Part shown: positions 1 to 64,000 of the stretch, one piece after another
Numbering within the stretch: the first letter of the stretch is position 1
How the letters are laid out: each line of letters opens with the position of its first letter
NCBI GenBank assembly: GCA_002401345.1
Contig: NVSU01000001.1
Span: 68,476 to 132,475 of the forward strand
Direction of reading: 5' to 3'
Source of the DNA: Candidatus Wolfebacteria bacterium
GTDB taxonomy: Bacteria; Patescibacteriota; Minisyncoccia; Phycocordibacterales; NVSU01
DNA length: 64,000 nucleotides
Notes under the pieces: generated by a model
Told to the model about the DNA's origin: nothing
Database searches by the model: none
The model's input: only the letters and a program-made list of their open reading frames with translations
Position numbers and translations under genes: made by a program

Positions 1-721
1 TCTTTACTGACTCATTATGCATGTAAATATTACGAAGAAGTTCAATTCTTAGCTCTCGATATTCTTTATAGAATTTTTTAGTAATTGTTTCTTCCTCAGT
101 ACGAATATCAGAAAGAAGTTCTTCCGTTTTTGTTTTCCCAGATTTTGAAGTGAAATTTTCTGCATTAAGCAGAAAATAAAACTTTCGAAATTCGTAATAA
201 TCATCTTCAGGATTAACTAAATCATCGAGTGTCCAAATTTCATAATCTAATTGATTATCTTGAAAAAGTCTGAATTCGTAAAAGTTTGACGCAAGAACAA
301 AAGGAGAATGTGAGTATTGTATTTTATATTTAAATGCCTGCTGGATTGGACTCATGTTCCCTACTCTCTGTTGAGGACGATCAAGAGGAACACTGGCACC
401 CTTTAATTCGACAACGGACGAAACCTTGCTAATTTCTTTATCAAAATATCCTAGTACTACATCTGGTAATTGACCCTGCTCAGTAGTAGCTTTGGGTTCT
501 AGTGTATAAGGAGAATTTGGCTTTTCTGAATAACCCAAAACTTTTATGAAAAAATCTTGATTAAATGCCTGCTCTCGTGATGTTTCCTTATCTTGCTTAA
601 GAGTTCCGTGATGATAGTCCTTATCCCACTTTTTAATTATCTCAAGTTTTTCATCAAAATCAGGAATATCAAAATTCTCTAATTTTCTTTTTACTATTCT
701 ATTCTTGAAAATTGGAGCCAC
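1..721 (-). CDS. Type IIL (MmeI-family) restriction-modification enzyme, N-terminal nuclease region; partial, continues beyond window start
   Basis: I translated the minus-strand frame by hand. It is open from a GTG at 721 to the window edge. It shows a PD-(D/E)xK-like motif (PDVVLGYFD...VVELKG). The segment SPFVLASNFYEFRLF matches MmeI PRYVLVCDFQRFRL. The N-terminal ...QAFNQDFFIKVLGY resembles MmeI ...FLIDFFEVFGI. The six-frame track missed it because it has no stop within the window. Confidence 0.5.
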   Translation of the reverse strand, partial: MAPIFKNRIVKRKLENFDIPDFDEKLEIIKKWDKDYHHGTLKQDKETSREQAFNQDFFIKVLGYSEKPNSPYTLEPKATTEQGQLPDVVLGYFDKEISKVSSVVELKGASVPLDRPQQRVGNMSPIQQAFKYKIQYSHSPFVLASNFYEFRLFQDNQLDYEIWTLDDLVNPEDDYYEFRKFYFLLNAENFTSKSGKTKTEELLSDIRTEEETITKKFYKEYRELRIELLRNIYMHNESVK

Positions 722-770
722 AATTTAAACATTATACCACGTTTATATAAGTCATTTGCAAATCACGCAC

Positions 771-918
771 AAAAAAAGTGAGGTCGTTGTCGACCTCACT
801 TATACCTATATTTATCGCTCTGCGACGTCAGCAGCCCTCTTCACAGTGAGCCACAGAAGGTAACATCCACCTTTTCATAACTTTCAGTTTTAATGGTTAC
901 TATTCACTTTATTTGTTC
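771..918 (-). ncRNA. Candidate small RNA (about 145 nt) between the extended -10 promoter and an intrinsic terminator
   Basis: The minus-strand transcript would end in the hairpin GUGAGGUCG-acaa-CGACCUCAC followed by UUUUUUU (778-799 plus the A-run 771-777 on the + strand). The body is relatively GC-rich. No ORF of 60 aa or more. Confidence 0.3.
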
Positions 919-925
919 TATCTTT

Positions 926-934
926 ATTATACCA
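926..934 (-). promoter_or_regulatory. Extended -10 promoter (TGGTATAAT on minus strand) for candidate sRNA
   Basis: Reverse complement of attatacca gives TGGTATAAT. Nearby TTGACA (939-944) is only 7 nt away, so it is not used as the -35. Confidence 0.3.
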
Positions 935-960
935 AAGCTGTCAAGTGCTCTAAAAAATAA

Positions 961-988
961 AACCCTATCCTCCGAGGAGGATAGGGTT
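961..988 (-). terminator. Intrinsic terminator (tandem copy 1 of 2), hairpin AACCCUAUCCUCC-GAGG-AGGAUAGGGUU + U-run on minus strand
   Basis: Inverted repeat with a flanking A-run on + (a U-run on -). It lies downstream of the minus-strand operon 1197..2050. Confidence 0.5.
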
Positions 989-1080
989 AGCGAATGACAA
1001 TTTTGCAACACCGCTTATTGCCATTCTTCACCACCTCTCAAATATTACTATAATTTCTCCACATGGTCAATATTTAAAAA

Positions 1081-1104
1081 CCCTACCTTCCGAAGAAGAT
1101 AGGG
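1081..1104 (-). terminator. Intrinsic terminator (tandem copy 2 of 2), sequence-related to 961..988
   Basis: Hairpin CCCUACCUUC-CGAA-GAAGAUAGGG with an adjacent U-run on minus. About 45 nt, including the flanking GAATG(A/G)CA, is duplicated relative to the copy at 958-1000. Confidence 0.45.
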
Positions 1105-1196
1105 CCGGTGAATGGCAGCTCTCCGAAGAGAAACTTACCATGCGAATCACCTGAAGGAATATTAACAGACTTTCCTAAGTAGGTCAAGATATATTC

Positions 1197-1523
1197 TTAT
1201 TCCTGAGGTTGTATGTTTTTTAGATTTTGTATCATTCGCTTGATCGCTCTGAGTGTCGTGATGATGATGATCCAAAATAATGAGAGTGGAATGAATATTA
1301 TCCAGAATAAAATACGTGCAAACAATGTAGATTGTGTGATGAGATCTGTCCACCCAAATACAAAGAGAAGGCCAAGTACGACAAGTGTGAGGAATGCCAA
1401 TACAATCACATATCCTTTAATCATTCCTAGTGCCTGATCCACTACAAATCCAGAAGGATCAGCGACGCCACTTTTGATGGCTCTTAGTTGTTTCCGTAAT
1501 CTAAAGATTTTAAATATAAACAT
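1197..1523 (-). CDS. Small membrane protein (2 predicted TM helices), hypothetical
   Basis: ORF of 108 aa with a hydrophobic core. Its ATG lies 3 nt after the TAA of the upstream FMN reductase gene (TAATTATG), which suggests translational coupling. Confidence 0.45.
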   Translation of the reverse strand: MFIFKIFRLRKQLRAIKSGVADPSGFVVDQALGMIKGYVIVLAFLTLVVLGLLFVFGWTDLITQSTLFARILFWIIFIPLSLFWIIIITTLRAIKRMIQNLKNIQPQE

Positions 1524-1525
1524 AA

Positions 1526-2050
1526 TTATTTCTTACTTACATGAGCTGCGAGCGCTTCAAAGAAATTTCCAAGCTTCTTTTTATATGCATCGACATCTTT
1601 TATTGCACCACTCTCATCAATGATCTCTCCTACATGAGAAAAGTGAACTGAGTTTTTTATTGGAATCATCTCAAGTGCAATCGCGACAAGTTTTAATTGC
1701 TCTATCATGCGAGATGCGCCAAGTCCCCCTGCTGAAACTCCACATATTCCAAGTGGCTTATTTCCATACTCAGTATAGATACTATCCAAAAGAAGTTTTA
1801 ACTCTCCTGGAAAACTAAAATTATATTCAGGTGCAACAATGACAAATCCGTCAGCTTTTCCTGCTATTGCACTCCATTTTTCTTTTAATTCAGCTGATCC
1901 CATTGTGCCTGCAAATGGAAACTCTTTTACATCAACAATCTGGGTGTCGAACCCATACTCTTGTGCATACTCATGAACAAAACGCGCAACGTGTTCACTC
2001 TTGCGACCCTCTCGTGCAGTTCCAAGAATAATTGGTATAAATAATTTTTT
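1526..2050 (-). CDS. NAD(P)H-dependent FMN reductase-like flavoprotein (flavodoxin-like fold)
   Basis: Family-typical N-terminus MKKLFIPIILGTAREGRKSEH, FVIVAPEYNFSFPGELK, ICGVSAGG. The real start is probably MKKLF (2050); the ORF extension to 2086 runs into the promoter. Confidence 0.7.
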   Translation of the reverse strand, partial: KKLFIPIILGTAREGRKSEHVARFVHEYAQEYGFDTQIVDVKEFPFAGTMGSAELKEKWSAIAGKADGFVIVAPEYNFSFPGELKLLLDSIYTEYGNKPLGICGVSAGGLGASRMIEQLKLVAIALEMIPIKNSVHFSHVGEIIDESGAIKDVDAYKKKLGNFFEALAAHVSKK

Positions 2051-2059
2051 CATCCTCAA

Positions 2060-2143
2060 CAGTATACCCTGTCTACCGATACGCAAGCAAGAAGTGTTGG
2101 AATTATAAAAAGCCTCTTATGGTATAAGAGGCTTTTTATAATT
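2060..2143 (-). promoter_or_regulatory. Promoter module (TTGCTT-18-TATACT; ATG 7 nt after the -10, apparently leaderless) plus upstream hairpin aaaaagcctcttat..ataagaggcttttt; duplicated at 2711..2795
   Basis: About 85 nt is roughly 80% identical to 2711-2795. The core TCGGTAGA(C/A)A(G/A)GGTATACTG is conserved. A perfect hairpin sits at 2106-2143. Confidence 0.45.
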
Positions 2144-2152
2144 TAATTCTCC

Positions 2153-2710
2153 TTACTTTAAAAAAGATTTGTATTCATAATCTTTTAATAGGAGGGTTTC
2201 TATTTCTCCAGAGCAGTCATCAAGTTTTTCACTATTTTCACCAACGTAATGACAAATTGTCTTTACTGGAACTAATCCAAGTCCTTCAAAAATTCCACCT
2301 TCAGTTTTACTATAAAAACAAGTTGAGAGCACGTACGCACCCGCAGATTCTCCTGCTATTATTTTGCCTTCCATTAGTTTAAATAAAGTAGGATATTCTT
2401 TTAGTGTATCGAGTAATTTTAGCGTTTACCCACCATGCAGATACACAATATCAGCTTCTACTATTTGTTTTTCAAATGAGTCTTGGTTTGCAGTATTAAA
2501 TGAAAGATTTCTATTGTCTATATTATTCCTATTAAACTGTGTTTTATCTTTCTGACTTGTTTGTTCATATTCTCTCTCATCTTTTGCAAAATTAACCAAT
2601 AGAATTTGTGGATTTTCAGGAGCATCACTTAATATTTCTCTGAAAAAGGAATCATTTTCAGCATTTAACTTTGATGCATAGCCACCATGTAATATAAACT
2701 TTGTCTGCAT
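2153..2710 (-). pseudogene. Peptidase E / S51 family (Type 1 glutamine amidotransferase-like) gene interrupted by one in-frame TAA
   Basis: ORFs 2426..2710 and 2153..2374 are in the same frame. Joined they read ADIVYLHGG*TLKLL...KIIAGESAGA, matching E. coli PepE IIIVGGGNTFQLL...ALYIGWSAGA. The stop falls at the conserved Asn. Confidence 0.55.
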
Positions 2711-2795
2711 ATAGAGCAGTATACCTTTTCTACCGATAGACAGGCAAGAAATGTTAGAAATATAAAAAGCCTCTTATATATAAGAGGCTTTTGTT
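2711..2795 (-). promoter_or_regulatory. Second copy of the duplicated leaderless promoter + hairpin module (TTGCCT-18-TATACT, ATG 7 nt downstream)
   Basis: See 2060..2143. The hairpin aaaagcctcttatatataagaggctttt is at about 2765-2795. Confidence 0.45.
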
Positions 2796-2798
2796 AAT

Positions 2799-3176
2799 TT
2801 ATTCAACGTATTCTACTGTCGCAGATCCCGTAGCTGTTTCCCAAAGGCGAACCTTGGACACAGGAAGATCTGTCTTGTAGAGGCGGTCAAAGATATCATT
2901 AGCAATATTCTCAACGGTCGTTGGATAATCAACCGCTTTATTGATATTGTGATGATCAAAAGGATCGATCACTTTTTTCACAATTTTTGACATTTCATCA
3001 AAATCAATGATCATACCTTCATCAGGACTTCCATCAGCTTGTTTGGGTGTTCCAGTCACGGTCACTTCCAATTTGTATGAATGTCCATGTTCATTTTTAC
3101 ACTTTCCTTCGTGATTAACTAATTGATGCGCCGCTTCGAATGTATAAAATTTTGTGACACTTACTTTCTTTGGCAT
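2799..3176 (-). CDS. queD: 6-carboxy-5,6,7,8-tetrahydropterin synthase (QueD / PTPS family)
   Basis: 125 aa with the CxxxHGH zinc motif (CKNEHGHSY) and an EAAHQL N-terminal motif. Confidence 0.85.
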   Translation of the reverse strand: MPKKVSVTKFYTFEAAHQLVNHEGKCKNEHGHSYKLEVTVTGTPKQADGSPDEGMIIDFDEMSKIVKKVIDPFDHHNINKAVDYPTTVENIANDIFDRLYKTDLPVSKVRLWETATGSATVEYVE

Positions 3177-3359
3177 ACGTATTATATTTTAAAAATCTGT
3201 AGTTATCTTTCTGGCATCACATTACCATGAAACTCATCAATTGACAATGCCTCTCTCCTTCTGTATCCTACGTATAGAACTCCCGATTCTGGTTCATATA
3301 CGTATGAATCGAGGATCCTCGATCCGCTAAAGCGAGATCGGGATAAAATAATATGTTCT

Positions 3360-3983
3360 ATGAAAACAATAGGAGCAATTTTTATTCTTATAGTTAATTT
3401 TCTACCGCTCGTGAGCACAGCTCAAAGGGCGGATTCATTGGTAAAGTATTTGAAAATGAGTAGAGGTGAACAAGAGAAACGTATGGGTGTATTTCAGCAC
3501 TACGAGTCATTTGTCCCTCTCATTATAGATACCGTTAAAGGCTGTGGTACTCATAAACAAGAGACTACTAAGATTGATGACTCAACGGTATATGAATTGA
3601 ATATATGGTTGATCCCACTTAATCCAACACTCACCATTCGTTATGAAACAGAATTTGGTGGAGATGGAAATGAAAGTCTGACAGAATCTGTGTATATAGA
3701 TAAGAAGAATGTCTTTGAAGAAAAAATATTCACACAGCATCTTGAGTTTTCGATTACAGGAAATGAAATCAAACTTATGATTGTGATCAATGAAGATCCA
3801 CATTCTGAGTATGGATATACAGCTGTTAATGTACATATCAACGAATCCAATACTCTAGCTGTAAATTTTGACTATGGAGTGAGTAGACGTGTAGATACAG
3901 GTGAGTTCATTACTGAAGTCAAAATCAACATAGAAGCTATATTAGAAGAATTGTCAGTGTATTTTACAACACTCGAAAAGTAA
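3360..3983 (+). CDS. Secreted hypothetical protein (N-terminal signal peptide)
   Basis: 207 aa. The N-terminus is hydrophobic (ILIVNFLPLVSTAQ). It is followed by a perfect hairpin terminator at 3986-4013. Confidence 0.5.
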   Translation: MKTIGAIFILIVNFLPLVSTAQRADSLVKYLKMSRGEQEKRMGVFQHYESFVPLIIDTVKGCGTHKQETTKIDDSTVYELNIWLIPLNPTLTIRYETEFGGDGNESLTESVYIDKKNVFEEKIFTQHLEFSITGNEIKLMIVINEDPHSEYGYTAVNVHINESNTLAVNFDYGVSRRVDTGEFITEVKINIEAILEELSVYFTTLEK

Positions 3984-3985
3984 AA

Positions 3986-4013
3986 GTCCTCATGTAACAT
4001 GAGGACTTTTTTT
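3986..4013 (+). terminator. Intrinsic terminator (AGTCCTCATGT-aa-CATGAGGACT + T-run)
   Basis: Perfect inverted repeat followed by TTTTTTT. Confidence 0.7.
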
Positions 4014-4185
4014 ATTTGTCCTTTTTATTGCCTTATTTTACTTAGGTACTAGACGTAATGTGGAAAACTGGACAGGTGCCACTTTAAAGACATGTTACTA
4101 TACATCACGATGAATAAAACAAGATATAAAAGAAAAGGGGTCGATCAAATTTCTTTTTTCCGTTTTATACTTTCTCATTTTAAAA

Positions 4186-4213
4186 AGAGCTCCCAATAGG
4201 GAGCTCTTTTTTT
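4186..4213 (+). terminator. Leader terminator/attenuator-like hairpin (GAGCTCCC-aata-GGGAGCTC + T7), 40 nt upstream of the 4253 gene
   Basis: Perfect 8-bp stem plus a U-run. No + strand ORF lies upstream of it in 4014-4185. Confidence 0.5.
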
Positions 4214-4252
4214 ATGTGTCATCATCATTACTAATTAATTTTAAAAAATAAT

Positions 4253-5095
4253 ATGATAAAAAATTATATTGGAGAAAAAGATACTATTGCATTTAGCAAG
4301 ACTATAAATAAAATGCGTTCATTTTGTCTTGATAAAGGTTTTACAGAAGTACATACTCAAGATCGATTAAGCATCCTCGCTGCATGTGAAGATCCCGATA
4401 CCGTCGCAACGTACACGTATGCAGGCGAAACATGGCCACTCCCTCAAACAGGTCAGATGTGGCTCGAATATGAATTACTTACAAAGCCGGAATTGCCCGG
4501 CGTTTTTTGTGTCAGTACAAGCTATCGTAACGAACAAAATCCAGTTCCCGGAAGACATAAAATAATATTCCCTATGTTTGAATTCGAAATAAAAGGATCA
4601 ATTAAAGATTTGGAAAAGTTTGAAATTGAATTATTAGAATATTTGGGATTTGGTAATGAAAAAAGTTTCACATACAAGACATACGATGAGCTCAAGGCTC
4701 ACTATTCGACAGATGAATTAACTCACGACAATGAAGCACATATGAAAAAAGATTTTGGACCCGTAGTATTTTGTAAAGAATTCCCCACATACACCTCCCC
4801 CTTCTGGAACATGAAAAGAAAGAATCCCGAGTACTCACACAAAATAGACGTGATTCTCGACGGAAAAGAAACGATAGGAAGTGCGGAGAGAAGTACTAAT
4901 GCTCAAGAAATGAGAGAAGAATTTCACACAATAAGTGATGGGAAATACGCAGAGAAACTATATGATCTCTTTGGAAAAGAAAGAGTTAATAAGGAACTCG
5001 AAGAATTCCTTTCATTTGAGTTCTTCCCCCGAGTTGGAGGAGGAATTGGAGTAACACGAATGATTGATGCGATCAATAGCCTAGAAAAGAAGTAG
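4253..5095 (+). CDS. Class II aminoacyl-tRNA synthetase-like catalytic-core protein (archaeal-type AsnA / AsnRS paralog; EpmA-like alternative)
   Basis: Motif 2-like STSYRNEQNPVPGRH. Motif 3 GGGIGVTRMIDA. 280 aa with no anticodon-binding domain. Confidence 0.55.
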   Translation: MIKNYIGEKDTIAFSKTINKMRSFCLDKGFTEVHTQDRLSILAACEDPDTVATYTYAGETWPLPQTGQMWLEYELLTKPELPGVFCVSTSYRNEQNPVPGRHKIIFPMFEFEIKGSIKDLEKFEIELLEYLGFGNEKSFTYKTYDELKAHYSTDELTHDNEAHMKKDFGPVVFCKEFPTYTSPFWNMKRKNPEYSHKIDVILDGKETIGSAERSTNAQEMREEFHTISDGKYAEKLYDLFGKERVNKELEEFLSFEFFPRVGGGIGVTRMIDAINSLEKK

Positions 5096-5098
5096 AGA

Positions 5099-5845
5099 CT
5101 ATTGCGACTGAACCTCCGGAGCCATCTCTGGTCGATCCATGGGAACTGCAGAATGTTCTGGTGTCTTAGGTGACTCAGGTGCTGCAGGTTGCTCGGGTTG
5201 TGCGGGAGGTTTCTGATCGGTTGATGATGGTGCTTCGAACTGCTCTAGTCTTTTTTTATACATTGATGTGAATGCAACCATTGTTGTTGGAATAGTTGCA
5301 AACAGTCCAATACCCAATGCAAGTGTTCCTACTATATTTATTCCAAGTAATGAAAGATTAAATACAAATAGTTTCCATACATGTCCCTTTGTTATTGCAG
5401 CACTTCTCTTAAATGCTTCAATAGACCCGAGTTTTTTATCTACGACAAATTGTCCAAAATATTGAAATCGGGTTGCCCAAATAATTCCTGGCACAATCAA
5501 AAGTACGAGTCCGACAAATACAACAAGCGAATATAAAATGGATGCTACAAAGTAATTAATGAGGTGTCGATAGTGTTTGAACAAGTCAGAATATTTACTA
5601 GGATAACCAAATGCGAAATTCAATAATATTCTTGTAATACCGATAGCAACCAAAATCAGTACGATCTGCACCACAATATTTACAATAGTAAAAATAATAG
5701 ACCCTCCTCCCACGAACACATTCACTACACTTGGAATAAATGAGATGATCCAGTAGATAAATAGAATACCTACAAAAAACCAAAAATTCTTCTTCATTGT
5801 ATTCCATCCAAATCGAAGTGCCTCTTTATTTAAAAATGTTTTCAT
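5099..5845 (-). CDS. Polytopic membrane protein with a Pro-rich C-terminal tail, hypothetical
   Basis: 248 aa, multiple hydrophobic helices. The C-terminus is PPAQPEQPAAPESPKTPEH. Confidence 0.45.
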   Translation of the reverse strand: MKTFLNKEALRFGWNTMKKNFWFFVGILFIYWIISFIPSVVNVFVGGGSIIFTIVNIVVQIVLILVAIGITRILLNFAFGYPSKYSDLFKHYRHLINYFVASILYSLVVFVGLVLLIVPGIIWATRFQYFGQFVVDKKLGSIEAFKRSAAITKGHVWKLFVFNLSLLGINIVGTLALGIGLFATIPTTMVAFTSMYKKRLEQFEAPSSTDQKPPAQPEQPAAPESPKTPEHSAVPMDRPEMAPEVQSQ

Positions 5846-5976
5846 CTTGTTAAAGATAAGATATGTTTACATTTCTATGTAATGCATACCTATCATTATT
5901 ATTGCTAATTATCCCTTTTTCCCGTCTTCACAATACGGTAACCTGTAACGGGATTTATGTATTAATTATAGCAAGA

Positions 5977-5999
5977 AAAGACAAAAAACAACTGTGAGT
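5977..5999 (-). terminator. Intrinsic terminator for ptrB (CAACTCACAGTTG + U-run on minus)
   Basis: Minus-strand hairpin followed by UUUUUUGUCUUUU. Confidence 0.5.
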
Positions 6000-6018
6000 T
6001 GACCACGGGTTCCTTTTT

Positions 6019-8067
6019 TTATTTCTGCAGCATATCAACGATAAATGCATAGATAAATGCGGCTTCTTTTAAATATTCATACCTACCTGATGATCCGCCG
6101 TGGCCGGCCCCCATATTTGTCTTTAATAAGAGCGTATTATTATCTGTTTTCATATCACGTAATTTGGCCACCCATTTTGCAGGCTCCCAATATTGCACAC
6201 GAGGATCATTAAGCCCTCCAAGTACCAACATGTGTGGATAGTCTTTAGCTTCTATATTGTCATACGGAGAATATGACAATATATATTCATAATTTTTCTT
6301 TTCATTTGGATCACCCCATTCTTCATATTCTGCAATAGTAAGCGGAAGTGTCGGATCCATCATTGTATTTATCACATCGACAAATGGCACATCGGCTACC
6401 ACTGCATTAAATAGATCGGGTCTCATATTACTCACCGCGCCCATGAGCAGTCCCCCTGCACTTCCTCCCCAAATTGCGAGTGACTCTGGTGCAGTATAGT
6501 CTTCTTTAATCAAATGCTCTGCACATGCGATGAAATCAGTGAATGTATTTTTCTTGTTTAAATATTTACCCTGTTCATACCAGTGCTCTCCCAGTTCACT
6601 TCCTCCTCGAATGTGGGCTATGACATATACAAAACCTCTATCCAGAAGACTAATAATATTAGAAGAAAAATATGGATTACTTGAAATCCCATAGGAGCCA
6701 TATCCAGTGAGCAACAGAGGATTCGCTTCATTCTTTTTGTACAGATCTTTTTTATAGACCACTGACATAGGTATTTCTTCATTGTCGGGTGCGCGAGCAA
6801 CAATTCGTTTTGCAATGTAGTCATCTTTGTTAAATCCACCGAGCACTTCTTTTTGTTTTTTAAGCTCTTGTGTTCGTGCTTCCATATCATACTCAAAGAC
6901 AGAACTCGGAGTAGTTAATGATGAATATGAATAACGCAGCGTATTAGTATTAAAATCAGGATTACTTGATACTCCTACTGTATATACTTCTTCTGGAAAT
7001 GGTATGAAGTGATGTGTGTCATCTAGTACATTAATTATATTAATCTTCTCCAAACCTTTTTCGCGCTGTGATATTACAAGGTACTCTTTAAATAAATCTA
7101 TATCTGTAATGCTTATATTGTCATCATGAGCAATCACTTCTTTCCAATTTTCCTTTGTGGGTGTCTCAACTGATGTTTTCATCACCTTAAAATTTAACGC
7201 GTTCTTATTCGTTCGTATATAAAAAGTATCGCCATGATGGTGAACGTAATATTCTATTCCCTTTTCCCGAGGTTGAATGATCTCAAACTGACTCGTCGGC
7301 TCATCGGCATCCATAGCGCGTACTTCCGAAGTAACTTTACTTCCAGATAAAATCATAATATATTTTTCTGTTCGAGTTTTATATAAGTTAACGAAAAACT
7401 TTCCATCGGGTTCATGAAACATCATTGTATCTTCCTTTGTGTCGGTCCCAAGGGTATGTCGATACACTTTATGCGGTCGTTTGGTTTCATCCAATACCGA
7501 ATAGAAGAATGTCTGACTATCATTGATCCATTCAAAAGAATGATATGTGTGTGTTATCTGGTCACTCAAAAGCTCTCCTGTGTCTAGATTCTTTATAAAA
7601 ATCGTATATTCTTCTGATCCATTGGTATCGACCGAATATGCGAGCAGTGAGTGATCGGGACTCACATCAAATACACCCAATTGAAAATATTCATATCCTT
7701 CGGCAAGAATGTTTTGATCTAACAGTATTTCTTCGGCTGAGTCGAGTGATTCTTTTTTTCGAGCATATATTGGATATTGTTTCCCTTCTTCTGTTCTCGT
7801 ATAGTAATAATAGTTATCAATTTTCACTGGAACTGACATGTCAGTTTCCTTGATTCTTCCTTTCATTTCCTTGTAGAGTTGTGCCTGTGCATCTTCTGTA
7901 TCTTTCATTATCTCTTTAGTGTATGTATTTTCATCTTTAAGATACGTAATGACTTCAGGGTTTGTTTTTTCTCGCAGCCAAAAATACTCATCGATTCGTG
8001 TATCACCATGATACACCGTCTCATGAGGAATTTTCTTTGCTTTTGGAGGTTGTGGTTTATTGTTCAT
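6019..8067 (-). CDS. ptrB: Oligopeptidase B / prolyl oligopeptidase family S9A
   Basis: 682 aa. Beta-propeller N-half, GGSAGGLLMGAV serine motif, and YFWLREKTNPEVITYLKDEN N-terminal signature. Confidence 0.85.
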   Translation of the reverse strand: MNNKPQPPKAKKIPHETVYHGDTRIDEYFWLREKTNPEVITYLKDENTYTKEIMKDTEDAQAQLYKEMKGRIKETDMSVPVKIDNYYYYTRTEEGKQYPIYARKKESLDSAEEILLDQNILAEGYEYFQLGVFDVSPDHSLLAYSVDTNGSEEYTIFIKNLDTGELLSDQITHTYHSFEWINDSQTFFYSVLDETKRPHKVYRHTLGTDTKEDTMMFHEPDGKFFVNLYKTRTEKYIMILSGSKVTSEVRAMDADEPTSQFEIIQPREKGIEYYVHHHGDTFYIRTNKNALNFKVMKTSVETPTKENWKEVIAHDDNISITDIDLFKEYLVISQREKGLEKINIINVLDDTHHFIPFPEEVYTVGVSSNPDFNTNTLRYSYSSLTTPSSVFEYDMEARTQELKKQKEVLGGFNKDDYIAKRIVARAPDNEEIPMSVVYKKDLYKKNEANPLLLTGYGSYGISSNPYFSSNIISLLDRGFVYVIAHIRGGSELGEHWYEQGKYLNKKNTFTDFIACAEHLIKEDYTAPESLAIWGGSAGGLLMGAVSNMRPDLFNAVVADVPFVDVINTMMDPTLPLTIAEYEEWGDPNEKKNYEYILSYSPYDNIEAKDYPHMLVLGGLNDPRVQYWEPAKWVAKLRDMKTDNNTLLLKTNMGAGHGGSSGRYEYLKEAAFIYAFIVDMLQK

Positions 8068-8100
8068 AGATGCAGTATATCAGGAAGTTGAGTGAATTAA

Positions 8101-8130
8101 AAAAAGACACCTTTTTAGGTGTCTTTTAAA
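8101..8130 (-). terminator. Bidirectional intrinsic terminator (AAGACACC-ttttta-GGTGTCTT)
   Basis: Hairpin flanked by an A-run and a T-run. Confidence 0.6.
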
Positions 8131-8140
8131 TCTATGATTT

Positions 8141-8695
8141 TTATACTGGCTCAACCTTCTTACTGTAATTGAGTAACAAAGTATCCATTTCAATAAGCTT
8201 GTCTTCGAGTATTACAACATCCAAGCAGTGATTCATAAAACGTATCGCTACCTGAAATGTTTCATGATCTTTTTTCGCTAGACATTCTTTAATGACGTCA
8301 TATTTCGCCTCTAGGTGTCTTTGCTTACTTCGCTCTATGGCGAAATATCTAAAGATAACTTCATTCCTAAGCTTCCCGACTGCTTTAATCATATGCTCAT
8401 CGTGGGTGCGCTCAAGATCGAATTTTTTACACTCCTGATGCAAGACATGTGCTTCTTCGAGCTTTTTTGAAAGCTCTAGAAAAAGTTCCTGTTTCACATC
8501 ATCATATATCTCATGCTCGCCACTCATTAGATCAAGTACAATTCCAACATATACACGAAAGCCTTCAAAATCATTAATCAATTTATCAAGGTTTGACTTT
8601 TTCCTTTCAGGAATATGCTCAAATATTTCGATAATCTTATCAGTTATAGCTTTTGCACGCGTCATAATACGCTCCTCTATTACCAGTGTTTTCAT
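8141..8695 (-). CDS. Hypothetical protein, possibly a hemerythrin-like metal-binding domain
   Basis: 184 aa, helical. Several His/Glu motifs (EHEIY, HVLHQEC, THDEHM, HETFQVAIRFMNHCLD). Weak call. Confidence 0.3.
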   Translation of the reverse strand: MKTLVIEERIMTRAKAITDKIIEIFEHIPERKKSNLDKLINDFEGFRVYVGIVLDLMSGEHEIYDDVKQELFLELSKKLEEAHVLHQECKKFDLERTHDEHMIKAVGKLRNEVIFRYFAIERSKQRHLEAKYDVIKECLAKKDHETFQVAIRFMNHCLDVVILEDKLIEMDTLLLNYSKKVEPV

Positions 8696-8760
8696 AGAAC
8701 AAAAATTTAAATTATATATTTCTAGAGATCATAATACATAAAAATTCGTACTTTGGCAAC

Positions 8761-8800
8761 CATACTAAAACACCCCGCAGGTGCGGGGTGTTTTAGTATG
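8761..8800 (-). terminator. Intrinsic terminator downstream of cspA, 18-bp perfect palindrome
   Basis: CATACTAAAACACCCCGC-aggt-GCGGGGTGTTTTAGTATG. Confidence 0.7.
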
Positions 8801-8811
8801 TAAGAATGCGA

Positions 8812-9012
8812 TTACGCTTTCTTTACATTGACTGCTTGAAGTCCTCGATCAGTTTCCTCTGTGTCAAAAGTCACAGCGTCACCTTCTCGTAGATCATTGT
8901 ATTCAGTGTCTACAAGACTTGATGCATGAAAGAAAAGATCTTTGTCATTTCCTTCTTGCTCAATAAATCCAAAACCTTTATCAGTCAAACGTTTGATAGT
9001 TCCTGTTTCCAT
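8812..9012 (-). CDS. cspA: Cold-shock protein (CspA family, S1-like cold-shock domain)
   Basis: 66 aa. RNP1-like GFGFI, FFHASSL, GDAVTFD. A long 5' UTR of about 200 nt (9013-9222) is typical of csp mRNAs. Confidence 0.9.
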   Translation of the reverse strand: METGTIKRLTDKGFGFIEQEGNDKDLFFHASSLVDTEYNDLREGDAVTFDTEETDRGLQAVNVKKA

Positions 9013-9222
9013 GTGATGAAATTAAAATTACGATTAATAAAAACAATGCATATATGAAATAATCGAACCTTTTACCTCATCACTTTGTTCTATGACTTCG
9101 ATACTACCACCATTAAAGAAATTCAGCAAGCCACCTACACCTTTCCTGTAGATTTTATGCTATTCACAACACTGAAAGCATATTAATAGAACACACGTGC
9201 GGGTATTTTTTTTGTATGTATA

Positions 9223-9603
9223 TTACATGTTTAATGCTTCTTTGACCTTTTTAACTACATCCTTTATTTTCCAATCACTTTTGACCAAGTAATACATTGG
9301 TTCTCCTTCTACCATTCCCATGATAAGTTTTTCATCTGTTGCACTTAAATTTGTCAAAATAATGATCGGAACTGTTTTACCCCACTCATCTTCACGAAGT
9401 TTTTTCATTGTTGTCATCCCGTCCATCTTTGGCATCACAAGATCAAGTAGGATGATATCGGGATGTTCCCTTAGTGAAACCTCTAGACCTTCATCTCCAT
9501 TTTTTGCTTTCAGGACTTCAAAATTCTCTGCACTGAATTTATCACCCAATACTTCCAGCATATCTAATTCATCTTCAATAATTAATATTTTTTTCATATT
9601 CAT
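9223..9603 (-). CDS. Single-domain response regulator (CheY-like receiver)
   Basis: 126 aa. IIEDE, phospho-acceptor in DIILLDLVMPKMDG, conserved T/K positions. Confidence 0.8.
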   Translation of the reverse strand: MNMKKILIIEDELDMLEVLGDKFSAENFEVLKAKNGDEGLEVSLREHPDIILLDLVMPKMDGMTTMKKLREDEWGKTVPIIILTNLSATDEKLIMGMVEGEPMYYLVKSDWKIKDVVKKVKEALNM

Positions 9604-9709
9604 TTTTTAATCTCTAATGTTTATTTATAAATTTTTCGACCTCTTATAATTACGACCGCAGAGTACATGGATGTGTGCGTACACATTATCCGCGCGATGT
9701 GATCATGCT

Positions 9710-11233
9710 CTACCCTACTCCTCTGGGTTCTTTTTCTTTTTCCATAATGTCGATTGGTAGGCTTACGTAAAACTTTGTTCCATATCTTTCCTTTTTTCCA
9801 GCAACAACTCTGGTAAACATGAGTGAGTCAAACCAAATTTTGCCTTTCAATTGCCTCACTATTGATTTCACAATATAGAGCCCTAACCCAGTTCCGTCTG
9901 TGTCGTATTCTTTTACGTTGTCAGCCCTAAACAATTTTGTAAATATCATTGATTCCTGATTTTCAGGAATACCATATCCTGTATCGGAAACTGTAATGAG
10001 AATGTGTGAGTTGCTTTTTTCTATTGTCAGGAGTATTTCCCCATCTGCGGGCGTATATTTGATTGAATTGGAGAGCAGGTTCTGAAATATAATCCTTATA
10101 AACTTGAGGTCTGTATGTATATGTGGTAAATCCTTATCGTAATTTGTTTTTATTTTTATTTTTTTATTTCTAATTTGGGGAATAAATTCACTTATTAAAT
10201 CTTCTGACGCTTTTTGAATATCAATAGATTTTAAATCCATTGCCAATGTTCCAAGTTCTATTCTGGAAACATTTAATAATGCATCAACCAATGCCACCAT
10301 TCGTTTATTGTTTCGATATATCTTTTCTAAATAGTTTTTCTGTCCACTATCTATCTTCCCAATATCCCCCTCTAATAACATTTCGGCATACCAATTAATG
10401 GTGGAAAGTGGAGTACGTAGTTGATGCGATGCAAGTGACACGAATTCAGTTTTTGCCCGATCAATCTCTCTTTCTTTTGTGACATCACGAAATGCAATAA
10501 CACAACCAATAATTTTACCCTTTTTATTTTTTATTGGTGCAACCTTTCCCGCAACAGGGACTTTTGAGCCATCTTTTTTGATTAAGACGGTATGATTTGA
10601 TATTTCTATAATTTTAGAAGCTATCATGGCTTCTTTAACAAAATCATCACTTATTTTTTCATTTTCCTCAAAAACAAATTTCAAGGTATCCTTATATCTT
10701 TTACCTAGTACAGACTTGGTGCTAAGGCCTGATATCAAGGTCGCAGCTTTGTTAAAGAGTATTATCTTAAACTCAGGATCAATCACAAATACACCATCAC
10801 CTATGCTTTCAATAATAGTTTCAATTTTGTCTTTCTCTTCTTTAAGATCTTTCGTCTGGTCTTTTACCTTCTGTTCAACTTTCTCTTTTTCTTCATTCAA
10901 GTCTTCGAGAATATTGAGAGTTGCATGTTGTGAATCTTTTAGATTTTCATTAAGAAGATCAATCTTTATTATTTTCTGATGAAGTTCATCAGTTCTATTT
11001 TTTACTTTTTCTTCTAATTCTTTTTCTGATGTCGCTAACTCTCGCACTAATTCATTAATATCATCTTTCATCAAATCCAATGTCACTAATAACTCAGTAA
11101 ATTCATCCTCTTTTTCAGGAATATCTATATCAAATGAAAAATCTCCTAAGGCCATTTTATGAAAAATGGGACTTAATGCACTCAAGCGATTTTTTATATA
11201 CATATTTTCTTTTTTCAATTTTGTCTCAGTCAT
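9710..11233 (-). CDS. Sensor histidine kinase with coiled-coil and PAS domain
   Basis: 507 aa. H-box SHQLRTPLSTINWYAEML. HATPase_c GTGLGLYIVKSIV. A PAS-like segment lies upstream. Confidence 0.85.
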   Translation of the reverse strand: MTETKLKKENMYIKNRLSALSPIFHKMALGDFSFDIDIPEKEDEFTELLVTLDLMKDDINELVRELATSEKELEEKVKNRTDELHQKIIKIDLLNENLKDSQHATLNILEDLNEEKEKVEQKVKDQTKDLKEEKDKIETIIESIGDGVFVIDPEFKIILFNKAATLISGLSTKSVLGKRYKDTLKFVFEENEKISDDFVKEAMIASKIIEISNHTVLIKKDGSKVPVAGKVAPIKNKKGKIIGCVIAFRDVTKEREIDRAKTEFVSLASHQLRTPLSTINWYAEMLLEGDIGKIDSGQKNYLEKIYRNNKRMVALVDALLNVSRIELGTLAMDLKSIDIQKASEDLISEFIPQIRNKKIKIKTNYDKDLPHIHTDLKFIRIIFQNLLSNSIKYTPADGEILLTIEKSNSHILITVSDTGYGIPENQESMIFTKLFRADNVKEYDTDGTGLGLYIVKSIVRQLKGKIWFDSLMFTRVVAGKKERYGTKFYVSLPIDIMEKEKEPRGVG

Positions 11234-11253
11234 AGTAGATATAACAACTCACC

Positions 11254-11661
11254 TTACGATTGTGTAAACCATTGCAATGCTTCTTCTTCATTTGGAAAAT
11301 GTCTTATAGTATCTAGTCCACTCGCATTTATAATAAAGGTCGCTACAGTTTTAATAAGTGTACTTGCTCCAAAGATAGCAATTTTCCCAAACTTCTTGTC
11401 CTTACTGTTCTCTACAAGTTTTTTTCTCGCACCTGCAGTTGGTTTTCCTGCTTTTCTTAAGTCATAGAGGAGATTTACTTTGCCGGACACACGATTTGCA
11501 AGTTCCAATATTTCTTCATATTGCTTCATTATGATTGACTCGGTCTGAGGTATATTAAAAATTTTTACCCTAATAATATTATCGGTTATACTTAACGAAT
11601 AAGGATCAATTGCATTTCCATTGGAGGAATCTTTTTTTTCAGAGATTTTATCGCGAACCAT
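11254..11661 (-). CDS. Hypothetical protein, possibly STAS/SpoIIAA-like
   Basis: 135 aa. No strong motif. Placement in the signalling cluster is the main reason for this guess. Confidence 0.25.
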   Translation of the reverse strand: MVRDKISEKKDSSNGNAIDPYSLSITDNIIRVKIFNIPQTESIIMKQYEEILELANRVSGKVNLLYDLRKAGKPTAGARKKLVENSKDKKFGKIAIFGASTLIKTVATFIINASGLDTIRHFPNEEEALQWFTQS

Positions 11662-12202
11662 ATATATTATTTTTATGTGTCAATCGCTTTTTTAACTCCT
11701 CAATCTCTTTTTTCAACTCAACCATTTTTAATTCGCGACCAATAGCTAATTTATTAAATCGTTCTAACTCTAAAGTATATTTCTTCAGTTTCTCTTCTAT
11801 CTCCTTTTGCTCGGTAATATCTCTTACTGTTGCCTGTAGTGAGTATTTGTCATCCATTTTAATCCTAGAAAGTAATACGGTTGCAGAAAATTCTTCTCCC
11901 GTGATCTTCTTATGTTGCCATTCAAAAAAATTAGAGCCCTCTTCCATAGCTTTTTTTATCATTTTTTTAGCTTTTACAGATGATCGTTGACCATCAGGTT
12001 GATACTCTGGAGATACTTTCCATGGTTCAAACGATATAAATTCAGTCTCATCTTTTGCCCCAAACATCTTAATCGCTGCATTATTACCAGAAGTGAACGT
12101 CCAAATAGGTGGAGCGAGCATCATTATGGCATCTCTCGATGAGTCAAAAAGAGTTTTGTATTTTATTTCAGTTTGATTTTTCTTGTCCATACGCATACGC
12201 AT
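11648..12202 (-). CDS. PAS domain protein with C-terminal coiled-coil
   Basis: YKTLFDSSRDAIMML ... ATVRDITEQKEIEEKLKK is PAS S-box-like. Confidence 0.55.
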   Translation of the reverse strand: MRMRMDKKNQTEIKYKTLFDSSRDAIMMLAPPIWTFTSGNNAAIKMFGAKDETEFISFEPWKVSPEYQPDGQRSSVKAKKMIKKAMEEGSNFFEWQHKKITGEEFSATVLLSRIKMDDKYSLQATVRDITEQKEIEEKLKKYTLELERFNKLAIGRELKMVELKKEIEELKKRLTHKNNIYGSR

Positions 12203-12229
12203 TTATTGCGGGAGTTACATTTTTATTTT

Positions 12230-12625
12230 TTAGTCAGCTATTGATGTATGTATGATGTGCTCAACCTTACTCATAAGATCGTTGGAAGAAAAGGGTTTTT
12301 CTAAAAGATCTTTCACCAATGAGAGTTCCTCAAATGTATTCAAGGAATTATGAAAGCTTTCAGAATATAGAGGAAGTACAGACATCAACAATACTGGAAT
12401 ATTTTTTAACTTTTCATCATGCATCATATTCTCCATCACCTCCATACCACTCGCTCCTGGTATCAACACCGCGAGTACCACAAGATCATAGTGATCATCC
12501 TTCATTTTATTCAGCGCCTCCTCACCGTCATATGCAACATCCGCCACATCACCCATACCAGCCATAAATGTGTTTTTAGTGAGTTCTATTATTTCTTTAT
12601 CATCATCAACAATTAAAACTTTCAT
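12230..12625 (-). CDS. Receiver-domain protein lacking the phospho-acceptor Asp (pseudo-receiver)
   Basis: VLIVDDDKEI is present. The expected DLVLLDxxMPGMDG position reads DLVVLAVLIPGASG (Asp to Ala). T/S and K positions are retained. Confidence 0.55.
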   Translation of the reverse strand: MKVLIVDDDKEIIELTKNTFMAGMGDVADVAYDGEEALNKMKDDHYDLVVLAVLIPGASGMEVMENMMHDEKLKNIPVLLMSVLPLYSESFHNSLNTFEELSLVKDLLEKPFSSNDLMSKVEHIIHTSIAD

Positions 12626-12652
12626 AAGGATTACTACATTACTAATAATGGA

Positions 12653-13609
12653 CTATTCTTTTTCGTCGTGTTTAGAAAAATATTTCCTTACCACTACCAA
12701 ATTTTTATCGATGGGCCGTGCGCGTGCTTTAGTTTCTTCATCAGTTTTTCTTAAATCAAAGCTTACCTTCTCGCCTAGTTCATTTTCATATCGAAGGACA
12801 AGCAGGGCAATAATCTTGGCCGGATTTTTAGTAATCTTGAGTACTTCTCCAGTATTATCATCGATAGTAAGACCATCAATATCAGAAGCTAAGTCTATTG
12901 CAGTATCCCCTACTCGATGCCTCATCTGCATGATTGTATCGCTAATCATTTCGTAAAATAATCTGTCATCCTTTAAGATATGTGAATAATCATGTGGCAC
13001 AAATCTACTCGATCGATATTTTTTTAAAATTAACCTGCTCACCACAGCAAATGCGAGACCAATCGCAAGTGTAATAATTCCTATAATAATTAACTGACTT
13101 ACAAAAATACCACCAAATTTTTTTTCTACATCAAATTGAAAAGAAGATGTCGCGGGAACCTCTTGTCCTTCATGTGCAATACTACTCGCTGCCACATAAC
13201 TCCCAGAAGAAAAGTCTTTTGGAATCTGAATAAATTTTACAAAACTTGCAGTCGTCTCAACTGCAACTGTTTCGGTTTCTTGTATTACCGCAATATTTCT
13301 TGCATCAAAAATTTGATACGTAATGGTGACATCAACTCGACGTCCGCTTCCAAAATTTATTAATTTAACAGAGATTGGCAAAAAATCCCCAGGGGCCACA
13401 CGCGATATTAAATTTCCGGTGTCAGTTTTTACTTGCGCTGCAGTATGAACACTCGCGACCAAAGGATTAATAGATATGTCGGAGCTTTGTGTATCAACAA
13501 AGCCGGGAGTTCTCTCGTAATAGGTATCGGCAAAAGGGGTAAATCCAATCACTGCCACTAATAGGATAAGGCACACATATAAGACTGTTGTGATAAATTT
13601 TCGTTTCAT
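12653..13609 (-). CDS. Bitopic membrane protein (N-terminal TM, extracytoplasmic beta-rich domain, second TM, cytoplasmic domain), hypothetical
   Basis: 318 aa with two clear hydrophobic segments. Confidence 0.4.
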   Translation of the reverse strand: MKRKFITTVLYVCLILLVAVIGFTPFADTYYERTPGFVDTQSSDISINPLVASVHTAAQVKTDTGNLISRVAPGDFLPISVKLINFGSGRRVDVTITYQIFDARNIAVIQETETVAVETTASFVKFIQIPKDFSSGSYVAASSIAHEGQEVPATSSFQFDVEKKFGGIFVSQLIIIGIITLAIGLAFAVVSRLILKKYRSSRFVPHDYSHILKDDRLFYEMISDTIMQMRHRVGDTAIDLASDIDGLTIDDNTGEVLKITKNPAKIIALLVLRYENELGEKVSFDLRKTDEETKARARPIDKNLVVVRKYFSKHDEKE

Positions 13610-13616
13610 AATTATG

Positions 13617-14000
13617 TTATCGCTTTTTTCTTCTCCTATAATAAAAAGAGTAGAGAACTATAATAATAAATATGACTGAAATCGCGACGATCGGTACTGA
13701 TACCGCTCGACGGTTTAATTGCTGAGACACTTTTCTAATCTCAATGTCGAATAATGGACGAGCATCGAATTCTCCAACAGCAAACTGCCCTTCTATACAC
13801 CCAGAAGAAGTTGGTATACAAGGAAGGCTGTATCTATCTTCAATGAGTGCATAATACTCAACTGGGGTAGGAGCATATGCGACATTAAGGGTGAATGCAA
13901 AAATAAGAAGAAAAAGAATAGAAAGCGCAGGAAAACGATGATCTTTCATAACATGTTTTATCAGTTTAAATATCTTCATATATGTGTAGTACGCTCCCAT
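13617..14000 (-). CDS. Small membrane protein, hypothetical
   Basis: 127 aa with two hydrophobic segments and an RRRKKR tail. Confidence 0.35.
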   Translation of the reverse strand: MGAYYTYMKIFKLIKHVMKDHRFPALSILFLLIFAFTLNVAYAPTPVEYYALIEDRYSLPCIPTSSGCIEGQFAVGEFDARPLFDIEIRKVSQQLNRRAVSVPIVAISVIFIIIVLYSFYYRRRKKR

Positions 14001-14030
14001 ATGTACTATAGGATGCGTATTATTTACTTT

Positions 14031-15050
14031 TTATCTTTTATTGCGTAGGTACAATCCATAGACAAGAGCTATAAGAATAAGACCTAAAATTATAAATACT
14101 GGTATTACATTTCTTTTGTCCTGAGAATCAGATTCTGTTGGCTCAATTTGAATATCAAATAAAGCTTCTGGTAGTTCATCTACGGCATCAATGATTATTT
14201 CCTCTGTTTCAGTTTGTTCGATACTACATTCTTCGTTTAATTTTGATTGTGTTGCTTCTCCAACAAAACCTGTTCCACGAGAGAATCCTGACGGATCGAG
14301 AATTTCCTCAAAGTATTTTTCTTGAAACAACGTAACCGCTTCCTTTGTTGAAGTACCAAAATTACCATCAATAGATCCAGAATAATGACCAGAAGATTGC
14401 AAACATATTTGAAGATATGCGACATCAGCATTATGATCATTAAATTCTAAATCTGTTTCAAAGCGGTATCCGATTGGTATCTGTGTAGCAATTTCCCTTG
14501 AAGGACTTTCTGTTATCGCAACATTTATCAGGTGTGTTTGAAGTGCCTCTGGTGATAGGCTGGATGTAACCACAACAGGTATTGATGATGTTCCTGAGAG
14601 AATATTTTTATTCCTTGCACTCAAGGACAAAGAATTATCACTCACTTTAATAAGGTCACTTCCCTCATTTTTTGATGAAAACGTTATCGTCCCAAATAGC
14701 GGAGCTAAAGGTGTTCCCCCTGGATATCCTGCAGTTTTTATCAATCTACCATTTACGTTATCTACTAGATCAAAACCCGACTGAGAAAGTGGTATCCAAT
14801 TTGGTCCAAAAGAAAAAAATTGTATACGCACAAGATCAGCTGGATACAATATTTCCACCTTGGTAGTATAATTTTTCACCCCTGCGGAATTTAAAATTAC
14901 ATCAACGGTAAAAGTCTCCTCTTGATGAACCTCAATGCTGGATGGAGAAAAAGAAAGTGCAGCTGCTGCTATATAATGAACTGGCACCAATCCCAAAATA
15001 AAAATGAACGAAAGTAAAATTTTAAAATATCTCATATTTTTTAAACCCAA
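14031..15050 (-). CDS. Secreted cell-surface protein with a cohesin-like domain, a peptidoglycan-binding-like domain and a C-terminal TM anchor
   Basis: Signal peptide. LSFSPSSIEVHQEETFTVDVILNS...ILYPADLVRI...APLFGTITFSSKNEGSDLIKVS resembles a cohesin beta-sandwich. DVAYLQICLQSSGHYSGSIDGNFGTSTKEAVTLFQEKY is PG_binding_1-like. Hydrophobic C-terminus. Confidence 0.5.
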   Translation of the reverse strand: MGLKNMRYFKILLSFIFILGLVPVHYIAAAALSFSPSSIEVHQEETFTVDVILNSAGVKNYTTKVEILYPADLVRIQFFSFGPNWIPLSQSGFDLVDNVNGRLIKTAGYPGGTPLAPLFGTITFSSKNEGSDLIKVSDNSLSLSARNKNILSGTSSIPVVVTSSLSPEALQTHLINVAITESPSREIATQIPIGYRFETDLEFNDHNADVAYLQICLQSSGHYSGSIDGNFGTSTKEAVTLFQEKYFEEILDPSGFSRGTGFVGEATQSKLNEECSIEQTETEEIIIDAVDELPEALFDIQIEPTESDSQDKRNVIPVFIILGLILIALVYGLYLRNKR

Positions 15051-15641
15051 TTAATCATTAATAAGTTAAAATCCAAAATAGAGACAATACTATCACAATC
15101 AAAATCAGCTACATTGTCTACATCAGTGTTTCCCCAATTCACCATCAACGTATTAAAATCTAATATATCAATGGAATCATCGTCATTGGTATCGACATCC
15201 CGACATGTAGATATACTCACACTGGTCCCATAGATAATTGAATCAGAGGCGACTAATGATGATGTTCCTTGTGAATTAAAAAACTTCACATATACTTCTT
15301 TTTCTCCATCACTTTCGGAGAGAGTCCATATCTTTGTTGTTGCATAGACTTCTTGCACAATACCTTGAAATTCACTTGTGTTGGAAATTGACATTTTTTT
15401 AGCAGTTGACCCTCCATTGAGTGTAAGTGTCACTTCGCGAGAAGAAGTGACTGCCTCATTGTCATTAATAACAACAGTAACACCTCCAGTCGGAGCGATA
15501 AATGTATCAAGAAATACACCTCCTCCACCTCCATATGCGAATGCAGATTTAATCCCAAGGAATACTACTCCTTGGGTAAATAAAATGAGTGCTGTCACTA
15601 CAAGTGATAGAAAAAAATATACGTTATTATTCTTTGATCTC
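15041..15641 (-). CDS. Dockerin-domain-containing secreted protein
   Basis: The C-terminus carries two 20-aa Ca-binding dockerin repeats: DTNDDDSIDILDFNTLMVNW and DFDCDSIVSILDFNLLMINW. These fit the dockerin pattern D1-x-N/D3-x-D5-x-x-I/V8-x-x-x-D12-x-x-x-L16. Overlaps the cohesin-like gene by 10 nt. The ORF extension to 15700 is encoded by the repeat element, so the start is more likely MRSKNN at 15641. Confidence 0.6.
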
Positions 15642-15842
15642 ATATAATACAAACACAAAAAAAGCGCCGCACTGTTAATCACAATTACGACGCTTTTCAT
15701 ATTTTGTTAGTTTAATTGTATCAATTCACAGTTTAATTGAAAGATAGAAATGTGGATAACTTTCAACGTACTTTCTACACGACCCAATTAAACTACTGTG
15801 ATAAAATTAGTAGGCGTCATAATTGTGAGTTACTTCAATATT

Positions 15843-17375
15843 ATGACGTTTTTACATGTATTTAAAAAAAATTGCATTATTTCAATTCTTGTACTCTTGC
15901 TGTTGAGCTGGGGGATATTCTTAAGATTCCACAATCTGGGACAGTCATCATATTGGATGGATGAAGGATATTCAGTAAATGCGGCACTCTCCACAGCAGA
16001 GAAAGGATATCCATTTCTTGATTCAGGGATGACCTACGATACACATCTGCCGAGCACGTACGCAATTGCCGGATCAGTAAAATTGTTTGGTGAATCAAAC
16101 ACTTCGACACGCCTTCCATCGGTTATTTTTAATATACTATTCCTTGCTACTATATTTTTATTCACCAAAAAGTTTTTTGGGATAAAAACTGCACTTCTTA
16201 CAACTTTATTTTTGACGTTTTCATATTGGGAAATCGGATGGGCTCGACAAGCAAGAAATTATGCGCTCTTTCAGCTCTCATTCTGGCTTTCTCTTTATTT
16301 CTTCTGGCAACTGCTCTATAACACACGAGTAATAAAGTATGTGGTACCGTGGATTATATTTTCATTTCTCACTTTCTTTACACATCGTCTAGGCCTTTTT
16401 CTTTTGCCTATCTATCTTATTTCTTTTGTAGTAGTGCAATGGGATCATCTCAAGAAAAACTGGTTACATTATTTATTCGGTGCACGCTCAATATATGTAT
16501 ATATATTTACCCTTTTAATATTCATTATCTTTGGAGGAGGAGTATGGAATACAATAAAAGAATCTCTCTCACTAAAAATATTTTATTTACCACAGTATCT
16601 AGCATTTATAAAAAATAATTTCCTGCTTGTGATAATTCTCGCGCTTTCTTCTCTCGCATTATATTTCAAAAACAAATTAATTCGTCAAAAAATATCCCTT
16701 CTTCTGATTGTCTATATAGTTCCATTAGTGATTATTTCTTTTTTTATCCTTCTCTCGGGTCATCGTTACCTTTTCCCTGTTTTACCTGCGCTTTATATTT
16801 TAAGTGCACTTACATTTGTATATATATGGGAAAAATACAGAAATATTTTTATACGAATCGGAATCTCTGTGGCAGTAGTGCTTATGATACTTTTTTCAAA
16901 GGAGTTCCAGTTTATGCCACGCACATTCTTTCCCCTTGAATCAAATCGTACACCTATCGAATTGGGACAAAAAAACAAGGCGTCGCAAAATTATTATATT
17001 TATACTCCCCAGCCTGACTGGAATAACGCATATTCCTTTATCAAAGAACGCAACACACAGGACGATATTATAATCTCAGTTCAACCAGTCTTTAATAAAT
17101 TATACTTAAATGATGCAGGGTACTGGATAGCATATTCACTCAGTGACAAATCTACACCTCCAATGTCCGATTTCTATGTAGGAGCTCACACTATACAAAA
17201 TCTTACAGAGCTCACACAACTCACTCGCAATGAACATGGGTTTATTATTTTAGACTTTCTTTCAATGGACAACAGAATTGAGCAACACATTCTTGAATAT
17301 ATACATGAACATATGGAACTTGTATACAAAAAGGAAACAAACTACTGGTCGCGAATATGGATATATCGTTTTTGA
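15843..17375 (+). CDS. GT39/GT83-type polytopic membrane glycosyltransferase (PMT / ArnT-like, polyprenol-phosphate-sugar dependent)
   Basis: 525-aa ORF. YWMDEGYSVNAALSTAEKGYPFL...SYWEIGWARQARNYALFQL. More than 10 TM segments. The annotated start was moved to the ATG at 15843 because 15798-15842 overlaps the repeat element. Confidence 0.65.
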   Translation: MTFLHVFKKNCIISILVLLLLSWGIFLRFHNLGQSSYWMDEGYSVNAALSTAEKGYPFLDSGMTYDTHLPSTYAIAGSVKLFGESNTSTRLPSVIFNILFLATIFLFTKKFFGIKTALLTTLFLTFSYWEIGWARQARNYALFQLSFWLSLYFFWQLLYNTRVIKYVVPWIIFSFLTFFTHRLGLFLLPIYLISFVVVQWDHLKKNWLHYLFGARSIYVYIFTLLIFIIFGGGVWNTIKESLSLKIFYLPQYLAFIKNNFLLVIILALSSLALYFKNKLIRQKISLLLIVYIVPLVIISFFILLSGHRYLFPVLPALYILSALTFVYIWEKYRNIFIRIGISVAVVLMILFSKEFQFMPRTFFPLESNRTPIELGQKNKASQNYYIYTPQPDWNNAYSFIKERNTQDDIIISVQPVFNKLYLNDAGYWIAYSLSDKSTPPMSDFYVGAHTIQNLTELTQLTRNEHGFIILDFLSMDNRIEQHILEYIHEHMELVYKKETNYWSRIWIYRF

Positions 17376-17418
17376 TTCTTTATCTTGCAGATGATACAAT
17401 TTACAGTGCGTCGTAATA

Positions 17419-19368
17419 GTGATTTATTTTACTATTATGGTGCTTTTTTTGTGCCCATTTTACCTCATGGTGAACAAAAATATTCCTACAACTAAAAAAT
17501 CTTCAAAGAGACTATTAAGAAAAAGAAAACGCGTATTCCTTCATCGCTTTGGCGCTATTTTAATTATAGTAATCCCGATCATAGTGATTTCTTTTTTAGG
17601 AATACAGCTTTACCAAGCGTCTGCATACAATGCATTCTATACAACAGACCTTAATCCCGAGACATTCAAAAATGATAGTTTGCCTCTTTATATTAACGAA
17701 GATCTAAATAAAGAAATATTTGGACAAGGTGGGGTGATAGATAATGAATATTATTTCGAAATAATCGGTTCACCTTTCGAATTCATCTGGCAACCAGAAG
17801 AATTTCCAATAAAAAAGGATGTACAAGTCAGCGCTACATTCAAAGGAAATACTTTTTTGGAACTTGGTATTCCCTGTATAGCATGCAACCAAGAAAACTA
17901 CAGATGGGAACCTTTTTATGATCCTCTTAAAAATCCTCCGGCAATAACTACATTATTTGAAAAGAATACAGAAAATAACTATACGAAGAATAGTATTACA
18001 GAAATAAAAAACGAGCTCGTCGGATCGCAGGTTTTTTATGTATATCTAGAAGACAAGATTGATCTTTCTATTACCAAGATTTCATTAAATCCACACAGTG
18101 CTGAAAAAAATATCCTGGTCACTCTAACTAATCTTGAAGGAACCATAGTATGGGAGGAGGAGCTCCCGCATGTTACGCATGAAGAAACATCATTCCGCTT
18201 TGAGGCAGCGCTTGAAGAAAAAGGTATCTATAAACTCTCTATAGTAAATTCTTTAGATGATTTCATTATCACTAACCTTTCTATTAATACACATGCCATT
18301 GCTTCAGCTGATACTATTCATTCAAAGATTACTATAGACACATCTATAGATGAATGGATCACTATCTCAAAACAAATAGAGGGGGAATTTAAAGACAAAA
18401 ACGCTATTAATTTTGTACTTAGAAATCAAATTTTAGAAGAAAAAAAGAAAAAAGAAGACATAATAAGAGAAAGGGGCTTTACGATAGCACAAGAGTTCAA
18501 AGATTTTTTGATTTGGAAAAAAGATAATGCACCAGTGCTTCATTTTGTAGTTCCAGACGAAGAGAGCACACTTCGCGAATTCCTTGCGCTCTCTATTCCT
18601 GAAAAAAGAGTGGTCGAGGAAAATAAAGATCTTGGAATTGTGCGGGACGCACCAGAGGGATTTGCGACAACACCGACAACCGTCAACACCGACTTGCGTG
18701 GTAATCACTCTTTTTATCTTTACCTCTCTGATTCATTTAGTTCCGACATATCAATAAAAGAACTCAATTGGTATGATGGCGCTGATGATATTACGATAAC
18801 GCTCAGTACAAAAAATGAAGGGAGGAAATTATGTCAAAGAACATTTTTTGACGACGGAAATGTCTCAACAGACAAACAAGAACATACAACAACTATTCCC
18901 TTTGAATGTAATAATCTTACTCCCGGAATATATCTTTTATCTTTCGAAGAGTCCTCATCAAAGAAAGATTATGTGATAAACAAACTCACAGTTAACACAA
19001 ATAAAATAATAGTTAAAAACGGTATTCTTAATTTACAACCACTACCACTCTACACTAATGTAACCACCGAAAAAAATATTAAATTCTACTACTGGCATGA
19101 GAACCTAGATCAAGAGATCACATTCACTTCAAAAGGAAAACAATTATCACTTTCATTAACAAAAGAAGATAAGGGTCGAGGAGTTTTTTATCCTTTGACA
19201 GCTGGATTATGGGAAATATATGCCTCTAAAGGTAATGCTGTTATTTCAAATGCTGATTTCGCTTTTTCACCTGAACATTGGTTTATCGTTGAACCGGATT
19301 ATATTGTTACAAAAAAAATAGATGACTCCACAATACTACTTAAAAATATAGCGATCACAGTACTATGA
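17419..19368 (+). CDS. Large membrane-anchored extracytoplasmic protein, hypothetical
   Basis: 649 aa with an N-terminal TM. 4-nt overlap with the next gene. The start may be the internal M at MVNKN. Confidence 0.45.
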   Translation: MIYFTIMVLFLCPFYLMVNKNIPTTKKSSKRLLRKRKRVFLHRFGAILIIVIPIIVISFLGIQLYQASAYNAFYTTDLNPETFKNDSLPLYINEDLNKEIFGQGGVIDNEYYFEIIGSPFEFIWQPEEFPIKKDVQVSATFKGNTFLELGIPCIACNQENYRWEPFYDPLKNPPAITTLFEKNTENNYTKNSITEIKNELVGSQVFYVYLEDKIDLSITKISLNPHSAEKNILVTLTNLEGTIVWEEELPHVTHEETSFRFEAALEEKGIYKLSIVNSLDDFIITNLSINTHAIASADTIHSKITIDTSIDEWITISKQIEGEFKDKNAINFVLRNQILEEKKKKEDIIRERGFTIAQEFKDFLIWKKDNAPVLHFVVPDEESTLREFLALSIPEKRVVEENKDLGIVRDAPEGFATTPTTVNTDLRGNHSFYLYLSDSFSSDISIKELNWYDGADDITITLSTKNEGRKLCQRTFFDDGNVSTDKQEHTTTIPFECNNLTPGIYLLSFEESSSKKDYVINKLTVNTNKIIVKNGILNLQPLPLYTNVTTEKNIKFYYWHENLDQEITFTSKGKQLSLSLTKEDKGRGVFYPLTAGLWEIYASKGNAVISNADFAFSPEHWFIVEPDYIVTKKIDDSTILLKNIAITVL

Positions 19369-21158
19369 TCCGTGAAATGCTTAAAAATAAATGGGGTCCT
19401 ACCCTTTTGGTGTATGTGGCAATCTATCTGATTGTCATTTTTTTAGATGTACGACTTGGTGGCTTTTTGAGCTTTTATTTTAATCCTGTAATTTTTCATT
19501 ATCTTTCACTTATCATTATTATTTCTCTTTTTTATGGTGTCACAAATGAATGGAAAAAAAATACACAGATAGCAAAAAGCCTAAAACATTTCGATGACGT
19601 GGATCAAAAAGAAAACAATCGACTATACGTTATACTATTGCTTATTATTTTTGCCCTGGGAACATTCCTAAGACTCTATCACCTAGGGGAACTTTCTCCT
19701 GCAGGAGATGAATATAGACACCTTCTTGCAATGAAACGTTTTTTAACTGATGGTATATTTGGCTACACTACCTCATCTATCACAACTCTTATTATCACGG
19801 GCGTAAAAAAAATTACCACAAGTGATTCACTATTTTTGCTTCGATTACCGTTTGCGCTTCTCGGATCACTTTCAATTTTACTTTTTTATGCGATCGGGAA
19901 AAAAATAGCAACTAGGCAAGTTGGTTTAATTGCAGCGTATCTTTTCGCATTTCTACCGCTTGCAGTAGGTCTTTCGAACTACATACGTGGGTATGAAATA
20001 GCGCTTTTTGTCTCCCTTGTTGCGATATATTTTCTATTTTCGCCTTATATAAAAAATCTATACTTCAAAATAGTTCTCTTTATTCTTAGTTTAAAGCTTA
20101 TTGCGTACTTAAATTCTGATCAACGTTTTGATGCAATGGTTATGTTCTTTGCTATCTTTGCACTCTTCTATGGAGGTCTCATGTTTATAGACGAGATTAT
20201 AAAAAATAAGCGATGGAATAACATCATCAAAATTACCGCCCCTTTTATTGCATTTGTTGCGGGAATTTCTATCATGCCACTTTTCTTTGAGTTTAGTTTT
20301 TCGAGGACAGTAGAATGGGGGTATCTTTTTTTAATTAATCATAGCTATTCCGATGTAACATGGTATTTTGAGATTATTCCGTTTATTGTGATAATATTTT
20401 TTATTATTAGTGCATTCTTTGCAAAAATTAAAAAGAAAAATGTCATCTATGCACTCTCTTTTACATTGATTTTTATCATCGCCATATTCATGTTTTATTT
20501 TGACGGACCAAAGCGATTTCAAGTACGCTATCTGTATCCCCTCTTTCCGTATTTCATCCTCCTTCTCTCCATTGGTATTTCCTCCGCATATTATATATTC
20601 AAAAGAATATTTAAGGTGGGAATAATAGAATACAGTATTGTCTCTGTCATTGTATTTATTACTATCTTTAGCCCTGTGAAAGCTTTTTATTTCACATTCA
20701 CGGAAACGAACGGAGAACACAGCAAACTAAATCAACTAACCTATTTACCAGACAAAGAACTTATAACATTTGTGAACGCTCACAATATCGATGTATCTAA
20801 AATCATAACCACGACACCGTGGGTTTTTGACTTTTATTATGACCAACCATTTTTAATGACAGGAGAACTTAATCAGTATGTGCACTTTCCCAAAGAATGG
20901 AATTATGAATTTGTGAACAGAACAAAGCTCTATAGCATTAGTGGTTTTCGATCTGAAGAAGAAATCAAAACAATAAATGAAATTATTGATACACGTGATA
21001 TAGAATATCTTATTTTCCATAGTCTGCCACAGCACTCAGATTACAGATATAGCTACGAGTACCCCCTTGAAACTATACGTGACACAGAGTTGGTAACTAT
21101 TATTGGAGAAAATAGTTCATATGGATATTACATATATAAAATCAATAAAGAATCATGA
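19365..21158 (+). CDS. Second GT39/ArnT-like polytopic membrane glycosyltransferase
   Basis: 597 aa. LRLYHLGELSPAGDEYRHLL with many TM helices. An extracytoplasmic C-terminal domain. Confidence 0.6.
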   Translation: MIREMLKNKWGPTLLVYVAIYLIVIFLDVRLGGFLSFYFNPVIFHYLSLIIIISLFYGVTNEWKKNTQIAKSLKHFDDVDQKENNRLYVILLLIIFALGTFLRLYHLGELSPAGDEYRHLLAMKRFLTDGIFGYTTSSITTLIITGVKKITTSDSLFLLRLPFALLGSLSILLFYAIGKKIATRQVGLIAAYLFAFLPLAVGLSNYIRGYEIALFVSLVAIYFLFSPYIKNLYFKIVLFILSLKLIAYLNSDQRFDAMVMFFAIFALFYGGLMFIDEIIKNKRWNNIIKITAPFIAFVAGISIMPLFFEFSFSRTVEWGYLFLINHSYSDVTWYFEIIPFIVIIFFIISAFFAKIKKKNVIYALSFTLIFIIAIFMFYFDGPKRFQVRYLYPLFPYFILLLSIGISSAYYIFKRIFKVGIIEYSIVSVIVFITIFSPVKAFYFTFTETNGEHSKLNQLTYLPDKELITFVNAHNIDVSKIITTTPWVFDFYYDQPFLMTGELNQYVHFPKEWNYEFVNRTKLYSISGFRSEEEIKTINEIIDTRDIEYLIFHSLPQHSDYRYSYEYPLETIRDTELVTIIGENSSYGYYIYKINKES

Positions 21159-22396
21159 ACTTCCTTCGAATAAAAATAAAAGAATATCTGGATAAAAATA
21201 AGTTCATGTCTTCTCTCTTTATTCATGGTATATGGATGACAATACGACAAGTGATTGTGCTAGGAAGTGGTCTTGCGCTCTCTATTGCTTTTGCACGACT
21301 TGCTACACAGGAAGTATTCGGACAGTATCAGCTCATCCTTTCAATACTCTCAGTTGTGTCAATTGTTTCCATACCTGGACTCAATATGTCTATATTAGGA
21401 TCAACGGCCCGTGGATTCGAAGGCAGCTTCACGCGCGCGGTGCGCACAAGCTTTCTCTGGAGTCTCATCGGTATTCCTGTGTTACTTGCTGTTGGTGGAT
21501 ACTATTATATATATGAAAATCCTACAGTAGGACTTGCATTTATGGCACTCTCTTTATTCTTTCCATTTCTCTACGCACCGAATACATGGGATTCATTCCT
21601 TCAGGGGAAAGAGCGTTTCGATGTTGCATCACGCTACTCATCAATTCAGGCACTCATAAATGCAGCCACAATAATAGCAATATTATTTTTATTTAAAGAT
21701 AATCTACTTCTTATTGTAGTGGCATATGCACTGACGCTCGCTTTCTTTAATATAGTCTGGTACAAAAAAAGTCTTCGGTATGTAGAAAATAAAAATGAAG
21801 ACAAGGAAACAATTCCCTATGGATGGTTTGTCACAAAAATACAAATTCTCTCACTGATTGCAGGTAATCTCGACAAGGTACTTATAGGAATATTTATAGG
21901 GCCTGTACAATTGGCGGTGTATGCAATTGGAATAAATTTTTCAAAAAAAATTCTTTATTTCGTAAAAAGCCTTCTCGGTGTTGCAACACCAACCATATCC
22001 AAGAAAAATACTGTGAGCATGAAACTCTACAGTAAGATTTTTATTCTTGCGACTATTTTTGCAGGAGCACTCTTTCTATTTATGCCGGTATTAATCCCAT
22101 TTCTTTTCTCGAACAAGTATGTTGATTCTATTTTGCTCTCACAACTCGTTGTAGCCTTTTTACCATTTTACATACTAAACATACTCTATAAAAACCATTT
22201 TCTCCTCTATTTAAAAAATAAACGTATCCTTTTCTATGAATCCATCATATTTCCTATCACAAAAATTCTTCTCATGATTCCACTCATCTATTTCTTCGGA
22301 ATTATCGGTCTTGCGTTCCTCATTGGATTCCAAAATATTCTTAATATGGCGGTGCTTTATCTTCTACACAAAAAAAACAAACAAGTGGTGAAATAA
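21155..22396 (+). CDS. Polysaccharide/oligosaccharide flippase (Wzx-like, MOP superfamily)
   Basis: 413 aa with about 12 TM helices. It sits in a glycan locus with a 4-nt overlap to the upstream gene. Confidence 0.5.
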   Translation: MNFLRIKIKEYLDKNKFMSSLFIHGIWMTIRQVIVLGSGLALSIAFARLATQEVFGQYQLILSILSVVSIVSIPGLNMSILGSTARGFEGSFTRAVRTSFLWSLIGIPVLLAVGGYYYIYENPTVGLAFMALSLFFPFLYAPNTWDSFLQGKERFDVASRYSSIQALINAATIIAILFLFKDNLLLIVVAYALTLAFFNIVWYKKSLRYVENKNEDKETIPYGWFVTKIQILSLIAGNLDKVLIGIFIGPVQLAVYAIGINFSKKILYFVKSLLGVATPTISKKNTVSMKLYSKIFILATIFAGALFLFMPVLIPFLFSNKYVDSILLSQLVVAFLPFYILNILYKNHFLLYLKNKRILFYESIIFPITKILLMIPLIYFFGIIGLAFLIGFQNILNMAVLYLLHKKNKQVVK

Positions 22397-22398
22397 TG

Positions 22399-22435
22399 AG
22401 CTCATAAGCTGAAAAAGTTTCAGCTTATGAGCTCA
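22399..22435. terminator. Bidirectional terminator, 17-bp perfect palindrome between convergent genes
   Basis: GAGCTCATAAGCTGAAA-aag-TTTCAGCTTATGAGCTC. Confidence 0.7.
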
Positions 22436-23047
22436 TTATTTCCTCACTTTAAGGATTATGTCCATACCGTAGCAAGAAAATGTATTTGAAAGATGTGCTT
22501 CGTAGAATTCTTGAGTACGTACATGAAGGTTTACAATTTTACCAAGAATATATTTTTTGAATACCATAGGAATGAAAAATGTGCCACTAAAATAAAGCCA
22601 TTGAGAGACAACCTCAAAATCTAGATCAGTGTAGAATGATGGCACCTGTCGCGTGAGCTTGTCTTGATTTTTTGAGTAATAATAAAATGTATAATATCCA
22701 AAAAATCGCTTATGAGTCGGATCAGAATAATAATACGGATTTGAAAAATGTGGGACAAATATATATATCATACCTCCGGGCTTCAATACACGGTGCATCT
22801 CTCTCATAAGTAAATCAAAATTATCAACGTGCTCAAAAAAGCTCTTGCTGTGTATTTCATCAACAGAATTATCAGGAGCAAACGATAATCCTTTCTCGAG
22901 GTCTGCAACAATATCAATCCCAGACAGTGGAAGCATATCGACAGTAATACGATCGGTACGAGAGGTAGGCCCGCTTCCCAAATCGAGAATAATCTTTTCA
23001 CCCTTTTCAATCTTATCCTTTATAATGTGATGTATTTGATTAGCCAT
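22436..23047 (-). CDS. Class I SAM-dependent methyltransferase
   Basis: LDLGSGPTS motif I. VLKPGGMIYIFVP. Confidence 0.7.
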   Translation of the reverse strand: MANQIHHIIKDKIEKGEKIILDLGSGPTSRTDRITVDMLPLSGIDIVADLEKGLSFAPDNSVDEIHSKSFFEHVDNFDLLMREMHRVLKPGGMIYIFVPHFSNPYYYSDPTHKRFFGYYTFYYYSKNQDKLTRQVPSFYTDLDFEVVSQWLYFSGTFFIPMVFKKYILGKIVNLHVRTQEFYEAHLSNTFSCYGMDIILKVRK

Positions 23048-23059
23048 AAATTTTATACA

Positions 23060-23091
23060 ACATTCTCACATTCTCAAGAATGTGAGAATGT
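23060..23091. promoter_or_regulatory. Operator-like perfect palindrome ACATTCTCACATTCT-caag-AGAATGTGAGAATGT, about 10 bp upstream of the methyltransferase start
   Basis: 14-bp perfect arms. The same motif recurs at 43348-43403 and, degenerate, at 30428-30465. Confidence 0.5.
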
Positions 23092-23092
23092 C

Positions 23093-23908
23093 TTAAGATT
23101 GTTGTTTATTAATAATATCCTTACATACAGAAATCCATTCACTCTTTTCTTTTCTTCCTTTTTTCCTCAGTAAGTAACCTCCCAAAAGAGGAATTTTGTA
23201 CAAATATTTTCTTTTTGTATGTATATACTTGTTTGCCCCAAGCGTTGACCCCCTACCAAAATGTGATGAGAAAATATGTTCATATCCTTTCAAATAATGC
23301 TCTGCGACACCAATACTATTTCTAAACGGACCATCTTTATATGTGCGCGTATTTCGAGCTCCTAATATAATCCCTTTAAATCCTGCTGCAAGATATTTTT
23401 CTCTCAATTCTGCGCCTGTATCCTCATGTAGCGATATATCACGTGGACGTAAATCAATATTTAAATCATTAAACGTCTTTGTTTCAAATAAAATGGCATA
23501 CATGAGTGGAAAATCTTTTGGCTTGTCTCCATCTGATTCTGTTCCCGCAACTTTTACCTTATCGTCGAATGTACTTATTAATATAGTGTCCCAGTCTTTT
23601 ATAAGCCATGTTGCATCTGCATCAAGTATTGAAAAATACAGAGTATCCACTTGTGTTGCTAAATAATTGAGCGCCGTACCATGCGCCATACTCCCGCGTA
23701 ACCCTGTGCTATTGCGTTCAAGTGACACATTCTCATACTCACTAATAATACGTTGCAATTTCTCATAATCTTTTGACTTAGAATCGTTATCCACAATAAA
23801 AACTTGATAAGGATTACGTGTAAGTTTCTTCAATCCGTACAAAGTATTTTCAATAAACTCAGCAGAATTAAAGTTCACTATTAAAATTGTTATGAGAGGA
23901 TTCTTCAT
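23093..23908 (-). CDS. Glycosyltransferase family 2
   Basis: ILIVNFNSAEFIENTL...VFIVDNDS (GT-A fold, DxD). Confidence 0.75.
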   Translation of the reverse strand: MKNPLITILIVNFNSAEFIENTLYGLKKLTRNPYQVFIVDNDSKSKDYEKLQRIISEYENVSLERNSTGLRGSMAHGTALNYLATQVDTLYFSILDADATWLIKDWDTILISTFDDKVKVAGTESDGDKPKDFPLMYAILFETKTFNDLNIDLRPRDISLHEDTGAELREKYLAAGFKGIILGARNTRTYKDGPFRNSIGVAEHYLKGYEHIFSSHFGRGSTLGANKYIHTKRKYLYKIPLLGGYLLRKKGRKEKSEWISVCKDIINKQQS

Positions 23909-24696
23909 GATATTTTTTTAATAATAATTTCCTGGTCCGGGTAAATGAATAATGTATGCTTGATAAAATTAAAGAAGAAACTCATAATATTCGTTTTCCT
24001 TTCAAGTGGTCTATATACGCGCATCCATTCTATATTCTTTTGCCTATTTAATATTTTATTAATACTCTTCTCTGTCACGAAATTTATCGTTTTTAAAAAC
24101 TTCCATGGTCTTCCTATTAGAATTAAATAAAAATATCCCAGTGGCTTCGGTAGGAATGTTGGAAATGGAATCTTATAATGCCCTTCATATGGATAGTTAT
24201 AATTTGGTGTATTGATATATATGTGGCCGCCTGGTTTTGTAATACGTATCATTTCTTGTATACATTTTTCTTCATCTTCCACATGCTCAATAACAGTAAA
24301 GCAATTCACGACATCAAATTGGTCATTTCCAAATGAAAGTTCCTCACCATATTCTTTTTTAAAATTATCAGAATTTATACCTGCCACAGTACATTTATCT
24401 TGGATAATTTCAAATTCTTCTTCATCGGGCTCGATGCCATATACGTCGCATCCGTACTCGCGAGATAATGTTATTGCAAGTCCTCCTGTCCCTGCACCAA
24501 AAATAAAATGCTTTTGAGTGGCTGTGAATTTCTTATTTAGAAGGGACTGCACTCTCTCGATCCTTTTCACTTCTTTATCCTCTTCATGTATTCTCTTTTC
24601 AACTCGCACTTCCCAATCAGGTAACCCACACAAATCTCTGTAATAGACCGTGTAATAATTTTTGATTTTCTTTTGTAATGCGCGTGAATACCTCAT
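23905..24696 (-). CDS. Class I SAM-dependent methyltransferase
   Basis: FIFGAGTGGLAI, ITKPGGHIYINTPN. Confidence 0.7.
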   Translation of the reverse strand: MRYSRALQKKIKNYYTVYYRDLCGLPDWEVRVEKRIHEEDKEVKRIERVQSLLNKKFTATQKHFIFGAGTGGLAITLSREYGCDVYGIEPDEEEFEIIQDKCTVAGINSDNFKKEYGEELSFGNDQFDVVNCFTVIEHVEDEEKCIQEMIRITKPGGHIYINTPNYNYPYEGHYKIPFPTFLPKPLGYFYLILIGRPWKFLKTINFVTEKSINKILNRQKNIEWMRVYRPLERKTNIMSFFFNFIKHTLFIYPDQEIIIKKIS

Positions 24697-25463
24697 TATA
24701 TTTTTTCTTTAATTTTTTGAATGAGCCACTCTCTACCGTAGAGTTTTAATTCCCGATCATGAAAATTGAAAAATCCTTTTGTATCATCTATAAACTCTAT
24801 TCCGTCCATTGATTCATTACTATCTATCATATAATTCTTAGAAATTATTTTTTTAATATTTGTATTCTTAAGCGCATTATATGTTTTTCTACTCCACACA
24901 TTGCCTGGTGGAACAAAAATATGTATAGACTTCTCGAAAAAATCTTCCAAAATATTCTGGGATCTCTGTATGTGCTCATCATGCATTTGCTGTGGAAGCC
25001 AATGCCAAAATTCTCTGTGAAATGTTTTATTAGATGACCAAAAACGAGGAGTGTGTTTACCAACCACACAATGCGTAAGTCCATGATTTGCAATTGTTAT
25101 TTTTCCTTTGAGAAATGCATCTTTGAGAAATTGTGCTTGTTTTGGAAATTTATCCGGAAATTCTACATATGTTCCATCATGCTCAACCCAGCATGCGGTT
25201 ACTGAAATAATTGGTGTGATATTGTAGTACTCAAATATGTCCAAGAAATCACTCCATTCCTCTTTGCTTACTTCGTTATATTTGGCCCATCCACGGAATG
25301 GCCATACTCTTTTAAAGAACCCTATATTTGCAATTGGAAAGTAGAAATACGGTACGCCAAGAAAGCGAAATATTTTTTTACCATATTGATTAAAATGCTT
25401 TGTTGAAGCGCCAATATCGTCTATACGAAATACAATTTCTTTTTTCATATTATTTGTGTGCAA
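24696..25463 (-). CDS. Putative polysaccharide deacetylase-like protein (DUF2334-type)
   Basis: RIDDIG near the N-terminus and an NHGLTH motif. Confidence 0.4.
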   Translation of the reverse strand: MHTNNMKKEIVFRIDDIGASTKHFNQYGKKIFRFLGVPYFYFPIANIGFFKRVWPFRGWAKYNEVSKEEWSDFLDIFEYYNITPIISVTACWVEHDGTYVEFPDKFPKQAQFLKDAFLKGKITIANHGLTHCVVGKHTPRFWSSNKTFHREFWHWLPQQMHDEHIQRSQNILEDFFEKSIHIFVPPGNVWSRKTYNALKNTNIKKIISKNYMIDSNESMDGIEFIDDTKGFFNFHDRELKLYGREWLIQKIKEKI

Positions 25464-26055
25464 TTATTAATAATCCTGAATAATAATCGGGATGTGTGCG
25501 TCTTTGTAAAAAAAGAACAAGAAACAAATACAAAGGATAGAGCACATATCGAGCTGGTACAAATCGTATGTGTTTTATTTTTCCTCGTACAATGTCGAGT
25601 ACAACTGAATATGCATTACCTATATGAAGGACATTTACATTTGAAAAACTACCAAAAAGCTCTCTGACATAACGTTTCGTAAATCTCATTCTGTCTCCAT
25701 GATCTTTATACACAAATGGAATTGAGGTGACGATACTGCCACCACTCTTAAGTACCCGATACATTTCAGAGAGTGCGCGGCGTGGTGATTTAATATATTC
25801 AAGAACCTCAATGCACATAATTGAATCGAAATACTCATTAGGAAATCGAAGATTATTTATATCACCTTTTATAATGTCATTTTCACTATCGGCAATACTA
25901 TCAATTGCAATTGGCTTGTTCTGTAATAAGTGATCGTATCGTCTGTTTTTTGACCCAACATCAAGTACAGTACCCGAAAGTTTTGGCAACCACTCATTCA
26001 AATGGTTCTCAAGTTCTATTCTATGTGCTGATTTTTTTATATATTTTGTAATCAT
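25450..26055 (-). CDS. Class I SAM-dependent methyltransferase
   Basis: VLDVGSKNRRY, VLKSGGSIVTSIPF. Confidence 0.7.
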   Translation of the reverse strand: MITKYIKKSAHRIELENHLNEWLPKLSGTVLDVGSKNRRYDHLLQNKPIAIDSIADSENDIIKGDINNLRFPNEYFDSIMCIEVLEYIKSPRRALSEMYRVLKSGGSIVTSIPFVYKDHGDRMRFTKRYVRELFGSFSNVNVLHIGNAYSVVLDIVRGKIKHIRFVPARYVLYPLYLFLVLFLQRRTHPDYYSGLLIIAHK

Positions 26056-27131
26056 GGTGTATGCTCCTTAAATCCTAATTCTTTATCGACATCTAACATC
26101 TGAGCGATAATTGAAATTCCCCACAAAAACAGACATGTTCCGTGGATATCTGGCTCATCAAACCCACGTGTGATACGCGCTTCATAATAGAAACGATTCG
26201 CCTTGTGATGACTAAATGAAAATCCACCGCGCTTTGGAAAATAGTATTGTCGATATATGTCCAAACGTCGTCGGGCAGCCTCTTGTATTTCTCGATTCCT
26301 ATATGACCCTCTGAGCATTTTATTTGCGTAATTAAGCACATAAATAATATTAAAGTTGTCACATGCCTGTCGGTTATTGTCCGCTTCTAAACATAAATCA
26401 ATTAATTTATCAGGATAGTGAAAATACATCCTTTCTGCTGCTTTTAGTCCTGTGAGTATTTTCATTGCCGCATTTACTTTCTGCACATGCGTGGGAGCTC
26501 CCTTATACCACGATCCATCTTCTCTATTTTGGATCTTATGTACCCATGCGACCGCAAAGTCAATTAACGCCTCTTTATTTTTAAGGTCGCTATGTTTTAA
26601 AAAGAATAAAAGATGAGAAAAATGACTTCCTGCTCCCCATGGTTTTGTCCAATCTAATATTTTAAGATATTCATCTATTTCTTCTTCTGTGTGGGGAATA
26701 TTTTTATATGAAATGGTCGGCGTAACTTCAAGTATGTTGAGTGCGGAAAGTGCTTGGCGTGTTTCCGCACGAATTGTCTGTGTATGAAAAAAATTGTTGA
26801 AATCACGATGCTTTACTACGCCTGCTTTTTCTCGAAGCCATGCTTTTTTCTTTATAAGCGGATCATATATACTGCCATCATCAATCTGAAAGCTTTTTAT
26901 AAAATCTGCCATATTTTTTTTCTCTTCTTCAGAAAGTGTGTCTAATATTCCAAGCATATAATAATTTTTAACTGCAAACACAGTATTGCCAAGTCCCCAG
27001 TATTTTTCCTCTCCATACAAATCACCAGTCAGAGAATATCTGAAAAATCCGGAGACAGAAGTTCCCTTCATTGTTTCTAAAAAACGAGGGATATCTTTTT
27101 TTAATGTAAACAACCATTCAGTATTGTTCAT
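26052..27131 (-). CDS. Hypothetical protein with prenyltransferase/squalene-oxidase-type repeats (alpha/alpha-toroid-like)
   Basis: Repeated QxDDGS/EDGSWY motifs. The true start is MNNTEWLF at 27131; the ORF extension to 27449 overlaps the upstream SDR gene. Confidence 0.3.
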   Translation of the reverse strand: MNNTEWLFTLKKDIPRFLETMKGTSVSGFFRYSLTGDLYGEEKYWGLGNTVFAVKNYYMLGILDTLSEEEKKNMADFIKSFQIDDGSIYDPLIKKKAWLREKAGVVKHRDFNNFFHTQTIRAETRQALSALNILEVTPTISYKNIPHTEEEIDEYLKILDWTKPWGAGSHFSHLLFFLKHSDLKNKEALIDFAVAWVHKIQNREDGSWYKGAPTHVQKVNAAMKILTGLKAAERMYFHYPDKLIDLCLEADNNRQACDNFNIIYVLNYANKMLRGSYRNREIQEAARRRLDIYRQYYFPKRGGFSFSHHKANRFYYEARITRGFDEPDIHGTCLFLWGISIIAQMLDVDKELGFKEHTP

Positions 27132-27132
27132 A

Positions 27133-27870
27133 TTATTCGCTCGAAAGACGTGCAAGTACGCCACCATCAACAATAAATTCTTGTCCTGTAATAAATGCAG
27201 ATTTTTTATTATCTGCCAAAAAATAAATGAGTTCTGCAATATCATTTGGAACACCGATTCTACCAACTGGATGTTTTGCAGCAAGATTTTCATTAGTAAT
27301 CTTATTTCTTTTAAGTCCATCCTTAAGCATATCTGTATCAATAGCGCCTGGAAGAATTGTATTGACCCGAATTCCATCGTTAGCAAATTCAAGTGCCATT
27401 GCGCGAGTGAGAGTAGAAAGCGCTCCCTTTGAGGCAGCATATGCAGCAATATTAAGAGAAGTAGCAGTAGAGTGAACTGAGCTTATGTTCACTATAGAAG
27501 CCTTATTTTTCTTTAGTGCTGGGTGGAAAAATTTGGCAATCAAAAAGGCAGCGCGAGTATTAACATCAAACGTTTTATTCCATTCTTCCACAGTGGTATC
27601 GAGAATATTTTTTGAAATCTGAATTGCCGCATTATTAACAACACACCCAAGACGTATCTCTTCTTCTTGTATTTTTATACTTAGTCTTTCGATTTCATCT
27701 GGATCAGATAGATCAATATTATAAAATTCATCGATAAAATTTTTTTTGCCGTTTGATTTTTTATAATCAATCCCGATCACATACCATCCTCGTTCCTTAA
27801 ACAATTCGGCAATGGCACTTCCTATACCCCCCAATACACCCGTAATAAGTATCGTTTTTTTATGTATCAT
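27133..27870 (-). CDS. Short-chain dehydrogenase/reductase (SDR family oxidoreductase)
   Basis: TGVLGGIGSAIA Rossmann motif. YxxxK in YAASKGAL. Confidence 0.8.
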   Translation of the reverse strand: MIHKKTILITGVLGGIGSAIAELFKERGWYVIGIDYKKSNGKKNFIDEFYNIDLSDPDEIERLSIKIQEEEIRLGCVVNNAAIQISKNILDTTVEEWNKTFDVNTRAAFLIAKFFHPALKKNKASIVNISSVHSTATSLNIAAYAASKGALSTLTRAMALEFANDGIRVNTILPGAIDTDMLKDGLKRNKITNENLAAKHPVGRIGVPNDIAELIYFLADNKKSAFITGQEFIVDGGVLARLSSE

Positions 27871-28820
27871 ATTCCTAATCCTTTTAATAAATGAGTAATT
27901 GAATTTTCATGAACCAAGTTCCAATAATGCGGACTACTATTGGTATTATGTGGTGACAGAAGAATATTTTTCATCGATCGAAGCGGGCTTTTTTTGGGAA
28001 GTGGTTCATATTCAAATACATCCAATGCAGCACCTCGTATCTTTTTTTTCTTTAGGGCATCTATAAGATCATTTTCTTTTACAAGTGGCCCACGGGCTGT
28101 ATTAATGAGCACTGCATCATTTTTCATCTGCAAAAATTCTTTTTTTGAAATAATATAGCGACTTGTTTCATTTAAATCAGAGTGAAGACTTATGTAGTCG
28201 GATTGTGTAAGGAGTTTCTCTATATGTGTTGGAATAATATTATATTTTTTTATAACTTCCTTAGAAATTGGAAGCACGTCATATACCAAAACATCCATTC
28301 CAAATGCTTGTGCACGTTGTGCAACTGCACGGCCCACATTTCCGAGACCTATAATGCCAAGAGTTTTTTCCCTCAGAGATGCACCCTGTACTTTCTTCCA
28401 TGTTCCTTTTTTCATCTCACTATCGAGCACCGGTATATTACGCGCAAATGAAAGTATGTATCCGAGCACACTATCTGCAACAGGTTCTGAAAATGCATTT
28501 GCCGTATTGCATACGCGAATTCCAATTTTCTCAGCATATTGCTTATCAATGGAATCAACTCCTGTGCCCCATTTCACAATTACTTTAAGTTTTTCTGCCT
28601 TTTCAAGTACTCGCTGTGTTATTTCGTCATCTCCACAAATAATGCCATCATACAGTCCAATGATATCTATGAGCTCTTTTTCACTAAGACGCTCATGAAC
28701 CTTTGGAAGATCAATGGAAATATTCCTCTCTTTAAAAACTGGTCGCAACTTATTAATTTCTGTCTGCATATATGGAGCAGATATAAGTACACGATATTTT
28801 TTTACTTTCTTTGTTTTCAT
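27867..28820 (-). CDS. D-isomer-specific 2-hydroxyacid dehydrogenase (phosphoglycerate dehydrogenase-like)
   Basis: GIIGLGNVGRAVAQRA NAD motif and a catalytic-domain layout. Confidence 0.8.
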   Translation of the reverse strand: MKTKKVKKYRVLISAPYMQTEINKLRPVFKERNISIDLPKVHERLSEKELIDIIGLYDGIICGDDEITQRVLEKAEKLKVIVKWGTGVDSIDKQYAEKIGIRVCNTANAFSEPVADSVLGYILSFARNIPVLDSEMKKGTWKKVQGASLREKTLGIIGLGNVGRAVAQRAQAFGMDVLVYDVLPISKEVIKKYNIIPTHIEKLLTQSDYISLHSDLNETSRYIISKKEFLQMKNDAVLINTARGPLVKENDLIDALKKKKIRGAALDVFEYEPLPKKSPLRSMKNILLSPHNTNSSPHYWNLVHENSITHLLKGLGI

Positions 28821-30415
28821 GTTTTTATAAATGGTCGATAATGATAAAAATATTTCTTCACTTCATTTGTAAGTGAATTCTTGAACGTATATCCTTTATA
28901 TGTGCCCCAATACTGCATATATCGAAATGAAGGTATTTCCCAGATGTGCTTCAACTTTCTTTCAAATACTAGAGCTCGACAATAATCCAATGCTGTATTG
29001 AATGTAAATAACAATAAAAAATCAAGGAAAGAAAAATTCGTTTCAGGGAAAATTCTTTTTAATGCAATTGCTTCACGTTTATATCGAATAAACACCCTCT
29101 CCCAGCTCTCTTCATGAATATGAAAAATACCAGCACTGATTGTGTAATAAATAGTATGTCCGCGCTTTTGCATTTTTTCTGCCCATGCAAGATCTTCTAG
29201 GCCTGTAAGCTCCTCATCGTACGGAAGTTCTTCCCAAAGCGATCGCCTGATAGCAGTATTCGCATTATTACAAAATGGAATATCTGTTTGCATGCAAGAT
29301 GATTCGGGAAACATCTTTTTTAAAAGCTGATGTTCTGAGAATTTTGTGACATGGTTGCCACGCTGTTTTCCATATACTGCAGCAATACGCGCATCTTCAA
29401 AAGGCTCGATTATCTCATCGAGCCATGAATCATTCATGGGGTAACAATGTGCCGAGAGAAGCACCACATACTCACCTCCTGCTACTTCAATTCCCTTGTT
29501 AAGCGAATAGCCAAATGAAAAATCTTCTGGCTTTATATGCACAATCTTTACTGGGTACTCTTGAACAATGCCAAGTGTCTTATCAGTAGATCCTGAATCA
29601 ACAATAATAACTTCAAAGTGCCTATTGGTGTTTTGTGAAAAGACACACTCCAGCACTCCACCTATATGGTGTCCTTCGTTAAAAGTACGAATTATAATCG
29701 ACACAATAGGATATTGTGAGGTGCATAAAGGATTCTTAGGTGAAAAAGAAATATGTTTTAATGATTCCGCAATAATAAACTCATCCTCCGTATCAATGTC
29801 GATAGATTCCCGCTTGTCCACTTCAAATAAGAATGGGGTTATACCGATTCTTTTTTTGTCATTATTGTAAAACGACTCTTTGCTGAATATAAAAATATTT
29901 GAATTTTCTTCATACAAAGGAGATAGGTCTTGTGTGCGTATTAGTTCTTGGGGATTATGATTAAGTGCACCACCATGTTCATCATATATTCGCGACTGTA
30001 GTCTTGTCACAGAGAAAAGTGAGTCATGTATATCACTTGAGCTAAAAAACTTCTCTATTGCCTCATCTATTGTTTTTGTTGTTAATAATGGATTAGTGGA
30101 ATGTGTCTGTAAAAAATATTCATCATCTGATTTGGACACATCGTATGCAATGATAGTATTCATTGAAACAAAGTCCCCACAAAGTTCATTGGGGCGATTA
30201 ATAATTTTCACCTTTTTAAATAATTTCGGCGCGTCAGTACTAATAACATCACTATCTGTATTAATACGTATTTCTTTTATGTAGCTACTTTTTGAAAGTG
30301 TCTCAAGAATATGATGATAGAGTGGTCTACCCGAAAAATTCCGAATATTTTTATTCGGCACGCGCTCGCTATGCGCTTTCATTGGGAGCAGGGCTGTAAT
30401 TGATATTTTTTTCAT
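28817..30415 (-). CDS. Bifunctional protein: N-terminal acylneuraminate/CMP-sugar cytidylyltransferase-like domain fused to a C-terminal GT2 glycosyltransferase domain
   Basis: ITALLPMKAHSERVPNKNIRNFSGRPL (CMP-NeuAc/Kdo synthetase family). Later VSIIIRTFNEGHHI...VIIVDSGSTDKT (GT2). The true start is MKKISI at 30415; the ORF extension runs through the repeat element. Confidence 0.6.
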   Translation of the reverse strand: MKKISITALLPMKAHSERVPNKNIRNFSGRPLYHHILETLSKSSYIKEIRINTDSDVISTDAPKLFKKVKIINRPNELCGDFVSMNTIIAYDVSKSDDEYFLQTHSTNPLLTTKTIDEAIEKFFSSSDIHDSLFSVTRLQSRIYDEHGGALNHNPQELIRTQDLSPLYEENSNIFIFSKESFYNNDKKRIGITPFLFEVDKRESIDIDTEDEFIIAESLKHISFSPKNPLCTSQYPIVSIIIRTFNEGHHIGGVLECVFSQNTNRHFEVIIVDSGSTDKTLGIVQEYPVKIVHIKPEDFSFGYSLNKGIEVAGGEYVVLLSAHCYPMNDSWLDEIIEPFEDARIAAVYGKQRGNHVTKFSEHQLLKKMFPESSCMQTDIPFCNNANTAIRRSLWEELPYDEELTGLEDLAWAEKMQKRGHTIYYTISAGIFHIHEESWERVFIRYKREAIALKRIFPETNFSFLDFLLLFTFNTALDYCRALVFERKLKHIWEIPSFRYMQYWGTYKGYTFKNSLTNEVKKYFYHYRPFIKT

Positions 30416-30427
30416 AAAAATTCCACA

Positions 30428-30465
30428 TTTCACTATTCTTAAAAACGTTAGAATAGTGTGAATTT
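30428..30465. promoter_or_regulatory. Degenerate copy of the TTCT..AGAA operator-like palindrome (ATTTCACTATTCT-taaaaacgt-TAGAATAGTGTGAAT)
   Basis: Inverted repeat related to the 23060/43348 palindrome, in the promoter region of the cytidylyltransferase-GT2 gene. Confidence 0.35.
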
Positions 30466-30480
30466 CTGCTCTTTTGGCAA

Positions 30481-30521
30481 CAAAAAAAGCCGCAATTGCA
30501 AAAAAATCACAATTACGACGC
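30481..30521 (-). ncRNA. Conserved leader hairpin+U-tract element (family copy d)
   Basis: On the minus strand: GUCGUAAUUG-ugauuuuuuug-CAAUUGCGGC-UUUUUUU, with two G-U pairs. The same pairs would be C-A mismatches on the + strand. Confidence 0.4.
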
Positions 30522-30691
30522 ATGTACATTCTATCAATTCAAACTCATAAATGCAAAATTTAGTCTAATAACTCATAAAAAATGGTATTTTTAGAAAATC
30601 CTCGCATAGTAAAAAATATTGATCCTGTTATGTAAAATAACCAGAGGATGGGCTCCTGCTTTGTGCACAAATTCACTTTATGTATCATTAC

Positions 30692-31762
30692 TTAATTCTC
30701 ATAGTTCTTTACGTTCAGAAAATCCCTAAGCAGGGACCATTTCTTTTGGATTTTCCAGCCTAAAACTAATGCTTTGATTTTATAGTAATTTATTTGCGCG
30801 TTGAAAGTAATTTGCTTTGTATTATATTCATTTTTTTGAATATCATCATATATTGTTCGAGCAAATTCATAATACTTGTTCGAGACTTTTTTTATTTTAA
30901 ACTGAGGAAGCGCATTTTGATACTCCTTATAACTATTAGCAATTTTCTCTATTTTATCTAAGACATCGTTGGTTCCTTCAAAAAATTCTCCACCACTTCC
31001 AATCAATTCCGGGTTACTGCTTGAATTGGGCACTACAGCTGGCAACCCACATGAGAGTGCCTCTATAAGCGAATTAGAACATGCCTCAATTCGACTTCCA
31101 AAAATAAATATATCGCTTTCTTTCAGTAACCCCACGAGATCTTCCGAGGACACCGGGGGAATATGTTTAATGTTCTTGAGATGAATAGGAGAATTTCCTA
31201 TAAATGTCATTTCATATTTTGAAAAATCTAGATACTCATCTAAATACTGAAAAATATCGAAGCCCTTGCCCCAGTTATCAGACCAGCTCGAGGCCACGAG
31301 TTTTATTTTTCCGTAGTGTGAAAATGCTCTTTTATTTTTCCTGTTAAATATCTTCTTACTAGATGCATTCAAAAGTACCGTGTTATATGCTGATGTGATA
31401 TTCCACTGGTTCCTGCATTGCTCCATGCACCACTTAGATTGAAAAATTATTCCGTCTACAAAGGACTCATTGAACAGCTTTATAATTCTATCAATTACTG
31501 TGTCATCCTTTCGATACATTGCAATTGGTCCTGTGAGTCGATGAAGAATGATCTTCTCTGGATATTTCTTTTTAAGGTCACGTACCTGGTCAAAAAAAAA
31601 TTCTGATCCAAATGGATAGCTATTAAACAACACTACATCTGCATCTTCCGAATTTTCAGCGTATCTATCTCGCTTTTTGAATTCATCCTTAAGTGCCTTT
31701 AGAAACTGATTAGCACCTCCCCATGAACCCTCCTTAAATTTGTACATAATATGTAGTTTCAT
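30692..31762 (-). CDS. Glycosyltransferase family 1 (GT4-like)
   Basis: C-terminal EAxxxGLPxV-like SLIEALSCGLPAVV...GGEFF. Confidence 0.7.
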   Translation of the reverse strand: MKLHIMYKFKEGSWGGANQFLKALKDEFKKRDRYAENSEDADVVLFNSYPFGSEFFFDQVRDLKKKYPEKIILHRLTGPIAMYRKDDTVIDRIIKLFNESFVDGIIFQSKWCMEQCRNQWNITSAYNTVLLNASSKKIFNRKNKRAFSHYGKIKLVASSWSDNWGKGFDIFQYLDEYLDFSKYEMTFIGNSPIHLKNIKHIPPVSSEDLVGLLKESDIFIFGSRIEACSNSLIEALSCGLPAVVPNSSSNPELIGSGGEFFEGTNDVLDKIEKIANSYKEYQNALPQFKIKKVSNKYYEFARTIYDDIQKNEYNTKQITFNAQINYYKIKALVLGWKIQKKWSLLRDFLNVKNYEN

Positions 31763-32640
31763 CGTTTTCTCACCATTGCTGGTGTTATTTTTGATGTTGC
31801 ATATTTCAACGCACTATCAAAATCAATGTATGGATAGATTTGAAGTATAGTTTCCTTCTTTTCCAATCTAAAACAGCCAATATTTTTTTCGTCAGCAATT
31901 TTCTTAGCAATAGATGCACATATGAGTGTCATTTCTTTTTCCGGAAACTCCAACGTGGTTCCATTAATAGTCTGATACATTCGCTTCTTATCATAAAAAT
32001 GTCCAGTAGATTGCATGTGATCAACACCGGAAAAAAATAGCGTCCTAATTCCTAGAAACCCACACAAAGGTAGAAATGAATTCTCAACGTTACCTCCACC
32101 AAGCACACGAATCGGCTCTATCCCATATGACATATATGATGAATCGATAGTATCTACATTCATAGGAGCCTCAATTTCCCTATACAGTACACATGTTGCC
32201 TCCGGGTGTTTTTTCAAGAATTTTTTTACTATAGCAGAACTAAAGTGCACCGATGAATCCGAATCATTAGCAGGAACAAGTATAAATGTTTCAGAAAAAT
32301 CGAGTGGTGTCTGTACTTCTTCTTTTAGTACAACCTTTAATGTCGGACCATAGTGAACGAACCACAAATTTGGCATAAATCCATATTTTCTAAAAAAATG
32401 TACGGGGCCATTGTGAACACTCAAAAGATTATATTCTTTGAGTCTCGAAACATCTTTGAGGTTTGCAACACTTCCACCATTACCAAACATAAATACTTTT
32501 GAGTTTTTAAAATATGGAATGAGTTCTGAAATAAAAAACAATTTACCCTCTTTACGCATTTTACTCAATCCCCTTTGACTAAAGAGGTTCAGTTTTTCAA
32601 GTATTTTATTTAGCAAATACATAATTGTACACTGAATCAC
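31759..32640 (-). CDS. Hypothetical protein, possibly a Maf/DUF115 (motility-accessory-factor-like) glycosyltransferase
   Basis: FMFGNGGSVANL resembles the DUF115 GNGPS motif. Weak call. Confidence 0.3.
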   Translation of the reverse strand: MIQCTIMYLLNKILEKLNLFSQRGLSKMRKEGKLFFISELIPYFKNSKVFMFGNGGSVANLKDVSRLKEYNLLSVHNGPVHFFRKYGFMPNLWFVHYGPTLKVVLKEEVQTPLDFSETFILVPANDSDSSVHFSSAIVKKFLKKHPEATCVLYREIEAPMNVDTIDSSYMSYGIEPIRVLGGGNVENSFLPLCGFLGIRTLFFSGVDHMQSTGHFYDKKRMYQTINGTTLEFPEKEMTLICASIAKKIADEKNIGCFRLEKKETILQIYPYIDFDSALKYATSKITPAMVRKR

Positions 32641-33355
32641 TTTTTACAAATTTAGATGGATTGGAAGTTTTGGAAATTACAGAAAACCCAATAGATCTAA
32701 GAAAATTAATACACTCCACATCATGAGGAAATTTTTCATTTAACTCTGCCATAAGTGAACAACATTTATTATTCCTAAGTATTTCTTGAGCACCTTTTAT
32801 TATTGCTGCTTCATGACCATCTACATCTAACTTAATATGAGTTGGTATATTGATGTTAAAATCCTTCACAAACTCATCAATGCTATATCCTAAGACAAAT
32901 TGTGTATGCGTTGGCGTAAATGTATTTCCAACAAAATCAACAGCCTCACCGAATGTATGAAGGGATGATCCGAATTCTAAATCTTGATAATTGAATGTAT
33001 TTATATTTTTTTTCGATGTTATTGCAACATTGAGAGCCACCGTATTGTGTTGGCTGTGATTTAATAAAATATTTTTATTAAGTTGATGAAAATTAGGCCA
33101 GTTCGGTTCATATGCATATACCATTCCTTTATCTCCAACCAACTTTGACATAATAAGAGTGTAGGCTCCGACATTAGCACCAATATCAAAAACTGTATCT
33201 CCTGGCTTTATATATTCTTCCATCCACCTCACTGTCTCTGGCTCTTTTTTACATGAAAAAGCCCTACTTTCACGTTCTATGTGTGAATCACCATGGAGTA
33301 AAATCTTCTGTGGTATATAGTCTAACTGAATAATATTTTCTTCTTTTTTTTTCAT
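32606..33355 (-). CDS. FkbM-family methyltransferase
   Basis: VFDIGANVGAYT...YAYEPN. ATGA start/stop overlap with the upstream gene. Confidence 0.65.
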   Translation of the reverse strand: MKKKEENIIQLDYIPQKILLHGDSHIERESRAFSCKKEPETVRWMEEYIKPGDTVFDIGANVGAYTLIMSKLVGDKGMVYAYEPNWPNFHQLNKNILLNHSQHNTVALNVAITSKKNINTFNYQDLEFGSSLHTFGEAVDFVGNTFTPTHTQFVLGYSIDEFVKDFNINIPTHIKLDVDGHEAAIIKGAQEILRNNKCCSLMAELNEKFPHDVECINFLRSIGFSVISKTSNPSKFVKSDSVYNYVFAK

Positions 33356-34155
33356 GACCCATAACAACAATAAATAGCAAAATTATGTTTTGATGGAATA
33401 GATTTAATACAATATTCATAGAGATCTTTACTGGTTACACTTTTCCAAGGTTCAACGCGTCCTCTGTGTGCTCCACGATGATTGGAGCACAATTCAATGC
33501 TGTAATTTTCATCTTCAAGAAAATTACACAATTCATCTATATTATCCTTCTCCACATTAAGGAGATAAAAGGGGTGTATTTCAATCAGTAAGTGTGGTTT
33601 AAATTTTTTTATGCTCTCACGCATGCCTTTTAATATCTTTAACTCAGCACCCTCCACATCAATCTTTACCACATCGACAGTTTCAATATTTTCTTTTTTT
33701 ATAAAAGAATCAATCGTAATTACACCCTTGCTTTCATGATCCGATAAAAAAGTCTCTATAAAATTCACCTTATTATCAAAGATGATTCTATTGTTTTTTT
33801 TAAAGACTCTTCCTCGACACTCACTGCCATCAAATGCGTAAATATTCTGTGGAGAGTCATTTAATTGCGAGGCAAAAAAAGAAAAATAACCTTCGGCACC
33901 TCCAATGTCAAAAATAATATCATCTGACTTTATTATCTCTATCGCTTTGTCCATCATAAGTGGTTCATAGCAACCATAGTGTTTAATTGATTCATGGAAA
34001 TCTCCCTGCATACCCAACATGTCAAAAGAATGCCCTTTATAGGAAATATGCATGGGAGAATATGCCTTTGAGAAAACTTCATCTTTAAAATAATAAAGAG
34101 AATCAAGCAATCCGAATCTTTTTAATATATTTTTTGTATTTTGCCCTATTTTCAT
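33352..34155 (-). CDS. FkbM-family methyltransferase
   Basis: IIFDIGGAEGYFS...VDVVKIDVEGAEL. Confidence 0.65.
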   Translation of the reverse strand: MKIGQNTKNILKRFGLLDSLYYFKDEVFSKAYSPMHISYKGHSFDMLGMQGDFHESIKHYGCYEPLMMDKAIEIIKSDDIIFDIGGAEGYFSFFASQLNDSPQNIYAFDGSECRGRVFKKNNRIIFDNKVNFIETFLSDHESKGVITIDSFIKKENIETVDVVKIDVEGAELKILKGMRESIKKFKPHLLIEIHPFYLLNVEKDNIDELCNFLEDENYSIELCSNHRGAHRGRVEPWKSVTSKDLYEYCIKSIPSKHNFAIYCCYGS

Positions 34156-34168
34156 ATGTATGCATGTA

Positions 34169-35140
34169 TTAAGAGATTTTTAATTTTCTAGATACCAGAA
34201 AGAGCAGTCGATCAAATGCATTTCTTATAAAGTGAAATATGTACAGAACCGAGTTTTCCTGTAGTGTCCTTTTATTCATATATGCCGGAATCCTTATGTT
34301 AAAGAAATCAGCACGATAGTTTGTGTGTAGCGTTTTATTCATATATTCTATCGCCTCTTTGTATTGTGTTAAAAAATAAATATACATCTCCCATGAATCT
34401 TTTTTTGTCCTGTATCTGGAGAAGTTCATTCCCTTAATCAGCACATCTTGCCATACTCCCTTGTAATGAATAATGTGTGTATCAAAACTGATTGAAGTGG
34501 AATTGGTTTCATTGAGCATACGACACGGAATACCTTTAAAGCATGTATCGTTACCGAGGAGAAAAATGTTATATTGATCATTTTCTTTTTGATACTTCAA
34601 CATATTAAACAAGGACATCTGGTCGGCTGCACCATATGGAAGTGATGTATTATTTGCCTGCGCAAATAATATTTCATCATTTATAATTTCCATCGTTTTT
34701 TGCTTCCAAGAAGTAAAAAAGTTGATCCCTTTATTACTTCCGTCTGACAAGAGTACTCCTGTGTTAAGTGGATAATGTTCATCCTTATATGTAAATCCGA
34801 TATTGAAATATAGCTCATCAAAGAAATGTGTTATATCTTTTGTAATCAAGATATCCACATCAAGAAAACAAAGATTTTCTCCGGCATATTGTTTAGCAGC
34901 ATGTTCCCAAAGAATGGTTTTACTTGCTATTCGTTTTGCCTTATTTTTACCAAAATTATAATTTGTTTTTATAAAATCAAATTCAGAAAAGATTTTTTTT
35001 ATTGGATTAATTTTTTCTTCATCAATACTCTCCCACAGCACGGCCACTTGTGCGGTGGGAGCATTTTTCTTGATTGAATACAAAAGCGCAAGCAAAAAGC
35101 CTGTGTAGTTATTTCCAAATGTAGCTATAATGAATCGCAT
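34169..35140 (-). CDS. Putative nucleotide-diphospho-sugar (GT-A fold) glycosyltransferase
   Basis: DxD-like FLDVDIL and its position in the glycan cluster. Weak call. Confidence 0.35.
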   Translation of the reverse strand: MRFIIATFGNNYTGFLLALLYSIKKNAPTAQVAVLWESIDEEKINPIKKIFSEFDFIKTNYNFGKNKAKRIASKTILWEHAAKQYAGENLCFLDVDILITKDITHFFDELYFNIGFTYKDEHYPLNTGVLLSDGSNKGINFFTSWKQKTMEIINDEILFAQANNTSLPYGAADQMSLFNMLKYQKENDQYNIFLLGNDTCFKGIPCRMLNETNSTSISFDTHIIHYKGVWQDVLIKGMNFSRYRTKKDSWEMYIYFLTQYKEAIEYMNKTLHTNYRADFFNIRIPAYMNKRTLQENSVLYIFHFIRNAFDRLLFLVSRKLKIS

Positions 35141-35147
35141 ATAAAAT

Positions 35148-35266
35148 TAAAAAGCGCCGTAATTGTGACCCCTAAAATTCCTAGAGGTGACGATCTTCAC
35201 ACACTTACTCCACCAACAAATGGGAAGAAATAGTCAAGAAAATCTATCACAATTACGACGCTTTAT
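35148..35266 (-). repeat. MITE-like copy of the leader-element family: 15-bp arms GCGCCGTAATTGTGA / TCACAATTACGACGC flanking about 80 bp
   Basis: The arms are inverted repeats of each other with one difference. That difference is a G-U pair on the minus-strand RNA but a C-A mismatch on the +. Confidence 0.45.
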
Positions 35267-35391
35267 ATAAAATTTTCATTACTATTATACCAAGTAATGT
35301 ATGTGCAACAAACTAATCATATACATGTCACTTATTTTTAGTCTCACAAAAGTAGTGGAATAAAAGACTAAACTATATGTATATGAATATA

Positions 35392-36510
35392 TTATTGTAT
35401 TATTTTGCTAAATTCTTGATTAAAAAAGTCTAATGAATGATGTGTGTGTACCATACTAAAACTTTTTTGTCCCATTTCTGACAAATAATTACGATCTTTT
35501 ATTATTAATTCGATTTTTTGCGCTAAATCTTTATAATTTTTATTTTTAAATATATATCCATTCTCCCCCTCTTTTATATAGCATTTCGTTCCGCAGTCAT
35601 CACTACAGATTACAGGCAGCTGTGCTGCCATTGCCTCCACAAGAGAATATGCAGCTGGTTCATCATAGCTCGGCAATATAAATAGATCATTTTTTTTGTA
35701 TTCATCTAAACTCTCCTTATAATCAAGATTAAATTTTATCTGCACAAACTCATTCAAATACTCTGCCCTTATAAAATCATATACACCCCTCAAGTACGCC
35801 GCATCAGCCCGTTCACCAACAAGCGTCAATTCTATATTGTACTTATTTTTTAGTCGACTTATGGCCCTAAGGAGTGTTATGTGATCTTTTCTTGGAACAA
35901 ATTTGCCAATAGATAAAATACGTATCGTATTTTCAGAGACATAAGACTTTTTAAAATCTTTAGTGTCTATAACAAATGGAATATGAGATACATTTCTCAC
36001 ACCTGAATTTTTTAGTATGTGTTCTCCTTCTTTTGTGGGAGAAACGAAATATACCACACCTAAATAAGAAAGTAGTTTTAAATAACGCCTGAATAAGGAT
36101 TCTGAATTAAACAAAGTATTCTTTCGCAGTTGAATTAACATGATAACTTTTTTCTTAAATTTCTTCGCGTAATAAAGGGATAGTAATTCAGATAGACTCT
36201 GAAAGTCTTTTAAAAGAATAACATCAGGGTTTATTTCTTTTATATGATATGTGAGTTTTCTAATATTGGGAATGGAAAATTTTAATTCCCAAAAACTTTT
36301 TAAGTGTGTCTTCTTGAAAAGATTGATAATTCTATTTAAAAACACAGTGCACCACGAATAACCTATTATTTTCGGTTCAACCACGTCATGACATTCGGAA
36401 TTTCCCTTATAAAAGGAGATTAAAGAAACTTCATGCCCTGCACTCTGAAGTGCCCTTACTCGATAATACAAATTTGTGTGGAACCGTGGAGTTATGATGA
36501 GAATTTTCAT
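35392..36510 (-). CDS. Glycosyltransferase family 1 (GT4)
   Basis: FILPSYDEPAAYSLVEAMAAQLPVICSD. Confidence 0.7.
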   Translation of the reverse strand: MKILIITPRFHTNLYYRVRALQSAGHEVSLISFYKGNSECHDVVEPKIIGYSWCTVFLNRIINLFKKTHLKSFWELKFSIPNIRKLTYHIKEINPDVILLKDFQSLSELLSLYYAKKFKKKVIMLIQLRKNTLFNSESLFRRYLKLLSYLGVVYFVSPTKEGEHILKNSGVRNVSHIPFVIDTKDFKKSYVSENTIRILSIGKFVPRKDHITLLRAISRLKNKYNIELTLVGERADAAYLRGVYDFIRAEYLNEFVQIKFNLDYKESLDEYKKNDLFILPSYDEPAAYSLVEAMAAQLPVICSDDCGTKCYIKEGENGYIFKNKNYKDLAQKIELIIKDRNYLSEMGQKSFSMVHTHHSLDFFNQEFSKIIQ

Positions 36511-36512
36511 GA

Positions 36513-37610
36513 CTAGTAGGTAATATTTTTAATAACTTCCTCAAATTTTTCAATGTTCTTTTTTATGTCGTGATTTTCTTTTGCATAGACGTAAGCATTA
36601 TCAGAATAATACGAATAAAGCCTGAAATCATTCATTAGAATATCTACATATGTATTTAATTTATTCATGTCTCCATTGGCACAAAATCCACATTCATACA
36701 CATCCAGAAAATTGTCTGGATTTGAGTTCAGAGACACAATTGGTGTATTATATTTTGCAGCTTGAATAAATGTATTTGGAAAACCCTCAAAGTCTGAGGT
36801 ATTTACTATAATGAGCGACTTTTTAAAATAGGTATCAATTTCATTAAATGGAACGTGTGGAATAAATTGTATATTTTTTATTTTACGTGATCTTTTTACA
36901 AGATTTTCATACCGAACACTGTCATCGGCTAACTGGCAAATAATAACAAACTTTTTATCAGGGTTCTTCTCAGCTACATATAAAAATGCTTCGGGATTTT
37001 TTATTTCATGACATCTACCAACCCAAAGTACATATTTTTTTTCGAAATTATGCTTATTATCAATGTGATAACTTGATTTTATTATTATAGAGTCTCGATT
37101 AAAATATTTCTTCAATTTTCTCTTTTGAAAATCTGATTGACATATTATCGAATGTGCTTTTTTTAATCCAAAGGCATATAAAAAACCTTCTGTAGTACCT
37201 AATATAGATTTATATCCACCATCAACATCTATATCACTGGCACACATATATATAAATTTCTTTCCAAAGATAGTTGCATACAGAGACACAATACCTATTC
37301 CGGCATTAGCGGAACGACAAACCACTACATCTGGGTTTATTTTATGGAGATTAATTATTAACTTAATAGCATCAAAAATCTTTGCCATAAAATTTTTAGA
37401 CGGGGTAATTCCCCTATACACTGAAATATTCTCGTATGTTTCCTTTTTATTTTGATTATAATCCCCCACAAGAAAAGATATGTTAAAATTTTGCCTTCTG
37501 GATAACTCACGCCCAATCAAATACATTTGAACCTCCGATCCACCAAATAGTTTCTTGCAATTTGTATTAAAAATCGGATATACGGCTGTTTGTACAAAAC
37601 AAATATTCAT
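36513..37610 (-). CDS. Glycosyltransferase family 1 (GT4-like)
   Basis: C-terminal SDFEGFPNTFIQAAKYNTPIVS. Confidence 0.6.
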   Translation of the reverse strand: MNICFVQTAVYPIFNTNCKKLFGGSEVQMYLIGRELSRRQNFNISFLVGDYNQNKKETYENISVYRGITPSKNFMAKIFDAIKLIINLHKINPDVVVCRSANAGIGIVSLYATIFGKKFIYMCASDIDVDGGYKSILGTTEGFLYAFGLKKAHSIICQSDFQKRKLKKYFNRDSIIIKSSYHIDNKHNFEKKYVLWVGRCHEIKNPEAFLYVAEKNPDKKFVIICQLADDSVRYENLVKRSRKIKNIQFIPHVPFNEIDTYFKKSLIIVNTSDFEGFPNTFIQAAKYNTPIVSLNSNPDNFLDVYECGFCANGDMNKLNTYVDILMNDFRLYSYYSDNAYVYAKENHDIKKNIEKFEEVIKNITY

Positions 37611-37747
37611 CCTGTAGTGAAAAATGACATCACTCCTTCAGAAGCATATACGTCATTATTTTTTAATTGCTTATAATTTCGACTTGTATGGTACATATTA
37701 AAGTTTAGTTTTTCCTTAGTGTCATTTTCTACTACGGGATTTATACA

Positions 37748-38458
37748 CTATTCCTTTTTTATTATTAATAAATAATTGGATGGAAAAACTTTTTTATTTC
37801 TAGAAATTCTATCAAGGAACAGTAATATATATTGAATAATGAAGTTTAATCCATATACTACCCATTTTAGTATGGGTATATTCCAAAATAGCCCCATTGA
37901 AAAAATTGCACCTACACTTCCCAAAAAACCAAAAAAACCTCCAACTTCTTTTAATACCAAAATTTCAAAATTATTTTCATCAGAAAACTTTTTTAAAGAA
38001 TATCTTGTATATCTAAAATAATCATACGGTTCATTGTGTATATACATTAAAAAGGGAACAGAAATTATAGCAATGCCACCTTTTTTCAAAATTCTATTTA
38101 TTTCATGAAATGACTCCAAGGGATCTGGTATATGTTCAAATACCTGAGAAGAAAAAACTATATCAAATCTCTCATTTTCTAGATTCGTACGTGACGTTGT
38201 TCCTATGTAATCTAAATCTTTATGTGTTTTTTTAAAATCCAAACTAAAATAATTATCCGTATAGTTTTTAAGAAAATTCTTATAAAAAAGCCTGCCCGCG
38301 CCTAAATCTAAGACTACCGAATCTTTTTTAATATATTTAGAAAAATATTTCTTATATTCTCTAATTAATTCGATGTGATGAGACACTGAATTAAAATAGA
38401 TCTGTGATCCACCATATGTATTTGAAAATTTATTCCAATTTTTTTTTATATATTTCAT
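37748..38458 (-). CDS. Class I SAM-dependent methyltransferase with a C-terminal TM segment
   Basis: VLDLGAGRLFY, ILKKGGIAIISVPF. Confidence 0.65.
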   Translation of the reverse strand: MKYIKKNWNKFSNTYGGSQIYFNSVSHHIELIREYKKYFSKYIKKDSVVLDLGAGRLFYKNFLKNYTDNYFSLDFKKTHKDLDYIGTTSRTNLENERFDIVFSSQVFEHIPDPLESFHEINRILKKGGIAIISVPFLMYIHNEPYDYFRYTRYSLKKFSDENNFEILVLKEVGGFFGFLGSVGAIFSMGLFWNIPILKWVVYGLNFIIQYILLFLDRISRNKKVFPSNYLLIIKKE

Positions 38459-38484
38459 ATCAATACAAACTACTACACTTTCTA

Positions 38485-39252
38485 CTACATGTAACTATTC
38501 TTTGTAAACACAAACTCATTACAACCTGTCATACCCTGAGTTTTTATAAATCTTTCTAATGTGAAACCATTATTTTCAAAAAAACTAACAATTTCTTTCT
38601 CGCTCGCATATTCATATGGATACCCACCTATCCAATCTATGACATCATAATAAAAATTCATTCCCCTTCTCTTTTTAAGAGGATTTTTAAATGTCGATAA
38701 GAATTTTGCAATGTAGATGATCACATAAAAAAAATAAATCATTATTTTTTTAAAAAATTTAGGCGACAGGTTGTATAGACGTTTTATTAACTTCCACAAT
38801 GGAGATGTCCAGTGTTTGTTATAAATAGCAATAACAAAGGTTCCATCATTTGTAACTAATTTCATGACGTTTTTTATTGCGCCGTACATGTTTCCTGTGT
38901 GATGAAGCACTCCCCATGAATACACAATGTCAAATGTTCCAAATTGAGTATATCCTTCCTCCAAAATTGATTGTCTATAAAACTCAATATCCTTTACTCC
39001 AATTTTTTGAGCATTCGCTCGTGCTGCATCAACACTCTCAGGTGATATATCAAATCCAATTACTTTTTTTGCGCCCAGATCTTTTGCTGCAAGAGAAAAA
39101 AGTCCACTACCAGAGCCGACATCCAAAAATGTCTTATTTCGAATATTTGTTTCTCCAATCAACTCTCTCAGTGAGTCTTTTGCATCTACAAATCTCTTCG
39201 AATCTAACGCATTCTCTGAAAATTTTTGCCAATTTTTACCAAAGTTAAACAT
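38485..39252 (-). CDS. Class I SAM-dependent methyltransferase
   Basis: FLDVGSGSGLFSLAA, FDIVYSWGVLHH, TNDGTFVIAIY. Confidence 0.7.
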   Translation of the reverse strand: MFNFGKNWQKFSENALDSKRFVDAKDSLRELIGETNIRNKTFLDVGSGSGLFSLAAKDLGAKKVIGFDISPESVDAARANAQKIGVKDIEFYRQSILEEGYTQFGTFDIVYSWGVLHHTGNMYGAIKNVMKLVTNDGTFVIAIYNKHWTSPLWKLIKRLYNLSPKFFKKIMIYFFYVIIYIAKFLSTFKNPLKKRRGMNFYYDVIDWIGGYPYEYASEKEIVSFFENNGFTLERFIKTQGMTGCNEFVFTKNSYM

Positions 39253-39261
39253 GATAGATAT

Positions 39262-41133
39262 TTAATTAAAATATTTCTTATACCAAAGATTAAGTGCCAT
39301 TAATGTCCAGAGTTTTTTTGAATTGTCTTTACCTCGAATATGGTCACTCAGTAACTTTTCGATTTTATCTTTCTTTATTATCTGTAATACGAGACCACTA
39401 GTATCTAATACCTTCTCTTTTACATAGTCCCTCAATTCATTTCTAAACCAATACACAATGGGTATGCCGAATCCTTGTTTTTTTCTATATAAAATAGATT
39501 TTGGCAAGTATTTCTGCAACATTTTCTTAAAGATTTTCTTACCCTCATTTATATCAGTTTTATGTGTCCATGGAATCTGTGCGACAGTACTCACAAAATC
39601 AAAATCGAGCATCGGAGCTCTAACTTCAAGTGAATTTTTCATGCTCGCCATATCAACCTTGACATTAATGTCATCGGGAATATAGCTGTTAAAATCAAGA
39701 TACAATATCTTATTAACATCATTTATTTTTTTGTTATGTAGGATTTTTTGAAACGTATTCTTACTCAAAACAAGTTTTTTCTTAAAGTCCTCTCTATAAC
39801 ATTCTTCTTTAGTACGTTCATCAAAATATGTCGTGTAATTAAAATGTCGCGTCGCACTGTCTTTATTTACTGTTCTTATAAAGATAGAGAGTTTGTCGAG
39901 GAAGTCTACCGACAATACTTTACTGGCATATTCAATAATCCCCAATAAGGGATGGAGTACTTGAATAAACCTTCCATATCTTTGAACAAAGACATGTCGC
40001 CTATGCTTATCATAGCCACCAAAATTTTCATCTCCACCGTCTCCAGAGAGAGCCACTGTTACATGTTCTTTTGTTAATTTCGACAAAATAAACGTCGGCA
40101 ATTGAGAGCTATCAGCATATGGTTCTTCAAACTGATGTATGAGACCTTCAATATGCTCAAGTAAATCTTGCGATTGTACTTTAAATTCTTTATGGTCGGT
40201 ATTATACAGCTTCGCAACCTCTCTCGCATACACACTTTCATCAAATCCCTCTTCATCAAAAGAAATAGAGAATGTTTTAAGTTTCTTGGTATAACGACTT
40301 GCAAATGCGACAATGGCGCTACTGTCCACCCCACCTGAAAGAAATGCTCCTAAGGGTACGTCTGAAATCATCCTTCTTTTTACTGACTCTTTAAGTTTAT
40401 CTTCAATAATTGACATCCACTTCTGCTTAGATACATTGAGTTTTTCAGAATATTCTAAATCAAAATACTGATTTAGAAAAAAGTTATTTGTCTTTAAATT
40501 TAAAATAAAATAATGACCTTGTGGCAGTTTATAGATATTCTTAAAACCGGTTTTAGGCGCAGGTACATACTGAAGAGTAAAATATTCATCAATTGCTTCA
40601 AAATCAATTTCTCTTTTAATGTCATGCTCTAAAATTGCTTTTAATTCTGAACTAAAAATAAATTTATTTTTATCTCTATAATATTTAAGTGGTTTTTGAC
40701 CAAATCTATCACGGGCTCCGAATAATATTTTTCGTTGCACATCGTATATCACAAATGCAAACATTCCATTAAAGTCCTGTACGCAACTAATTCCTTTATC
40801 CAAATACGCTGCAGCTAACACTTCTGTATCAGTACTTGAGGTAAATGTATATCCCTTCTTCTCTAATTCTTTGCGCATTTCTTTGAAATTATAGAGTTCT
40901 CCATTATATGTGACTACGACTCTCTTACCTTTATGCACATAAATCATAGGCTGATGGCCTTTTTGAGATAAATCGACAATAGACAATCGAACATGCCCAA
41001 GACCAACATTTTCATCTAAAAAAACACCCTGATCATCGGGTCCGCGATAAGAGATTTTTTCATTCATTGCTCTAATCTCCTTGTCGCTTATTTTTTCACT
41101 ATTCAATTTAACAATTCCATTTATTCCACACAT
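39262..41133 (-). CDS. asnB: Asparagine synthase (glutamine-hydrolysing) family amidotransferase
   Basis: MCGINGIV N-terminal nucleophile. SGGVDSS PP-loop. The start is set at MCG (41133) rather than the ORF extension. Confidence 0.85.
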   Translation of the reverse strand: MCGINGIVKLNSEKISDKEIRAMNEKISYRGPDDQGVFLDENVGLGHVRLSIVDLSQKGHQPMIYVHKGKRVVVTYNGELYNFKEMRKELEKKGYTFTSSTDTEVLAAAYLDKGISCVQDFNGMFAFVIYDVQRKILFGARDRFGQKPLKYYRDKNKFIFSSELKAILEHDIKREIDFEAIDEYFTLQYVPAPKTGFKNIYKLPQGHYFILNLKTNNFFLNQYFDLEYSEKLNVSKQKWMSIIEDKLKESVKRRMISDVPLGAFLSGGVDSSAIVAFASRYTKKLKTFSISFDEEGFDESVYAREVAKLYNTDHKEFKVQSQDLLEHIEGLIHQFEEPYADSSQLPTFILSKLTKEHVTVALSGDGGDENFGGYDKHRRHVFVQRYGRFIQVLHPLLGIIEYASKVLSVDFLDKLSIFIRTVNKDSATRHFNYTTYFDERTKEECYREDFKKKLVLSKNTFQKILHNKKINDVNKILYLDFNSYIPDDINVKVDMASMKNSLEVRAPMLDFDFVSTVAQIPWTHKTDINEGKKIFKKMLQKYLPKSILYRKKQGFGIPIVYWFRNELRDYVKEKVLDTSGLVLQIIKKDKIEKLLSDHIRGKDNSKKLWTLMALNLWYKKYFN

Positions 41134-41177
41134 AACAAATTTTGAGCGAAGCAATTACAAAATGGCAATCTAAACAT

Positions 41178-41217
41178 AAAAAAAGTCGCAATTGCAAAAT
41201 AATCACAATTACGACGC
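41178..41217 (-). ncRNA. Conserved leader hairpin+U-tract element (family copy f)
   Basis: Minus strand: GUCGUAAUUG-ugauuauuuug-CAAUUGCGAC-UUUUUUU. 10-bp stem with one G-U pair. Confidence 0.4.
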
Positions 41218-41251
41218 ACCCTCACCTTAGCAAGTATCTATTTGATAAGCA

Positions 41252-41280
41252 AATGCAGAAGGTTAAACCTTCTGCATTAA
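41252..41280 (-). terminator. Intrinsic terminator (ATGCAGAAGG-ttta-ACCTTCTGCAT)
   Basis: Perfect hairpin with a T-run. It lies downstream of 41299..42045. Confidence 0.65.
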
Positions 41281-41298
41281 TTTTATTTATTCTTTATT

Positions 41299-42045
41299 TT
41301 AGCCAAATGCCGCAACAACACGGTCTACTTCTTTTTGTATCTCCGGATCTTCAGGAGCACTACCCCACCAACCAGTATATATCATGACATTTTCCATTTC
41401 CTTTCCTTGGGTATTTTCTCTTCTTACAGTAAATAATGAAATGCGACTAAAGCCTCCAATTCCCCAACTGCTTGGTAGTGGAGAATGTTTCATTAAAAAC
41501 TGCAAATCACCTTTTTTAATCCCAAAAAAATCAGCACCTTCAGAATCAAGGTATGTTTCTATTCCGAAGACCTCAAAACCCATTTCTTCAGCCAGATCGG
41601 AGCGCTTATTTTTGAATTCAGATTCAAAAAATATCTTTTTAGCTAAACCTATTCGGTATTGCTCTATTGATCCGACTTTGTTTTTTAGGTCCTTAATTTC
41701 CTCCTGATTTTCACTCTCTCCTTCTATTTCCAAAGCTATAATTTCATCAGACAATTCTCTTTCTGTTTTAACTTTTTCCAAATATTCTTCATCTATTTTA
41801 GCTTTTGGAAAAACATCTTCTATTGTTTTAATTCCTATTTCTTTTACGAGACCAACCCTCTCATTAAGACCACCGTTCATCTCATCTCTATACCTAGTAA
41901 CTTCTTCTTGGTATTCAGCAATATTGTTTAGAGGATCATGACCAAGATGCCATTTCTTATACCTCTTAGTGATTTCAATAGCTTTTTCCAGAGCTTTTTC
42001 ATAAAGCTTCTCAGGGCTTTGTTCTGATGATGATAAATTTTCCAT
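41299..42045 (-). CDS. Hypothetical acidic protein
   Basis: 248 aa with no recognisable motif. Confidence 0.4.
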   Translation of the reverse strand: MENLSSSEQSPEKLYEKALEKAIEITKRYKKWHLGHDPLNNIAEYQEEVTRYRDEMNGGLNERVGLVKEIGIKTIEDVFPKAKIDEEYLEKVKTERELSDEIIALEIEGESENQEEIKDLKNKVGSIEQYRIGLAKKIFFESEFKNKRSDLAEEMGFEVFGIETYLDSEGADFFGIKKGDLQFLMKHSPLPSSWGIGGFSRISLFTVRRENTQGKEMENVMIYTGWWGSAPEDPEIQKEVDRVVAAFG

Positions 42046-42170
42046 GATATTTATTTTTTAATTAAATTACCAATACTTCCATTCTTATTTCACTCTAACT
42101 TATCATATGCTAAAAAGTCAAGGGCTTCGAATCCATAAAAATCAGATTTCTACAGGAATATTTATCTTAT

Positions 42171-43334
42171 TCATTGAATACATTGAGATTTGTATATACG
42201 CATATAATCACGAGCTGCTCTTTTCCAACTCATCTGCTCAGCTTTTTTTCTACTATTTTTCTTCATTGTATCTAATAGTGTTTTGTCTCTATATAATCTC
42301 TGTAAACTCTCGACAATATCTCTATTCTTTCCTTTTCTTACGATAAAACCATTATTTTCTATCAATTCTTTTGTTCCTCCGACATTAGTTGTCACAATCG
42401 CCAGCCCAGAACTCATCGCTTCTAAAAGTGAGTTGCTCATTCCTTCATTAAGTGACGACAGAACAAATACATCTGCTTGTGTATAGTACTCACTCATCTT
42501 GTCATGTGATATTGCCCCCACAAATCTTACTCTTCTTTCAATACCAGCGCGTCTCACCTCTTCTTCGAGCCTTTCTTTTAAATCACCATCCCCTACAAGC
42601 ACTAATCTGCTTTTCTTATTTTTTTTATTAAAATCAATGAATGCCTGAATTAAATGAGTAATTCCTTTTCTTTTAATGAGTCGAGACGTTGAGAGTATTG
42701 TGAATACACCATGTGTCTGTGTACCCACTTTAAACTCTTGAGTATCAATTCCATTATGAATCACGTCAATGTCTTGCTGAGAGGAAGTGTGCTGTGCGAG
42801 CTCTTTTAATAATTTTGAATTCGCGATCACTGAATTAGAATTTTTCCAAATTTTTCTACTCAACCTCTTGAAAAAAAATGTATCAAGCCAAAAGAATCTT
42901 TTACTATAGAACGGAACATCACTTCCGCGCAGACTTACAATATATGGTAACCCCTCTTCCTGATTCACAGAACTTTTTAATGCGTGATAGGAAAGTTTCA
43001 TCGCAATAAAACCGCATGGGATTCCGAAAAATGCATGAATTAGATCGAATTGTTCGTTTTTTATTAATTTCCTACAAAACCAATAGGCTTTCCAACTGTA
43101 CACAAGTAAATCTTTCAAGCTCTGATAATGTATATTCCCACTTTTATTAACATCCAGGCGATAGATAGTGATGTGTGGCGCAAACATTTCTTTTGCATGT
43201 GCACCAACTGATGATGTTACCAGTGCAACTTCTATATCTTTTCTTTTAGAAAATTCACGCAATAAATAATATGTAGCATTTCCAGCTCCACCACCTAAGG
43301 GGGGAAATTCGTAATTGAGCATTAGTATCTTCAT
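42171..43334 (-). CDS. Glycosyltransferase family 1 (GT4)
   Basis: MKILMLNYEFPPLGGGAGNATYYL. C-terminal SLLEAMSSGLAIVTT. Confidence 0.75.
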   Translation of the reverse strand: MKILMLNYEFPPLGGGAGNATYYLLREFSKRKDIEVALVTSSVGAHAKEMFAPHITIYRLDVNKSGNIHYQSLKDLLVYSWKAYWFCRKLIKNEQFDLIHAFFGIPCGFIAMKLSYHALKSSVNQEEGLPYIVSLRGSDVPFYSKRFFWLDTFFFKRLSRKIWKNSNSVIANSKLLKELAQHTSSQQDIDVIHNGIDTQEFKVGTQTHGVFTILSTSRLIKRKGITHLIQAFIDFNKKNKKSRLVLVGDGDLKERLEEEVRRAGIERRVRFVGAISHDKMSEYYTQADVFVLSSLNEGMSNSLLEAMSSGLAIVTTNVGGTKELIENNGFIVRKGKNRDIVESLQRLYRDKTLLDTMKKNSRKKAEQMSWKRAARDYMRIYKSQCIQ

Positions 43335-43347
43335 AAATATTAATAAT

Positions 43348-43403
43348 CACAACATTCTCATATTCTCAAGAATGTGAGAATGTGAGAATGTTGTGAGAAT
43401 GTT
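43348..43403. promoter_or_regulatory. Operator-like palindrome plus tandem TGAGAATGT half-site repeats, immediately upstream of the GT4 gene start
   Basis: ACATTCTCATATTCT-caag-AATGTGAGAATGTGAGAATGTTGTGAGAATGTT. The same core is at 23060-23091. Confidence 0.5.
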
Positions 43404-43413
43404 TTTTAAAAAC

Positions 43414-43451
43414 AAAAAAAGTCGCAAAGCGAGTTAATCACTTTACGACGC
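43414..43451 (-). ncRNA. Conserved leader hairpin+U-tract element (family copy g) with compensatory substitutions
   Basis: Minus strand: GUCGUAAAG-ugauuaacucg-CUUUGCGAC-UUUUUUU. UAAUUG/CAAUUG are replaced by UAAAG/CUUUG and pairing is preserved. Confidence 0.4.
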
Positions 43452-43599
43452 ATATGTATTCTAGCAACTCAAACCCTGAAATGCAAAACTACGCCAGATT
43501 ACCCCTTAATCATTGACGTCTGTCCCATACCGAGATTGCCTCTGGTACTGGGGTCAATTGTTAAATGATTAAGGAGGAGCAAATAATTGAAAAATAAAA

Positions 43600-43632
43600 A
43601 AACCCGCGTTTTTTACAAAACGCGGGTGTATA
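43600..43632 (-). terminator. Intrinsic terminator (ACCCGCGTTTT-ttac-AAAACGCGGGT)
   Basis: Perfect hairpin. It lies downstream of 43654..44127. Confidence 0.65.
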
Positions 43633-43653
43633 AAAAGTATCTGACACATTTTT

Positions 43654-44127
43654 TTATTTTATAGGCTCAGGAACAGTTTCTTTATAAACTTTTTCAAGCA
43701 CAAGAAGCTGGCTATAAAAATCTATTAGTGTAAGTTTTGGTTTTGAACCGGGGAAAGCTTTACGACACCATTGATCGAAAATATCATCGGGGTCACCGCT
43801 GTCATAATCCCTATTAACAAATACATAGAGATGGTCATACACCGGTTCCACATATGGATTGTCGCGGAACTGAAATGTTGTATGGTCACCATCACTCAAA
43901 AGCAAAAAGGCTTTTACTGAATTACTAATATCAATTTCAAGTAGTCCAGGCACATCATCTTCATACGTATTTACTTGTACAACAACTGATAAACTTTCAA
44001 ACAATTCTTTCCATTTTAATAAATTGTTCCTAAGTTCTTCTCGCATTTTTTGAACCTTTGCAATGTTAAGTGACTTAAACTCTTGAGGTACCTTAGTACT
44101 CTTCAATAAATTGAGGAATTTTTCCAT
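43654..44127 (-). CDS. Hypothetical protein
   Basis: 157 aa with no motif recognised. Confidence 0.4.
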   Translation of the reverse strand: MEKFLNLLKSTKVPQEFKSLNIAKVQKMREELRNNLLKWKELFESLSVVVQVNTYEDDVPGLLEIDISNSVKAFLLLSDGDHTTFQFRDNPYVEPVYDHLYVFVNRDYDSGDPDDIFDQWCRKAFPGSKPKLTLIDFYSQLLVLEKVYKETVPEPIK

Positions 44128-44203
44128 AATTTATAGTTTTTTTAATTTAAAGGAGTTATTCTGATATGCATCTTATCATATATGTCATATTTTGTCAATT
44201 TTT

Positions 44204-45169
44204 TTAGCGACTGAGGTTAGTGGTGTAATATCTTTTATACCAATTTAAAAAATTTTTGATCCCAGTTTCTATGTTAGTTTTTGGTTCAAATCCAAGTTTT
44301 TCCTTAGCTTTTTGTATATCTGCATAACTCTCTGGTACATCCCCAGCTTGCATAGGAAGATAATTTCTCTTTCCTTTCTTTCCCAATTCCTCCTCAATGC
44401 ACTGAATAAAATATTCCAATTCAACCGTAGTGCTGTTTCCAAGATTAAAGATTTCATATGGATATGACTTATCAAGACTTGCAACAACTCCCGACACAAT
44501 ATCATCAATATACGTGAAGTCTCTTTTCATTTTTCCAAAATTGAACACATTTATCGATTCTCCTTTTAGAATTGCATCTGCAAATAAAAATAGTGCCATA
44601 TCCGGCCTTCCCCATGGACCATACACAGTAAAAAATCTCAGCCCTGTGCAATTCATACCATAGAGATGATGATATGTATGAGCAATCAATTCATTTGCCT
44701 TTTTTGTTCCGGCATAGAGTGAAACAGGAGTATCAACTGGATCATCTTCTGAAAAAGGAACTTTTTTATTATTACCATACACAGAACTACTTGAGGCATA
44801 AATAAAATCTTTAACTCCTGCACACTTTGCTACATCAATTACATTAGTAAAGGCAACAATATTTGACTGAATATAGGCATGTGGGTGAGTCAGGCTATAT
44901 CGGACCCCTGCCTGCGCCGCCAAATGACAGACTTTATCTATTTTGCGATCGGCAAATACAGATCGGATAAAATCCAAATCAGACACATCACCGCGCAGTA
45001 ATGTAAAACAATTATATTCCTCAAGTATGGCATTTCGCGCCTCCTTTAATGATGGGTCATAATAATCATTAAAATTATCAATACCTATAACTGTGCTCCC
45101 TCTCTCAAGTAACGCTTTGCTCACATTAAACCCTATAAATCCTGCTGAACCTGTGACTAAAACTATCAT
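44204..45169 (-). CDS. NAD-dependent nucleotide-sugar epimerase/dehydratase (UDP-glucuronate/UDP-GlcNAc 4-epimerase-like)
   Basis: VLVTGSAGFIGFNV Rossmann motif. YASSSSVYG...YAGTKKA catalytic YxxxK. Confidence 0.85.
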   Translation of the reverse strand: MIVLVTGSAGFIGFNVSKALLERGSTVIGIDNFNDYYDPSLKEARNAILEEYNCFTLLRGDVSDLDFIRSVFADRKIDKVCHLAAQAGVRYSLTHPHAYIQSNIVAFTNVIDVAKCAGVKDFIYASSSSVYGNNKKVPFSEDDPVDTPVSLYAGTKKANELIAHTYHHLYGMNCTGLRFFTVYGPWGRPDMALFLFADAILKGESINVFNFGKMKRDFTYIDDIVSGVVASLDKSYPYEIFNLGNSTTVELEYFIQCIEEELGKKGKRNYLPMQAGDVPESYADIQKAKEKLGFEPKTNIETGIKNFLNWYKRYYTTNLSR

Positions 45170-46179
45170 ACTGTTGTATTGCTCATCATTAGTGAATCTT
45201 CTTGTCTATACACATGAACACCAGATGATGATTTATTGTTTTTGATAATATCTTTAATGTCATATACTGTGTCCCGTGTTGAAGAAAAATAACTTTTTGA
45301 AAGAATGTCTGCCAAAAGACCAAATACAAAAAACTGCACTCCTATTAGAAGGCCAAACATAAAAAGTTGAGTGAGAAATGTATTTGATAAATCTACTGCT
45401 CTAAATAACTTGTTATAAAGAGACCATCCACCCGCAGCAAAAGAGATCGCAATCAAAAATAATCCGATTCCACCAAATAAATGCAAAGGACGAGACGCAT
45501 ATTTCTTCCAAAACCATACTGAAACCATATCAAGTATGCCCTTTATGCCTCTCCTCCAGTTATATTTTGTTTTCCCAGCAATTCTTGGACGATGATTGAC
45601 TTTACACTCTCCTATTTTGAAACCTTTTATCTTTAAAAGTGCGGGGATAAAACGATGCATCTCTCCTACAAGATCAACATGATCAAAACACTCTTTTTTG
45701 TAAACCTTTAATGTACATCCACTGTCATGAATTCCATCGTTGATTAAAAACTTCCTTATTGACGCAGCACACCTAGATGCAATTTTTTTACCAAAGGGAT
45801 CTTTACGATTTTTCCGCCACCCAGACACTACATCATAATTACCTTTTTGAAGCACATTCAATAGTTTAGGAATATCACGAGGATCATTCTGTCTGTCACC
45901 ATCCATTGTCACTATAAGTTCCCCTTGTGCTTCTTTTATTCCAGCATCCAATGCCGCTGTCTGTCCAAAATTTTTTCTAAAGCTGATTATTTTAATAGGA
46001 CTCAATGTTTTTATTATCTCTAGAGTACGGTCTGTTGACCCATCATCGATAAAAATAATTTCACAGGATTTGTTCATTTTTTTGAACACCTCTGAAATCT
46101 CTTCAAAAAGAAGGTACGAATTTAGTTCCTCATTATATAGTGGAACTATTACTGATAGATTTATTTTAGGCTTTATCAT
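45166..46179 (-). CDS. GT2 polyprenol-phosphate glycosyltransferase (DPM1/ArnC/GtrB-like) with C-terminal TM helices
   Basis: LSVIVPLYNEE...IIFIDDGSTDRT...TMDGDRQNDP. Two C-terminal TM segments. Confidence 0.8.
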   Translation of the reverse strand: MIKPKINLSVIVPLYNEELNSYLLFEEISEVFKKMNKSCEIIFIDDGSTDRTLEIIKTLSPIKIISFRKNFGQTAALDAGIKEAQGELIVTMDGDRQNDPRDIPKLLNVLQKGNYDVVSGWRKNRKDPFGKKIASRCAASIRKFLINDGIHDSGCTLKVYKKECFDHVDLVGEMHRFIPALLKIKGFKIGECKVNHRPRIAGKTKYNWRRGIKGILDMVSVWFWKKYASRPLHLFGGIGLFLIAISFAAGGWSLYNKLFRAVDLSNTFLTQLFMFGLLIGVQFFVFGLLADILSKSYFSSTRDTVYDIKDIIKNNKSSSGVHVYRQEDSLMMSNTTV

Positions 46180-46193
46180 AAAAATTGGGCAAA

Positions 46194-46230
46194 TAAAAAA
46201 CGCCGCCTGTGGTGATCACAATTACGACGC
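46194..46230 (-). ncRNA. Conserved leader hairpin+U-tract element (family copy h), 20 nt upstream of the GT2 start
   Basis: Minus strand: GCGUCGUAAUUGUGAUCACCACAGGCGGCGUUUUUU. Hairpin with G-U pairs plus a U-run. Confidence 0.35.
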
Positions 46231-46372
46231 TTTTTATATGTAGTTAATCTTTATAGTATACTTCTTGATCTAAATAGCAAATGATGACCTGTTAAAAATA
46301 TGTGAATAATCCAAAATAACCAGCTGCAATATGGCTCTTGGTGAAGATAGTGTACTACTATTGTTTTTAAAT

Positions 46373-48511
46373 CTACTTAAATGCATTACCAACCGATGCG
46401 CTCAATTGAGTGAAATTTACTTGAAGTCGAGCAACAAGCTGTGAGACAAATTCTATTACACCTGCCTTATCATTTCTATTATTTTTTTCTTTTTTATTAT
46501 TTTTTTTGCTTTCCCCTTCTCCATCAGCTTGCGTGTTCTGTTCTTTACCCTCTTCGTTGGAGCTTGGGCGAAGCGAGTCTGATTCGTCATTTTGTATAGT
46601 TTCTTCGAATTCTGAAGAGGATTCTTTTCCTTTTCTTTGTCTTTCTTCTTTCAAATCCTCAATGTTATTTTTAAAATCTTTCAAACTTTTTTTTGTTGTT
46701 CTTGCAAGATCACTCGCCTTTATATACTCCCCCTCGTCAATATTTGTTTGGATCTTATCAAGAAGTGTTATCAATGGCATAAGTATATCTGAAGGAAGTT
46801 CAATGCCCTCTTGAGTTGCCGTAGTAATTATTTCATCCTTTTCACCTTCAAGTTCTTGTAGAAGTTCTTCTGCTTCAGTTTTATGTTTTATATTTTCTTC
46901 TTTTATTTTCTCAATAGTTTGCTTAACATCCTCTAAGCTCTCTTGAGATTTTTGTGCTAAAATTTCTGATTCCTTATACTCTCCGTCTTCAAATGCAGAT
47001 TGAGCTTGCAAGAGAAGCGTGTCAGGTTCAGTATATAATTCCTGAGAAAAATCGACTCCTTCTTGTGTCGCGTCATTAATTATCTTACTTCTCTCTTTTT
47101 CTGATCGAATAATTTGTTCTTCAGACTTTTGCTTCTGTTTCTTCAATTCTTCTGTAATAGTAGAAACTTCATTAAAAGAGTGTTCTGTAAGTCTCGAAAG
47201 GATTTTTGCTGAGTCAAAATCTCCAACTTCAAATGCTGTGTGAGTTTGATTAAGTAAGGTAGTTGAATCGCTAAACACATCATCTGGAAGTTTTATATTA
47301 TTTTTATTTACTTCAGCAAGTATATCTGGCTTTCGTGTTTCTAATTTTTCAATCAACTCCCCTGCTTCTTTCTGTTCATCTACGATATCACCCACTAGCT
47401 CATCAATAGTTTTTTGAGCGCTCACAAGGTTCTCTTTTGCATTTTGTGCAAGTCGCTCAGCCTCTTCGAAATTCTCTGTATCAAAAAAAGATTGTGATCG
47501 TAATAATTCGTCACTGAATTCATCGAGAGTAAATAATGGAAGCTCGATTCCTTTTTTGTTGAACGTATCTACTAATTTTTGTTTTTCATCCCTTGCATCT
47601 TTAATAAGCTTTTGAGCTCTGTGCTCAACTTTCATTTCTTTGGCAATAAGATTTCTATTGCTCTTTAATACTTCTTTAATTTCCTCTATCTCTCTCTCAA
47701 TCTGATCTTCGAGAAGTATAATACTGGAAAGCTCCCTCTCGAGCTCTTCGTCGTCATCGGCTTGAAGTACCAGTGTGATCTGATCCTGAACGGAGCGTTT
47801 CTTATTTTTGAGTGACTGTTTCTCCTCTGTGAGGATTTGTGTAAATAATATCTCCGAGTCTTCAATGGTATCATTTAATTCCTTTGCAAGAGTAGTGACA
47901 TCCTCCCCTTTTTTCTTTTTAGTAGAGACAAGGTCAACCGCATTATTAAGGTTTTGCTTGAGAAATCTTTTTGCAAGTCCTATTTCCTTCTCTCTGTTTG
48001 CTGTACCTTTCTCATTGATAATTTTTTCAATTTCTTTAATTCTCTCACCTGCAAATTCAACTTCAAGTTTAGCCTTGGTCTCAGGACTCGCACTAAATAC
48101 AACTCTTGTTCTCTCACCTAGTATTTTAACGGGATGAAAAATATCTCCTGGTAAACTTTCTCGTGACGTCAACGCACTTCTCACAGGTGTATCAGTCACT
48201 GAAATGAGACCAACACCCAATGAAACTTGTTTGAGAATTTCCTGAGATGGCAAAAAGATTTCCGAAAAAGATGGAATATTCACTCTACCTTCGTTCTGAA
48301 TATTCTCAGTGGATGGAACAAGTCCTGTATGAAGTGGGACTTGATCAATAATTTGTTGAGGTGGTTGAAAAAGATCTGTAAAAAAATTAGCAGAAACAAG
48401 CTGGGGTGCAAAAAAGAATGCCCCCACAAGAAATAGCGGTATTAAAAACCCAGGAACAGAAGTAAATATATTAGATTTTTTCACGGGTAAAATAGTATTA
48501 TTCATATGCAT
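46373..48511 (-). CDS. Secreted, highly charged coiled-coil protein with 4-5 internal repeats of about 55 aa
   Basis: Signal peptide (..LVGAFFFAPQLVSA). Repeats of the form (I/V)(E/D)(L/F)(P/S)xx(I/L)...LLxxxQ(T/S)xF(E/D)xG(D/E)(F/Y)xx(A/S)xxLA... Confidence 0.45.
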   Translation of the reverse strand: MHMNNTILPVKKSNIFTSVPGFLIPLFLVGAFFFAPQLVSANFFTDLFQPPQQIIDQVPLHTGLVPSTENIQNEGRVNIPSFSEIFLPSQEILKQVSLGVGLISVTDTPVRSALTSRESLPGDIFHPVKILGERTRVVFSASPETKAKLEVEFAGERIKEIEKIINEKGTANREKEIGLAKRFLKQNLNNAVDLVSTKKKKGEDVTTLAKELNDTIEDSEILFTQILTEEKQSLKNKKRSVQDQITLVLQADDDEELERELSSIILLEDQIEREIEEIKEVLKSNRNLIAKEMKVEHRAQKLIKDARDEKQKLVDTFNKKGIELPLFTLDEFSDELLRSQSFFDTENFEEAERLAQNAKENLVSAQKTIDELVGDIVDEQKEAGELIEKLETRKPDILAEVNKNNIKLPDDVFSDSTTLLNQTHTAFEVGDFDSAKILSRLTEHSFNEVSTITEELKKQKQKSEEQIIRSEKERSKIINDATQEGVDFSQELYTEPDTLLLQAQSAFEDGEYKESEILAQKSQESLEDVKQTIEKIKEENIKHKTEAEELLQELEGEKDEIITTATQEGIELPSDILMPLITLLDKIQTNIDEGEYIKASDLARTTKKSLKDFKNNIEDLKEERQRKGKESSSEFEETIQNDESDSLRPSSNEEGKEQNTQADGEGESKKNNKKEKNNRNDKAGVIEFVSQLVARLQVNFTQLSASVGNAFK

Positions 48512-48778
48512 TTCTTACACTAATTATAGTATAACAAAGAAAACAATGATTAAATGTGCCCATAGTGGTGCTTTATTTTAGGATATCACACTACTGAATA
48601 AATACACATCATAAAAATTGAAATGCTAAAAAAGCTCATTTTTACATAAAAAAACTGCGATATACGCAGAGCCTCGTGTAGACAATATTAAAACTGTGAA
48701 TTATAAATTACCCCAACTCCCGAGACATCCAATGAATACCAAATAATGTATTTGATCTAAGTCAATAAAATCTAGAAA

Positions 48779-48807
48779 TTGACATAAATAATTAAATATG
48801 CTATAGT
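48779..48807 (+). promoter_or_regulatory. Near-consensus sigma70-type promoter TTGACA-17-TATAGT
   Basis: TTGACAtaaataattaaatatgcTATAGT inside a 650-bp gene-free region. Confidence 0.5.
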
Positions 48808-48840
48808 ATTAATCTATAAGAGGCACAGAATAAAAGCTTT

Positions 48841-48883
48841 AATAGAGCACGGGGTGTGATAATTGCGTCAACCCGTGCTCTAT
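48841..48883 (+). ncRNA. 12-bp stem-loop (AATAGAGCACGG ... CCGTGCTCTATT) about 30 nt downstream of the promoter. It is a candidate sRNA or a structured 5' leader of a small ORF
   Basis: Perfect 12-bp stem with a 19-nt loop. A U-rich stretch follows. The candidate 28-codon ORF (48886..48972) starts directly after it. Confidence 0.35.
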
Positions 48884-48885
48884 TA

Positions 48886-48972
48886 ATGCTTTTATTGTTT
48901 ATAGATAATAAAAAAGCGTCAATTTTGTGCTTAATCACAACAATGACGCTAGTAAAAGTATATCACATATAA
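48886..48972 (+). CDS. Candidate 28-aa hydrophobic small peptide MLLLFIDNKKASILCLITTMTLVKVYHI (speculative)
   Basis: ATG immediately 3' of the stem-loop. One predicted TM helix. No clear SD. Confidence 0.2.
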   Translation: MLLLFIDNKKASILCLITTMTLVKVYHI

Positions 48973-48999
48973 AATAAATGTATAGCAATACAACACGCC

Positions 49000-49058
49000 A
49001 TTTTAAATAAATAAAAAACCAGCATAACTGCTGGTTTTTTATTTATTTAAAATGGGCC
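49000..49058. terminator. 27-bp perfect inverted repeat (CCATTTTAAATAAATAAAAAACCAGCA-taac-TGCTGGTTTTTTATTTATTTAAAATGG), bidirectional terminator-like
   Basis: Perfect long palindrome with A/T runs on both sides. It lies downstream of the NUDIX gene on the minus strand. Confidence 0.5.
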
Positions 49059-49164
49059 CTTCACTGACACTTATACCTTTTATTATGGAGGTGTTTAGTG
49101 ATAGAGAATATATGAATGGGATTAAGGAGAGGTTGGAGTGTATATCTAGTTTTGGTTAATTATT

Positions 49165-49596
49165 TCAATTTTCATAAAACATTTTAATACAACTATCTAA
49201 ATCTCTTATTAAATTAAGTTTGAAAGATTTTTCAGGAGAAGTCCATATATAGTTTTGATGTTCATCTTTACTTAACTTAACATCTGGTTTTTCGCTTATA
49301 GGTAAATGATACATGTAATATGTAAAATCATACTCTGGATAACGAACATATATTTTCTCAAAGAAATTAAAATCAGTTGAATCTTTAATAATCCCTGTTT
49401 CCTCCATCAATTCCCTTTTCATGGCATCAAGTGCTTTTTCTCCTTTGTCTATTTTACCTGCTGGAACCCCCCAACTATTTCCTTGTGATTTATCAGGGTG
49501 CCTATGTAGTAACAGGAACTCACCATCAGATTCAATAAAACAGCTGACTATCTCAAAAATAGGCTTAAATTTTTCAGGTGGCGTTTTATGAATCAT
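49165..49596 (-). CDS. NUDIX hydrolase
   Basis: Nudix box GKIDKGEKALDAMKRELMEETGI. Confidence 0.8.
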   Translation of the reverse strand: MIHKTPPEKFKPIFEIVSCFIESDGEFLLLHRHPDKSQGNSWGVPAGKIDKGEKALDAMKRELMEETGIIKDSTDFNFFEKIYVRYPEYDFTYYMYHLPISEKPDVKLSKDEHQNYIWTSPEKSFKLNLIRDLDSCIKMFYEN

Positions 49597-49599
49597 AAT

Positions 49600-50406
49600 T
49601 TATATCCCGGATGAATTGATGAGTCTGATAAATTCATCTAATGTATCAGATGTCACAGTAGACATAAATTGTGTCATGTGATTATCAAGCCCAGTGTCTT
49701 TCACATAATACTCCTTAGCATAGATGAAATGTTCCTTTGTAAACTCTTCATTCCCTTTCATGCCAAAATAACTTTTCAACTGAGACATTCTCTCAACAAC
49801 CTCTGTAGCACTAAAGAGGTACTCCTTAAGGATTTCTACTAAAACTTCATCATGTTTTTTATTGTGTGCTTTTCTAATTTCTGTAATATCAAACTGCATC
49901 GCATCCTGATCAAAGGCGGATGCAAAATGTTTCATAAAATATTTATTACTGTATACCCTAATTATATGTCCTTTCTCATGAGCCTCAAGAATGCTCTGTG
50001 CAATAATTCTTTTATCAGGATCAATATGTGGCGAAATTATATTTGTCGCAACAGCTTCTCTTGAAACAGGATCTTTAGATTCAGATATATGTAATAAATC
50101 AAAGCCTGGGAAACCATAAACCGGCCTATTTGGATCAAACGATAGAGGAGTATCAATGCTAACCTCTTTAATTTGATGTTTGATCGCTTCTTCTATCTTG
50201 TTTCTTAGCTTATTTATGTCTTCCTTATCTGGATGATTTTCACTTATGTAATAAGCTAAATATAGCTCAACCATTTGATTGAATATATCGAGATTCTCCA
50301 CCCTTTCAAGTAACAGTAAAGTGGGGTGCTCTTGGGAATTTGCCTGTTCTTCGATAGAAGACTTTGGTTTTTCTTCTTTTCCCCCTAATCTAATTTCTTC
50401 CATACA
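49600..50406 (-). CDS. Hypothetical protein with an HExxH motif (possible metallopeptidase-like)
   Basis: ILEAHEKGHIIRV. The start is probably MEEIRL. Confidence 0.35.
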   Translation of the reverse strand, partial: CMEEIRLGGKEEKPKSSIEEQANSQEHPTLLLLERVENLDIFNQMVELYLAYYISENHPDKEDINKLRNKIEEAIKHQIKEVSIDTPLSFDPNRPVYGFPGFDLLHISESKDPVSREAVATNIISPHIDPDKRIIAQSILEAHEKGHIIRVYSNKYFMKHFASAFDQDAMQFDITEIRKAHNKKHDEVLVEILKEYLFSATEVVERMSQLKSYFGMKGNEEFTKEHFIYAKEYYVKDTGLDNHMTQFMSTVTSDTLDEFIRLINSSGI

Positions 50407-50432
50407 CACAGTATACCAGAACCAAAAATACC

Positions 50433-50463
50433 CCACAAACGTGGGGTATTTTTGGTAAATATT
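50433..50463 (-). terminator. Intrinsic terminator (ATACCCCAC-aaac-GTGGGGTAT), downstream of tRNA-His
   Basis: Perfect hairpin with flanking A and T runs. Confidence 0.6.
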
Positions 50464-50540
50464 ATGATGGGCGCACTGCTCAAGACATTAACCTTTCCCA
50501 GCACACGCCAAAAATATATTCATTTCATTTATTATTTTTG

Positions 50541-50612
50541 GGCGCCCAGAGAGAATTGAACTCTCGTCGCCGGTACCACAAACCGGAGCTTTACCACTAA
50601 GCTATGGGCACC
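50541..50612 (-). tRNA. tRNA-His (anticodon GTG) with encoded G-1
   Basis: I folded the cloverleaf by hand. Acceptor GTGCCCA/TGGGCGC. D arm GCTT-AGTGGTA-AAGC. Anticodon loop TTGTGGT. T arm GAGAG-TTCAATT-CTCTC. An extra 5' G pairs with discriminator C. Confidence 0.8.
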
Positions 50613-50674
50613 ATGTCTCATCTTATATAAGACCTATCTGTTATACCAGATTTATGGTACATACGTCTAGTGAT

Positions 50675-51682
50675 TTACATTTTACGTTTTACAAAGCGTC
50701 GTTCCATTATTTGACTAAGTATCAGTCCGAGTGCGAGCAAGCCAAAGTATATTCCAAACAAATTAGATGGCGTAGTAAGGCTATGTAGCACTGCTCCTAA
50801 TATAAATACTGTATACCATGACACTAAAGAAATCGAACCGAGTGCGAATGCTAATTTACGAAATATATTGAGTTCCCTTTCAGTGTGGTCATGTGGTTTC
50901 CCAAAAGAAATTTGTACAAGTTTTGGTGCAATATAAAGATTGAGGAAGATTCCATTTACAATAATAACACCTACTCCAAATGATTTCACAAGGAACTTCA
51001 TAGATGCATTGAATATTTCTATGTTTGTCACATAGATTCCCAAGCCACTGATCACAAGCATTCCTAATGCAAACCAAATTACTTGAGAAACTGTGCTCAT
51101 TATGTCCGCCTCTTTTTCTGAAATTTTATAGTCCTTCAAAAACTTAAAGAATAAAATGTCAGTAACTGTTGCTGCACCAAGTCCAATAGCGGCAGAAAGT
51201 GCATGAACTACAATAATAATAGATCTATAATCTTGGAGAAGTGACACAAATCCATATTCAGATGAAAAGAATGTTGCAATTAGAATTATTGTTGAAATAA
51301 ATGCTGAATATATGCACCACGTACACCAATATCTAAATACAAATGCCTGGATAGCGATCAAATATAGTGAGAACATGAATGCAAGCACAGTGAGTACTAT
51401 CAACGCAAACACCGCTGCTTGTGGAAGAAATCCCGGGAATAACACCACAACTGCATATCCAAGCGCAATAAGTCCATAATAAATCATACCCAAAGACTCA
51501 ATTGGAATCCCTATAAATTTTGAATAATCGCTTCGGACCACCGTATCACAATCAGCACCAAGGGGACACACCAATGGTGTATCTGTTTTTTTCTTATGGT
51601 GAATATAGAATGAAATAAAAAATCCAACCATTGAGAAGAGAATGATTGCAATTTGAAAAAATAATGGAGAAAATATAAACAT
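50675..51682 (-). CDS. Vitamin K epoxide reductase (VKOR) family membrane protein with an extra C-terminal membrane domain
   Basis: Loop cysteine pair CPLGADCD...FIGIP. Active-site CTWC inside a TM helix. Confidence 0.6.
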   Translation of the reverse strand: MFIFSPLFFQIAIILFSMVGFFISFYIHHKKKTDTPLVCPLGADCDTVVRSDYSKFIGIPIESLGMIYYGLIALGYAVVVLFPGFLPQAAVFALIVLTVLAFMFSLYLIAIQAFVFRYWCTWCIYSAFISTIILIATFFSSEYGFVSLLQDYRSIIIVVHALSAAIGLGAATVTDILFFKFLKDYKISEKEADIMSTVSQVIWFALGMLVISGLGIYVTNIEIFNASMKFLVKSFGVGVIIVNGIFLNLYIAPKLVQISFGKPHDHTERELNIFRKLAFALGSISLVSWYTVFILGAVLHSLTTPSNLFGIYFGLLALGLILSQIMERRFVKRKM

Positions 51683-51688
51683 AGGTTT

Positions 51689-52678
51689 TTATAAAATTTG
51701 AATAATTTTTGCTATAAACACAGCATAAAGGAATAACATCGCTACACCTTCCCAGAATCTAATCTTATTATCAAATATAACAAATATAACAGTAAATGTT
51801 GCGACCACGAGGAATGGAATACCTATACTAAATGTAGAATCATGTATAGTCAAGTCTTTAAACAGTGCGGGTAGTCCCCCCACAAGGAGCAGGTTGAATG
51901 TATTGGAGCCAAATACATTTCCAATTGCCATACCATGATTCCCAAGTCTGATTGCCGAAATAGACGTGAGTACCTCAGGAAGAGATGTTCCAAATGCAAC
52001 TACTGTTATGGTGAGTAATGAAGAAGATATTCCGAGTAATTGAGATAATGTCAGCACACTATCAATAAGAAATTTTGCGCCTACTGCAATTGCAATCATA
52101 CTCGCCACTATTATCGCTATATAGACACGTACGTTACTCTTTCTATGCTTTTTTTCTGTACCATTTTCAAATTGCTCTTTAAGCTCTTTCATTTGCTCCT
52201 TCTCTTCTTTTTCTTCTTCATTCCCTTCGGATCCTGATCTAATATTATAAATCATAAAAATAACGAAAAATACAAAGAGTGCAATTCCCTCCGGAAATGA
52301 GATAACCTTATCCATTGCAAAGAATACAAATAGTGCCATCGACATAAAGAAGAATGGCAAATCAACATCAATTAATTTTGTACTTGCTTTTAGAGTCCCT
52401 GCAACTACCGCACCTATTCCAAGGATCAATAGACCATTAGCAATATTAGAACCAATTATGTTATCAGTCACAAATTCAGTCTCCCCGGCACTAATCGCAA
52501 ACAAGGACGATACAAGCTCTGGTAGCGATGTACCAATGGCAATAATAGTTGCACCAATGATGAACGAACTCATTCCAAATATTAGACCAAGTTTTTCACT
52601 GTATTTAGTAAAATAATCAGCTGAGCGTATGAGTACAAATAAACTTGCTATTAATACTCCTATCCATAATACAATCAT
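51689..52678 (-). CDS. Ca2+/Na+ antiporter (CaCA family, YrbG-like)
   Basis: Two alpha-repeats: GTSLPELVSSLFA and GTSLPEVLTSISA...GNVFGSNTFNLL. Confidence 0.8.
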   Translation of the reverse strand: MIVLWIGVLIASLFVLIRSADYFTKYSEKLGLIFGMSSFIIGATIIAIGTSLPELVSSLFAISAGETEFVTDNIIGSNIANGLLILGIGAVVAGTLKASTKLIDVDLPFFFMSMALFVFFAMDKVISFPEGIALFVFFVIFMIYNIRSGSEGNEEEKEEKEQMKELKEQFENGTEKKHRKSNVRVYIAIIVASMIAIAVGAKFLIDSVLTLSQLLGISSSLLTITVVAFGTSLPEVLTSISAIRLGNHGMAIGNVFGSNTFNLLLVGGLPALFKDLTIHDSTFSIGIPFLVVATFTVIFVIFDNKIRFWEGVAMLFLYAVFIAKIIQIL

Positions 52679-52719
52679 ATGTACAGTTTAGCATGTGCAT
52701 TAAAAATCACACATGACAC

Positions 52720-53043
52720 TTAACGAACAGTACTCCCCGGAGAAACTTCAATTTCAGGCTGAAGGAGTACTATTCCCTCGTCTCCTCCTGTTGCAAGGAT
52801 CATTCCATTGCTCATCTCTCCTCGCATTTTCCGGGGCTCTAGATTTAGAAGTACCGGCATTTCTTTTCCTATTAGTATGGATGGATCAGGATACATCTCT
52901 GCAATACCTGCAAGAATCTGCCGCTCCTCGCCACCTATATCAAAGATAAGCTTAAGAAGCTTATCTGCACCAGGAATATTCTCAGCTGATATAACCTTTC
53001 CAATTTTTATTTCTAATTTTGCAAAATCTTCGTATGTAATCAT
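52720..53043 (-). CDS. csaA: tRNA-binding protein (CsaA/Trbp111/EMAP-type OB domain)
   Basis: FAKLEIKIGKVISAE...ILAGIAEMY...SNGMILA. Confidence 0.8.
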   Translation of the reverse strand: MITYEDFAKLEIKIGKVISAENIPGADKLLKLIFDIGGEERQILAGIAEMYPDPSILIGKEMPVLLNLEPRKMRGEMSNGMILATGGDEGIVLLQPEIEVSPGSTVR

Positions 53044-53051
53044 ATTTTTTG

Positions 53052-53135
53052 TGCCCAGGGAGGGAGTCGAACCCTCACGTCCTTACGAACACTGGCCCCT
53101 CAAGCCAGCCAGTCTACCAATTTCTGCACCTGGGC
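53052..53135 (-). tRNA. tRNA-Leu (anticodon GAG), class II with a long variable arm
   Basis: Acceptor GCCCAGG/CCTGGGC. Anticodon stem-loop CTGGC-TTGAGGG-GCCAG. T arm GAGGG-TTCGACT-CCCTC. Confidence 0.8.
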
Positions 53136-53269
53136 ATATTTAAAGTTTCTCATCAACTATACTCAATGCCTTCTTAATTTTCAAGTATTTACGAGAAAGA
53201 CAATTTATTTTTTTAGCCTTACATTTCTTTTTTTTGATATACTACATATAGATAATTAAAACTGATGTA

Positions 53270-53695
53270 ATGTTGAATATGAATAAAAATGTGAAATACA
53301 AATATATAAGGGCGTTTGTGGCAGGATCTGCCTTTCCCATAATGCTGGCTGTGGTATTTGTGTATTTTCTTGGAATGCTGGCGCTTGGCTTTGGAGAAGG
53401 AATCGATAAAATAGAATTCCTGCGCCTTCCTATTATTCTTGGAGTGGTCAATATTCTACACATCGGTCTTCTACAAAAATGGCCTGCAAAAAACCTGAAC
53501 AAAAGATTGTGGCTCGTTGGAATACTACTAGGCATAGCTCTTGTACTGCCAGCAAATTTTATCTCAGATACAACTGAAAAACTCTTTGGTCTACCCGGTC
53601 CACAAATTCTCACTATCATTGCTGCACCAATAGCATATGGGGCAATCTTCCGTTACATTTTAAAATACTTAAACAGAATGGTTGGACTTAATTAA
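53270..53695 (+). CDS. Membrane protein, hypothetical (4 TM)
   Basis: 141 aa, hydrophobic. Confidence 0.4.
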   Translation: MLNMNKNVKYKYIRAFVAGSAFPIMLAVVFVYFLGMLALGFGEGIDKIEFLRLPIILGVVNILHIGLLQKWPAKNLNKRLWLVGILLGIALVLPANFISDTTEKLFGLPGPQILTIIAAPIAYGAIFRYILKYLNRMVGLN

Positions 53696-55268
53696 TGATG
53701 ATTCTTGAATTAATTTGAACATCATCAATAATTTCTACTCTGCCAGAGGGCCAGATTACTTCAATTGATCTAATGTCCGTATCACTACCGAGACCAAAGA
53801 AGAGTTCTGGGGTCTGATCCGTTACAAGACCAGTGCTTGTGATTACTTGTTTCGTAAGCCTCGTTCCATTTATTTTTTCAACAATAACGCGTGCACCAAT
53901 GGACTCAGCGATATCTTGTAGAGACACTGCTACATAGTTATTGTTACCACCCTCATTCAAAAATGCACGAAGAGGACCATCGAAATTCACATAGATAATA
54001 TCTGGATACCCATCTCGATTAAAGTCTGCAATAAGTGGCGATTGTCCAAAATATTTATTTACGACACCAGAGATATTCTCTGTTGAGACAAAGTTACCAT
54101 TACTTCTTTGAACAAAAAATCTACCAGGATTTTTTATTAACTTATGAGGAAACCACTTTACAAAGTTCTCAGCAACCATCAAGTCTTGGAGACCATCAAG
54201 GTTAAAATCTTCAAATATTGCCCCCCATGCAAATTCATCCTTTTGTACCCCTTTCTCTTTTGTTATATCCGTGAATACAAAATTTCCGTCATTTCTAAGT
54301 AATTTCCATTTTAAATCAAGACTTTGATCATCTCGTATGTCACCCATAAGAAACCTTTTAGGAATTGTTTTTCCTGCATTACTAAAAAATAGATCCATGT
54401 CGCCATCATTATCAATATCCCCTACGGCCATTCCCATCCAAAATCCGTACACAGTTGGAGATGATATTTCTTCAAATGTGAGGTTGCGAAGGTTTTTATA
54501 GATCTTCACACTATCTGTGTTTGGAGACAGTACGAGATCGAGCCATCCATCGTTGTCGAGATCAATAAAACTTGAAACAAATGTGTTTTGTTTTAATAAG
54601 AGCCCAGAGCTCGCGGTTATATCTTGAAATGTATTGTCGCCTTTGTTCAATAACATGATATTCAATTTTCCATGATCGATATCATTAAATGTAGCAGCTT
54701 TGAAATTTGGAGGATCAATAAATGTACTTATATAGAGATCAATAAGACCATCTTTGTTTATGTCACCTGATGCAATGGCAATAGGGATCGTATTCTTTTC
54801 AAGCTCAAGCTCAATTTTTGTTTCGGAAAATATCTTATCCCGATTGATGTACATATAGACACCCGAGTCACGGGCTATAAAGAGATCGATATCTCCGTCG
54901 TTATCACTATCAATCGAAAGCGCACCATAGGTACCCTCTTCTATATTTGAAAGCCCTGTACCCTCAATAATGTTTTTGAATTCACCATTCTTGTATGAAA
55001 AAAGTGCATCCGGCTGTCCTACGCTACCGCCTACAAATACCTCTTGTACTCCATCATTGTCTATATCAATGACTGCACCACCTGCAAACCCATGTCCTGG
55101 AAGAGTGTGTTCATGAACAAAATCTATTGGAACTTCTCTAAATGTTGGAATAAATGTTTCTTGTTCCGAATCAAATAAACGCCTTACAGCGACTGTGTTT
55201 AATAAGGGAGAGATAAAGATTAGTACAAGACTAATCAATATAATAATTAAGGTTAATTTTTTCATAAC
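53688..55268 (-). CDS. Secreted FG-GAP / ASPIC-UnbV-like repeat protein
   Basis: Repeated DxDxDGxxD Ca-binding FG-GAP motifs (SIDSDNDGDIDLF, GDINKDGLIDLY, DLDNDGWLDLV, GDIDNDGDMDLF). Signal anchor MKKLTLIIILISLVLIF. Confidence 0.6.
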   Translation of the reverse strand, partial: VMKKLTLIIILISLVLIFISPLLNTVAVRRLFDSEQETFIPTFREVPIDFVHEHTLPGHGFAGGAVIDIDNDGVQEVFVGGSVGQPDALFSYKNGEFKNIIEGTGLSNIEEGTYGALSIDSDNDGDIDLFIARDSGVYMYINRDKIFSETKIELELEKNTIPIAIASGDINKDGLIDLYISTFIDPPNFKAATFNDIDHGKLNIMLLNKGDNTFQDITASSGLLLKQNTFVSSFIDLDNDGWLDLVLSPNTDSVKIYKNLRNLTFEEISSPTVYGFWMGMAVGDIDNDGDMDLFFSNAGKTIPKRFLMGDIRDDQSLDLKWKLLRNDGNFVFTDITKEKGVQKDEFAWGAIFEDFNLDGLQDLMVAENFVKWFPHKLIKNPGRFFVQRSNGNFVSTENISGVVNKYFGQSPLIADFNRDGYPDIIYVNFDGPLRAFLNEGGNNNYVAVSLQDIAESIGARVIVEKINGTRLTKQVITSTGLVTDQTPELFFGLGSDTDIRSIEVIWPSGRVEIIDDVQINSRIIIN

Positions 55269-55386
55269 ATAATTGCGAATGTTAATAGTACCAACAAATG
55301 AGTACAATATGTTAGCTATGTATCACTTCCAGCGTCCAACCGTATACTCTCTAAATTATACATAAAATCTCCCATTTAGGGAGATT

Positions 55387-55983
55387 TTACTTTTTCTTTT
55401 TTCCGCCAGCTGGCGGATTTGCTTTCGTTTTCTTTTTGGTTTTAGTTTTGGTCTTGGTTTTTTTTACTTTCTTCTTTTTCACACTACTGCGCACAGGTTT
55501 TTTGGGTGCCAACTTCTTTTTTAATTTATTTCTTTGATCCTCTGCCACAATATAGCCCACACACTTATCTGTTCCACACCAACATGGATGATCTTCAAAA
55601 CACTCTAGGTCATATCCATAATCATATGAAAGCTCTTCATCTTTCTTAATATCTTTAATGGCATAAATCCAAATTTCTCCTTTTTCAACTTCAACTTCAC
55701 AATTTGGATCACATGAATGATTTATAAGTCGTGCAGTATTCTCGGGAACGTTTCCATCAATTTGATATCTCTTGTTAAGTTCAAATAAGTACACTGCTCC
55801 GCCCTCTTTATGATTCTTTGATTTCTCAAAGGATTCATCATATATATCGTCAGCCTCTTTGTTAGTTACCTTATTACCTATATATTGAATAATTTGAGTC
55901 TCATCTACAATGTCATACGCAGCAAAAAGTCCACGTTTGTGGATTTTTGATTGACTTCTTTTATAGAGTTTCTTAGGAGCCAT
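55387..55983 (-). CDS. SET-domain protein-lysine methyltransferase with a histone-H1-like Lys-rich C-terminal tail
   Basis: RLINHSCDPN, ELSYDYG, post-SET CWCGTDKC. The tail is KKKLAPKKPVRSSVKKKKVKKTKTKTKTKKKTKANPPAGGKKKK. Confidence 0.75.
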   Translation of the reverse strand: MAPKKLYKRSQSKIHKRGLFAAYDIVDETQIIQYIGNKVTNKEADDIYDESFEKSKNHKEGGAVYLFELNKRYQIDGNVPENTARLINHSCDPNCEVEVEKGEIWIYAIKDIKKDEELSYDYGYDLECFEDHPCWCGTDKCVGYIVAEDQRNKLKKKLAPKKPVRSSVKKKKVKKTKTKTKTKKKTKANPPAGGKKKK

Positions 55984-56000
55984 GTGTAATTAAAATATTA

Positions 56001-56582
56001 TTATTTTGATTCTGCTACTGAGTCATCATTCTTTTTCTCTGCGTCAGCAGACACATCCTCAGGTGTCTCTGTATTTTCTTCGGAAGTTTTTTCCTCTCCA
56101 CTATCTGGTGCATTCTCTTCTTTCTTCATTTCCTCTCCACCTTCAACTTTCTCTGTACTCGCCTCAGCTGATGTTTCCTCTGGTGCTGGTTCTGGGTCTG
56201 GTTCTGGTTCTGGGTCTGGAGCAATGAATCGTAATGCCTTCATCTTCCTTCGAATTTCTTTAGCTGCTTTTTCACGTATAAAATACAACTTTGATCGTCG
56301 AGTCTTTGCTCTCTTTATTATTTCTATTTTATCAATCAATACAGAATAAAGTGGAAAGATTTTCTCTACTCCAATACCTTTTGAAACCTTTCGAACAGTA
56401 ATAGTTGCTCCTGGCTCTCGTCCGTGCTTTCGTGCAAGCACAAGTCCTTCAAATGCCTGAAGTCGTGTTTTACCTTTTTCCTGAATTTTAGACCACACTC
56501 GAATAGTATCCCCTGATTTAATATCAAGTTTCCTTCTTTCTTCGATGTTTACTGGGCTAAATTTTATAGCTGTAGTTTGCAT
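56001..56582 (-). CDS. rplS: 50S ribosomal protein L19 with an about 75-aa acidic/Pro-Glu-rich C-terminal extension
   Basis: GDTIRVWSKIQEKGKTRLQAFEGLVLARKHG...TVRKVSKGIGVEKIFPLYS. The tail is PDPEPEPDPEPAPEETSAE... Confidence 0.85.
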   Translation of the reverse strand: MQTTAIKFSPVNIEERRKLDIKSGDTIRVWSKIQEKGKTRLQAFEGLVLARKHGREPGATITVRKVSKGIGVEKIFPLYSVLIDKIEIIKRAKTRRSKLYFIREKAAKEIRRKMKALRFIAPDPEPEPDPEPAPEETSAEASTEKVEGGEEMKKEENAPDSGEEKTSEENTETPEDVSADAEKKNDDSVAESK

Positions 56583-56603
56583 AGTAGAAAAACTTTATCA
56601 CAA

Positions 56604-57347
56604 TTACTTTACTTTCGCAAGAAACTTGTTGAAATCATCAGGAAGAGGTGCCTCGACCGTAATTTTCTCTCCATTGAGCAATATAAACTCAATAGAATAG
56701 GCATGAAGCGCCAGTCGCGACATTCCGAGAATTGGACATGTCCGCTTGGGAGCATAGAGAGAATCACATACTACAGGATGATTAAGATATTTCATATGAA
56801 CCCTAATTTGATGGGTTCGCCCTGTTTTCGGTTTTACTTCAATATATGTAAATGTATCTACATTTACTTTGAAGCGATCAAGTACTTCATATAGTGTAAT
56901 CGCCTCTCGAGCCAGACCGCGTGCACCTCGTTGTGCCGACCACAAACGAAAATCGCTTTTACTTCGGGCAATCGGTTTATCAATCTCTCCTTCGTCATTT
57001 TTTATAGAACCCCATACTATAGTCCTGTATGTTTTTTGTACTGTTCTATTTTGAAATTGATCTTTAAGGTGAAAGAAGGATTTTTGATTCTTTGCAATTA
57101 AAAGTACTCCTGATGTATCTTTATCAAGTCTATGAACTATTCCTGGACGAGGCAACTCCACTTCCTCTTTTGTTTTTGAATCAATGATAGTCATTGGTTC
57201 TCCTACTTCTTTCATTTCTGAATATCTCTCTAATATCCAATCAACTAGTGTCGCATCTTTTGTGCGCCCATCAGAATGAACCATAAGTCCTACTGGCTTA
57301 TATATGGCTACTATATCATTGTCTTCGTATAAGATGTCTATATTCAT
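56604..57347 (-). CDS. RluA-family pseudouridine synthase
   Basis: HRLDKDTSGVLLIAKN catalytic-Asp motif. Confidence 0.85.
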   Translation of the reverse strand: MNIDILYEDNDIVAIYKPVGLMVHSDGRTKDATLVDWILERYSEMKEVGEPMTIIDSKTKEEVELPRPGIVHRLDKDTSGVLLIAKNQKSFFHLKDQFQNRTVQKTYRTIVWGSIKNDEGEIDKPIARSKSDFRLWSAQRGARGLAREAITLYEVLDRFKVNVDTFTYIEVKPKTGRTHQIRVHMKYLNHPVVCDSLYAPKRTCPILGMSRLALHAYSIEFILLNGEKITVEAPLPDDFNKFLAKVK

Positions 57348-57390
57348 AATAAAAAAAACAGATCGCTGAATAAAAACTAGCGATCTGTTA

Positions 57391-57597
57391 CTAAGAGCGA
57401 GCTACCCAATATTTTTCTCCAGCAGTTTCATAAGTAAACATAAGTCTCCCTCCCTCCCTTTTCTCTGCCTCGACTGAGTCATATTTAACAAGTCGCATTC
57501 CTGATCCATCAGGGATCTCAATTACGTCTTTAGACCCCATCTGCTTCTGTATCTCATCAATGGCCTTCTTAAGTGTTGGTGATATCTTGAGTGTCAT
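57391..57597 (-). CDS. Small hypothetical protein (68 aa)
   Basis: ORF only. Confidence 0.3.
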   Translation of the reverse strand: MTLKISPTLKKAIDEIQKQMGSKDVIEIPDGSGMRLVKYDSVEAEKREGGRLMFTYETAGEKYWVARS

Positions 57598-57638
57598 AAT
57601 ATATATAATTAAAACTACGATCTGTGATTAATAGTAGC

Positions 57639-58328
57639 CTACTTTTTATTTTTTGTCAAAAAATGTTTGACTGAATTCTTGAGCTCCATTAATTTCTCAA
57701 GATCATTGGGGCCATTTTCATATTGTTTGTCTTCTCGTATTTCATCAGTTAAATAATCACTTCTATATACAGAATTACCAAAATCAATTATCACCGGTCT
57801 TCCCGTTTTGTTATCAATCATAATATTTCTATCTGCCACGTCTCGATGATATATCCCAATGCGCTCACTGTGCATTGCATCAAAAAATTTCTCAAGTGCG
57901 GCAAAAAAGCTGTCGAAATTAAATGTATCTGGGAGCTCTTTTTTGCCAGTTAAAATTTCTTGAAAATCAGGACCATCAATTCTTTCCATGGATAAAATTT
58001 TTCTATATAGGGGAGGTTTATTCTTTTGCGGTATTTTTGCATCAAAGCTAAATGCTGGCTTAGGAACAATGACCTCATTACTTAGTTCTGTAAGTTTGGA
58101 TAAGAATTTCGCTTCCTCATGAACGTCATTAAGTGCATCTCGAACAATTACTTTGTGGGCCAAATTATTTTCTTTATCCTCATACACAAATGCAGATTGT
58201 CCAAATCCAATCTCAAATTCTTTTTTGATTATTTGTTCAGCGGACCTTTCTATTTGATCCAGCTCTTCCGGTGATATCTCTTTTTCTAGACCACTTTGAA
58301 ATTTTGTAATTCTAAATTTTTCGAACAT
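57639..58328 (-). CDS. Minimal eukaryotic-like protein kinase-fold protein (RD-kinase-like; RIO/Bud32/LPS-kinase size)
   Basis: Gly-loop GFGQSAFVY. Lys in LAHKVIV. Catalytic loop HRDVADRNIMID. DFG in IIDFGNS. Only 229 aa. Confidence 0.5.
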   Translation of the reverse strand: MFEKFRITKFQSGLEKEISPEELDQIERSAEQIIKKEFEIGFGQSAFVYEDKENNLAHKVIVRDALNDVHEEAKFLSKLTELSNEVIVPKPAFSFDAKIPQKNKPPLYRKILSMERIDGPDFQEILTGKKELPDTFNFDSFFAALEKFFDAMHSERIGIYHRDVADRNIMIDNKTGRPVIIDFGNSVYRSDYLTDEIREDKQYENGPNDLEKLMELKNSVKHFLTKNKK

Positions 58329-58347
58329 GTGTTATTTATTATATATG

Positions 58348-58567
58348 AAAAAGAAAAACCCTGCTGTTACATAGGGTTTTTCTTTTAGTTGTGGTCTTTG
58401 TTGGTTAAGGTCAGGACTCATTTTCAGGAGAACCCCGATTCGGATTTCTAAGGAAATTTCGCCCAACGGGAATTCTGGACCCCCAAGCAGAATTTCCGTT
58501 GGGCGTAAAACCCACCCGGCACTGATCTCTGAGTGGTTGAAATTTAAATTTCTAGACCTGTACTAAT
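58348..58567 (-). ncRNA. GC-rich structured intergenic region ending in a terminator hairpin, 20-30 nt upstream of the kinase-like gene (riboswitch-like leader or ncRNA)
   Basis: 17-bp stem GCCCAACGGGAATTCTG...CAGAATTTCCGTTGGGC (58462-58508). Terminator AACCCTGCTGTTACATAGGGTT + T-run (58352-58378). Local GC is much higher than the flanks. Confidence 0.35.
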
Positions 58568-59314
58568 CTAGATTATTCCCCAAAAATGGTTTATGAAAAT
58601 GGCGCTTATAATATTGCCGAGTATAACAACTACTAACGCAACTACTCCATACCAAAAGAATTTGCTTGAAAAACTTTCTTTGGGGCTTAGAATCTTTCCT
58701 GCAGACCCACTGTTTTCACCAATGTTTCCATGGAAATTTTCTATACTACCAATATTAAACTTTGATTCTATATTTTGTGCTTTTTCTTTCTCTTCCAGAG
58801 TGAATTCCGCCCCCTCTCCTTGAACATCTTGTTTTTCTAATTTTATAGCCCAATCTAGAAGATTGTTTCTGACTACATTCAATATTCCAACAAGAGCTGA
58901 TCTATCAATAAATAATGAAACTTTTGTTTTGACAGGTGAGTCTTTTAATATTTCATTTGCTGATGAAGCAGAGTATGGCATTTCATAACTATCTGACTTA
59001 TTAGAAATAAGCTCCTCAATCTCACTAATAGACTGATTAGCTCGTCTAGATGATATTGTTCTTTCTATGTCAGATTTTTTAAAAAGCACTGGAACCCACC
59101 CCTGGTAAGGATTCCATGCTTTGACCTGACCTGGCATATTTCTATAATCTGGATATGCACTACTGTCCTTATAGCCATTAAGTTCCAATTCAATCCAACT
59201 GAGAAAATCCACTTGATCTAATTTACTCGCCAAAACTTTAACCTCCATAAGTAAACTAGAAACGGAGAGACTATGGTCTTGGATTTTTTTAATGAATTCT
59301 TGAACTTTTGTCAT
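58568..59314 (-). CDS. Membrane-anchored hypothetical protein with an N-terminal domain reminiscent of abortive-infection AbiTii-type proteins
   Basis: LLMEVKVLASKLDQVDFLSWIELELNGY resembles my recollection of the AbiTii N-terminal helix. C-terminal TM. Low-confidence family call. Confidence 0.3.
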   Translation of the reverse strand: MTKVQEFIKKIQDHSLSVSSLLMEVKVLASKLDQVDFLSWIELELNGYKDSSAYPDYRNMPGQVKAWNPYQGWVPVLFKKSDIERTISSRRANQSISEIEELISNKSDSYEMPYSASSANEILKDSPVKTKVSLFIDRSALVGILNVVRNNLLDWAIKLEKQDVQGEGAEFTLEEKEKAQNIESKFNIGSIENFHGNIGENSGSAGKILSPKESFSSKFFWYGVVALVVVILGNIISAIFINHFWGII

Positions 59315-59602
59315 ATTTATGGTGCATCAAATTAAAGAGCTTTATTTAGAAACATCTTTTCTTTTCCGCATAAATTAATAGAAGCATAATACACTGTTTC
59401 CCAAATTAGATAAAGAAAAAAGTGAACCACTTTTTACTCTATGTTTAATTTTGGCTCGAACCCGTAATAAATTTCATTAAATCCTATAAACTAACGGGGA
59501 TTTCCTCTTTAGTTTAAAATTATGAGGAGTTCTTCAATTTGTTCAAAAAAGTTGGTTCGAACTCCTATAAGTTTCTAAAAAGCGCTGCAGTATATAAAAA
59601 AA

Positions 59603-59634
59603 CCCTCCCTATTGGGGGGAGGGAGGGTTTTCTC
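59603..59634 (-). terminator. Intrinsic terminator downstream of the tRNA-Arg/tRNA-Val pair (CCCTCCC-tattgggg-GGAGGGAGGG)
   Basis: G/C hairpin with a flanking A-run (a U-run on the minus strand). Confidence 0.6.
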
Positions 59635-59641
59635 ATTAATG

Positions 59642-59715
59642 TGGGCGATAAGGGACTCGAACCCCTGACCTACCCGGTGTAAACGGGTTGCTCTAGCCAA
59701 CTGAGCTAATCGCCC
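59642..59715 (-). tRNA. tRNA-Val (anticodon TAC)
   Basis: Acceptor GGGCGAT/ATCGCCC. D arm GCTC-AGTTGGCTA-GAGC. Anticodon loop TTTACAC. T arm TCAGG-GGTTCGAGT-CCCTT. Confidence 0.8.
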
Positions 59716-59732
59716 ATATAAATTTTTACTAA

Positions 59733-59804
59733 TCCAACAATGTCTCCCCGGAGGGAATCGAACCCCCATCGAGGGCTTAGAAAACCCTTGTTCTATCCGT
59801 TGAA
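59733..59804 (-). tRNA. tRNA-Arg (anticodon TCT)
   Basis: Acceptor CTCCCTG/CGGGGAG. D arm GTTC-AACGGATA-GAAC. Anticodon stem-loop AGGGT-TTTCTAA-GCCCT. T arm GGGGG-TTCGATT-CCCTC. Confidence 0.75.
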
Positions 59805-59877
59805 CTACAGGGAGTTATATTACATAGAACATCAAAACTATATCAGCATTAGCCTTTTAGATCAAGACATATCCGTA

Positions 59878-60966
59878 TTATTCTAGTCCTCCAAGCGCGA
59901 GACCAATAGCTGTCGCATATGCAAGTGCATCTTTTCGATTCATCTGTGGTATACGTTCATCAAATGAAAGTAGGTGGTCCCATATCTTTGCCGGCTCAAC
60001 ATCGCGCCTCAAGGATACTGTAAGATACTCTGCTAATCCCGGAATTCCTGCATGCGGCCCACTTAACATAATTTTATTGATAGCAGTGCGAGTTTTTTCT
60101 GAATCATTTTTTTCAAGAGACCATGAGAGTACATGCTCATTAATTTCATCACGCAATAAACTAATGTGACCTAATAAAATACCGGGCATGTCTTCGTACA
60201 TATCATTTTTCCCTACTCCTTGTTTATTTTTTATATATTCCGCCCGTTCACTGTCAACAGAAAGTTTCTCTTTAATAGTGTTCACCAATGCAGTTCCTCC
60301 AAAATCAAACGTCGATGAATATAGAGGAATGCGATTCTTTACAATAGACAATGTACTTTCATGATCTCCAATATCAACAAGCATGTGTGTTCCATCGTCT
60401 TGAGGTGAAATCACAGCTCTACTAAGTGCCTCTGTGTTAGCTTCAAATGTGAGAGGTGTAAACCCAGACTGTCGCAGTACATCCAAATATCCTTGGATCA
60501 CTATCTTAGGCATTAAATATACTTGTACATCATAGCCGTCATTGTCTGTAGTAAGGATTGAAAAATCAAATAGAAATTTATCAGCATTTGGAATAGAGCT
60601 ACGCAATTGTGCTTGAATAGTTTTATTTAAATTTTTTTGATGCACTCTTTTAATATGAGCTGTAAATAATGTAACGTGCCCTGAGGGAATGGACACTCGA
60701 ACATATCTAGTTTTTATCCGTGTTCGTATTGAAGTTAAAATTTTTCTCAGTGATTCGCTGTTTAGAATTTTCCCAGAAGAAATAACACCATTCGGTATCT
60801 TATACTTGCCATACGACACAGGATATACGAACGTGTCTCGCTTTTTTACTTCAGCATATCGAATATAGTGATCAGAAATATCTAAACCTATATAACGAGT
60901 GCCAAAAATGCGTGAGAGCCACGATCTTTTATAAAATGTATGCTTCATATATGTAGTATACGACAC
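59878..60966 (-). CDS. pilM: Type IV pilus assembly ATPase-fold protein PilM (actin-like)
   Basis: IGLDISDHYIRYAEV...LVDIGDHESTLSIV...GGTALVN; FtsA/PilM-like. Confidence 0.65.
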   Translation of the reverse strand: MSYTTYMKHTFYKRSWLSRIFGTRYIGLDISDHYIRYAEVKKRDTFVYPVSYGKYKIPNGVISSGKILNSESLRKILTSIRTRIKTRYVRVSIPSGHVTLFTAHIKRVHQKNLNKTIQAQLRSSIPNADKFLFDFSILTTDNDGYDVQVYLMPKIVIQGYLDVLRQSGFTPLTFEANTEALSRAVISPQDDGTHMLVDIGDHESTLSIVKNRIPLYSSTFDFGGTALVNTIKEKLSVDSERAEYIKNKQGVGKNDMYEDMPGILLGHISLLRDEINEHVLSWSLEKNDSEKTRTAINKIMLSGPHAGIPGLAEYLTVSLRRDVEPAKIWDHLLSFDERIPQMNRKDALAYATAIGLALGGLE

Positions 60967-60999
60967 TACGCATGTGATAGAAACCTTCTACAGCAATTT

Positions 61000-61590
61000 C
61001 TATACAAGCAAATATATAATAACTCCAATAATAATTACGACAGCAATGGATACAACATTGAAATATTTATATAGTACACTTGCAATTCTTTTTCCATATA
61101 ACTTAACAAAATACGCAATTGCAAAGAATCTAATAGCCCTTCCCAAAATAGAGGCTATGATAAATATAAAAATATCAATCTTAAAAAGACCAGCGGAAAT
61201 TGTGAATACCTTGTATGGAATTGGAGTAAATGCAGCTAAAAATATTGTGAAAAATGCATTATTTGAGAAAAATGAAGCTACTGTTGCCAGATGTGATTCG
61301 AGATTATAAAAAGAAACAATCGATCCACCTACCGCTTCAAAAAACAAAAATCCTATTAAATATCCAAACAATCCTCCTGCTACAGAAAATACGGTGGTAA
61401 TAGTTGCGTAATAAATCCACTTCGCTTGTTGTTTGAGCAGAAGAATTGCAATCATTATTGCATCTGGGGGGATAGGAAAAAAAGATGATTCTGCAAAAGA
61501 AAATAATGCTAACCAAAACGTGCTGAATGGTCCCTTTGCGTGAGCAAGAGCCCATTCTTTGATTCCTTTTTTATTAACTGTCTTCTTCAT
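61000..61590 (-). CDS. DedA/YqaA-family (VTT-domain) membrane protein
   Basis: FSFAESSFFPIPPDAIMIAI and multiple TM helices. Confidence 0.75.
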   Translation of the reverse strand: MKKTVNKKGIKEWALAHAKGPFSTFWLALFSFAESSFFPIPPDAIMIAILLLKQQAKWIYYATITTVFSVAGGLFGYLIGFLFFEAVGGSIVSFYNLESHLATVASFFSNNAFFTIFLAAFTPIPYKVFTISAGLFKIDIFIFIIASILGRAIRFFAIAYFVKLYGKRIASVLYKYFNVVSIAVVIIIGVIIYLLV

Positions 61591-61595
61591 GTGTG

Positions 61596-61997
61596 TTATG
61601 TAGTTCTTTTTGCCTCTATGGTTTTTCGATCTAAATATCGCTGCAAAATAAGTGCTGCAGCACTGGCATCAACTTCCTTTTTTCCTGATTGAAATCGACG
61701 AGCCTCAAAAGAAGTTAAAAATTCTTTTTCTAGCTCCACAGGTAGTCCAAATTCTTTTTCTAGTATTTCTTTAAATGTAGAAATTTCCTTCATTATGATA
61801 TTGGGGTCACCTGAATCATTTAAAGATTCACCTATTACAATAGTGCTGATATCCTCTTCTTTAATTATCTCTCGGAATGCATCTATTATCGAATCATTAT
61901 TAGGAAGGATAGAATGAGGAAATGCCAAACTTCCATTTTCATCTGAATGTGCAATACCTATTTTTTTTGAACCATAATCAACTCCCAAATATCTCAT
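61596..61997 (-). CDS. ruvX: Putative pre-16S rRNA nuclease / Holliday-junction resolvase-like YqgF (RuvX)
   Basis: MRYLGVDYGSKKIGIA...IVIGESLN. Confidence 0.85.
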   Translation of the reverse strand: MRYLGVDYGSKKIGIAHSDENGSLAFPHSILPNNDSIIDAFREIIKEEDISTIVIGESLNDSGDPNIIMKEISTFKEILEKEFGLPVELEKEFLTSFEARRFQSGKKEVDASAAALILQRYLDRKTIEAKRTT

Positions 61998-62095
61998 GAC
62001 TATAGCTTATCACACTTATGAATTCGCTAATATAGCTTTTATTTTCCTTGTTTTGTGAGTTGTTTGAGGTCACGTAGTGTGATAGTATTTGAGCT

Positions 62096-62425
62096 ATGGA
62101 ACTGTTTTTTCAGAATAATATATGGATAATTATTCTCCTTATACTTTGGGTTCTTCCTTGGAAAGGATATGCCCTATGGACTGCTGCTCGAAAATCACAC
62201 ACAGGATGGTTTATTGCGATTCTTATCATAAATACATTTGCTGTGCTAGACATTTTCTATATATTTTTTATTGCAAAGGAAGGAAAGAATATATTCGCAA
62301 AAAAGAAACGGTCTGTAAAAGAAGAGAATCCGCCAGCCCGCTTCGACGAAGCTCCAGCGAGGCGAGCTGATGGAAAAGAATTATCATCAGACAATAGTGA
62401 ACATACGCATTCAAGTTCACAATAA
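62096..62425 (+). CDS. Small membrane protein, hypothetical
   Basis: 109 aa with two TM helices and a charged tail. Confidence 0.4.
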   Translation: MELFFQNNIWIIILLILWVLPWKGYALWTAARKSHTGWFIAILIINTFAVLDIFYIFFIAKEGKNIFAKKKRSVKEENPPARFDEAPARRADGKELSSDNSEHTHSSSQ

Positions 62426-62448
62426 CTAAAAAGAATTCTTTGTTATTG

Positions 62449-62535
62449 CGGAGGGGTGACAGAGAGGTCGAATGTACCGGTCTTGAAAACCGGAGTCCCT
62501 TTACGGGGACCGTGGGTTCGAATCCCACCCCCTCC
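62449..62535 (+). tRNA. tRNA-Ser (anticodon TGA), class II
   Basis: Acceptor GGAGGGG/CCCCTCC. Discriminator G. D arm ACA-GAGAGGTCGAA-TGT. Anticodon stem-loop CCGGT-CTTGAAA-ACCGG. Long variable arm. T arm GTGGG-TTCGAAT-CCCAC. Confidence 0.8.
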
Positions 62536-62569
62536 GCAATGACTGAGAATTCTATTAATCAATAGTACT

Positions 62570-63037
62570 ATGAATAATAATAGACAAATTATCTCCTGGA
62601 GTGCTCATGAATATGAACACCGAGAGAAAAGACCCGATTGGTTTTGGGCACTCGGTGTCATTGCGGTCTCAGGAACAGTCGCCTCAATAATTTTTGGAAA
62701 TTTCCTGTTCGCAATTTTTATTGTTCTTGGAACAATTCTTCTTGGATACTACAGTATAAAAAAACCCGACCTCCTTGAATTTCAAATAAATGAAAAAGGT
62801 ATTCAAATTGAAGATATGTTGTATCCATACACTACAATAAAGTCTTTTTGGATAGACAGCGATGAAACAAAACACAACCTTCTTATTCATGTAGACAGAC
62901 TATTCATGCCTATAGTAACATTGCCACTTGCTGACATTCCTGAGAATGAGCTCCATGAAGTATTGAGTATAGTGATACCTGAAAAAGAATTGAGAGAACC
63001 ACTCCCTCATAAAATAATGCAGTATTTAGGATTCTAA
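62570..63037 (+). CDS. Membrane protein, hypothetical
   Basis: 155 aa with two TM helices. Confidence 0.4.
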   Translation: MNNNRQIISWSAHEYEHREKRPDWFWALGVIAVSGTVASIIFGNFLFAIFIVLGTILLGYYSIKKPDLLEFQINEKGIQIEDMLYPYTTIKSFWIDSDETKHNLLIHVDRLFMPIVTLPLADIPENELHEVLSIVIPEKELREPLPHKIMQYLGF

Positions 63038-63173
63038 CTCTCAATAGAATCTCAAGAATATTGTACTACTGCTCTCGTCGTCCTCGATATGACATCAAAA
63101 TTTATATTTTGGTCATATCGGGATTCAACGTCCCGTAGAAGGAGAACAAGTTCCCAACGGGGCACAGTAGAAC

Positions 63174-63245
63174 GCTTCCATAGTTTAACGGATAAAATTC
63201 ATCCTTGCGGAGGATGTGCTCCAGGTTCGATTCCTGGTGGAAGCA
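63174..63245 (+). tRNA. tRNA-Arg (anticodon GCG, unusual for bacteria)
   Basis: Acceptor GCTTCCA/TGGAAGC. D arm GTTT-AACGGATA-AAAT. Anticodon stem-loop CATCC-TTGCGGA-GGATG. T arm CCAGG-TTCGATT-CCTGG. Discriminator A. Confidence 0.7.
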
Positions 63246-63447
63246 CACGAACAAAGTGAGTATGGTTTCGAAAGGAATCGAACAGGAAGGGGGTCGGGCG
63301 TAGATTTTGTTATGAGGAACGAATTACAAAATAAAGTGCAGAGCTAAAATCTAGTTTCCCTACGAAGGAAGGAATGGGAAAACCGTGGGTTTCCCAGAAG
63401 TGAGATAGCCAGCCTCGACTGGACGTAAAGTCTAGGCGGGCGAAGCG

Positions 63448-63465
63448 TCCTGGTGGAAGCACACG
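63448..63465 (+). repeat. 18-nt direct repeat of the tRNA-Arg(GCG) 3' end (TCCTGGTGGAAGCACACG; first copy 63232-63249)
   Basis: Exact 18/18 match 216 nt downstream of the tRNA. The segment between is GC-rich. Confidence 0.5.
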
Positions 63466-63515
63466 TAGTTAGATTTTTACTCGCCACAGTGTTAGTGGCG
63501 GACCTACTAAGCCTA

Positions 63516-63545
63516 AAATAAAAAAACTCCCAGATGGGAGTTTTT
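63516..63545 (-). terminator. Bidirectional intrinsic terminator (AACTCCCA-gat-GGGAGTT)
   Basis: Perfect hairpin with A and T runs on either side. Confidence 0.65.
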
Positions 63546-63562
63546 TATTTTATATAACTTTA

Positions 63563-63826
63563 TTATTCAGATTGTGCCCATTCTTTGAGTTTATCGTAGT
63601 CAACCTCTCCGCAAATAAACTGCTTGGATTTCGTGTTGAAGAAAAAAGGTACTCCTCCGCACAACTCTTTATCATACTCTTCCATTTTCTTTTGATTCTC
63701 CTTATCATGCCACACCTCAAATGCATCCACACTAATATCCAACTCTTTTTCAAGTTGCTCAATAAGGTCGTGCATCCTCACACAATGTGGGCACTCTTTC
63801 CCATAAAATTCTAATAGGTGATTCAT
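63563..63826 (-). CDS. Glutaredoxin-like / thioredoxin-fold small protein (CPHC active site)
   Basis: YGKECPHCVRMHDLIEQL. Confidence 0.7.
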   Translation of the reverse strand: MNHLLEFYGKECPHCVRMHDLIEQLEKELDISVDAFEVWHDKENQKKMEEYDKELCGGVPFFFNTKSKQFICGEVDYDKLKEWAQSE

Positions 63827-63846
63827 AACTATAAAATTTATTTAGT

Positions 63847-64000
63847 AATTCGAGATAATCGAGACTTTTTTCGAGATGCAGTATTTGGTTTTATTATTCC
63901 TCTCTTTGCTGCCTTGTCGATTGCTTTATATGCATCCGGTAAAAGTTTTTTTGCTTCACTTACTTTTTTTTCTTTTAAAAGATTTTCTATACCTTTGATC
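63847..64000 (-). CDS. rpsT: 30S ribosomal protein S20, C-terminal part (partial, continues beyond window end)
   Basis: The hand-translated minus frame gives ...LLPDAYKAIDKAAKRGIIKPNTASRKKSRLSRITK*, S20-like. Stop at 63847-63849. Not in the ORF track because there is no start within the window. Confidence 0.65.

Follow-up and report, generated by a model that had tools for sequence, protein, structure and literature searches.

Surface-polysaccharide operons of several bacteria are marked by short elements in their leaders. In enterobacteria, RfaH reads the ops sequence within the JUMPstart element of polysaccharide operons. This short conserved element of the untranslated leader recurs in many polysaccharide and surface operons of a single genome and thereby defines a regulon that is controlled during elongation or termination; ops is read as a hairpin of single-stranded (non-template) DNA (PMC11685472). 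In the capsule operons of Bacteroides, which are controlled by UpxY, each operon carries a leader element of ~40 bp (opsX) that contains a hairpin and decides whether transcription proceeds (PMC11685472). For LoaP, a NusG paralog of the Bacillota, a small leader hairpin in the nascent RNA is needed in order to pass the intrinsic terminators of long biosynthetic clusters; this hairpin carries a UNCG tetraloop, and the terminator is a distinct structure downstream of it (PMC12691694).

Here, a surface-sugar gene cluster with nine transcription units was analysed in an uncultured Candidatus Wolfebacteria (CPR) bacterium. The window, i.e. the whole stretch of 64,000 nucleotides, and an extra 16 kb of the same contig were covered. 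Between 15.6 and 49.0 kb of the window, nine copies were found of an element that consists of GCGTCGTAATTGTGAT, a variable complementary 3′ arm and a run of T5-7, and that represents a candidate new cis-regulatory motif.

Copies of the element and their genomic context

A search of the window with the 16-mer GCGTCGTAATTGTGAT at up to 3 mismatches gave 9 matches versus 0.34 expected by chance, and 9 matches were reached in 0/100 shuffles. These matches include the 3′ arm of copy e and exclude copy g, which has a 1-nt deletion and was found by fuzzy search and by the covariance model. With this model (R1) the copies scored 42-58 bits, and everything else in the window and the additional 16 kb of contig remained at or below 21 bits. 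The repeat family, for which at least eight copies had been put forward, is thus real and comprises nine members (Table 1), and copy i, previously listed at 48911-48949 as a merely related palindrome, does belong to it as a full member with 52 bits.

All copies are intergenic (9/9), and all are oriented toward the downstream gene, as the original prediction had claimed. Each of them heads a transcription unit in the glycan locus at 15-49 kb, the content of which was assigned by Pfam. The proposed tie to this locus was also borne out, the flanks (about 47 kb of the same contig) being free of copies. No relatives carrying the element were found, so that the evidence is limited to one genome.

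The distance between the T-run and the likely start codon was 8-79 nt instead of the 20-80 nt given earlier, with only 8-16 nt between U-tract and ATG in copies a, c, e and h, and Shine-Dalgarno sequences were not visible. The ORF calls at 15700, 30529 and 41154 had been regarded as overextended through the element, which is plausible because Pfam domains and natural N-termini start downstream of the hairpins. For the ORF at 15798 the extension GVIINCELLQY is probably artificial too, but the likely true ATG, the sole plausible one for this gene, still lies inside hairpin b. About 400 nt (398 nt) of non-coding, highly structured sequence separate copy i from the DUF5667 gene, and this copy may be at the head of a distinct structured RNA.

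Table 1. Copies of the element and predicted extended -10 boxes. Copy coordinates run on the sense strand from G1 to the end of the T-run; scores refer to covariance model R1.
Feature	Position	Strand	Sequence or structure	Sense fold (kcal/mol)	Antisense fold (kcal/mol)	Score (bits)	Context
Copy a	15693-15657	(-)	Hairpin GCGUCGUA...UGCGGCGC, then U7	-18.4	-7.6	45.6	Heads operon of dockerin-like protein, PG-binding protein and two-component-system genes; divergent intergenic region
Copy b	15814-15853	(+)	G6->A / C->U compensatory pair, then U5	-16.4		47.5	Heads PMT_2 glycosyltransferase gene; likely ATG 15843 inside 3′ arm
-10 box of copy b	15799-15807	(+)	TGATAAAAT				Ends 6 nt before G1
Copy c	17408-17450	(+)	Stem of 13-15 bp, three G.U, U11->A / A->U compensatory pair, then U7	-16.0	-5.9	53.3	Heads operon of 649-aa protein, 597-aa protein and flippase; sole terminator after PMT_2 gene
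-10 box of copy c	17392-17400	(+)	TGATACAAT				Ends 7 nt before G1; -35 box TTGATT 17 nt upstream of TGATACAAT
Copy d	30521-30482	(-)	Stem GUCGUAAUUGUGA/UUGCAAUUGCGGC, then U7	-15.3	-4.2	57.8	Heads 9-gene operon; first gene a cytidylyltransferase-GT2 fusion
-10 box of copy d	30528-30536	(-)	TGATAGAAT				Ends 6 nt before G1; -35 box TTGCAT, 17-nt spacing
Copy e	35261-35149	(-)	16-bp closing stem of conserved arm and GUCACAAUUACGGCGC, then U5; arms 80 nt apart, the unique 80-nt insert forming two sub-hairpins	-49.8 (z = -7.7)	-29.7		Heads GT8 operon; ATG 8 nt past U-tract
Copy f	41217-41178	(-)	Arms as in copy d, with U4-A instead of U4-G, then U7	-15.9	-6.7	58.1	Heads AsnB-MT-MT-GT4-GT4 operon; preceded by ordinary terminator 41278-41252
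-10 box of copy f	41224-41232	(-)	TGCTAAGGT				Ends 6 nt before G1; -35 box TTGCTT, 17-nt spacing
Copy g	43451-43414	(-)	One base pair deleted, UAAAG/CUUUG, then U7	-16.7	-9.4	44.2	Heads GT4 gene; preceded by ordinary terminator 43627-43602
-10 box of copy g	43458-43466	(-)	TGCTAGAAT				Ends 6 nt before G1; -35 box TTGCAT, 17-nt spacing
Copy h	46230-46195	(-)	Outer stem GCGUCGU/GCGGCGU, slipped inner helix UUGUG/CACAG, then U6	-15.7	-9.1	41.9	Heads operon of GT2, epimerase and 157-aa protein
Copy i	48949-48910	(-)	Helices GCGUCA/UGACGC and UGUG/CACA, then U6	-15.8		52.2	Preceded by ordinary terminator near 49035-49010
-10 box of copy i	48957-48965	(-)	TGATATACT				Ends 7 nt before G1

Hairpin structure and conservation

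Stable folding on the gene-sense strand, which had been proposed for part of the family, was found for all nine copies (-15.3 to -18.4 kcal/mol, and -49.8 kcal/mol for copy e; z = -3.2 to -7.7), whereas the antisense folds were weaker (-4.2 to -14.1 kcal/mol, and -29.7 kcal/mol for copy e). The basal pairs of the stem are G+C-rich and its upper part is A/U-rich, the loops read AUUAA, GUUA, UUUAUU, UUUUU, UUAUU, UUAAC, AUCAC and AUUAAG, and the U-tract described for the end of every copy is present as a T5-T7 run that begins 0-2 nt past the stem in 9/9 copies. Gene-end terminators of the same genome fold with -16.7 to -20.9 kcal/mol, and the copies lie in the same range. Taken at the level of predicted folds, these features of intrinsic terminators, i.e. 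a stable sense-strand hairpin with a G+C-rich foot and a directly abutting U-tract, support the view that the element has the form of a canonical intrinsic terminator.

The stems contain 18-23 G.U pairs versus 2 A.C, and the compensatory TAAAG/CTTTG variant reported for copy g is real and part of a 12-bp stem. Since the stability is confined to the gene-sense strand, G.U outnumbers A.C and compensatory changes occur, the comparison supports a structure that acts at the level of RNA or of single strands and not as a duplex operator, in agreement with the strand-specific RNA hairpin originally proposed. In the alignment of the copies, 86.6% of the cells were paired versus 32-56% with the partner columns slid, and two-sided changes occurred at pairs 6-34, 8-32 and 11-29; these changes come from paralogs of one genome and are therefore not independent.

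Invariant positions are located in the 5′ arm only (G1-C5, T7 and G12-A15), and sequence conservation is limited to this arm and the start of the loop (GCGUCGUAAUUGUGAUUA). Loops, 3′ arms and flanks diverge among the copies, the 3′ arm having kept its ability to pair and not its sequence. From a conserved 5′ arm opposite a 3′ arm in which pairing alone is kept, we infer a trans-acting recognition factor, and the conservation of GCGUCGUAAUUGUGAUUA suggests that such a factor reads these roughly 18 nt.

Predicted promoters and position in the leader

Promoters were predicted by reading -10 boxes from the sequence and from the alignment of the copies. Six copies (b, c, d, f, g and i) have an extended -10 box (TGnTAnnnT) whose end lies 6-7 nt ahead of G1, so that the hairpin probably forms the very 5′ end of the transcript; with a transcript start at G1, an alternative upstream RNA fold would not be possible. 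Copies a and b face outward from one divergent intergenic region, and copies f, g and i are each preceded by a separate ordinary terminator of the upstream gene. Judged by this arrangement the copies are leader elements and not gene-end terminators, and together with the -10 boxes of six copies it upholds the proposed location in 5′ leaders. Four of the nine copies (c, d, e and h) are the sole terminator for the upstream operon as well, so part of the function could be plain termination of that operon. The -10 box, the restriction of conservation to the 5′ arm and the service of these four copies as sole terminators of upstream operons had escaped the original prediction.

Search for a regulator and comparison with described systems

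Domains of the NusG_N/KOW, ANTAR and CAT-RBD types were detected neither in the ORFs of at least 100 aa in the window nor in the called genes of the extra 16 kb. The empty domain search in the window is in line with the earlier statement that no antiterminator gene is visible there, and the NusG paralogs and ANTAR proteins that had been suggested as targets of a search yielded no candidate in the window and the extra 16 kb; no NusG paralog is encoded at operon starts or anywhere else in about 80 kb. A test of a trans-RNA loop was negative. Rfam returned only tRNAs at the gathering score and, at E<=5, no match over any of the nine copies.

RfaH/ops, UpxY and LoaP had been named as precedents for a conditional, processive antitermination, which is hypothetical here, and each of them departs from the element in at least one defining feature that was tested. 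The element shares with ops-JUMPstart its short, conserved, untranslated nature and its presence in many surface operons of one genome, and it would likewise mark a regulon for control during elongation or termination. Unlike in RfaH/ops, however, the conserved element here supplies the 5′ arm for a canonical terminator positioned at the predicted transcript start, and a NusG paralog was not found in the window and the extra 16 kb. The 12-nt ops element GGCGGTAGnnTG has 17 matches at up to 2 mismatches versus 12.95 expected in the window, a chance-level count, none of them in leaders, and JUMPstart gave no Rfam match at E<=5. While opsX is a pause site, with a pause hairpin and a YGCGNAGCR non-template hairpin, the element described here is terminator-like. 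Moreover, opsX differs between operons, by which locus-specific UpxY proteins are told apart, whereas one identical element heads all units of the present locus; and upxY (with upxZ) stands first in the Bacteroides operons, whereas the first genes here encode glycosyltransferases, AsnB, a dockerin-like protein and others. In the LoaP system a NusA-dependent terminator is situated further down a 417-nt leader, whereas here the hairpin itself is the predicted terminator; its loops of 5-14 nt are A/U-rich and do not match UNCG, and neither a loaP-like gene beside the cluster nor a NusG_N/KOW domain among the ORFs of at least 100 aa in or beside the locus was found.

The RAT/BglG-LicT, PyrR, TRAP and ANTAR attenuators, too, have a terminator in the leader that overlaps in its 5′ portion with a conserved RNA sequence, and binding of a protein to this sequence sets whether the terminator forms. 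In these systems the upstream or overlapping RNA forms an alternative structure, whereas the terminator here appears to begin at +1. The copies show no motif of these families by Rfam, and CAT-RBD, PyrR and ANTAR proteins are not encoded in about 80 kb.

Alternative explanations

The copies might belong to a constitutive expression module without any switch, in which the 5′ hairpin protects the mRNA from 5′-end-dependent decay, the U-tract is an unstructured landing site of ribosomes on mRNAs that lack a Shine-Dalgarno sequence, and the hairpin insulates the unit against read-through from the upstream operon. The hairpin at the predicted 5′ end, the very short 5′-UTRs of copies a, c, e and h, the lack of visible Shine-Dalgarno sequences and the sole terminators behind upstream operons (c, d, e and h) all agree with such a module. 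We nevertheless regard it as unlikely, since a stabiliser or insulator needs structure alone and the conservation of 16-18 nt in the 5′ arm next to a drifting 3′ arm, loop and flanks would be left unexplained; furthermore, a hairpin of gene-end strength that abuts U5-7 would cut short the transcript of the unit it heads, a waste unless this block is relieved. Hardly credible is a translation-coupled attenuator or leaderless mini-ORF (MRRNCD/MRRKVI), with a ribosome on the 5′ arm blocking the terminator. Although ATG or GTG stands directly before CGTCGT at -2 in copies c, d, f and g (4/9) and U occurs at every third base of the core, the other five copies have AAG, AGG or TAG instead of a start codon, the predicted start (seventh nt past the -10 box) coincides with the G of the start codon, which would thereby be lost, and the time in which the polymerase moves to +40 would have to suffice for ribosome loading and the translation of 5 codons.

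Similar to REP/BIME and Correia repeats, the element is a repeated intergenic imperfect palindrome able to act as a terminator or mRNA stabiliser, and its internal length varies from 5 to 80 nt; the G+C content of the locus is slightly below that of the flanks, and in relatives the GT4-AsnB-MT-GT4 module is one tight operon without the element, which makes the copies insertions or innovations of this lineage. A selfish or neutral REP- or MITE-like palindrome with outward promoter and terminator, spread in a recently assembled glycan island, is improbable nonetheless. REP/BIME and Correia repeats occur genome-wide, in both orientations and mostly downstream of genes, whereas all nine intergenic copies are co-oriented with the downstream gene at the head of a unit, with a promoter at fixed spacing and, within about 80 kb, in one locus only, the 47 kb of flanking DNA containing none; these observations do not fit a dispersed repeat of this type. 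The asymmetry of the arms, with G.U far ahead of A.C, the one-sided T-run of most copies and the absence of transposase and RAYT genes from about 80 kb also speak against it. The 16-mer at +1 to +16 could alternatively be an operator of a repressor or activator or the site of a site-specific recombinase, the fold being a hairpin of single-stranded DNA as in integron attC and the other copies direct repeats between cassettes. This is quite improbable, even though the -10 box stands at a fixed distance, only one arm is conserved, the 5′ arms of a and b are 14/16-identical inverted repeats around a 120-bp divergent promoter segment, and the G.T wobble asymmetry fits a single-stranded DNA hairpin too. 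A duplex operator fails on the complementary 3′ arms at variable distance, the variation restricted to A/G and C/U, and the invariable T-run, and genes for HTH regulators, integrases or invertases are absent in and beside the locus. Integron attC sites have GTTRRRY/RYYYAAC cores and an integrase nearby, and the cassettes that carry them at the 3′ end lack promoters. Such cores are absent here, the arms being GCGTCGTAATTG/CAATTGCGRC, promoters precede the copies, the units are multi-gene and no integrase was found in about 80 kb, so that the copies do not fit attC sites.

Proposed mechanism

The reading preferred here, to which we give roughly even probability, is that the copies are intrinsic terminators close to the promoter and that a putative antiterminator recognises their conserved 5′ arm, with all nine units switched together. 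In each unit an intrinsic terminator would lie at the predicted transcription start or no more than a few nt from it, and its U5-7 tract would extend to about +36 to +43. In the default state RNA polymerase would terminate there and release an RNA of ~40 nt, which would keep the locus off or throttled. During early elongation, a putative trans factor would recognise these ~18 nt as soon as they are exposed, be it in the nascent RNA or in the non-template DNA of the elongation complex, and would either block pairing of the arms or render the polymerase resistant to termination, by which all nine units would be turned on together. Since no upstream alternative fold is available if transcription starts at G1, this model depends wholly on the putative trans factor. 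We infer the transcription starts, actual termination and its conditionality, as well as the existence of the factor and its antiterminator action on the 5′ arm. If the model is true, the nine units of the glycan locus would have one common off-switch, which would need to be overridden by a factor.

Genomic setting and identification of the elements

The same DNA occurs in ENA record ERZ23499216 (TULL18-1 scaffold_49, a metagenome scaffold of 122 kb), where the window corresponds to record positions 32276-96275. NCBI lists the encoded proteins under Candidatus Wolfebacteria bacterium with the locus tag COB64. A G+C content near 35%, genes for DUF5652, DUF5667, PilM and VKOR, and best homologs labelled as Patescibacteria fit a CPR/Patescibacteria origin. 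Assemblies from two other samples (L001 and L002) were 100% identical to the window and therefore offered no microdiversity to use. Pfam scans of about 60 ORFs identify the region at 15-49 kb as a locus for surface glycans and the cell surface, encoding glycosyltransferases (GT2, GT4, GT8 and PMT_2), a flippase, many methyltransferases, AsnB, epimerases, a cytidylyltransferase, a dockerin-like protein and a PG-binding protein, and it is bordered on both sides by housekeeping genes and tRNAs. The convergence point of the glycan operons on the two strands is marked by a perfect palindrome, about 23-25 bp in length (AATAATGAGCTCATAAGCTGAAA...; 22392-22440), which is probably a bidirectional terminator, with -33 and -39 kcal/mol on the two strands. 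Two defence genes were noted, one for an AbiTii-family protein at 58568-59314 (-) and one for an MmeI-like type IIL restriction-modification enzyme on the same contig outside the window (L115, 12456-15506).

A search of the window with GCGTCGTAATTGTGAT returned nine matches at up to three mismatches, compared with 0.34 expected. These matches and the indel variant g, with both arms of copy e counted as one, make up nine elements. Each copy consists of a conserved 5′ arm, a variable loop of 5-14 nt (80 nt in copy e), a back-pairing 3′ arm and, directly after it, the U-tract of the original prediction, a run of T5-T7. Positions G1-C5, T7 and G12-A15, counted from the first base of the arm, are invariant and the conserved block usually reaches GUGAUUA; the loop, the 3′ arm, the spacer and the promoter flanks have diverged among the copies.

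Positions of the nine hairpin elements in the window
Copy	Position	Strand
a	15693-15657	(-)
b	15814-15853	(+)
c	17408-17450	(+)
d	30521-30482	(-)
e	35261-35149	(-)
f	41217-41178	(-)
g	43451-43414	(-)
h	46230-46195	(-)
i	48949-48910	(-)

When the covariance model R1, built from the nine copies, was applied to the window and a further 16 kb of the same contig, the eight short copies scored 42-58 bits and everything else, all of it ordinary terminators, scored 21 bits or less. All nine copies therefore fall within the 33-kb locus, and the flanks, about 47 kb on the same contig, contain no copy. Neither the 80-nt insert of copy e nor the 400-nt region after copy i has a second copy in the 80 kb covered. 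Just outside the locus, a core-like site (GCGGTCGTAATTATAAG, 9643-9659 (-)) with three substitutions and one insertion relative to the core, lacking a 3′ arm and a T-run, is located upstream of a gene for a receiver-only response regulator (9223-9603).

Strand specificity of the hairpin

The sense folds of the copies have energies of -15.3 to -18.4 kcal/mol (copy e: -49.8) with z-scores of -3.2 to -7.7, compared with -4.2 to -14.1 kcal/mol (copy e: -29.7) for the antisense folds. Pairing was found for 86.6% of the alignment cells and for 32-56% when the 3′ partners were slid by 1-3 columns. The alignment contains 18-23 G.U cells versus two A.C cells, both of which are alignment artefacts of copy g, and the variation of the 3′ arm is almost exclusively A/G facing U or C/U facing G. 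Both partners of a pair have changed at 6-34 (from G-C to A-U, copies b and i), 8-32 and 11-29, and copy g has lost both sides of one base pair, all counted among nine paralogs of one genome and hence not as independent events. This wobble and pairing pattern is a prediction of selection on a single-stranded hairpin of the sense strand and not of a duplex operator. At least eight elements had been proposed, four or more of them folding, through G-U wobbles, on the gene-sense strand only; there are nine elements, the sense folds are the stronger ones, and both the strand asymmetry and the compensatory changes are real.

Position of the elements in the leaders of transcription units

The element heads all nine transcription units delineated in the locus, and the 248-aa gene at 41299-42045 has an apparent internal promoter of its own without an element. 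Copies a and b are located in a divergent intergenic region, each facing its own gene, so that nothing upstream there could need terminating. Separate, unrelated terminators that belong to the upstream genes precede copies f (41278-41252), g (43627-43602) and i (about 49035-49010).

The flank alignment shows a single conserved block beyond the core, an extended -10 box (TGATAAAAT, TGATACAAT, TGATAGAAT, TGCTAAGGT, TGCTAGAAT, TGATATACT). The predicted box ends 6-7 nt before G1 in copies b, c, d, f, g and i, and a TTGC(A/T)T box is found 17 nt farther upstream in copies d, f and g. In copies a, e and h, a good extended -10 box is found at a distance of 21-24 nt upstream, with an additional weaker hexamer at 7-nt spacing in copies a and h. 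The spacing of the -10 box would place the transcription start at or next to G1, with the hairpin as the 5′-end of the RNA. Relative to this predicted start the T-run ends at +36 to +43 (+113 in copy e), and it is separated from the likely start codon by 8-79 nt, except in copy b, whose only plausible ATG lies inside the 3′ arm, and copy i, whose likely start codon follows 398 nt beyond the T-run. The copies are leader elements and not gene-end terminators. The gene orientation originally claimed holds for 9/9 copies, all at operon heads, and the accompanying reading as 5′-leader hairpins at the RNA level is well supported by the folds, the pair changes, the divergent copies a and b and the predicted promoters.

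Several further features were observed near individual copies. In the copy a unit (9710-15643 (-)), the dockerin-like and PG-binding genes apparently run straight, with gaps of at most 30 nt, into genes for a response regulator, a PAS protein, a SpoIIAA/STAS-like protein and a PAS histidine kinase; if continuous, this signalling module would share the leader element. A 66-aa CspA-type cold-shock protein is encoded just downstream of the unit (8812-9012). Between hairpin g and the GT4 ATG, 13 nt before the latter, a 20-bp palindrome of ATTCTCA/TGAGAAT repeat units (43348-43395) looks like an operator for a protein, or like a second hairpin that only the leader of this unit has.

The region between copy i and the DUF5667 gene (48512-48910 (-)) folds with -120 kcal/mol (z = -8.4 versus shuffles) and contains a 24-bp hairpin (48907-48827) and a terminator-like CUGCG...CGCAG+U7 (48669-48655), and a TATAAT box is located just before the DUF5667 gene. 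In view of the fold, the terminator-like hairpin and this box, copy i could be the head of an independent, structured non-coding RNA roughly 300 nt long. On the plus strand, a strong promoter-like site (48779-48807, TTGACA-17-TATAGT with TG) points into the region. The loop of the 24-bp hairpin (48850-48885 (-)) carries UUGACGCAAUUAUCACAC, identical to the family 5′ arm GUCGUAAUUGUGA at 9/13 positions; it may be a mimic, or else a tenth copy that has decayed. Its action as a trans-acting RNA was rejected, as the predicted pairing of its 5′-arm-like GACGCAAUUAUCA to the 3′ arms (-3 to -11 kcal/mol) was no better than that of shuffled loops.

Search for relatives and comparison with known systems

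The exact 16-mer gave 105 single, unrelated matches in 185,579 species genomes, with no genome containing more than one, and 13 single matches in viral contigs. A hairpin with T5 followed at none of these 118 occurrences, which were therefore regarded as chance matches. A structured pattern search of metagenome contigs, in a collection apparently without the source sample, yielded seven matches, all by chance in G+C-rich or coding contexts. A homolog search with the DUF5667 protein, whose gene is next to copies h and i, recovered nothing but the query. VKOR homologs were at most 54% identical, and their contexts (L120-L122) contained neither a glycan locus nor the element. AsnB homologs were 61-77% identical (L123-L125, L139 and L140), and the GT4-AsnB-MT-GT4 module forms a tight operon in the four loci with upstream sequence (L124, L125, L139 and L140), L123 being a 2.9-kb contig with just 49 nt upstream of AsnB. 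No element was found in any of these VKOR and AsnB loci (best CM score 15 bits). As far as these data reach, the family appears to be lineage-specific. At 41133-43334 the module, which is one overlapping operon in the four nearest relatives, is split by the acidic 248-aa gene, an ordinary terminator, a promoter and hairpin f, which suggests that leader elements were added as the locus broke into more units.

In spirit, the elements come nearest to those polysaccharide-operon leader elements that NusG paralogs read. Matches to ops, the RfaH element, occurred at chance level and in none of the leaders, JUMPstart gave no match (Rfam), and no Rfam family reached even E<=5 over any copy. In the UpxY system, opsX acts as a pause site specific to its locus, and every operon opens with upxY (PMC11685472); the present locus shows neither feature. 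LoaP depends on a UNCG hairpin separate from the downstream NusA-dependent terminator, and loaP adjoins its cluster (PMC12691694), whereas here the loops are A/U-rich and the hairpin itself is the terminator. In agreement with the initial view that no antiterminator gene is visible in the window, the roughly 80 kb covered encode no protein with a NusG_N or KOW domain. The element would act like a glycan-regulon leader attenuator and falls outside every described family.

Proposed function and alternative explanations

The elements are indistinguishable in form and stability from the gene-end terminators of this genome (-16.7 to -20.9 kcal/mol with U-tracts), so that polymerase from these promoters, without intervention, should get no further than about 40 nt. 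The 5′-arm sequence is conserved beyond structural need, which points to a reader of the first ~18 nt, either in the nascent RNA or in the non-template DNA of the early elongation complex. A start at G1 would leave no upstream RNA for an alternative fold and would thus require a trans factor. A shared leader attenuator relieved by a putative antiterminator is a reading to which we give an even chance, and conditional or processive antitermination is plausible as its mode; start sites, termination, conditionality and trans factor are all matters that we infer. More tentatively, and with somewhat less than even confidence, a minimal regulon switch of a kind not described before may be proposed for this CPR bacterium, in which one dedicated factor, protein or RNA, reads the first ~18 nt (GCGUCGUAAUUGUGAUUA) of nine transcripts, or the same bases on the non-template strand of just-escaped polymerase, and turns the locus on or off as a block. 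Binding would stop those bases from closing the terminator at +40. The switched block would be the entire locus for surface glycans and the cell wall, with the locus's own two-component genes among the targets, and copy i would possibly head the ~300-nt RNA of the same circuit.

That the hairpin is instead a constitutive stabiliser, landing-pad or insulator module seems rather unlikely. It would suit the very short leaders without Shine-Dalgarno sequences, and the operons upstream of copies c, d, e and h have no terminator other than these copies, but the sequence conservation would be left unexplained and there would be no reason to keep a full-strength terminator in the unit's own transcript. 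A REP/MITE-like repeat could account for the variable internal length and for related glycan operons without the element; the sense orientation of all copies at operon heads, the asymmetric arms and the flanks free of copies make this explanation improbable.

We consider a DNA-level operator or recombination site very improbable, since it explains neither the wobble-constrained 3′ arms at variable distance nor the T-runs, and no gene for an HTH protein, integrase, invertase or recombinase was seen nearby. In its favour, the arms of copies a (15678-15693) and b (15814-15829) are inverted repeats with 14/16 identity; they bracket a 120-bp segment holding both divergent promoters, which is the geometry of an invertible promoter segment. 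A LacI/CRP-type operator (AATTGTGA / TGTGA half-sites) was rejected with the second half-site absent or at variable distance, and an ECF-type promoter with CGTC as the -10 was rejected as no consistent AAC -35 was found by eye at 16-17 nt. Copies c, d, f and g have an ATG or GTG immediately before CGTCGT on the sense strand (17406, 30523, 41219 and 43453), which opens short ORFs (MRRNCD..., MRRKVINSLCDFFCF*), and the conserved core has a U at every third base. Gene callers that used these starts extended real genes through the hairpins. A leaderless mini-ORF as the function of the element, which these start codons would favour, is hardly credible, given that five copies have no start codon at this site and the predicted transcription start would cut it off.

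Significance

To our knowledge, there has been hardly any insight into gene regulation among the CPR/Patescibacteria, which have tiny genomes and few recognisable regulators and need their cell surface for host attachment. The elements represent a candidate new cis-regulatory motif, described from the sequence of a single genome. One cis-element on every unit of a 33-kb locus would amount to compact co-regulation of the surface, and the 18-nt bait and the covariance model provide a concrete handle for finding the putative regulator. The control of polysaccharide clusters after initiation is a recurring theme (RfaH, UpxY, LoaP, EAR). Judged from one genome and its sequence, this theme would be extended to a new lineage and a different architecture, in which a single hairpin right at the beginning of the transcript would serve as both recognition element and terminator.

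Follow-up and report, generated by a model that had tools for sequence, protein, structure and literature searches.

A dispersed palindrome at a Candidatus Wolfebacteria glycan locus and its predicted partner, a small ArsR/SmtB-fold protein

The window analysed here is a stretch of 64,000 nucleotides, part of a 122-kb scaffold from a Candidatus Wolfebacteria metagenome-assembled genome (MAG). It contains a glycan locus (22436-48511) in which every gene is on the minus strand, with a gene content of glycosyltransferases, methyltransferases and sugar-modifying enzymes. Two genes of this locus are preceded by a palindrome that we named P, for dispersed palindromic element, its two copies inside the window being P1 and P2. 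The features around them are:

22436-23047, minus strand: methyltransferase gene (Methyltransf_11), directly downstream of P1
23048-23059, minus strand: AT-rich spacer TGTATAAAATTT from P1 to the methyltransferase ATG, containing a -10-like box
23060-23091, no strand: P1, a perfect palindrome, with the family core at 23062-23089
23093-23908, minus strand: GT2 glycosyltransferase gene, its stop codon 1 nt ahead of P1
30428-30465, no strand: site 3, a weak inverted repeat with arms CACTATTCT/AGAATAGTG
30489-30519, minus strand: terminator-like leader hairpin beside site 3
42171-43334, minus strand: GT4 glycosyltransferase gene, its ATG 17 nt past P2
43352-43383, no strand: P2, ACATTCTCATATTCT-CA-AGAATGTGAGAATGT, with one mismatch
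43375-43402, plus strand: additional direct copies of GAGAATGT in the P2 right arm, from duplication of an 8-nt unit
43421-43449, minus strand: terminator-like leader hairpin immediately ahead of P2, GTCGTAAAG...CTTTGCGAC and then T7

P1 reads ACATTCTCACATTCT-CA-AGAATGTGAGAATGT, a perfect duplex palindrome of 15+2+15 bp whose arm is built of two 8-nt units (ACATTCTC ACATTCT). Folded as a hairpin it has a 14-bp stem and a 4-nt loop, with a DNA dG of -13.5 kcal/mol (z -6.9). Along the minus strand, P1 is separated by 1 nt from the preceding GT2 stop codon (23093-23095) and by 12 nt from the following methyltransferase ATG at 23047 (14 nt if measured from the end of the core), thus filling the 45-nt intercistronic gap. 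The promoter scan reported a minus-strand match at 10 of 12 positions, TTGAGA in the P1 centre, 16 nt, then TAAAAT; the terminator scan called no T-run terminator at P1. The 9-mer TGAGAATGT occurs nine times in the window versus 0.83 expected by chance. Seven of these copies lie within P1 and P2 and two are solitary copies inside coding regions (9997 and 23727); the full palindrome is found in none of the coding regions of the window.

P2 differs from P1 by one base, leaving a T:G mismatch on the plus strand and a C:A mismatch on the mRNA strand. Here TGAGAATGT is found at plus-strand positions 43375, 43383 and 43394, and with the extra 8-nt unit the arms can also pair in a second register, 43348-43395. 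Because the arm is itself made of two 8-nt units, the apparent tandem half-sites are one duplicated unit plus a partial one; similar unit gains were seen at loci L033 and L081. For repeat-number variation at P2, no record of the GT4 product was found in other assemblies. The distance from P2 to the GT4 ATG (43334) is 17 nt, or 19 nt from the end of the core. A promoter-like match, TTTGCA-18-TAGAAT (43487-43458), precedes the hairpin at 43449-43421, and with this promoter and leader terminator upstream, P2 may sit within a 5' UTR and not at a promoter. A terminator-like site at P2 itself was called on the plus strand only, antisense to the genes. Site 3 shows the same order on the minus strand, with a promoter-like match and then a terminator-like hairpin (30519-30489) upstream. 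Its stem is no longer than 9 bp and encloses a centre of 10 nt (dG -7.1, z -2.9); it has only the inner ATTCT/AGAAT block in common with P and was rejected as a copy.

A sequence-only reading of this DNA had described a perfect palindrome at 23060-23091 with a second copy at the GT4 gene, a degenerate third copy at 30428-30465, and leader hairpins next to the latter two sites. The palindrome is real, while its notation as 14+14 around '-caag-' counted 'ag' twice. The second copy and both terminator-like hairpins were recovered; the third copy was not, its 9-bp arms and 10-nt centre contrasting with a family in which, among the matches listed, the centre is always 2 nt.

To describe this family, one genome per species (185,579 species) was scanned with ATTCTCAYATTCT-N(0-6)-AGAATRTGAGAAT, which matched at least 119 loci, a set skewed to the canonical variant. 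A wider search with the generic pattern ATTC-N4-ATTCT-NN-AGAAT-N4'-GAAT gave at least 120 metagenome loci and a lone match among 2.9 million viral contigs, on which ground a phage origin of P was rejected. The pooled set among the matches listed comprises 240 loci, mostly from Patescibacteria. The named genome matches listed are mainly Patescibacteria MAGs (e.g., Zambryski-, Nomura-, Colwell- and Yanofskybacteria, and further Vogel-, Taylor-, Sung- and Kaiserbacteria and Moraniibacteriota), many additional matches carry the label Candidatus Saccharibacteria, and a few are from other phyla. Among the 119 genome loci listed, none is from the window's own genome and none has DNA in common with the window other than P. 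Genes around P were called crudely, as the longest ORFs of at least 80 aa.

P is 28-44 bp long (typically ~36 nt). It has 18 invariant positions, which the search pattern itself fixes, and its N4 follows Y-N-A-Y. Among the genome matches listed, all 135 copies have a 2-nt centre, despite the 0-6 nt allowed, and an arm geometry of 13+2+13 or longer. The centre dinucleotide is CA/TG, TA, CG or GC in nearly all copies, and so is self-complementary or one transition short of it. Most copies have ..AAC as left flank and GTT.. as right flank, with the symmetric consensus AAAAC...GTTTT, and hybrid copies with two arms of different types exist. The conserved core holds 8 G:C pairs per 28 nt and the frequency of T at +3 to +6 is only 37-65% family-wide; P does not have the combination of G+C-rich stem and T-run on the transcribed strand that defines an intrinsic terminator. 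Rfam at gathering score returned only tRNAs across the whole window, and a permissive scan of 43250-43650 returned only generic miRNA-hairpin noise far under the cut-offs. A search of a literature library for the sequence and for CPR palindromes found no description of the element there, and the system formed by P and the protein described below is apparently undescribed.

The genes adjacent to P are extremely diverse, with 142 Pfam families among 118 neighbours (for example, NUDIX, Obg/YchF GTPases, GNAT, Fic, Mrr, PIF1 and MsrB), and P is not specific to glycan loci. No recombinase or transposase family was enriched among 180 neighbouring genes, and an integrase was likewise absent. P was within 40 nt of the codon in 52 of 111 stop-facing flanks versus 29 of 100 start-facing flanks. 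It is positioned 1-35 nt past many stop codons, and in 66 of 353 elements the stop codon of a long ORF falls inside P. The ratio of stop/stop to start/start contexts is 15 to 1, the opposite of what is expected of a promoter operator. Gene-P-gene-P arrays were seen at two loci (L028 and L152). About 12% of the copies that do not adjoin the partner gene (32/258) lie inside genes, some of them in frame, as in tsaD (L046, L104, L174), the UVR domain of uvrC (L088, L161), dus (L115, L218) and a reverse-transcriptase gene (L139, L205). These in-frame copies add 10-12 residues, and those in housekeeping genes occupy the same loop across different organisms. The sequence-only reading had placed P at three promoters of the glycan locus, which is not established. 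It had named a similar frequency inside coding regions, or a lack of conservation at orthologous promoters, as grounds for refutation, and the intragenic copies across the family, together with the comparison of relatives below, largely go against it.

P copies are gained and lost between relatives. For the methyltransferase-GT2-methyltransferase segment of the window, the two nearest relatives with conserved gene order both lack P1: the GT2 and methyltransferase genes abut as TAG-t-ATG in L250, where the methyltransferase is 78% identical, and overlap in L251, where it is 63% identical. The block missing from these junctions is ~50 nt long and consists of P1 and its AT-rich right flank with the -10-like box. 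Conservation at orthologous promoters, on which the sequence-only reading had staked its operator, thus was not found at this junction. P appears at two sub-operons as a lineage-specific insertion and not as ancestral control of the glycan locus. Similarly, tsaD alleles that are 91-98% identical have P in some cases and lack it in others. The P-coded peptide or a close variant was present in 6 of the 120 closest TsaD homologues, including alleles at 98% and 86% identity, and absent from alleles at 92% and 91%. Comparison of tsaD alleles with and without P revealed no clean insertion junction or target-site duplication; a segment had been replaced. The AT-rich sequence of P is retained in hosts with a GC content of 31-69%. 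A solo P on a 6-Mb Planctomycetota scaffold (69% GC) forms the last five codons and the stop of a methyltransferase gene, presumably Rmt-like, as assigned by eye from sequence motifs.

Clustering of the neighbouring genes revealed one recurrent neighbour, a winged-helix (wHTH) protein family of ~88 aa. Among the loci listed, 58 wHTH genes were detected in 55 of 240, nearly all complete ones were bracketed by P, and 93 of 351 P copies were within 200 nt of a wHTH gene. The sequence-only reading had suggested looking for a co-occurring HTH gene, and this one answers to that description. The upstream P is 13-47 nt ahead of the wHTH ATG in most cases, and the downstream P overlaps or abuts the stop codon. 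The conserved C-terminal residues ..KTF come from the flank of the downstream P and its first bases (AAA-ACA-TTC), with the stop codon supplied by the P centre (TGA/TAA) or by N4 (TAA/TGA); in a second subfamily, the palindrome itself makes up the final nine codons (ILKFLRILE). The wHTH modules have no conserved neighbours, and neither conserved synteny nor a coherent regulon was found around P or the wHTH gene.

A -10-like hexamer lies 4-12 nt before the wHTH ATG in 24 of 33 cases (modal gap, 6), a median of 7 nt after the upstream P. In the clearest cases it is an extended -10 box reading TGGTATAAT, TGATATAAT or TGTATAAT. As the ATG is mostly 6-9 nt past the box, the wHTH promoters appear to be largely leaderless, with P over the -35 region; as the box is downstream of the upstream P, that P would be outside the wHTH transcript. 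The P centre (TTGAGA) was considered as a constant -35 and rejected, its spacing to the -10 varying from 14 to 24 nt. Around the P copies away from wHTH genes, no fixed-distance -10 or -35 was found. This variable distance and the incoherent regulon content speak against an operator reading.

The scaffold of the window has its own wHTH gene, about 6 kb left of the window and 29 kb from P1:

L246:404-670, minus strand: wHTH gene of the window scaffold (PCI21315.1, annotated 'hypothetical protein')

Its product is MKTSNQLERYFKGAANHSRIDILLLVSKNSGINVEGIADALEKNFKTISQHTRRLVQAGLLNKNYQGRSVIHSISPYGKKFITFMKTF. The exact 32-mer of P1 is found 16 nt before its ATG, a variant copy lies across its stop codon, and a third copy is 400 nt further upstream. 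With P1 and P2, the scaffold has five copies in ~80 kb, near-identical over 32 nt; the 10 kb right of the window has no copy. The bracketing of the wHTH gene by P in 55 of the 240 loci listed, and on this scaffold, indicates that a cognate HTH regulator exists. The layout at P1, P-gt-TGTATAAAATTT-ATG, resembles wHTH promoters such as P-gtTGTATAAT, and that at P2, P-gt-TGTGATTATTAATATTT-ATG, has the same arrangement and distances as the wHTH genes. Both window copies thus have the ATG distance of wHTH genes, with promoters that are consensus matches only.

The wHTH proteins had weak matches to Pfam MarR, HTH_20 and HTH_5 (E about 1e-8) and to NCBIfam HTH_metalloreg (1.8e-12, under the family cut-off), and their best solved relatives are YgaV, HlyU, ArsR and SmtB. 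The AlphaFold (AF2) model (pLDDT 86.5) has the topology a1-a2-a3-a4-b1-b2-a5 and superposes on CadC, SmtB, YgaV, SqrR, CzrA and HlyU (TMq 0.65-0.79), showing that the protein has an ArsR/SmtB fold. In the wHTH alignment, no a3N or a5 metal-site residues and no recognisable sensor site were detected, and no nuclease or transposase motif was found in the protein, which is a plain ArsR fold. The family is unnamed and large, with >1,185 clusters at 90% identity and 186 clusters at 50% (E<=1e-10).

The two arms of P covary. In the unbiased set, 51% of copies have an N4' exactly complementary to N4, versus 13% if the arms were independent, a level reached in none of 10,000 shuffles. Double-sided changes along the entire stem number 361 versus 189+-11 in shuffles, the covariation score is 0.291 versus 0.075-0.138 in slid controls, and the flanks covary too, being complementary within each site. 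The variable arm positions thus covary as in a pairing structure, and the sequence-only distinction between this DNA-type element and RNA-type elements is too simple. A homodimer half-site reading alone leaves the covariation of N4 and flanks unexplained. Reading of N4 by the recognition helix of paralogous factors was also considered, and rejected: identical helices go with the CGAC, CAAC and CAAT types, so paralogous specificities fail to explain the covariation. A strand test gave a weak excess of sense-strand G:U over A:C mismatches (27 versus 15), and A:C mismatches are common at the Y/R position (4/12); the strand test, at only 27 to 15, was set aside as evidence for an RNA element. The covariation points either to pairing at the DNA level, through arm-to-arm correction or the extrusion of a hairpin or cruciform, or to whole palindromes being inherited by copy-and-paste.

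Given the anatomy of the family, its linkage to the wHTH gene, the promoter geometry at that gene and the covariation of the arms, our leading explanation, held with moderate confidence, is that P is a dispersed, gained-and-lost site of a dedicated ArsR/SmtB-fold wHTH protein, which was inserted in the glycan locus and probably represses or insulates there. The home of P would be the P-wHTH-P module, in which the upstream copy, ahead of the mostly leaderless promoter of the wHTH gene, would most likely serve autorepression. Additional copies would appear and disappear at gene boundaries and, now and then, within genes in frame. In the Wolfebacteria genome of the window, a ~50-nt block of P and AT-rich -10-like box may have been inserted between the GT2 and methyltransferase genes, and a second insertion may have placed P2 17 nt ahead of the GT4 gene. 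A bound wHTH dimer, aided by hairpin or cruciform extrusion, would most probably repress or insulate the downstream gene, and the geometry would let the protein act in this way on the methyltransferase gene and the GT4 sub-operon. The operator for a dimeric transcription factor that the sequence-only reading had proposed survives in part: there is a cognate wHTH protein and the 13-2-13 geometry fits ArsR/SmtB proteins, whereas the sites are dispersed and not specific to glycan genes. The finding in the window is thus the visible corner of a larger, apparently undescribed system in which P is most likely the predicted site of the wHTH protein.

Several other explanations bear on the same evidence. 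A classical operator that evolved in place at glycan-locus promoters, bound by a dimeric factor controlling the locus, would account for the dyad symmetry with its 2-nt centre, for the ArsR-like gene on the same scaffold and for the position of P1 and P2 only 12-17 nt ahead of start codons. The absence of P1 from the orthologous junction in both syntenic relatives and the 142 Pfam families beside P largely refute it, and the lack of a third copy, the arm covariation and a 32-nt identity between distant sites that is atypical of regulon operators further reduce it to an improbable reading. An RNA-level hairpin between cistrons, which would terminate transcription, direct RNA processing or stability, or prevent translation initiation, seems about equally doubtful. 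It agrees with the strong hairpins, the copies 1-35 nt past stop codons or between convergent genes, the AAAAC...GTTTT flanks, the arm covariation and the weak G:U excess (27 versus 15). However, the upstream P at wHTH genes would not be transcribed with them, the P2 mismatch is C:A on the mRNA strand and T:G on the other, A:C mismatches are common (4/12 at the Y/R position), and a hairpin loop would not need a centre that is self-complementary or one transition away from it. Neither a T-run terminator call at P1 nor an Rfam family match was obtained, and the link to a protein with a DNA-binding fold would be left unexplained.

The dispersal of P also raises the possibility that it is purely selfish, a mobile palindrome like REP or RPE elements that spreads and is tolerated in protein loops and at the ends of genes, with the wHTH protein as a maintenance or mobilisation factor and with only incidental effects on glycan genes. 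Near-identity over 32 nt of the copies within one genome, covarying arms and flanks, the preference for 3' ends and avoidance of divergent regions, the in-frame copies in tsaD, uvrC, dus and the reverse-transcriptase gene, the differing presence between close relatives, the solo copy on the 69% GC Planctomycetota scaffold and the absence of synteny around wHTH modules all agree with this. The flanked protein is nevertheless a plain ArsR fold with no nuclease or transposase motif, neither target-site duplication nor clean junction was seen (the tsaD case being segment replacement), and the upstream P is regularly promoter-proximal at wHTH genes. In addition, the 18 core positions, although fixed by the search pattern, are invariant across deep lineages and host GC contents, which calls for continuing selection, most simply protein recognition. 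We regard a purely selfish palindrome as possible, if unlikely. A site for recombination or a cassette boundary (attC-like, or a serine-recombinase crossover with a 2-bp centre) would explain the hybrid copies, the invariant centre, the AAC...GTT-like flanks, the gene-P-gene-P arrays and cassette-like neighbours such as GNAT, NUDIX, Fic and Mrr. It is highly improbable in view of the 180 neighbouring genes with no recombinase family enriched, the flank covariation within each site, which a G/TT crossover would break, the lack of extrahelical bases, the ~36-nt length, much shorter than attC sites, and the in-frame copies within essential genes. The selfish, RNA-hairpin and recombination-site explanations were given lower weight than P as the site of the wHTH protein.

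A more far-reaching and speculative reading, which we consider rather unlikely, is that P-wHTH-P is an undescribed Patescibacteria replicator whose only gene encodes a non-catalytic ArsR-like protein, and whose 30-40 bp site spreads, also across phyla and sometimes with a portable -10, so that insertions put genes under wHTH control. Patescibacteria have tiny genomes with few known regulators and, to our knowledge, almost nothing is known of how their genes are controlled. If true, such a 'selfish operator' would rewire expression in genomes with very few regulators. P could also be a case of mobile regulation, with regulatory sites that move through genomes like mobile DNA and reach even essential genes. 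The unnamed wHTH family and its presumed 28-36 bp palindromic site form a widespread protein-site pair and, if the protein binds P, a testable regulator-site pair for an uncultured superphylum.

Among known systems, P resembles REP and REPIN sequences in being a palindrome of 30-40 nt that is mostly found just past genes and has compensatory stem changes, and the module recalls REP-RAYT pairs, in which one protein gene is flanked on both sides by a dispersed genomic palindrome. Unlike in REP-RAYT, the flanked gene encodes an 88-aa ArsR-like wHTH protein and not a Y1 HUH transposase, and P has no GTAG-type head and instead has A-rich ..AAC left and GTT.. right flanks. REPs occur in hundreds of copies per genome, whereas P looks sparse on the window scaffold (5 in ~80 kb), and its sequence is common to many candidate Patescibacteria lineages and not limited to a single species or genus. 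Rickettsia palindromic elements (RPEs) are likewise found in frame in conserved protein genes as tolerated loops and are patchy among relatives. They are about 100-150 bp long and we know of no dedicated binding protein for them; P is shorter (28-44 bp) and adds 10-12 residues. Similar to integron attC sites, P occurs right after or over stop codons, with single genes and in same-orientation arrays, forms hairpins and has an imperfect AAC/GTT outer motif. The attC sites are about 57-141 bp long; P is too short (~36 nt), too perfect and without extrahelical bases, no integrase is near it, and its flanks are complementary within each site.

Further parallels are with the ArsR/SmtB proteins, which bind 12-2-12 inverted repeats overlapping the -35 of repressed genes, often their own (PMC8790569). 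Like SmtB, CzrA, CadC and AzuR, the wHTH protein is a small winged-helix protein of a1-a2-a3-a4-b1-b2-a5 topology, and P has two inverted arms of ~12-15 bp around a 2-bp centre and lies over the -35 region ahead of the gene of the regulator. This promoter overlap is seen at wHTH genes and is not general for other P copies. The sequence of P is unrelated to the TGAA..TTCA-type operator consensus, and P differs from these operators in being perfect and far more conserved, in having a second copy that overlaps the regulator's stop codon, and in being dispersed, gained and lost at gene 3' ends and within genes; the wHTH protein in turn differs in having no metal or thiol sensor site and no fixed target operon. 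HlyU, an ArsR-family protein found among both the sequence and the fold matches of the wHTH family, acts at a cruciform-forming inverted repeat in the exsBA region of Vibrio parahaemolyticus, where cruciform extrusion matters for transcription (PMC10325908). That case concerns a single locus whose AT-rich spacer measures 10 nt or more, whereas P has a 2-nt centre, many near-identical copies and a cruciform that is only predicted. Given the role of extrusion there, HlyU-like action at P would reconcile protein binding with the pairing-type covariation of its arms.

In wHTH subfamily 2, whose members are found at L068, L197, L208, L234, L202, L060 and L187, the palindrome P itself codes for the final nine codons of the winged-helix protein, ILKFLRILE (ATT CTC AAA TTC TTG AGA ATA TTG GAA), so that the C-terminal helix and the presumed binding site share the same DNA. 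At locus L152 (8448-10410), four P copies are spaced among consecutive genes of one strand, encoding Fic, NYN-like, small membrane, response-regulator receiver and membrane proteins, and the last gene has as its start codon an ATG composed of the AT that closes the palindrome core and the flanking G. A solo P copy was detected on a 5.97-Mb Planctomycetota scaffold with 69% GC (L031:1031-1058), where an Rmt/FmrO-like 16S rRNA methyltransferase ORF of 368 aa takes its five C-terminal codons (TFSHS) and its stop codon from P; no wHTH gene was found within the 8-kb locus around this copy. P can supply stop codons and start codons alike.

The wHTH module of the window's own scaffold lies in L246:1-7400, 0-6.6 kb to the left of the window. 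The genes beside it encode a 1016-aa MmeI-like type IIL restriction-modification protein, two trypsin-like proteases and a DUF2779 protein, a gene content that is defence-island-like.

The same organism was also assembled independently (Logan SRR5988120), and there a contig ends at P1, the copy at 23060-23091, 39 nt before the methyltransferase gene begins (L249:1-39). The palindrome probably breaks short-read assemblies, and therefore the copy numbers of P in MAGs are likely underestimated.

Other repeats were also detected in the window.
22383-22449: inverted repeat of 32 nt, 94% complementary with a 3-nt center, across the ends of two convergent genes, a Polysacc_synt flippase (21155-22396, plus strand) and the methyltransferase (22436-23047, minus strand)
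48998-49055 and 48829-48896: inverted repeats between the DUF5667 and NUDIX genes
2036-2120 and 2693-2777: direct repeat of 85 nt, 78% identity, copies 657 nt apart

The first looks like a bidirectional terminator overlapping the stop codons of both genes. Of the two inverted repeats in the DUF5667-NUDIX gap, the one at 48998-49055 is perfect (27 nt, CCATTTTAAATAAATAAAAAACCAGCA and its complement), and the second is 28 nt long and 93% complementary. The terminal sequence of the direct repeat is ..AAAAAGCCTCTTAT.

A second repeat family has six copies in the window.
15658-15709, minus strand: hairpin copy
30482-30522, minus strand: hairpin copy
35226-35277, minus strand: hairpin copy, its stem enclosing an insert of ~80 nt
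41178-41218, minus strand: hairpin copy
43414-43450, minus strand: hairpin copy
46195-46246, minus strand: hairpin copy

Read on the minus strand, the 5' arm is conserved as GCGTCGTAA(T/A)TGTGAT, and the 3' arm is variable, with its complementarity to the 5' arm kept via G:U pairs that are possible on the minus-strand RNA only. A T-run lies 3' of the hairpin arms, and a promoter-like match, TTTGCA-18-TAGAAT, precedes the copies at 43414-43450 and 30482-30522 (43487-43458 and 30557-30528, respectively, minus strand). This family resembles a conserved leader/attenuator hairpin placed where sub-operons begin.

Follow-up and report, generated by a model that had tools for sequence, protein, structure and literature searches.

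Sialic-acid-like sugars (Neu, Leg, Pse, Kdo and Kdn) shape what bacteria and archaea present at their surfaces, and to our knowledge every known route to them begins with a NeuB- or KdsA-type synthase. Several enzymes of these pathways occur as fusions. Escherichia coli K1 NeuA combines a cytidylyltransferase (CTase) with an esterase, and vertebrate CMAS combines a CTase with a HAD-like domain; we know of no characterised bifunctional NeuA or CMAS protein that has a glycosyltransferase domain. An engineered fusion of CMP-Neu5Ac synthetase to a sialyltransferase has reportedly been used for sialoside synthesis. The NDP-sugar-hydrolysing enzymes that open some of these pathways (PseG, NeuC/LegG and the epimerase domain of GNE) are also often fused or adjacent to other pathway enzymes.

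The window analysed here, a 64,000-nucleotide stretch of DNA from a Candidatus Wolfebacteria bacterium, encodes a protein in which a CTase domain precedes a GT2-type glycosyltransferase domain. As in bifunctional NeuA and CMAS, a PF02348 domain and a second enzyme of the same sugar-acid pathway share one polypeptide, but here the second enzyme is a GT2-type GT-A domain. The engineered fusion embodies the same concept of activation plus transfer, although it is man-made and its transferase is a sialyltransferase, not GT2. The window protein is a rare domain-order version of two co-travelling enzymes that elsewhere are fused or adjacent. We regard it as a genuine bifunctional protein, the end-to-end fusion of two neighbouring genes, a view that, taken jointly with the explanation favoured below, we hold with a little less than even confidence.

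The fusion gene and its two domains

The open frame counted from the first ATG runs without interruption over 28817..30529 of the minus strand (570 aa). The protein is already in databases with that start, 30529 (PCI21353.1, identical to MBL4886938.1; 570 aa), under the sole name "glycosyltransferase". The first-pass annotation had begun the gene at 30415, which is Met39 of the longer frame, and this start is the likelier one, because the 38-aa extension overlaps a repeated intergenic leader element and free-standing homologues start at the Met39 position (Table 1). The stop codon of the fusion ORF overlaps the start codon of the next gene. In a protein search of a species-genome contig collection, only four distant matches (25–29% identity) were returned, and therefore no species genome in that collection has a close relative.

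Table 1. Coordinates of the fusion gene, its domains and motifs, its leader and neighbouring genes in the window.
Feature	Position	Strand	Remark
Fusion ORF (CTase + GT2-type domain)	28817..30415	(-)	532 aa counted from Met39
CMP-ulosonate synthetase domain (PF02348), aa 1-224	29744..30415	(-)	Pfam and fold matches
P-loop K13-A-H-S16-E-R18-V-P-N-K22-N23	30347..30379	(-)	aligns with R12, S15, K21-N22 of N. meningitidis CMP-Neu5Ac synthetase
D206-I-D208	29792..29800	(-)	equivalent by alignment to metal-binding D209/D211 of the N. meningitidis enzyme
Interdomain linker, aa 225-233	29717..29743	(-)	disordered, pLDDT < 50 in AlphaFold2 model
GT2-type GT-A domain, aa 234-532	28820..29716	(-)	core ~238-436, four-helix C-terminal region 438-524
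S321-A322-H323 in DxD position	29447..29455	(-)	aligns with DCD/DSD of K4CP, DAD of 6p61, DSD of TarS
L403-T-G-L-E407-D408	29192..29209	(-)	aligns with E-D catalytic-base region of TarS (KSAED)
H432-I-H434-E-E436	29108..29122	(-)	His/Glu cluster ending a beta-strand, conserved across relatives
Leader region	30479..30557	(-)	promoter-like site 30528-30557, then hairpin
Second leader hairpin	30437..30464	(-)	CACTATTCT-N10-AGAATAGTG
D-2-hydroxyacid dehydrogenase	27867..28820	(-)	317 aa; 4-bp overlap with fusion ORF; conserved module partner
Classical SDR	27133..27870	(-)	245 aa; 4-bp overlap; conserved module partner
369-aa protein	26052..27161	(-)	weak Pfam similarity to prenyltransferase alpha/alpha-toroid family
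293-aa protein	31759..32640	(-)	no Pfam match; 49% identical to a gene of locus L005

Upstream of the gene, where two types of regulatory element had been proposed (30428-30521), the claim was borne out in part. A terminator-like 13-bp hairpin (30489-30519), whose 5' arm is the repeated motif GCGTCGTAATTGTGA, is accompanied by a T7 tract, the whole element covering 30479-30519, and a second hairpin is also present. The terminator-like hairpin is common to other operons of the same glycan locus, and only tRNAs reached the gathering threshold when the window was scanned with Rfam. The fusion gene is probably expressed from its own leader, which has the terminator-like hairpin.

The AlphaFold2 model (mean pLDDT 88) contains two separate, confidently predicted folds, as the first-pass annotation had anticipated. 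For the whole fusion the pTM was 0.63; given this value and the disordered linker, the model has no fixed interdomain geometry or channel.

The N-terminal part had been assigned to the acylneuraminate/Kdo cytidylyltransferases, and profile, fold and catalytic residues all agree. PF02348 (CTP_transf_3) matched aa 8-188 with E = 2.8e-24 and 86.6 bits, against a cut-off of 22.6, whereas the MobA-like family PF12804 reached only 27.1 bits on the fusion protein; with the active-site residues kept as well, the MobA-like assignment that the annotation had weighed falls away. Residues 1-224 were modelled with pLDDT mostly above 87, and their fold matched CMP-Neu5Ac, CMP-Kdn and CMP-Pse synthetases (6ifd, 9t4z, 1qwj, 1eyr and 9ftc) with target-normalised TM scores of 0.73–0.85. 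The domain thus shares Pfam family and fold with NeuA of Neisseria meningitidis (1eyr) and Vibrio cholerae (6ifd), CMP-Kdn synthetase (9t4z) and PseF of A. caviae (9ftc), while KdsB is a more distant relative. The basic and Ser residues of the P-loop, an RxQD(L) motif and the C-terminal D-x-D metal site are held in common with CMP-sialic-acid-type synthetases, yet identity to the solved members of that group is only 20–26%. Free-standing enzymes of Campylobacter coli and Methanococcoides burtonii are much closer (~62% identical).

Among 218 relatives, S16, R18, K22 and N23 of the P-loop were kept in all and K/R13 in 217; the Asp pair, which lies in the sequence SIDIDTEDE, was nearly as constant (D206 in 213, D208 in 215). 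The corresponding roles in N. meningitidis CMP-Neu5Ac synthetase have been described for R12, S15 and K21, for Gln104 at a second metal site and for the metal-binding D209/D211 (PMC2901514). One position may differ: phmmer pairs an invariant His105 of the window subfamily with the catalytically important Gln104, and Gln103 stands two residues upstream of this His (Q in 174 of 218 relatives, M in 40). The subfamily also has invariant residues of its own, N152-H153 and E169-E170-N171. No NeuA, LegF or KdsB model of NCBIfam reached its own cut-off on this domain, and the equivalog scores were far below threshold for PseF (TIGR03584, 74.1 vs. 205.7) and KdsB (TIGR00466, 22 vs. 155.2). Judged from its sequence, then, the N-terminal domain belongs to the CMP-ulosonate synthetases of PF02348 and retains their catalytic residues, and it would form a CMP-sugar from CTP and a 2-ulosonic (alpha-keto) sugar acid. 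The equivalog scores suggest a substrate other than Kdo, Neu5Ac or Pse.

The C-terminal domain is a GT2-type GT-A fold made atypical by two motifs. PF00535 (Glycos_transf_2) matched aa 239-396 (E = 1.3e-24; 87.5 bits vs. a cut-off of 23.3), Foldseek returned K4CP, PcManGT, TarP and WrtF with E values of 1e-13 to 1e-18, and free-standing orthologues of 305–327 aa are 54–60% identical. Like canonical GT2 enzymes (SpsA, TarS/TarP, K4CP and DPMS/PcManGT), the domain has the Asp residues of VDSGSTD (nucleotide-binding D273 and D278, in 218 and 217 of 224 relatives) and the E-D region (E407 in 222 and D408 in 221), whose role as catalytic base is suggested by alignment. To this extent the GT2 catalytic domain of the first-pass annotation stands. 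The DxD motif does not: it is replaced in this subfamily by S-[AG]-H, with Ser and His each found in 220 of 224 relatives. The subfamily further differs from canonical GT2 in having Arg243 for the usual Pro of the PxYN loop, and in adding an R444/R447 pair, a CNNA motif and an invariant HxHxE (H432 in 218 of 218 non-gap rows, H434 in 216, E436 in 209). The HxHxE cluster could be a replacement metal site or a leaving-group site. We refer to this subfamily as S-A-H GT2.

Split relatives, domain order and other fusions

Homologous fusions, which the first-pass annotation had proposed to look for, occur in both domain orders. Among 53 two-domain relatives the GT2 domain comes first in 51 and the CTase in two, so that the architecture is uncommon, as had been claimed, with respect to CTase-GT2 order, whereas the reverse order is common among relatives. 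One 73% identical homologue (P0002) keeps the window order with a diverged linker. Close relatives encode the CTase and the S-A-H GT2 as adjacent separate genes 4–5 nt apart, and therefore the fusion arose at least twice. The linker (aa 225-233) lines up with what separates the split genes in loci L005 and L006, namely a stop codon, a gap of 5 nt and a start codon, and the window domains are ~59–60% identical to the split genes of L005, compared with 47–51% to the reverse-order fusions.

Both domains also have other partners. The S-A-H GT2 was fused to an MDR dehydrogenase in 20 cases, to a cyclase in five and to a 2-hydroxyacid dehydrogenase in one. The CTase was fused to an SDR (four cases) or a 2-hydroxyacid dehydrogenase (three), and HAD::CTase, HMGL::CTase and CTase::HpcH (aldolase) proteins were found as well. 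A further natural protein, P0290, combines a GT29-like domain with a CTase.

A conserved gene module

The two enzymes belong to a recurrent gene set made up of the S-A-H GT2, the CTase, a D-2-hydroxyacid dehydrogenase and an SDR- or MDR-type alcohol dehydrogenase, sometimes with a metal hydrolase of cyclase or metallo-beta-lactamase fold and usually with an MptE/Maf-like protein following it. All four core functions are encoded in the window, by the fusion and the two genes that overlap in series behind it. We counted neighbours in those metagenome loci that extend 5 kb or more beyond the S-A-H GT2 on its downstream side. Of 35 such loci, 30 have an SDR, 28 a CTase, 27 a 2-hydroxyacid dehydrogenase and 26 the complete trio; 20 have an MptE-like protein, 11 have NeuB and 10 a cyclase, and no locus has an aldolase or a HAD gene. 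The CTase lies directly downstream of the S-A-H GT2 in 17 of the 35. The trio also accompanies the S-A-H GT2 in all eleven distinct homologue loci examined (L001, L002, L004-L007 and L015-L019), one of which (L017) has an MDR-type dehydrogenase and a KdsB-like CTase. Non-orthologous replacement occurs within the module, of the SDR by an MDR and of the cyclase by a metallo-beta-lactamase-fold hydrolase. The set is found in Patescibacteria, Chloroflexota, Desulfobacterota, marine bacteria and Bacteroidota, and probably makes a CMP-activated, sialic-acid-like acidic sugar.

The S-A-H GT2 keeps 45–60% identity across phyla, with about 40 invariant residues. In three loci compared, its conservation equals or exceeds that of every other module enzyme and is the highest in two. 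This is unusual relative to canonical GT2 enzymes, as is its genomic tie to the CTase and dehydrogenases and not to a particular glycan. At its smallest the surrounding island consists of NeuB, a KpsC/S-like protein and the S-A-H GT2, with housekeeping genes on the flanks (L059). A sister cassette, found in Campylobacter coli capsule loci and one methanogen (M. burtonii), has a CTase of the same subfamily with a pyruvate aldolase and a HAD phosphatase and has no S-A-H GT2. No aldolase, HAD or cyclase gene was found in the window, which lacks the module hydrolase. Literature searches brought up no paper that characterises any enzyme of this module, a CTase-GT2 fusion, the S-A-H GT2 subfamily or the aldolase-type cassette.

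Possible roles of the GT2-type domain

We infer that the fusion is a metabolon device holding two enzymes of one soluble pathway together, and not necessarily a channel from donor synthesis to transferase. The fusion network and the accompanying MptE-like transferase point slightly more towards the S-A-H GT2 being a soluble pathway enzyme, and our tentative choice, held at rather less than even odds, is that it is the entry enzyme. In such a pathway it would free or pass on a sugar from an NDP-sugar, in the manner of PseG, NeuC or GNE; the alcohol dehydrogenase, an optional lactonase-like hydrolase and the 2-hydroxyacid dehydrogenase would then yield a 2-keto sugar acid, which the CTase domain would activate and the MptE-like protein move onto the glycan. 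Several points weigh against an entry role. PseG, NeuC/LegG and GNE have GT-B or epimerase_2 folds, whereas the hydrolase role suggested here by context is for a GT-A protein, and no NDP-sugar hydrolase of that fold is known from ulosonic-acid pathways. A protein that binds the diphosphate of an NDP-sugar would be expected to keep DxD, and the closest matches of the dehydrogenases do not point to a particular substrate. Donor channelling explains the two independent CTase-GT2 fusions equally well, and the window has no module hydrolase and only a doubtful MptE-like gene.

A broader proposal, which we consider possible though on balance doubtful, is that the module is a NeuB/KdsA-free route to a CMP-activated 2-ulosonic sugar acid and that the S-A-H GT2 is a new functional class of GT-A protein. 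The route might run from sugar to aldonolactone, aldonate, 2-keto-aldonate and CMP-sugar, and the new class could consist either of CMP-sugar transferases without DxD that arose from within GT2 or of NDP-sugar hydrolases that have a GT-A fold and fill the PseG/NeuC role. The aldolase and HAD cassettes of C. coli and M. burtonii might then open a second way to the same class of sugars. Unusual 2-ulosonic acids have a structural precedent in the 4-deoxy-2-hexulosonic acid of the E. coli K3 capsule. What draws attention to the module is that it is widespread and has a CMP-sugar synthetase with intact catalytic residues, but different supporting enzymes and a DxD-less GT2-like partner. Knowing the sugar would extend the list of nucleotide sugars by a new one, would annotate many genes now called "glycosyltransferase", "short-chain dehydrogenase" or even "dihydrofolate reductase", and might bring to light a CMP-sugar transferase or a pathway hydrolase of a new type; as a single polypeptide, the fusion is convenient for such biochemistry.

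Direct coupling of activation to transfer in one polypeptide, the model of the first-pass annotation, is a possible but minority reading. Here the N-terminal domain would make a labile CMP-ulosonate that the S-A-H GT2, an inverting transferase, uses at once, with S-A-H and HxH forming a metal-independent or His-assisted site for a monophosphate donor, as in the GT-A-like sialyltransferases of GT29 and GT42. CMP-Kdo-type donors are unstable, which favours this reading, as do the independent fusions in both orders, the adjacency of the genes when split and the frequent position of the CTase next downstream. The loss of DxD would suit a CMP donor while the E-D base region is kept, the S-A-H GT2 adjoins a PF02348 gene even where that gene belongs to a different, KdsB-like subfamily, and the GT29-like::CTase protein is a natural parallel. 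However, fusions of the S-A-H GT2 to MDR dehydrogenases span more 50%-identity clusters than those to the CTase, and it is also fused to cyclase-type hydrolases and a 2-hydroxyacid dehydrogenase. Its conservation across phyla is unusual for a transferase specific to a glycan acceptor. Putative ulosonic-acid transferases of the MptE/Maf (DUF115) type, present in 20 of the 35 loci, and WaaZ/KpsC-type proteins accompany the module in most loci, are separate from the fused protein and are more conventional candidates for CMP-sugar transfer, although the window has only the doubtful relative at 31759-32640. The sister cassettes manage with the same CTase subfamily and no S-A-H GT2, and the model, with its pTM and disordered linker, shows no fixed interdomain channel.

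We think it improbable that the C-terminal domain is an ordinary GT2 enzyme that uses a UDP- or GDP-sugar to add a neighbouring residue of the repeat unit, with the fusion owed only to adjacency in the operon and to balanced expression. In favour of this reading, the gene lies in a large glycan cluster that includes methyltransferases, a Wzx flippase and many GT2, GT4 and GT8 genes, and all of the nearest solved relatives take UDP- or GDP-sugars as donors. Against this, DxD is missing in 220 of 224 relatives, the domain goes together with the trio of CTase, 2-hydroxyacid dehydrogenase and SDR in unrelated glycan loci and different phyla, irrespective of the other glycosyltransferases there, and it is fused to dehydrogenases and hydrolases.

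Least credible by far is that two genes were joined in error by a frameshift or in assembly, or that the N-terminal domain is a generic MobA-like nucleotidyltransferase: the parts are separate and merely 4–5 nt apart in close relatives, and PF12804 does match weakly, but the identical protein is present on four contigs from independent assemblies and also in a pair of NCBI MAG records, the fusion recurs in P0002 with a diverged linker, and the profile scores, fold and catalytic residues are those of CMP-sialic-acid synthetases.

More specific assignments of the partner genes did not hold up. The best PDB match of the SDR is glucose 1-dehydrogenase (3vtz), by so small a margin over FabG that we do not call it an aldose 1-dehydrogenase. 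For the MDR partner domain Pfam gives Glu_dehyd_C, yet among solved enzymes threonine dehydrogenase and generic alcohol dehydrogenases are closest, and a specific glucose 1-dehydrogenase was set aside. The 2-hydroxyacid dehydrogenase of the window is closest to type III phosphoglycerate dehydrogenase. A polyprenyl-phosphate transferase acting with a GT-C partner was also rejected for the S-A-H GT2, since, although the window has a PMT_2 gene, the 7–10 kb flanks examined at the homologue loci had none listed. By BLASTP the similarity of the 293-aa protein to MptE/Maf-like proteins is confined to the motifs GNGxS and G(V/C)D. Because of these two short motifs it may be a divergent ulosonic-acid transferase, but with no Pfam match even at E = 5 it is not a clear MptE-like one. 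The 369-aa protein is 57% identical to a gene of L005, and its place behind the SDR is conserved only in the lineage of the window.

The fusion gene and its two domains

The fusion gene is a single minus-strand ORF without interruption, and the start chosen in the first-pass annotation is its Met39, which gives a product of 532 aa. That annotation read the product as a cytidylyltransferase (CTase)-like domain fused to a GT2 glycosyltransferase domain. The Pfam domains, the AlphaFold2 folds and the Foldseek matches confirm a genuine two-domain fusion, far beyond chance. Pfam delimits PF02348 and PF00535 at the boundaries tabulated below, and AlphaFold2, run on an alignment of 45 sequences, gives a model (mean pLDDT 88, pTM 0.63) with two compact, separate folds joined by a disordered linker (aa 225-233). 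In Foldseek searches against the PDB, the N-domain resembled CMP-Neu5Ac, CMP-Kdn and CMP-Pse synthetases (target-normalised TM 0.73-0.85), and the C-domain resembled the GT2 GT-A enzymes chondroitin polymerase, PcManGT, TarP and WrtF.

Two deposited forms of the protein, from MAGs named "Candidatus Wolfebacteria bacterium" (PCI21353.1) and "Flavobacteriaceae bacterium" (MBL4886938.1), are 570 aa long and labelled only "glycosyltransferase". Because their 38-aa N-terminal extension overlaps a repeated intergenic element and free-standing homologues begin at the Met39 position, the 532-aa form is the more probable product.

The N-domain belongs to PF02348 but to no named equivalog: it reached none in NCBIfam, where the closest named family was PseF (74 bits vs. 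a cut-off of 205.7) and KdsB models scored far below PseF. A better match to MobA-like proteins, which would have spoken against the first reading, was not found (PF12804, just 27 bits in Pfam). Alignments by phmmer to solved CMP-sialic-acid synthetases pair K13, S16 and K22-N23 with R12, S15 and K21-N22 of the N. meningitidis enzyme, and D206 and D208 with its D209 and D211; RTQDL (160-164) falls on the conserved RxQ(D/Q)L. Mutagenesis of the N. meningitidis enzyme showed D209, D211, Q104 and K142 to be critical (PMC2901514). As phmmer aligns them, the N-domain differs from that enzyme in placing His105 at the Gln104 position, as do relatives throughout the family (214/218). From these residues, the N-domain appears to be an active CMP-ulosonate synthetase that has a specificity of its own.

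The C-domain folds like a GT2 enzyme and shows most GT2 hallmarks, except for the DxD motif. It keeps VDSGSTD (D273, D278) and LTGLED, whose E407 and D408 align with the E-D region of TarS; the DxD position is S321-A-H323, aligned with DCD/DSD in K4CP, DAD in 6p61 and DSD in TarS. S321 and H323 are each conserved in 220 of 224 relatives, and H432, H434, E436, R243, R444 and R447 are also invariant in this atypical subfamily, here called GT2*.

Coordinates of features in the window, the fusion protein and related loci
Feature	Position	Remark
Fusion ORF, minus strand	28817..30529	Met39 at 30415
PF02348 (CTP_transf_3)	aa 8-188	Pfam E 2.8e-24
PF00535 (Glycos_transf_2)	aa 239-396	Pfam E 1.3e-24
D-2-hydroxyacid dehydrogenase	27867-28820	PCI21352.1
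Classical SDR	27133-27870	4-bp overlap with the dehydrogenase gene
Gene after SDR	26052-27161	369 aa
Promoter-like site	30528-30557	upstream of fusion gene
13-bp hairpin + T7 tract	30489-30519	upstream of fusion gene; terminator-like score
Second hairpin, ATTCT...AGAAT	30437-30464	just before fusion gene start
15-nt motif, copies 1-4	15679-15693, 15814-15828, 17408-17422, 30507-30521	
15-nt motif, copies 5-8	35154-35168, 35247-35261, 41203-41217, 46216-46230	
Palindrome, two copies	23057-23102, 43349-43394	32-46 nt
Glycan locus	22436-46179	nearly all one strand
Wzx flippase	21155-22396	convergent, alongside glycan block
PMT_2 GT-C enzyme	15798-17375	alongside glycan block
T9SS C-terminal sorting domain	17419-19368	weak
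Three-gene island	L059 7449-10963	NeuB, KpsC/KpsS-like, GT2*
C. coli cassette	L008 10001-15003	GCA_001230805.1, capsule locus
M. burtonii cassette	L010 10001-14601	CP000300.1

Independent fusions within a conserved module

The search for homologous fusions proposed in the first-pass annotation was productive: a domain census of 387 fetched proteins held 51 with GT2 before CTase and 2 distinct proteins with CTase before GT2. Both domains occurred in 51 of the best 120 clusters at 90% identity in a whole-protein search, and in just 3 representatives among the best 150 matches in the 50%-identity library. By alignment, only the window protein and P0002, a homologue 73% identical to it, have the CTase first; the other two-domain relatives have the reverse order. 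The nearest relatives of each half are free-standing, namely GT2 proteins of 305-327 aa (54-60% identity) and cytidylyltransferases of 220-239 aa (~59-62%). On two Patescibacteria-type contigs (L005 and L006), otherwise syntenic with the window at 23-35 kb, CTase and GT2 are neighbouring genes in the window's order, separated by 4-5 nt. The window domains resemble these split genes more closely than they do fusions of the opposite order (47-51% identity), so the two domain orders are independent fusion events. We found no description of a natural CTase-GT2 protein in the searchable literature; such sequences are already public, under generic names. More remarkable than the fusion itself is the uncharacterised module that it brings to light.

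Homologue contexts came from Desulfomonilaceae and other Thermodesulfobacteriota, Patescibacteria, marine TARA contigs and others. The same partners recur across them: a D-2-hydroxyacid dehydrogenase (~300-320 aa) and a classical SDR (~245-260 aa), often a PF04199 "cyclase"-family metal hydrolase, and usually an MptE/Maf-like protein, a putative ulosonic-acid transferase. Wzm/Wzt ABC-transporter genes come next in Desulfomonile-type loci. The window has the identical order of fusion, dehydrogenase and SDR, with genes overlapping by 4 bp. A GT2* profile also retrieved 80 metagenome loci, whose ORFs were scored against module queries; partner counts come from the 35 with at least 5 kb downstream of GT2*. 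An SDR lay near GT2* in 30/35 loci, a cytidylyltransferase in 28, a 2-hydroxyacid dehydrogenase in 27 and all three together in 26; MptE-like, NeuB and cyclase genes were present in 20, 11 and 10, and an aldolase or HAD in none of the 35. The most frequent order was GT2*-(cyclase)-CTase-dehydrogenase-SDR-MptE-like.

Two steps of the module show non-orthologous replacement: an MDR zinc dehydrogenase fused to GT2* can stand in for the SDR (20 clusters; L017), and a metallo-beta-lactamase-fold hydrolase can stand in for the cyclase (L018, L019). Fusions of GT2* comprised GT2*::MDR, GT2*::cyclase and GT2*::2-hydroxyacid dehydrogenase; those of the CTase comprised CTase::SDR, CTase::2-hydroxyacid dehydrogenase, HAD::CTase, HMGL-aldolase::CTase, CTase::HpcH-aldolase and GT29-like::CTase. 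The last is P0290 (470 aa), a natural fusion of an N-terminal GT29-like (sialyltransferase family) domain to a CTase of the window's subfamily, and a clearer candidate than the window gene for activation plus transfer.

Beside the fusion gene, NCBI calls the dehydrogenase 'dihydrofolate reductase'; Pfam, NCBIfam and PDB searches agree on the phosphoglycerate/glyoxylate dehydrogenase family. The gene after the SDR yields only a faint prenyltransferase alpha/alpha-toroid signal, and its product is 57% identical to that of its positional counterpart in L005 and could be an additional module member restricted to this lineage; the mechanical ORF, which extends to 27449 and overlaps the SDR gene, is probably too long. 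In L059, NeuB, a KpsC/KpsS-like Capsule_synth protein and GT2* form an island flanked by formate-tetrahydrofolate ligase and ferritin genes, with no cytidylyltransferase or dehydrogenase nearby.

The window CTase domain also shares ~62% identity with stand-alone enzymes of Campylobacter coli, whose gene lies inside a kps capsule locus, and Methanococcoides burtonii. Both belong to a cassette of CTase, HpcH/HpaI aldolase, 2-hydroxyacid dehydrogenase, extended SDR, cyclase, (DUF386) and HAD phosphatase, with 55-70% identity between the two species. Thus, one CTase subfamily serves two cassette types, with either aldolase and phosphatase or GT2* and classical SDR, and no mixture was seen among the loci examined. 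Found both in a methanogen and in the capsule locus of a bacterial pathogen, the aldolase cassette appears to be a so far undescribed way of making a CMP-ulosonic acid by means of an aldolase. Upstream of the C. coli cassette are two large proteins, each with an MptE-like domain (33-36% identical to those adjoining GT2* modules), the second also with a canonical DSD GT2 domain. In M. burtonii, a classical NeuB/epimerase/CTase set also precedes the cassette by 10 kb.

Candidate roles of GT2*

We infer that the product of the CTase domain is most likely a CMP-linked 2-ulosonic acid. Our tentative preference for GT2* is the entry enzyme, or a metabolon member, of a soluble pathway. As a soluble enzyme, GT2* would supply the sugar skeleton from an NDP-sugar, in a role analogous to that of PseG, NeuC or GNE; conversion to the alpha-keto acid would fall to the alcohol dehydrogenase, the 2-hydroxyacid dehydrogenase and, optionally, a lactonase-like hydrolase. 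In E. coli, IdnD, IdnO and GhrB/TkrA, of the same three dehydrogenase families, interconvert aldonates and keto-aldonates. The best solved relatives of the module dehydrogenases pointed to no specific substrate.

We lean weakly to an entry enzyme because of the arguments against direct coupling, the first-pass model, in which GT2* consumes the CMP-sugar made by the CTase domain. GT2* is at least as conserved as every other module enzyme in the three loci compared (most conserved in two), is joined to dehydrogenases or hydrolases in more sequence clusters than to CTase, and usually has an MptE-like candidate transferase nearby (20/35). Aldolase-type cassettes lack GT2*. The minimal L059 island, between housekeeping genes, has it with only NeuB and a KpsC/S-like protein. 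Direct coupling nevertheless draws support from two independent CTase-GT2* fusions, from the adjacency of the split genes and from the missing DxD, since a CMP donor lacks a diphosphate that would need bridging to a metal; DxD is also missing from the sialyltransferases of families GT29 and GT42. On balance we consider it somewhat less likely than the entry-enzyme reading. That GT2* is an unrelated, ordinary GT2 is more doubtful still, and an artefact is highly improbable, the identical fusion protein being encoded on four contigs from independent assemblies.

The upstream leader and the glycan locus

The 15-mer TCACAATTACGACGC occurs eight times in the window (≤2 mismatches; 0.06 expected), each copy just upstream of a glycan-locus gene and oriented with it. 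Aligned in the sense direction, the copies have GCGTCGTAATTGTGA in common, which in most of them forms a hairpin's 5' arm, with a variable pairing segment and then a T-run behind it; changes in the variable 3' arm are apparently compensating. Regulatory elements placed upstream of the fusion gene in the first-pass annotation were borne out in part, as a promoter-like site, a terminator-like hairpin and a second hairpin, weaker than the palindromes, within 30437-30557. The RNA fold of this leader has a z-score of -3.3. The repeated leader suggests an attenuator/terminator or antitermination signal common to several polysaccharide operons of the locus.

The near-perfect palindrome ACATTCTCAyATTCTCAAGAATGTGAGAATGT lies in intergenic gaps close to both ends of the glycan block. 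This very large locus has at least seven methyltransferases (two FkbM-type), four GT4, three GT2 and one GT8-like gene, together with an asparagine synthase-type amidotransferase and a DUF2334/deacetylase-like protein; its content suggests a heavily methylated polysaccharide.

An origin of the contig in Bacteroidota rather than Patescibacteria seems more likely. The window's proteins are deposited as PCI21329-PCI21384 under the Wolfebacteria name, but the identical fusion protein and its neighbours are present in the MAG labelled Flavobacteriaceae as well. Besides the T9SS sorting domain, the window encodes a protein annotated as cytochrome b, PAS histidine kinases and oligopeptidase B.
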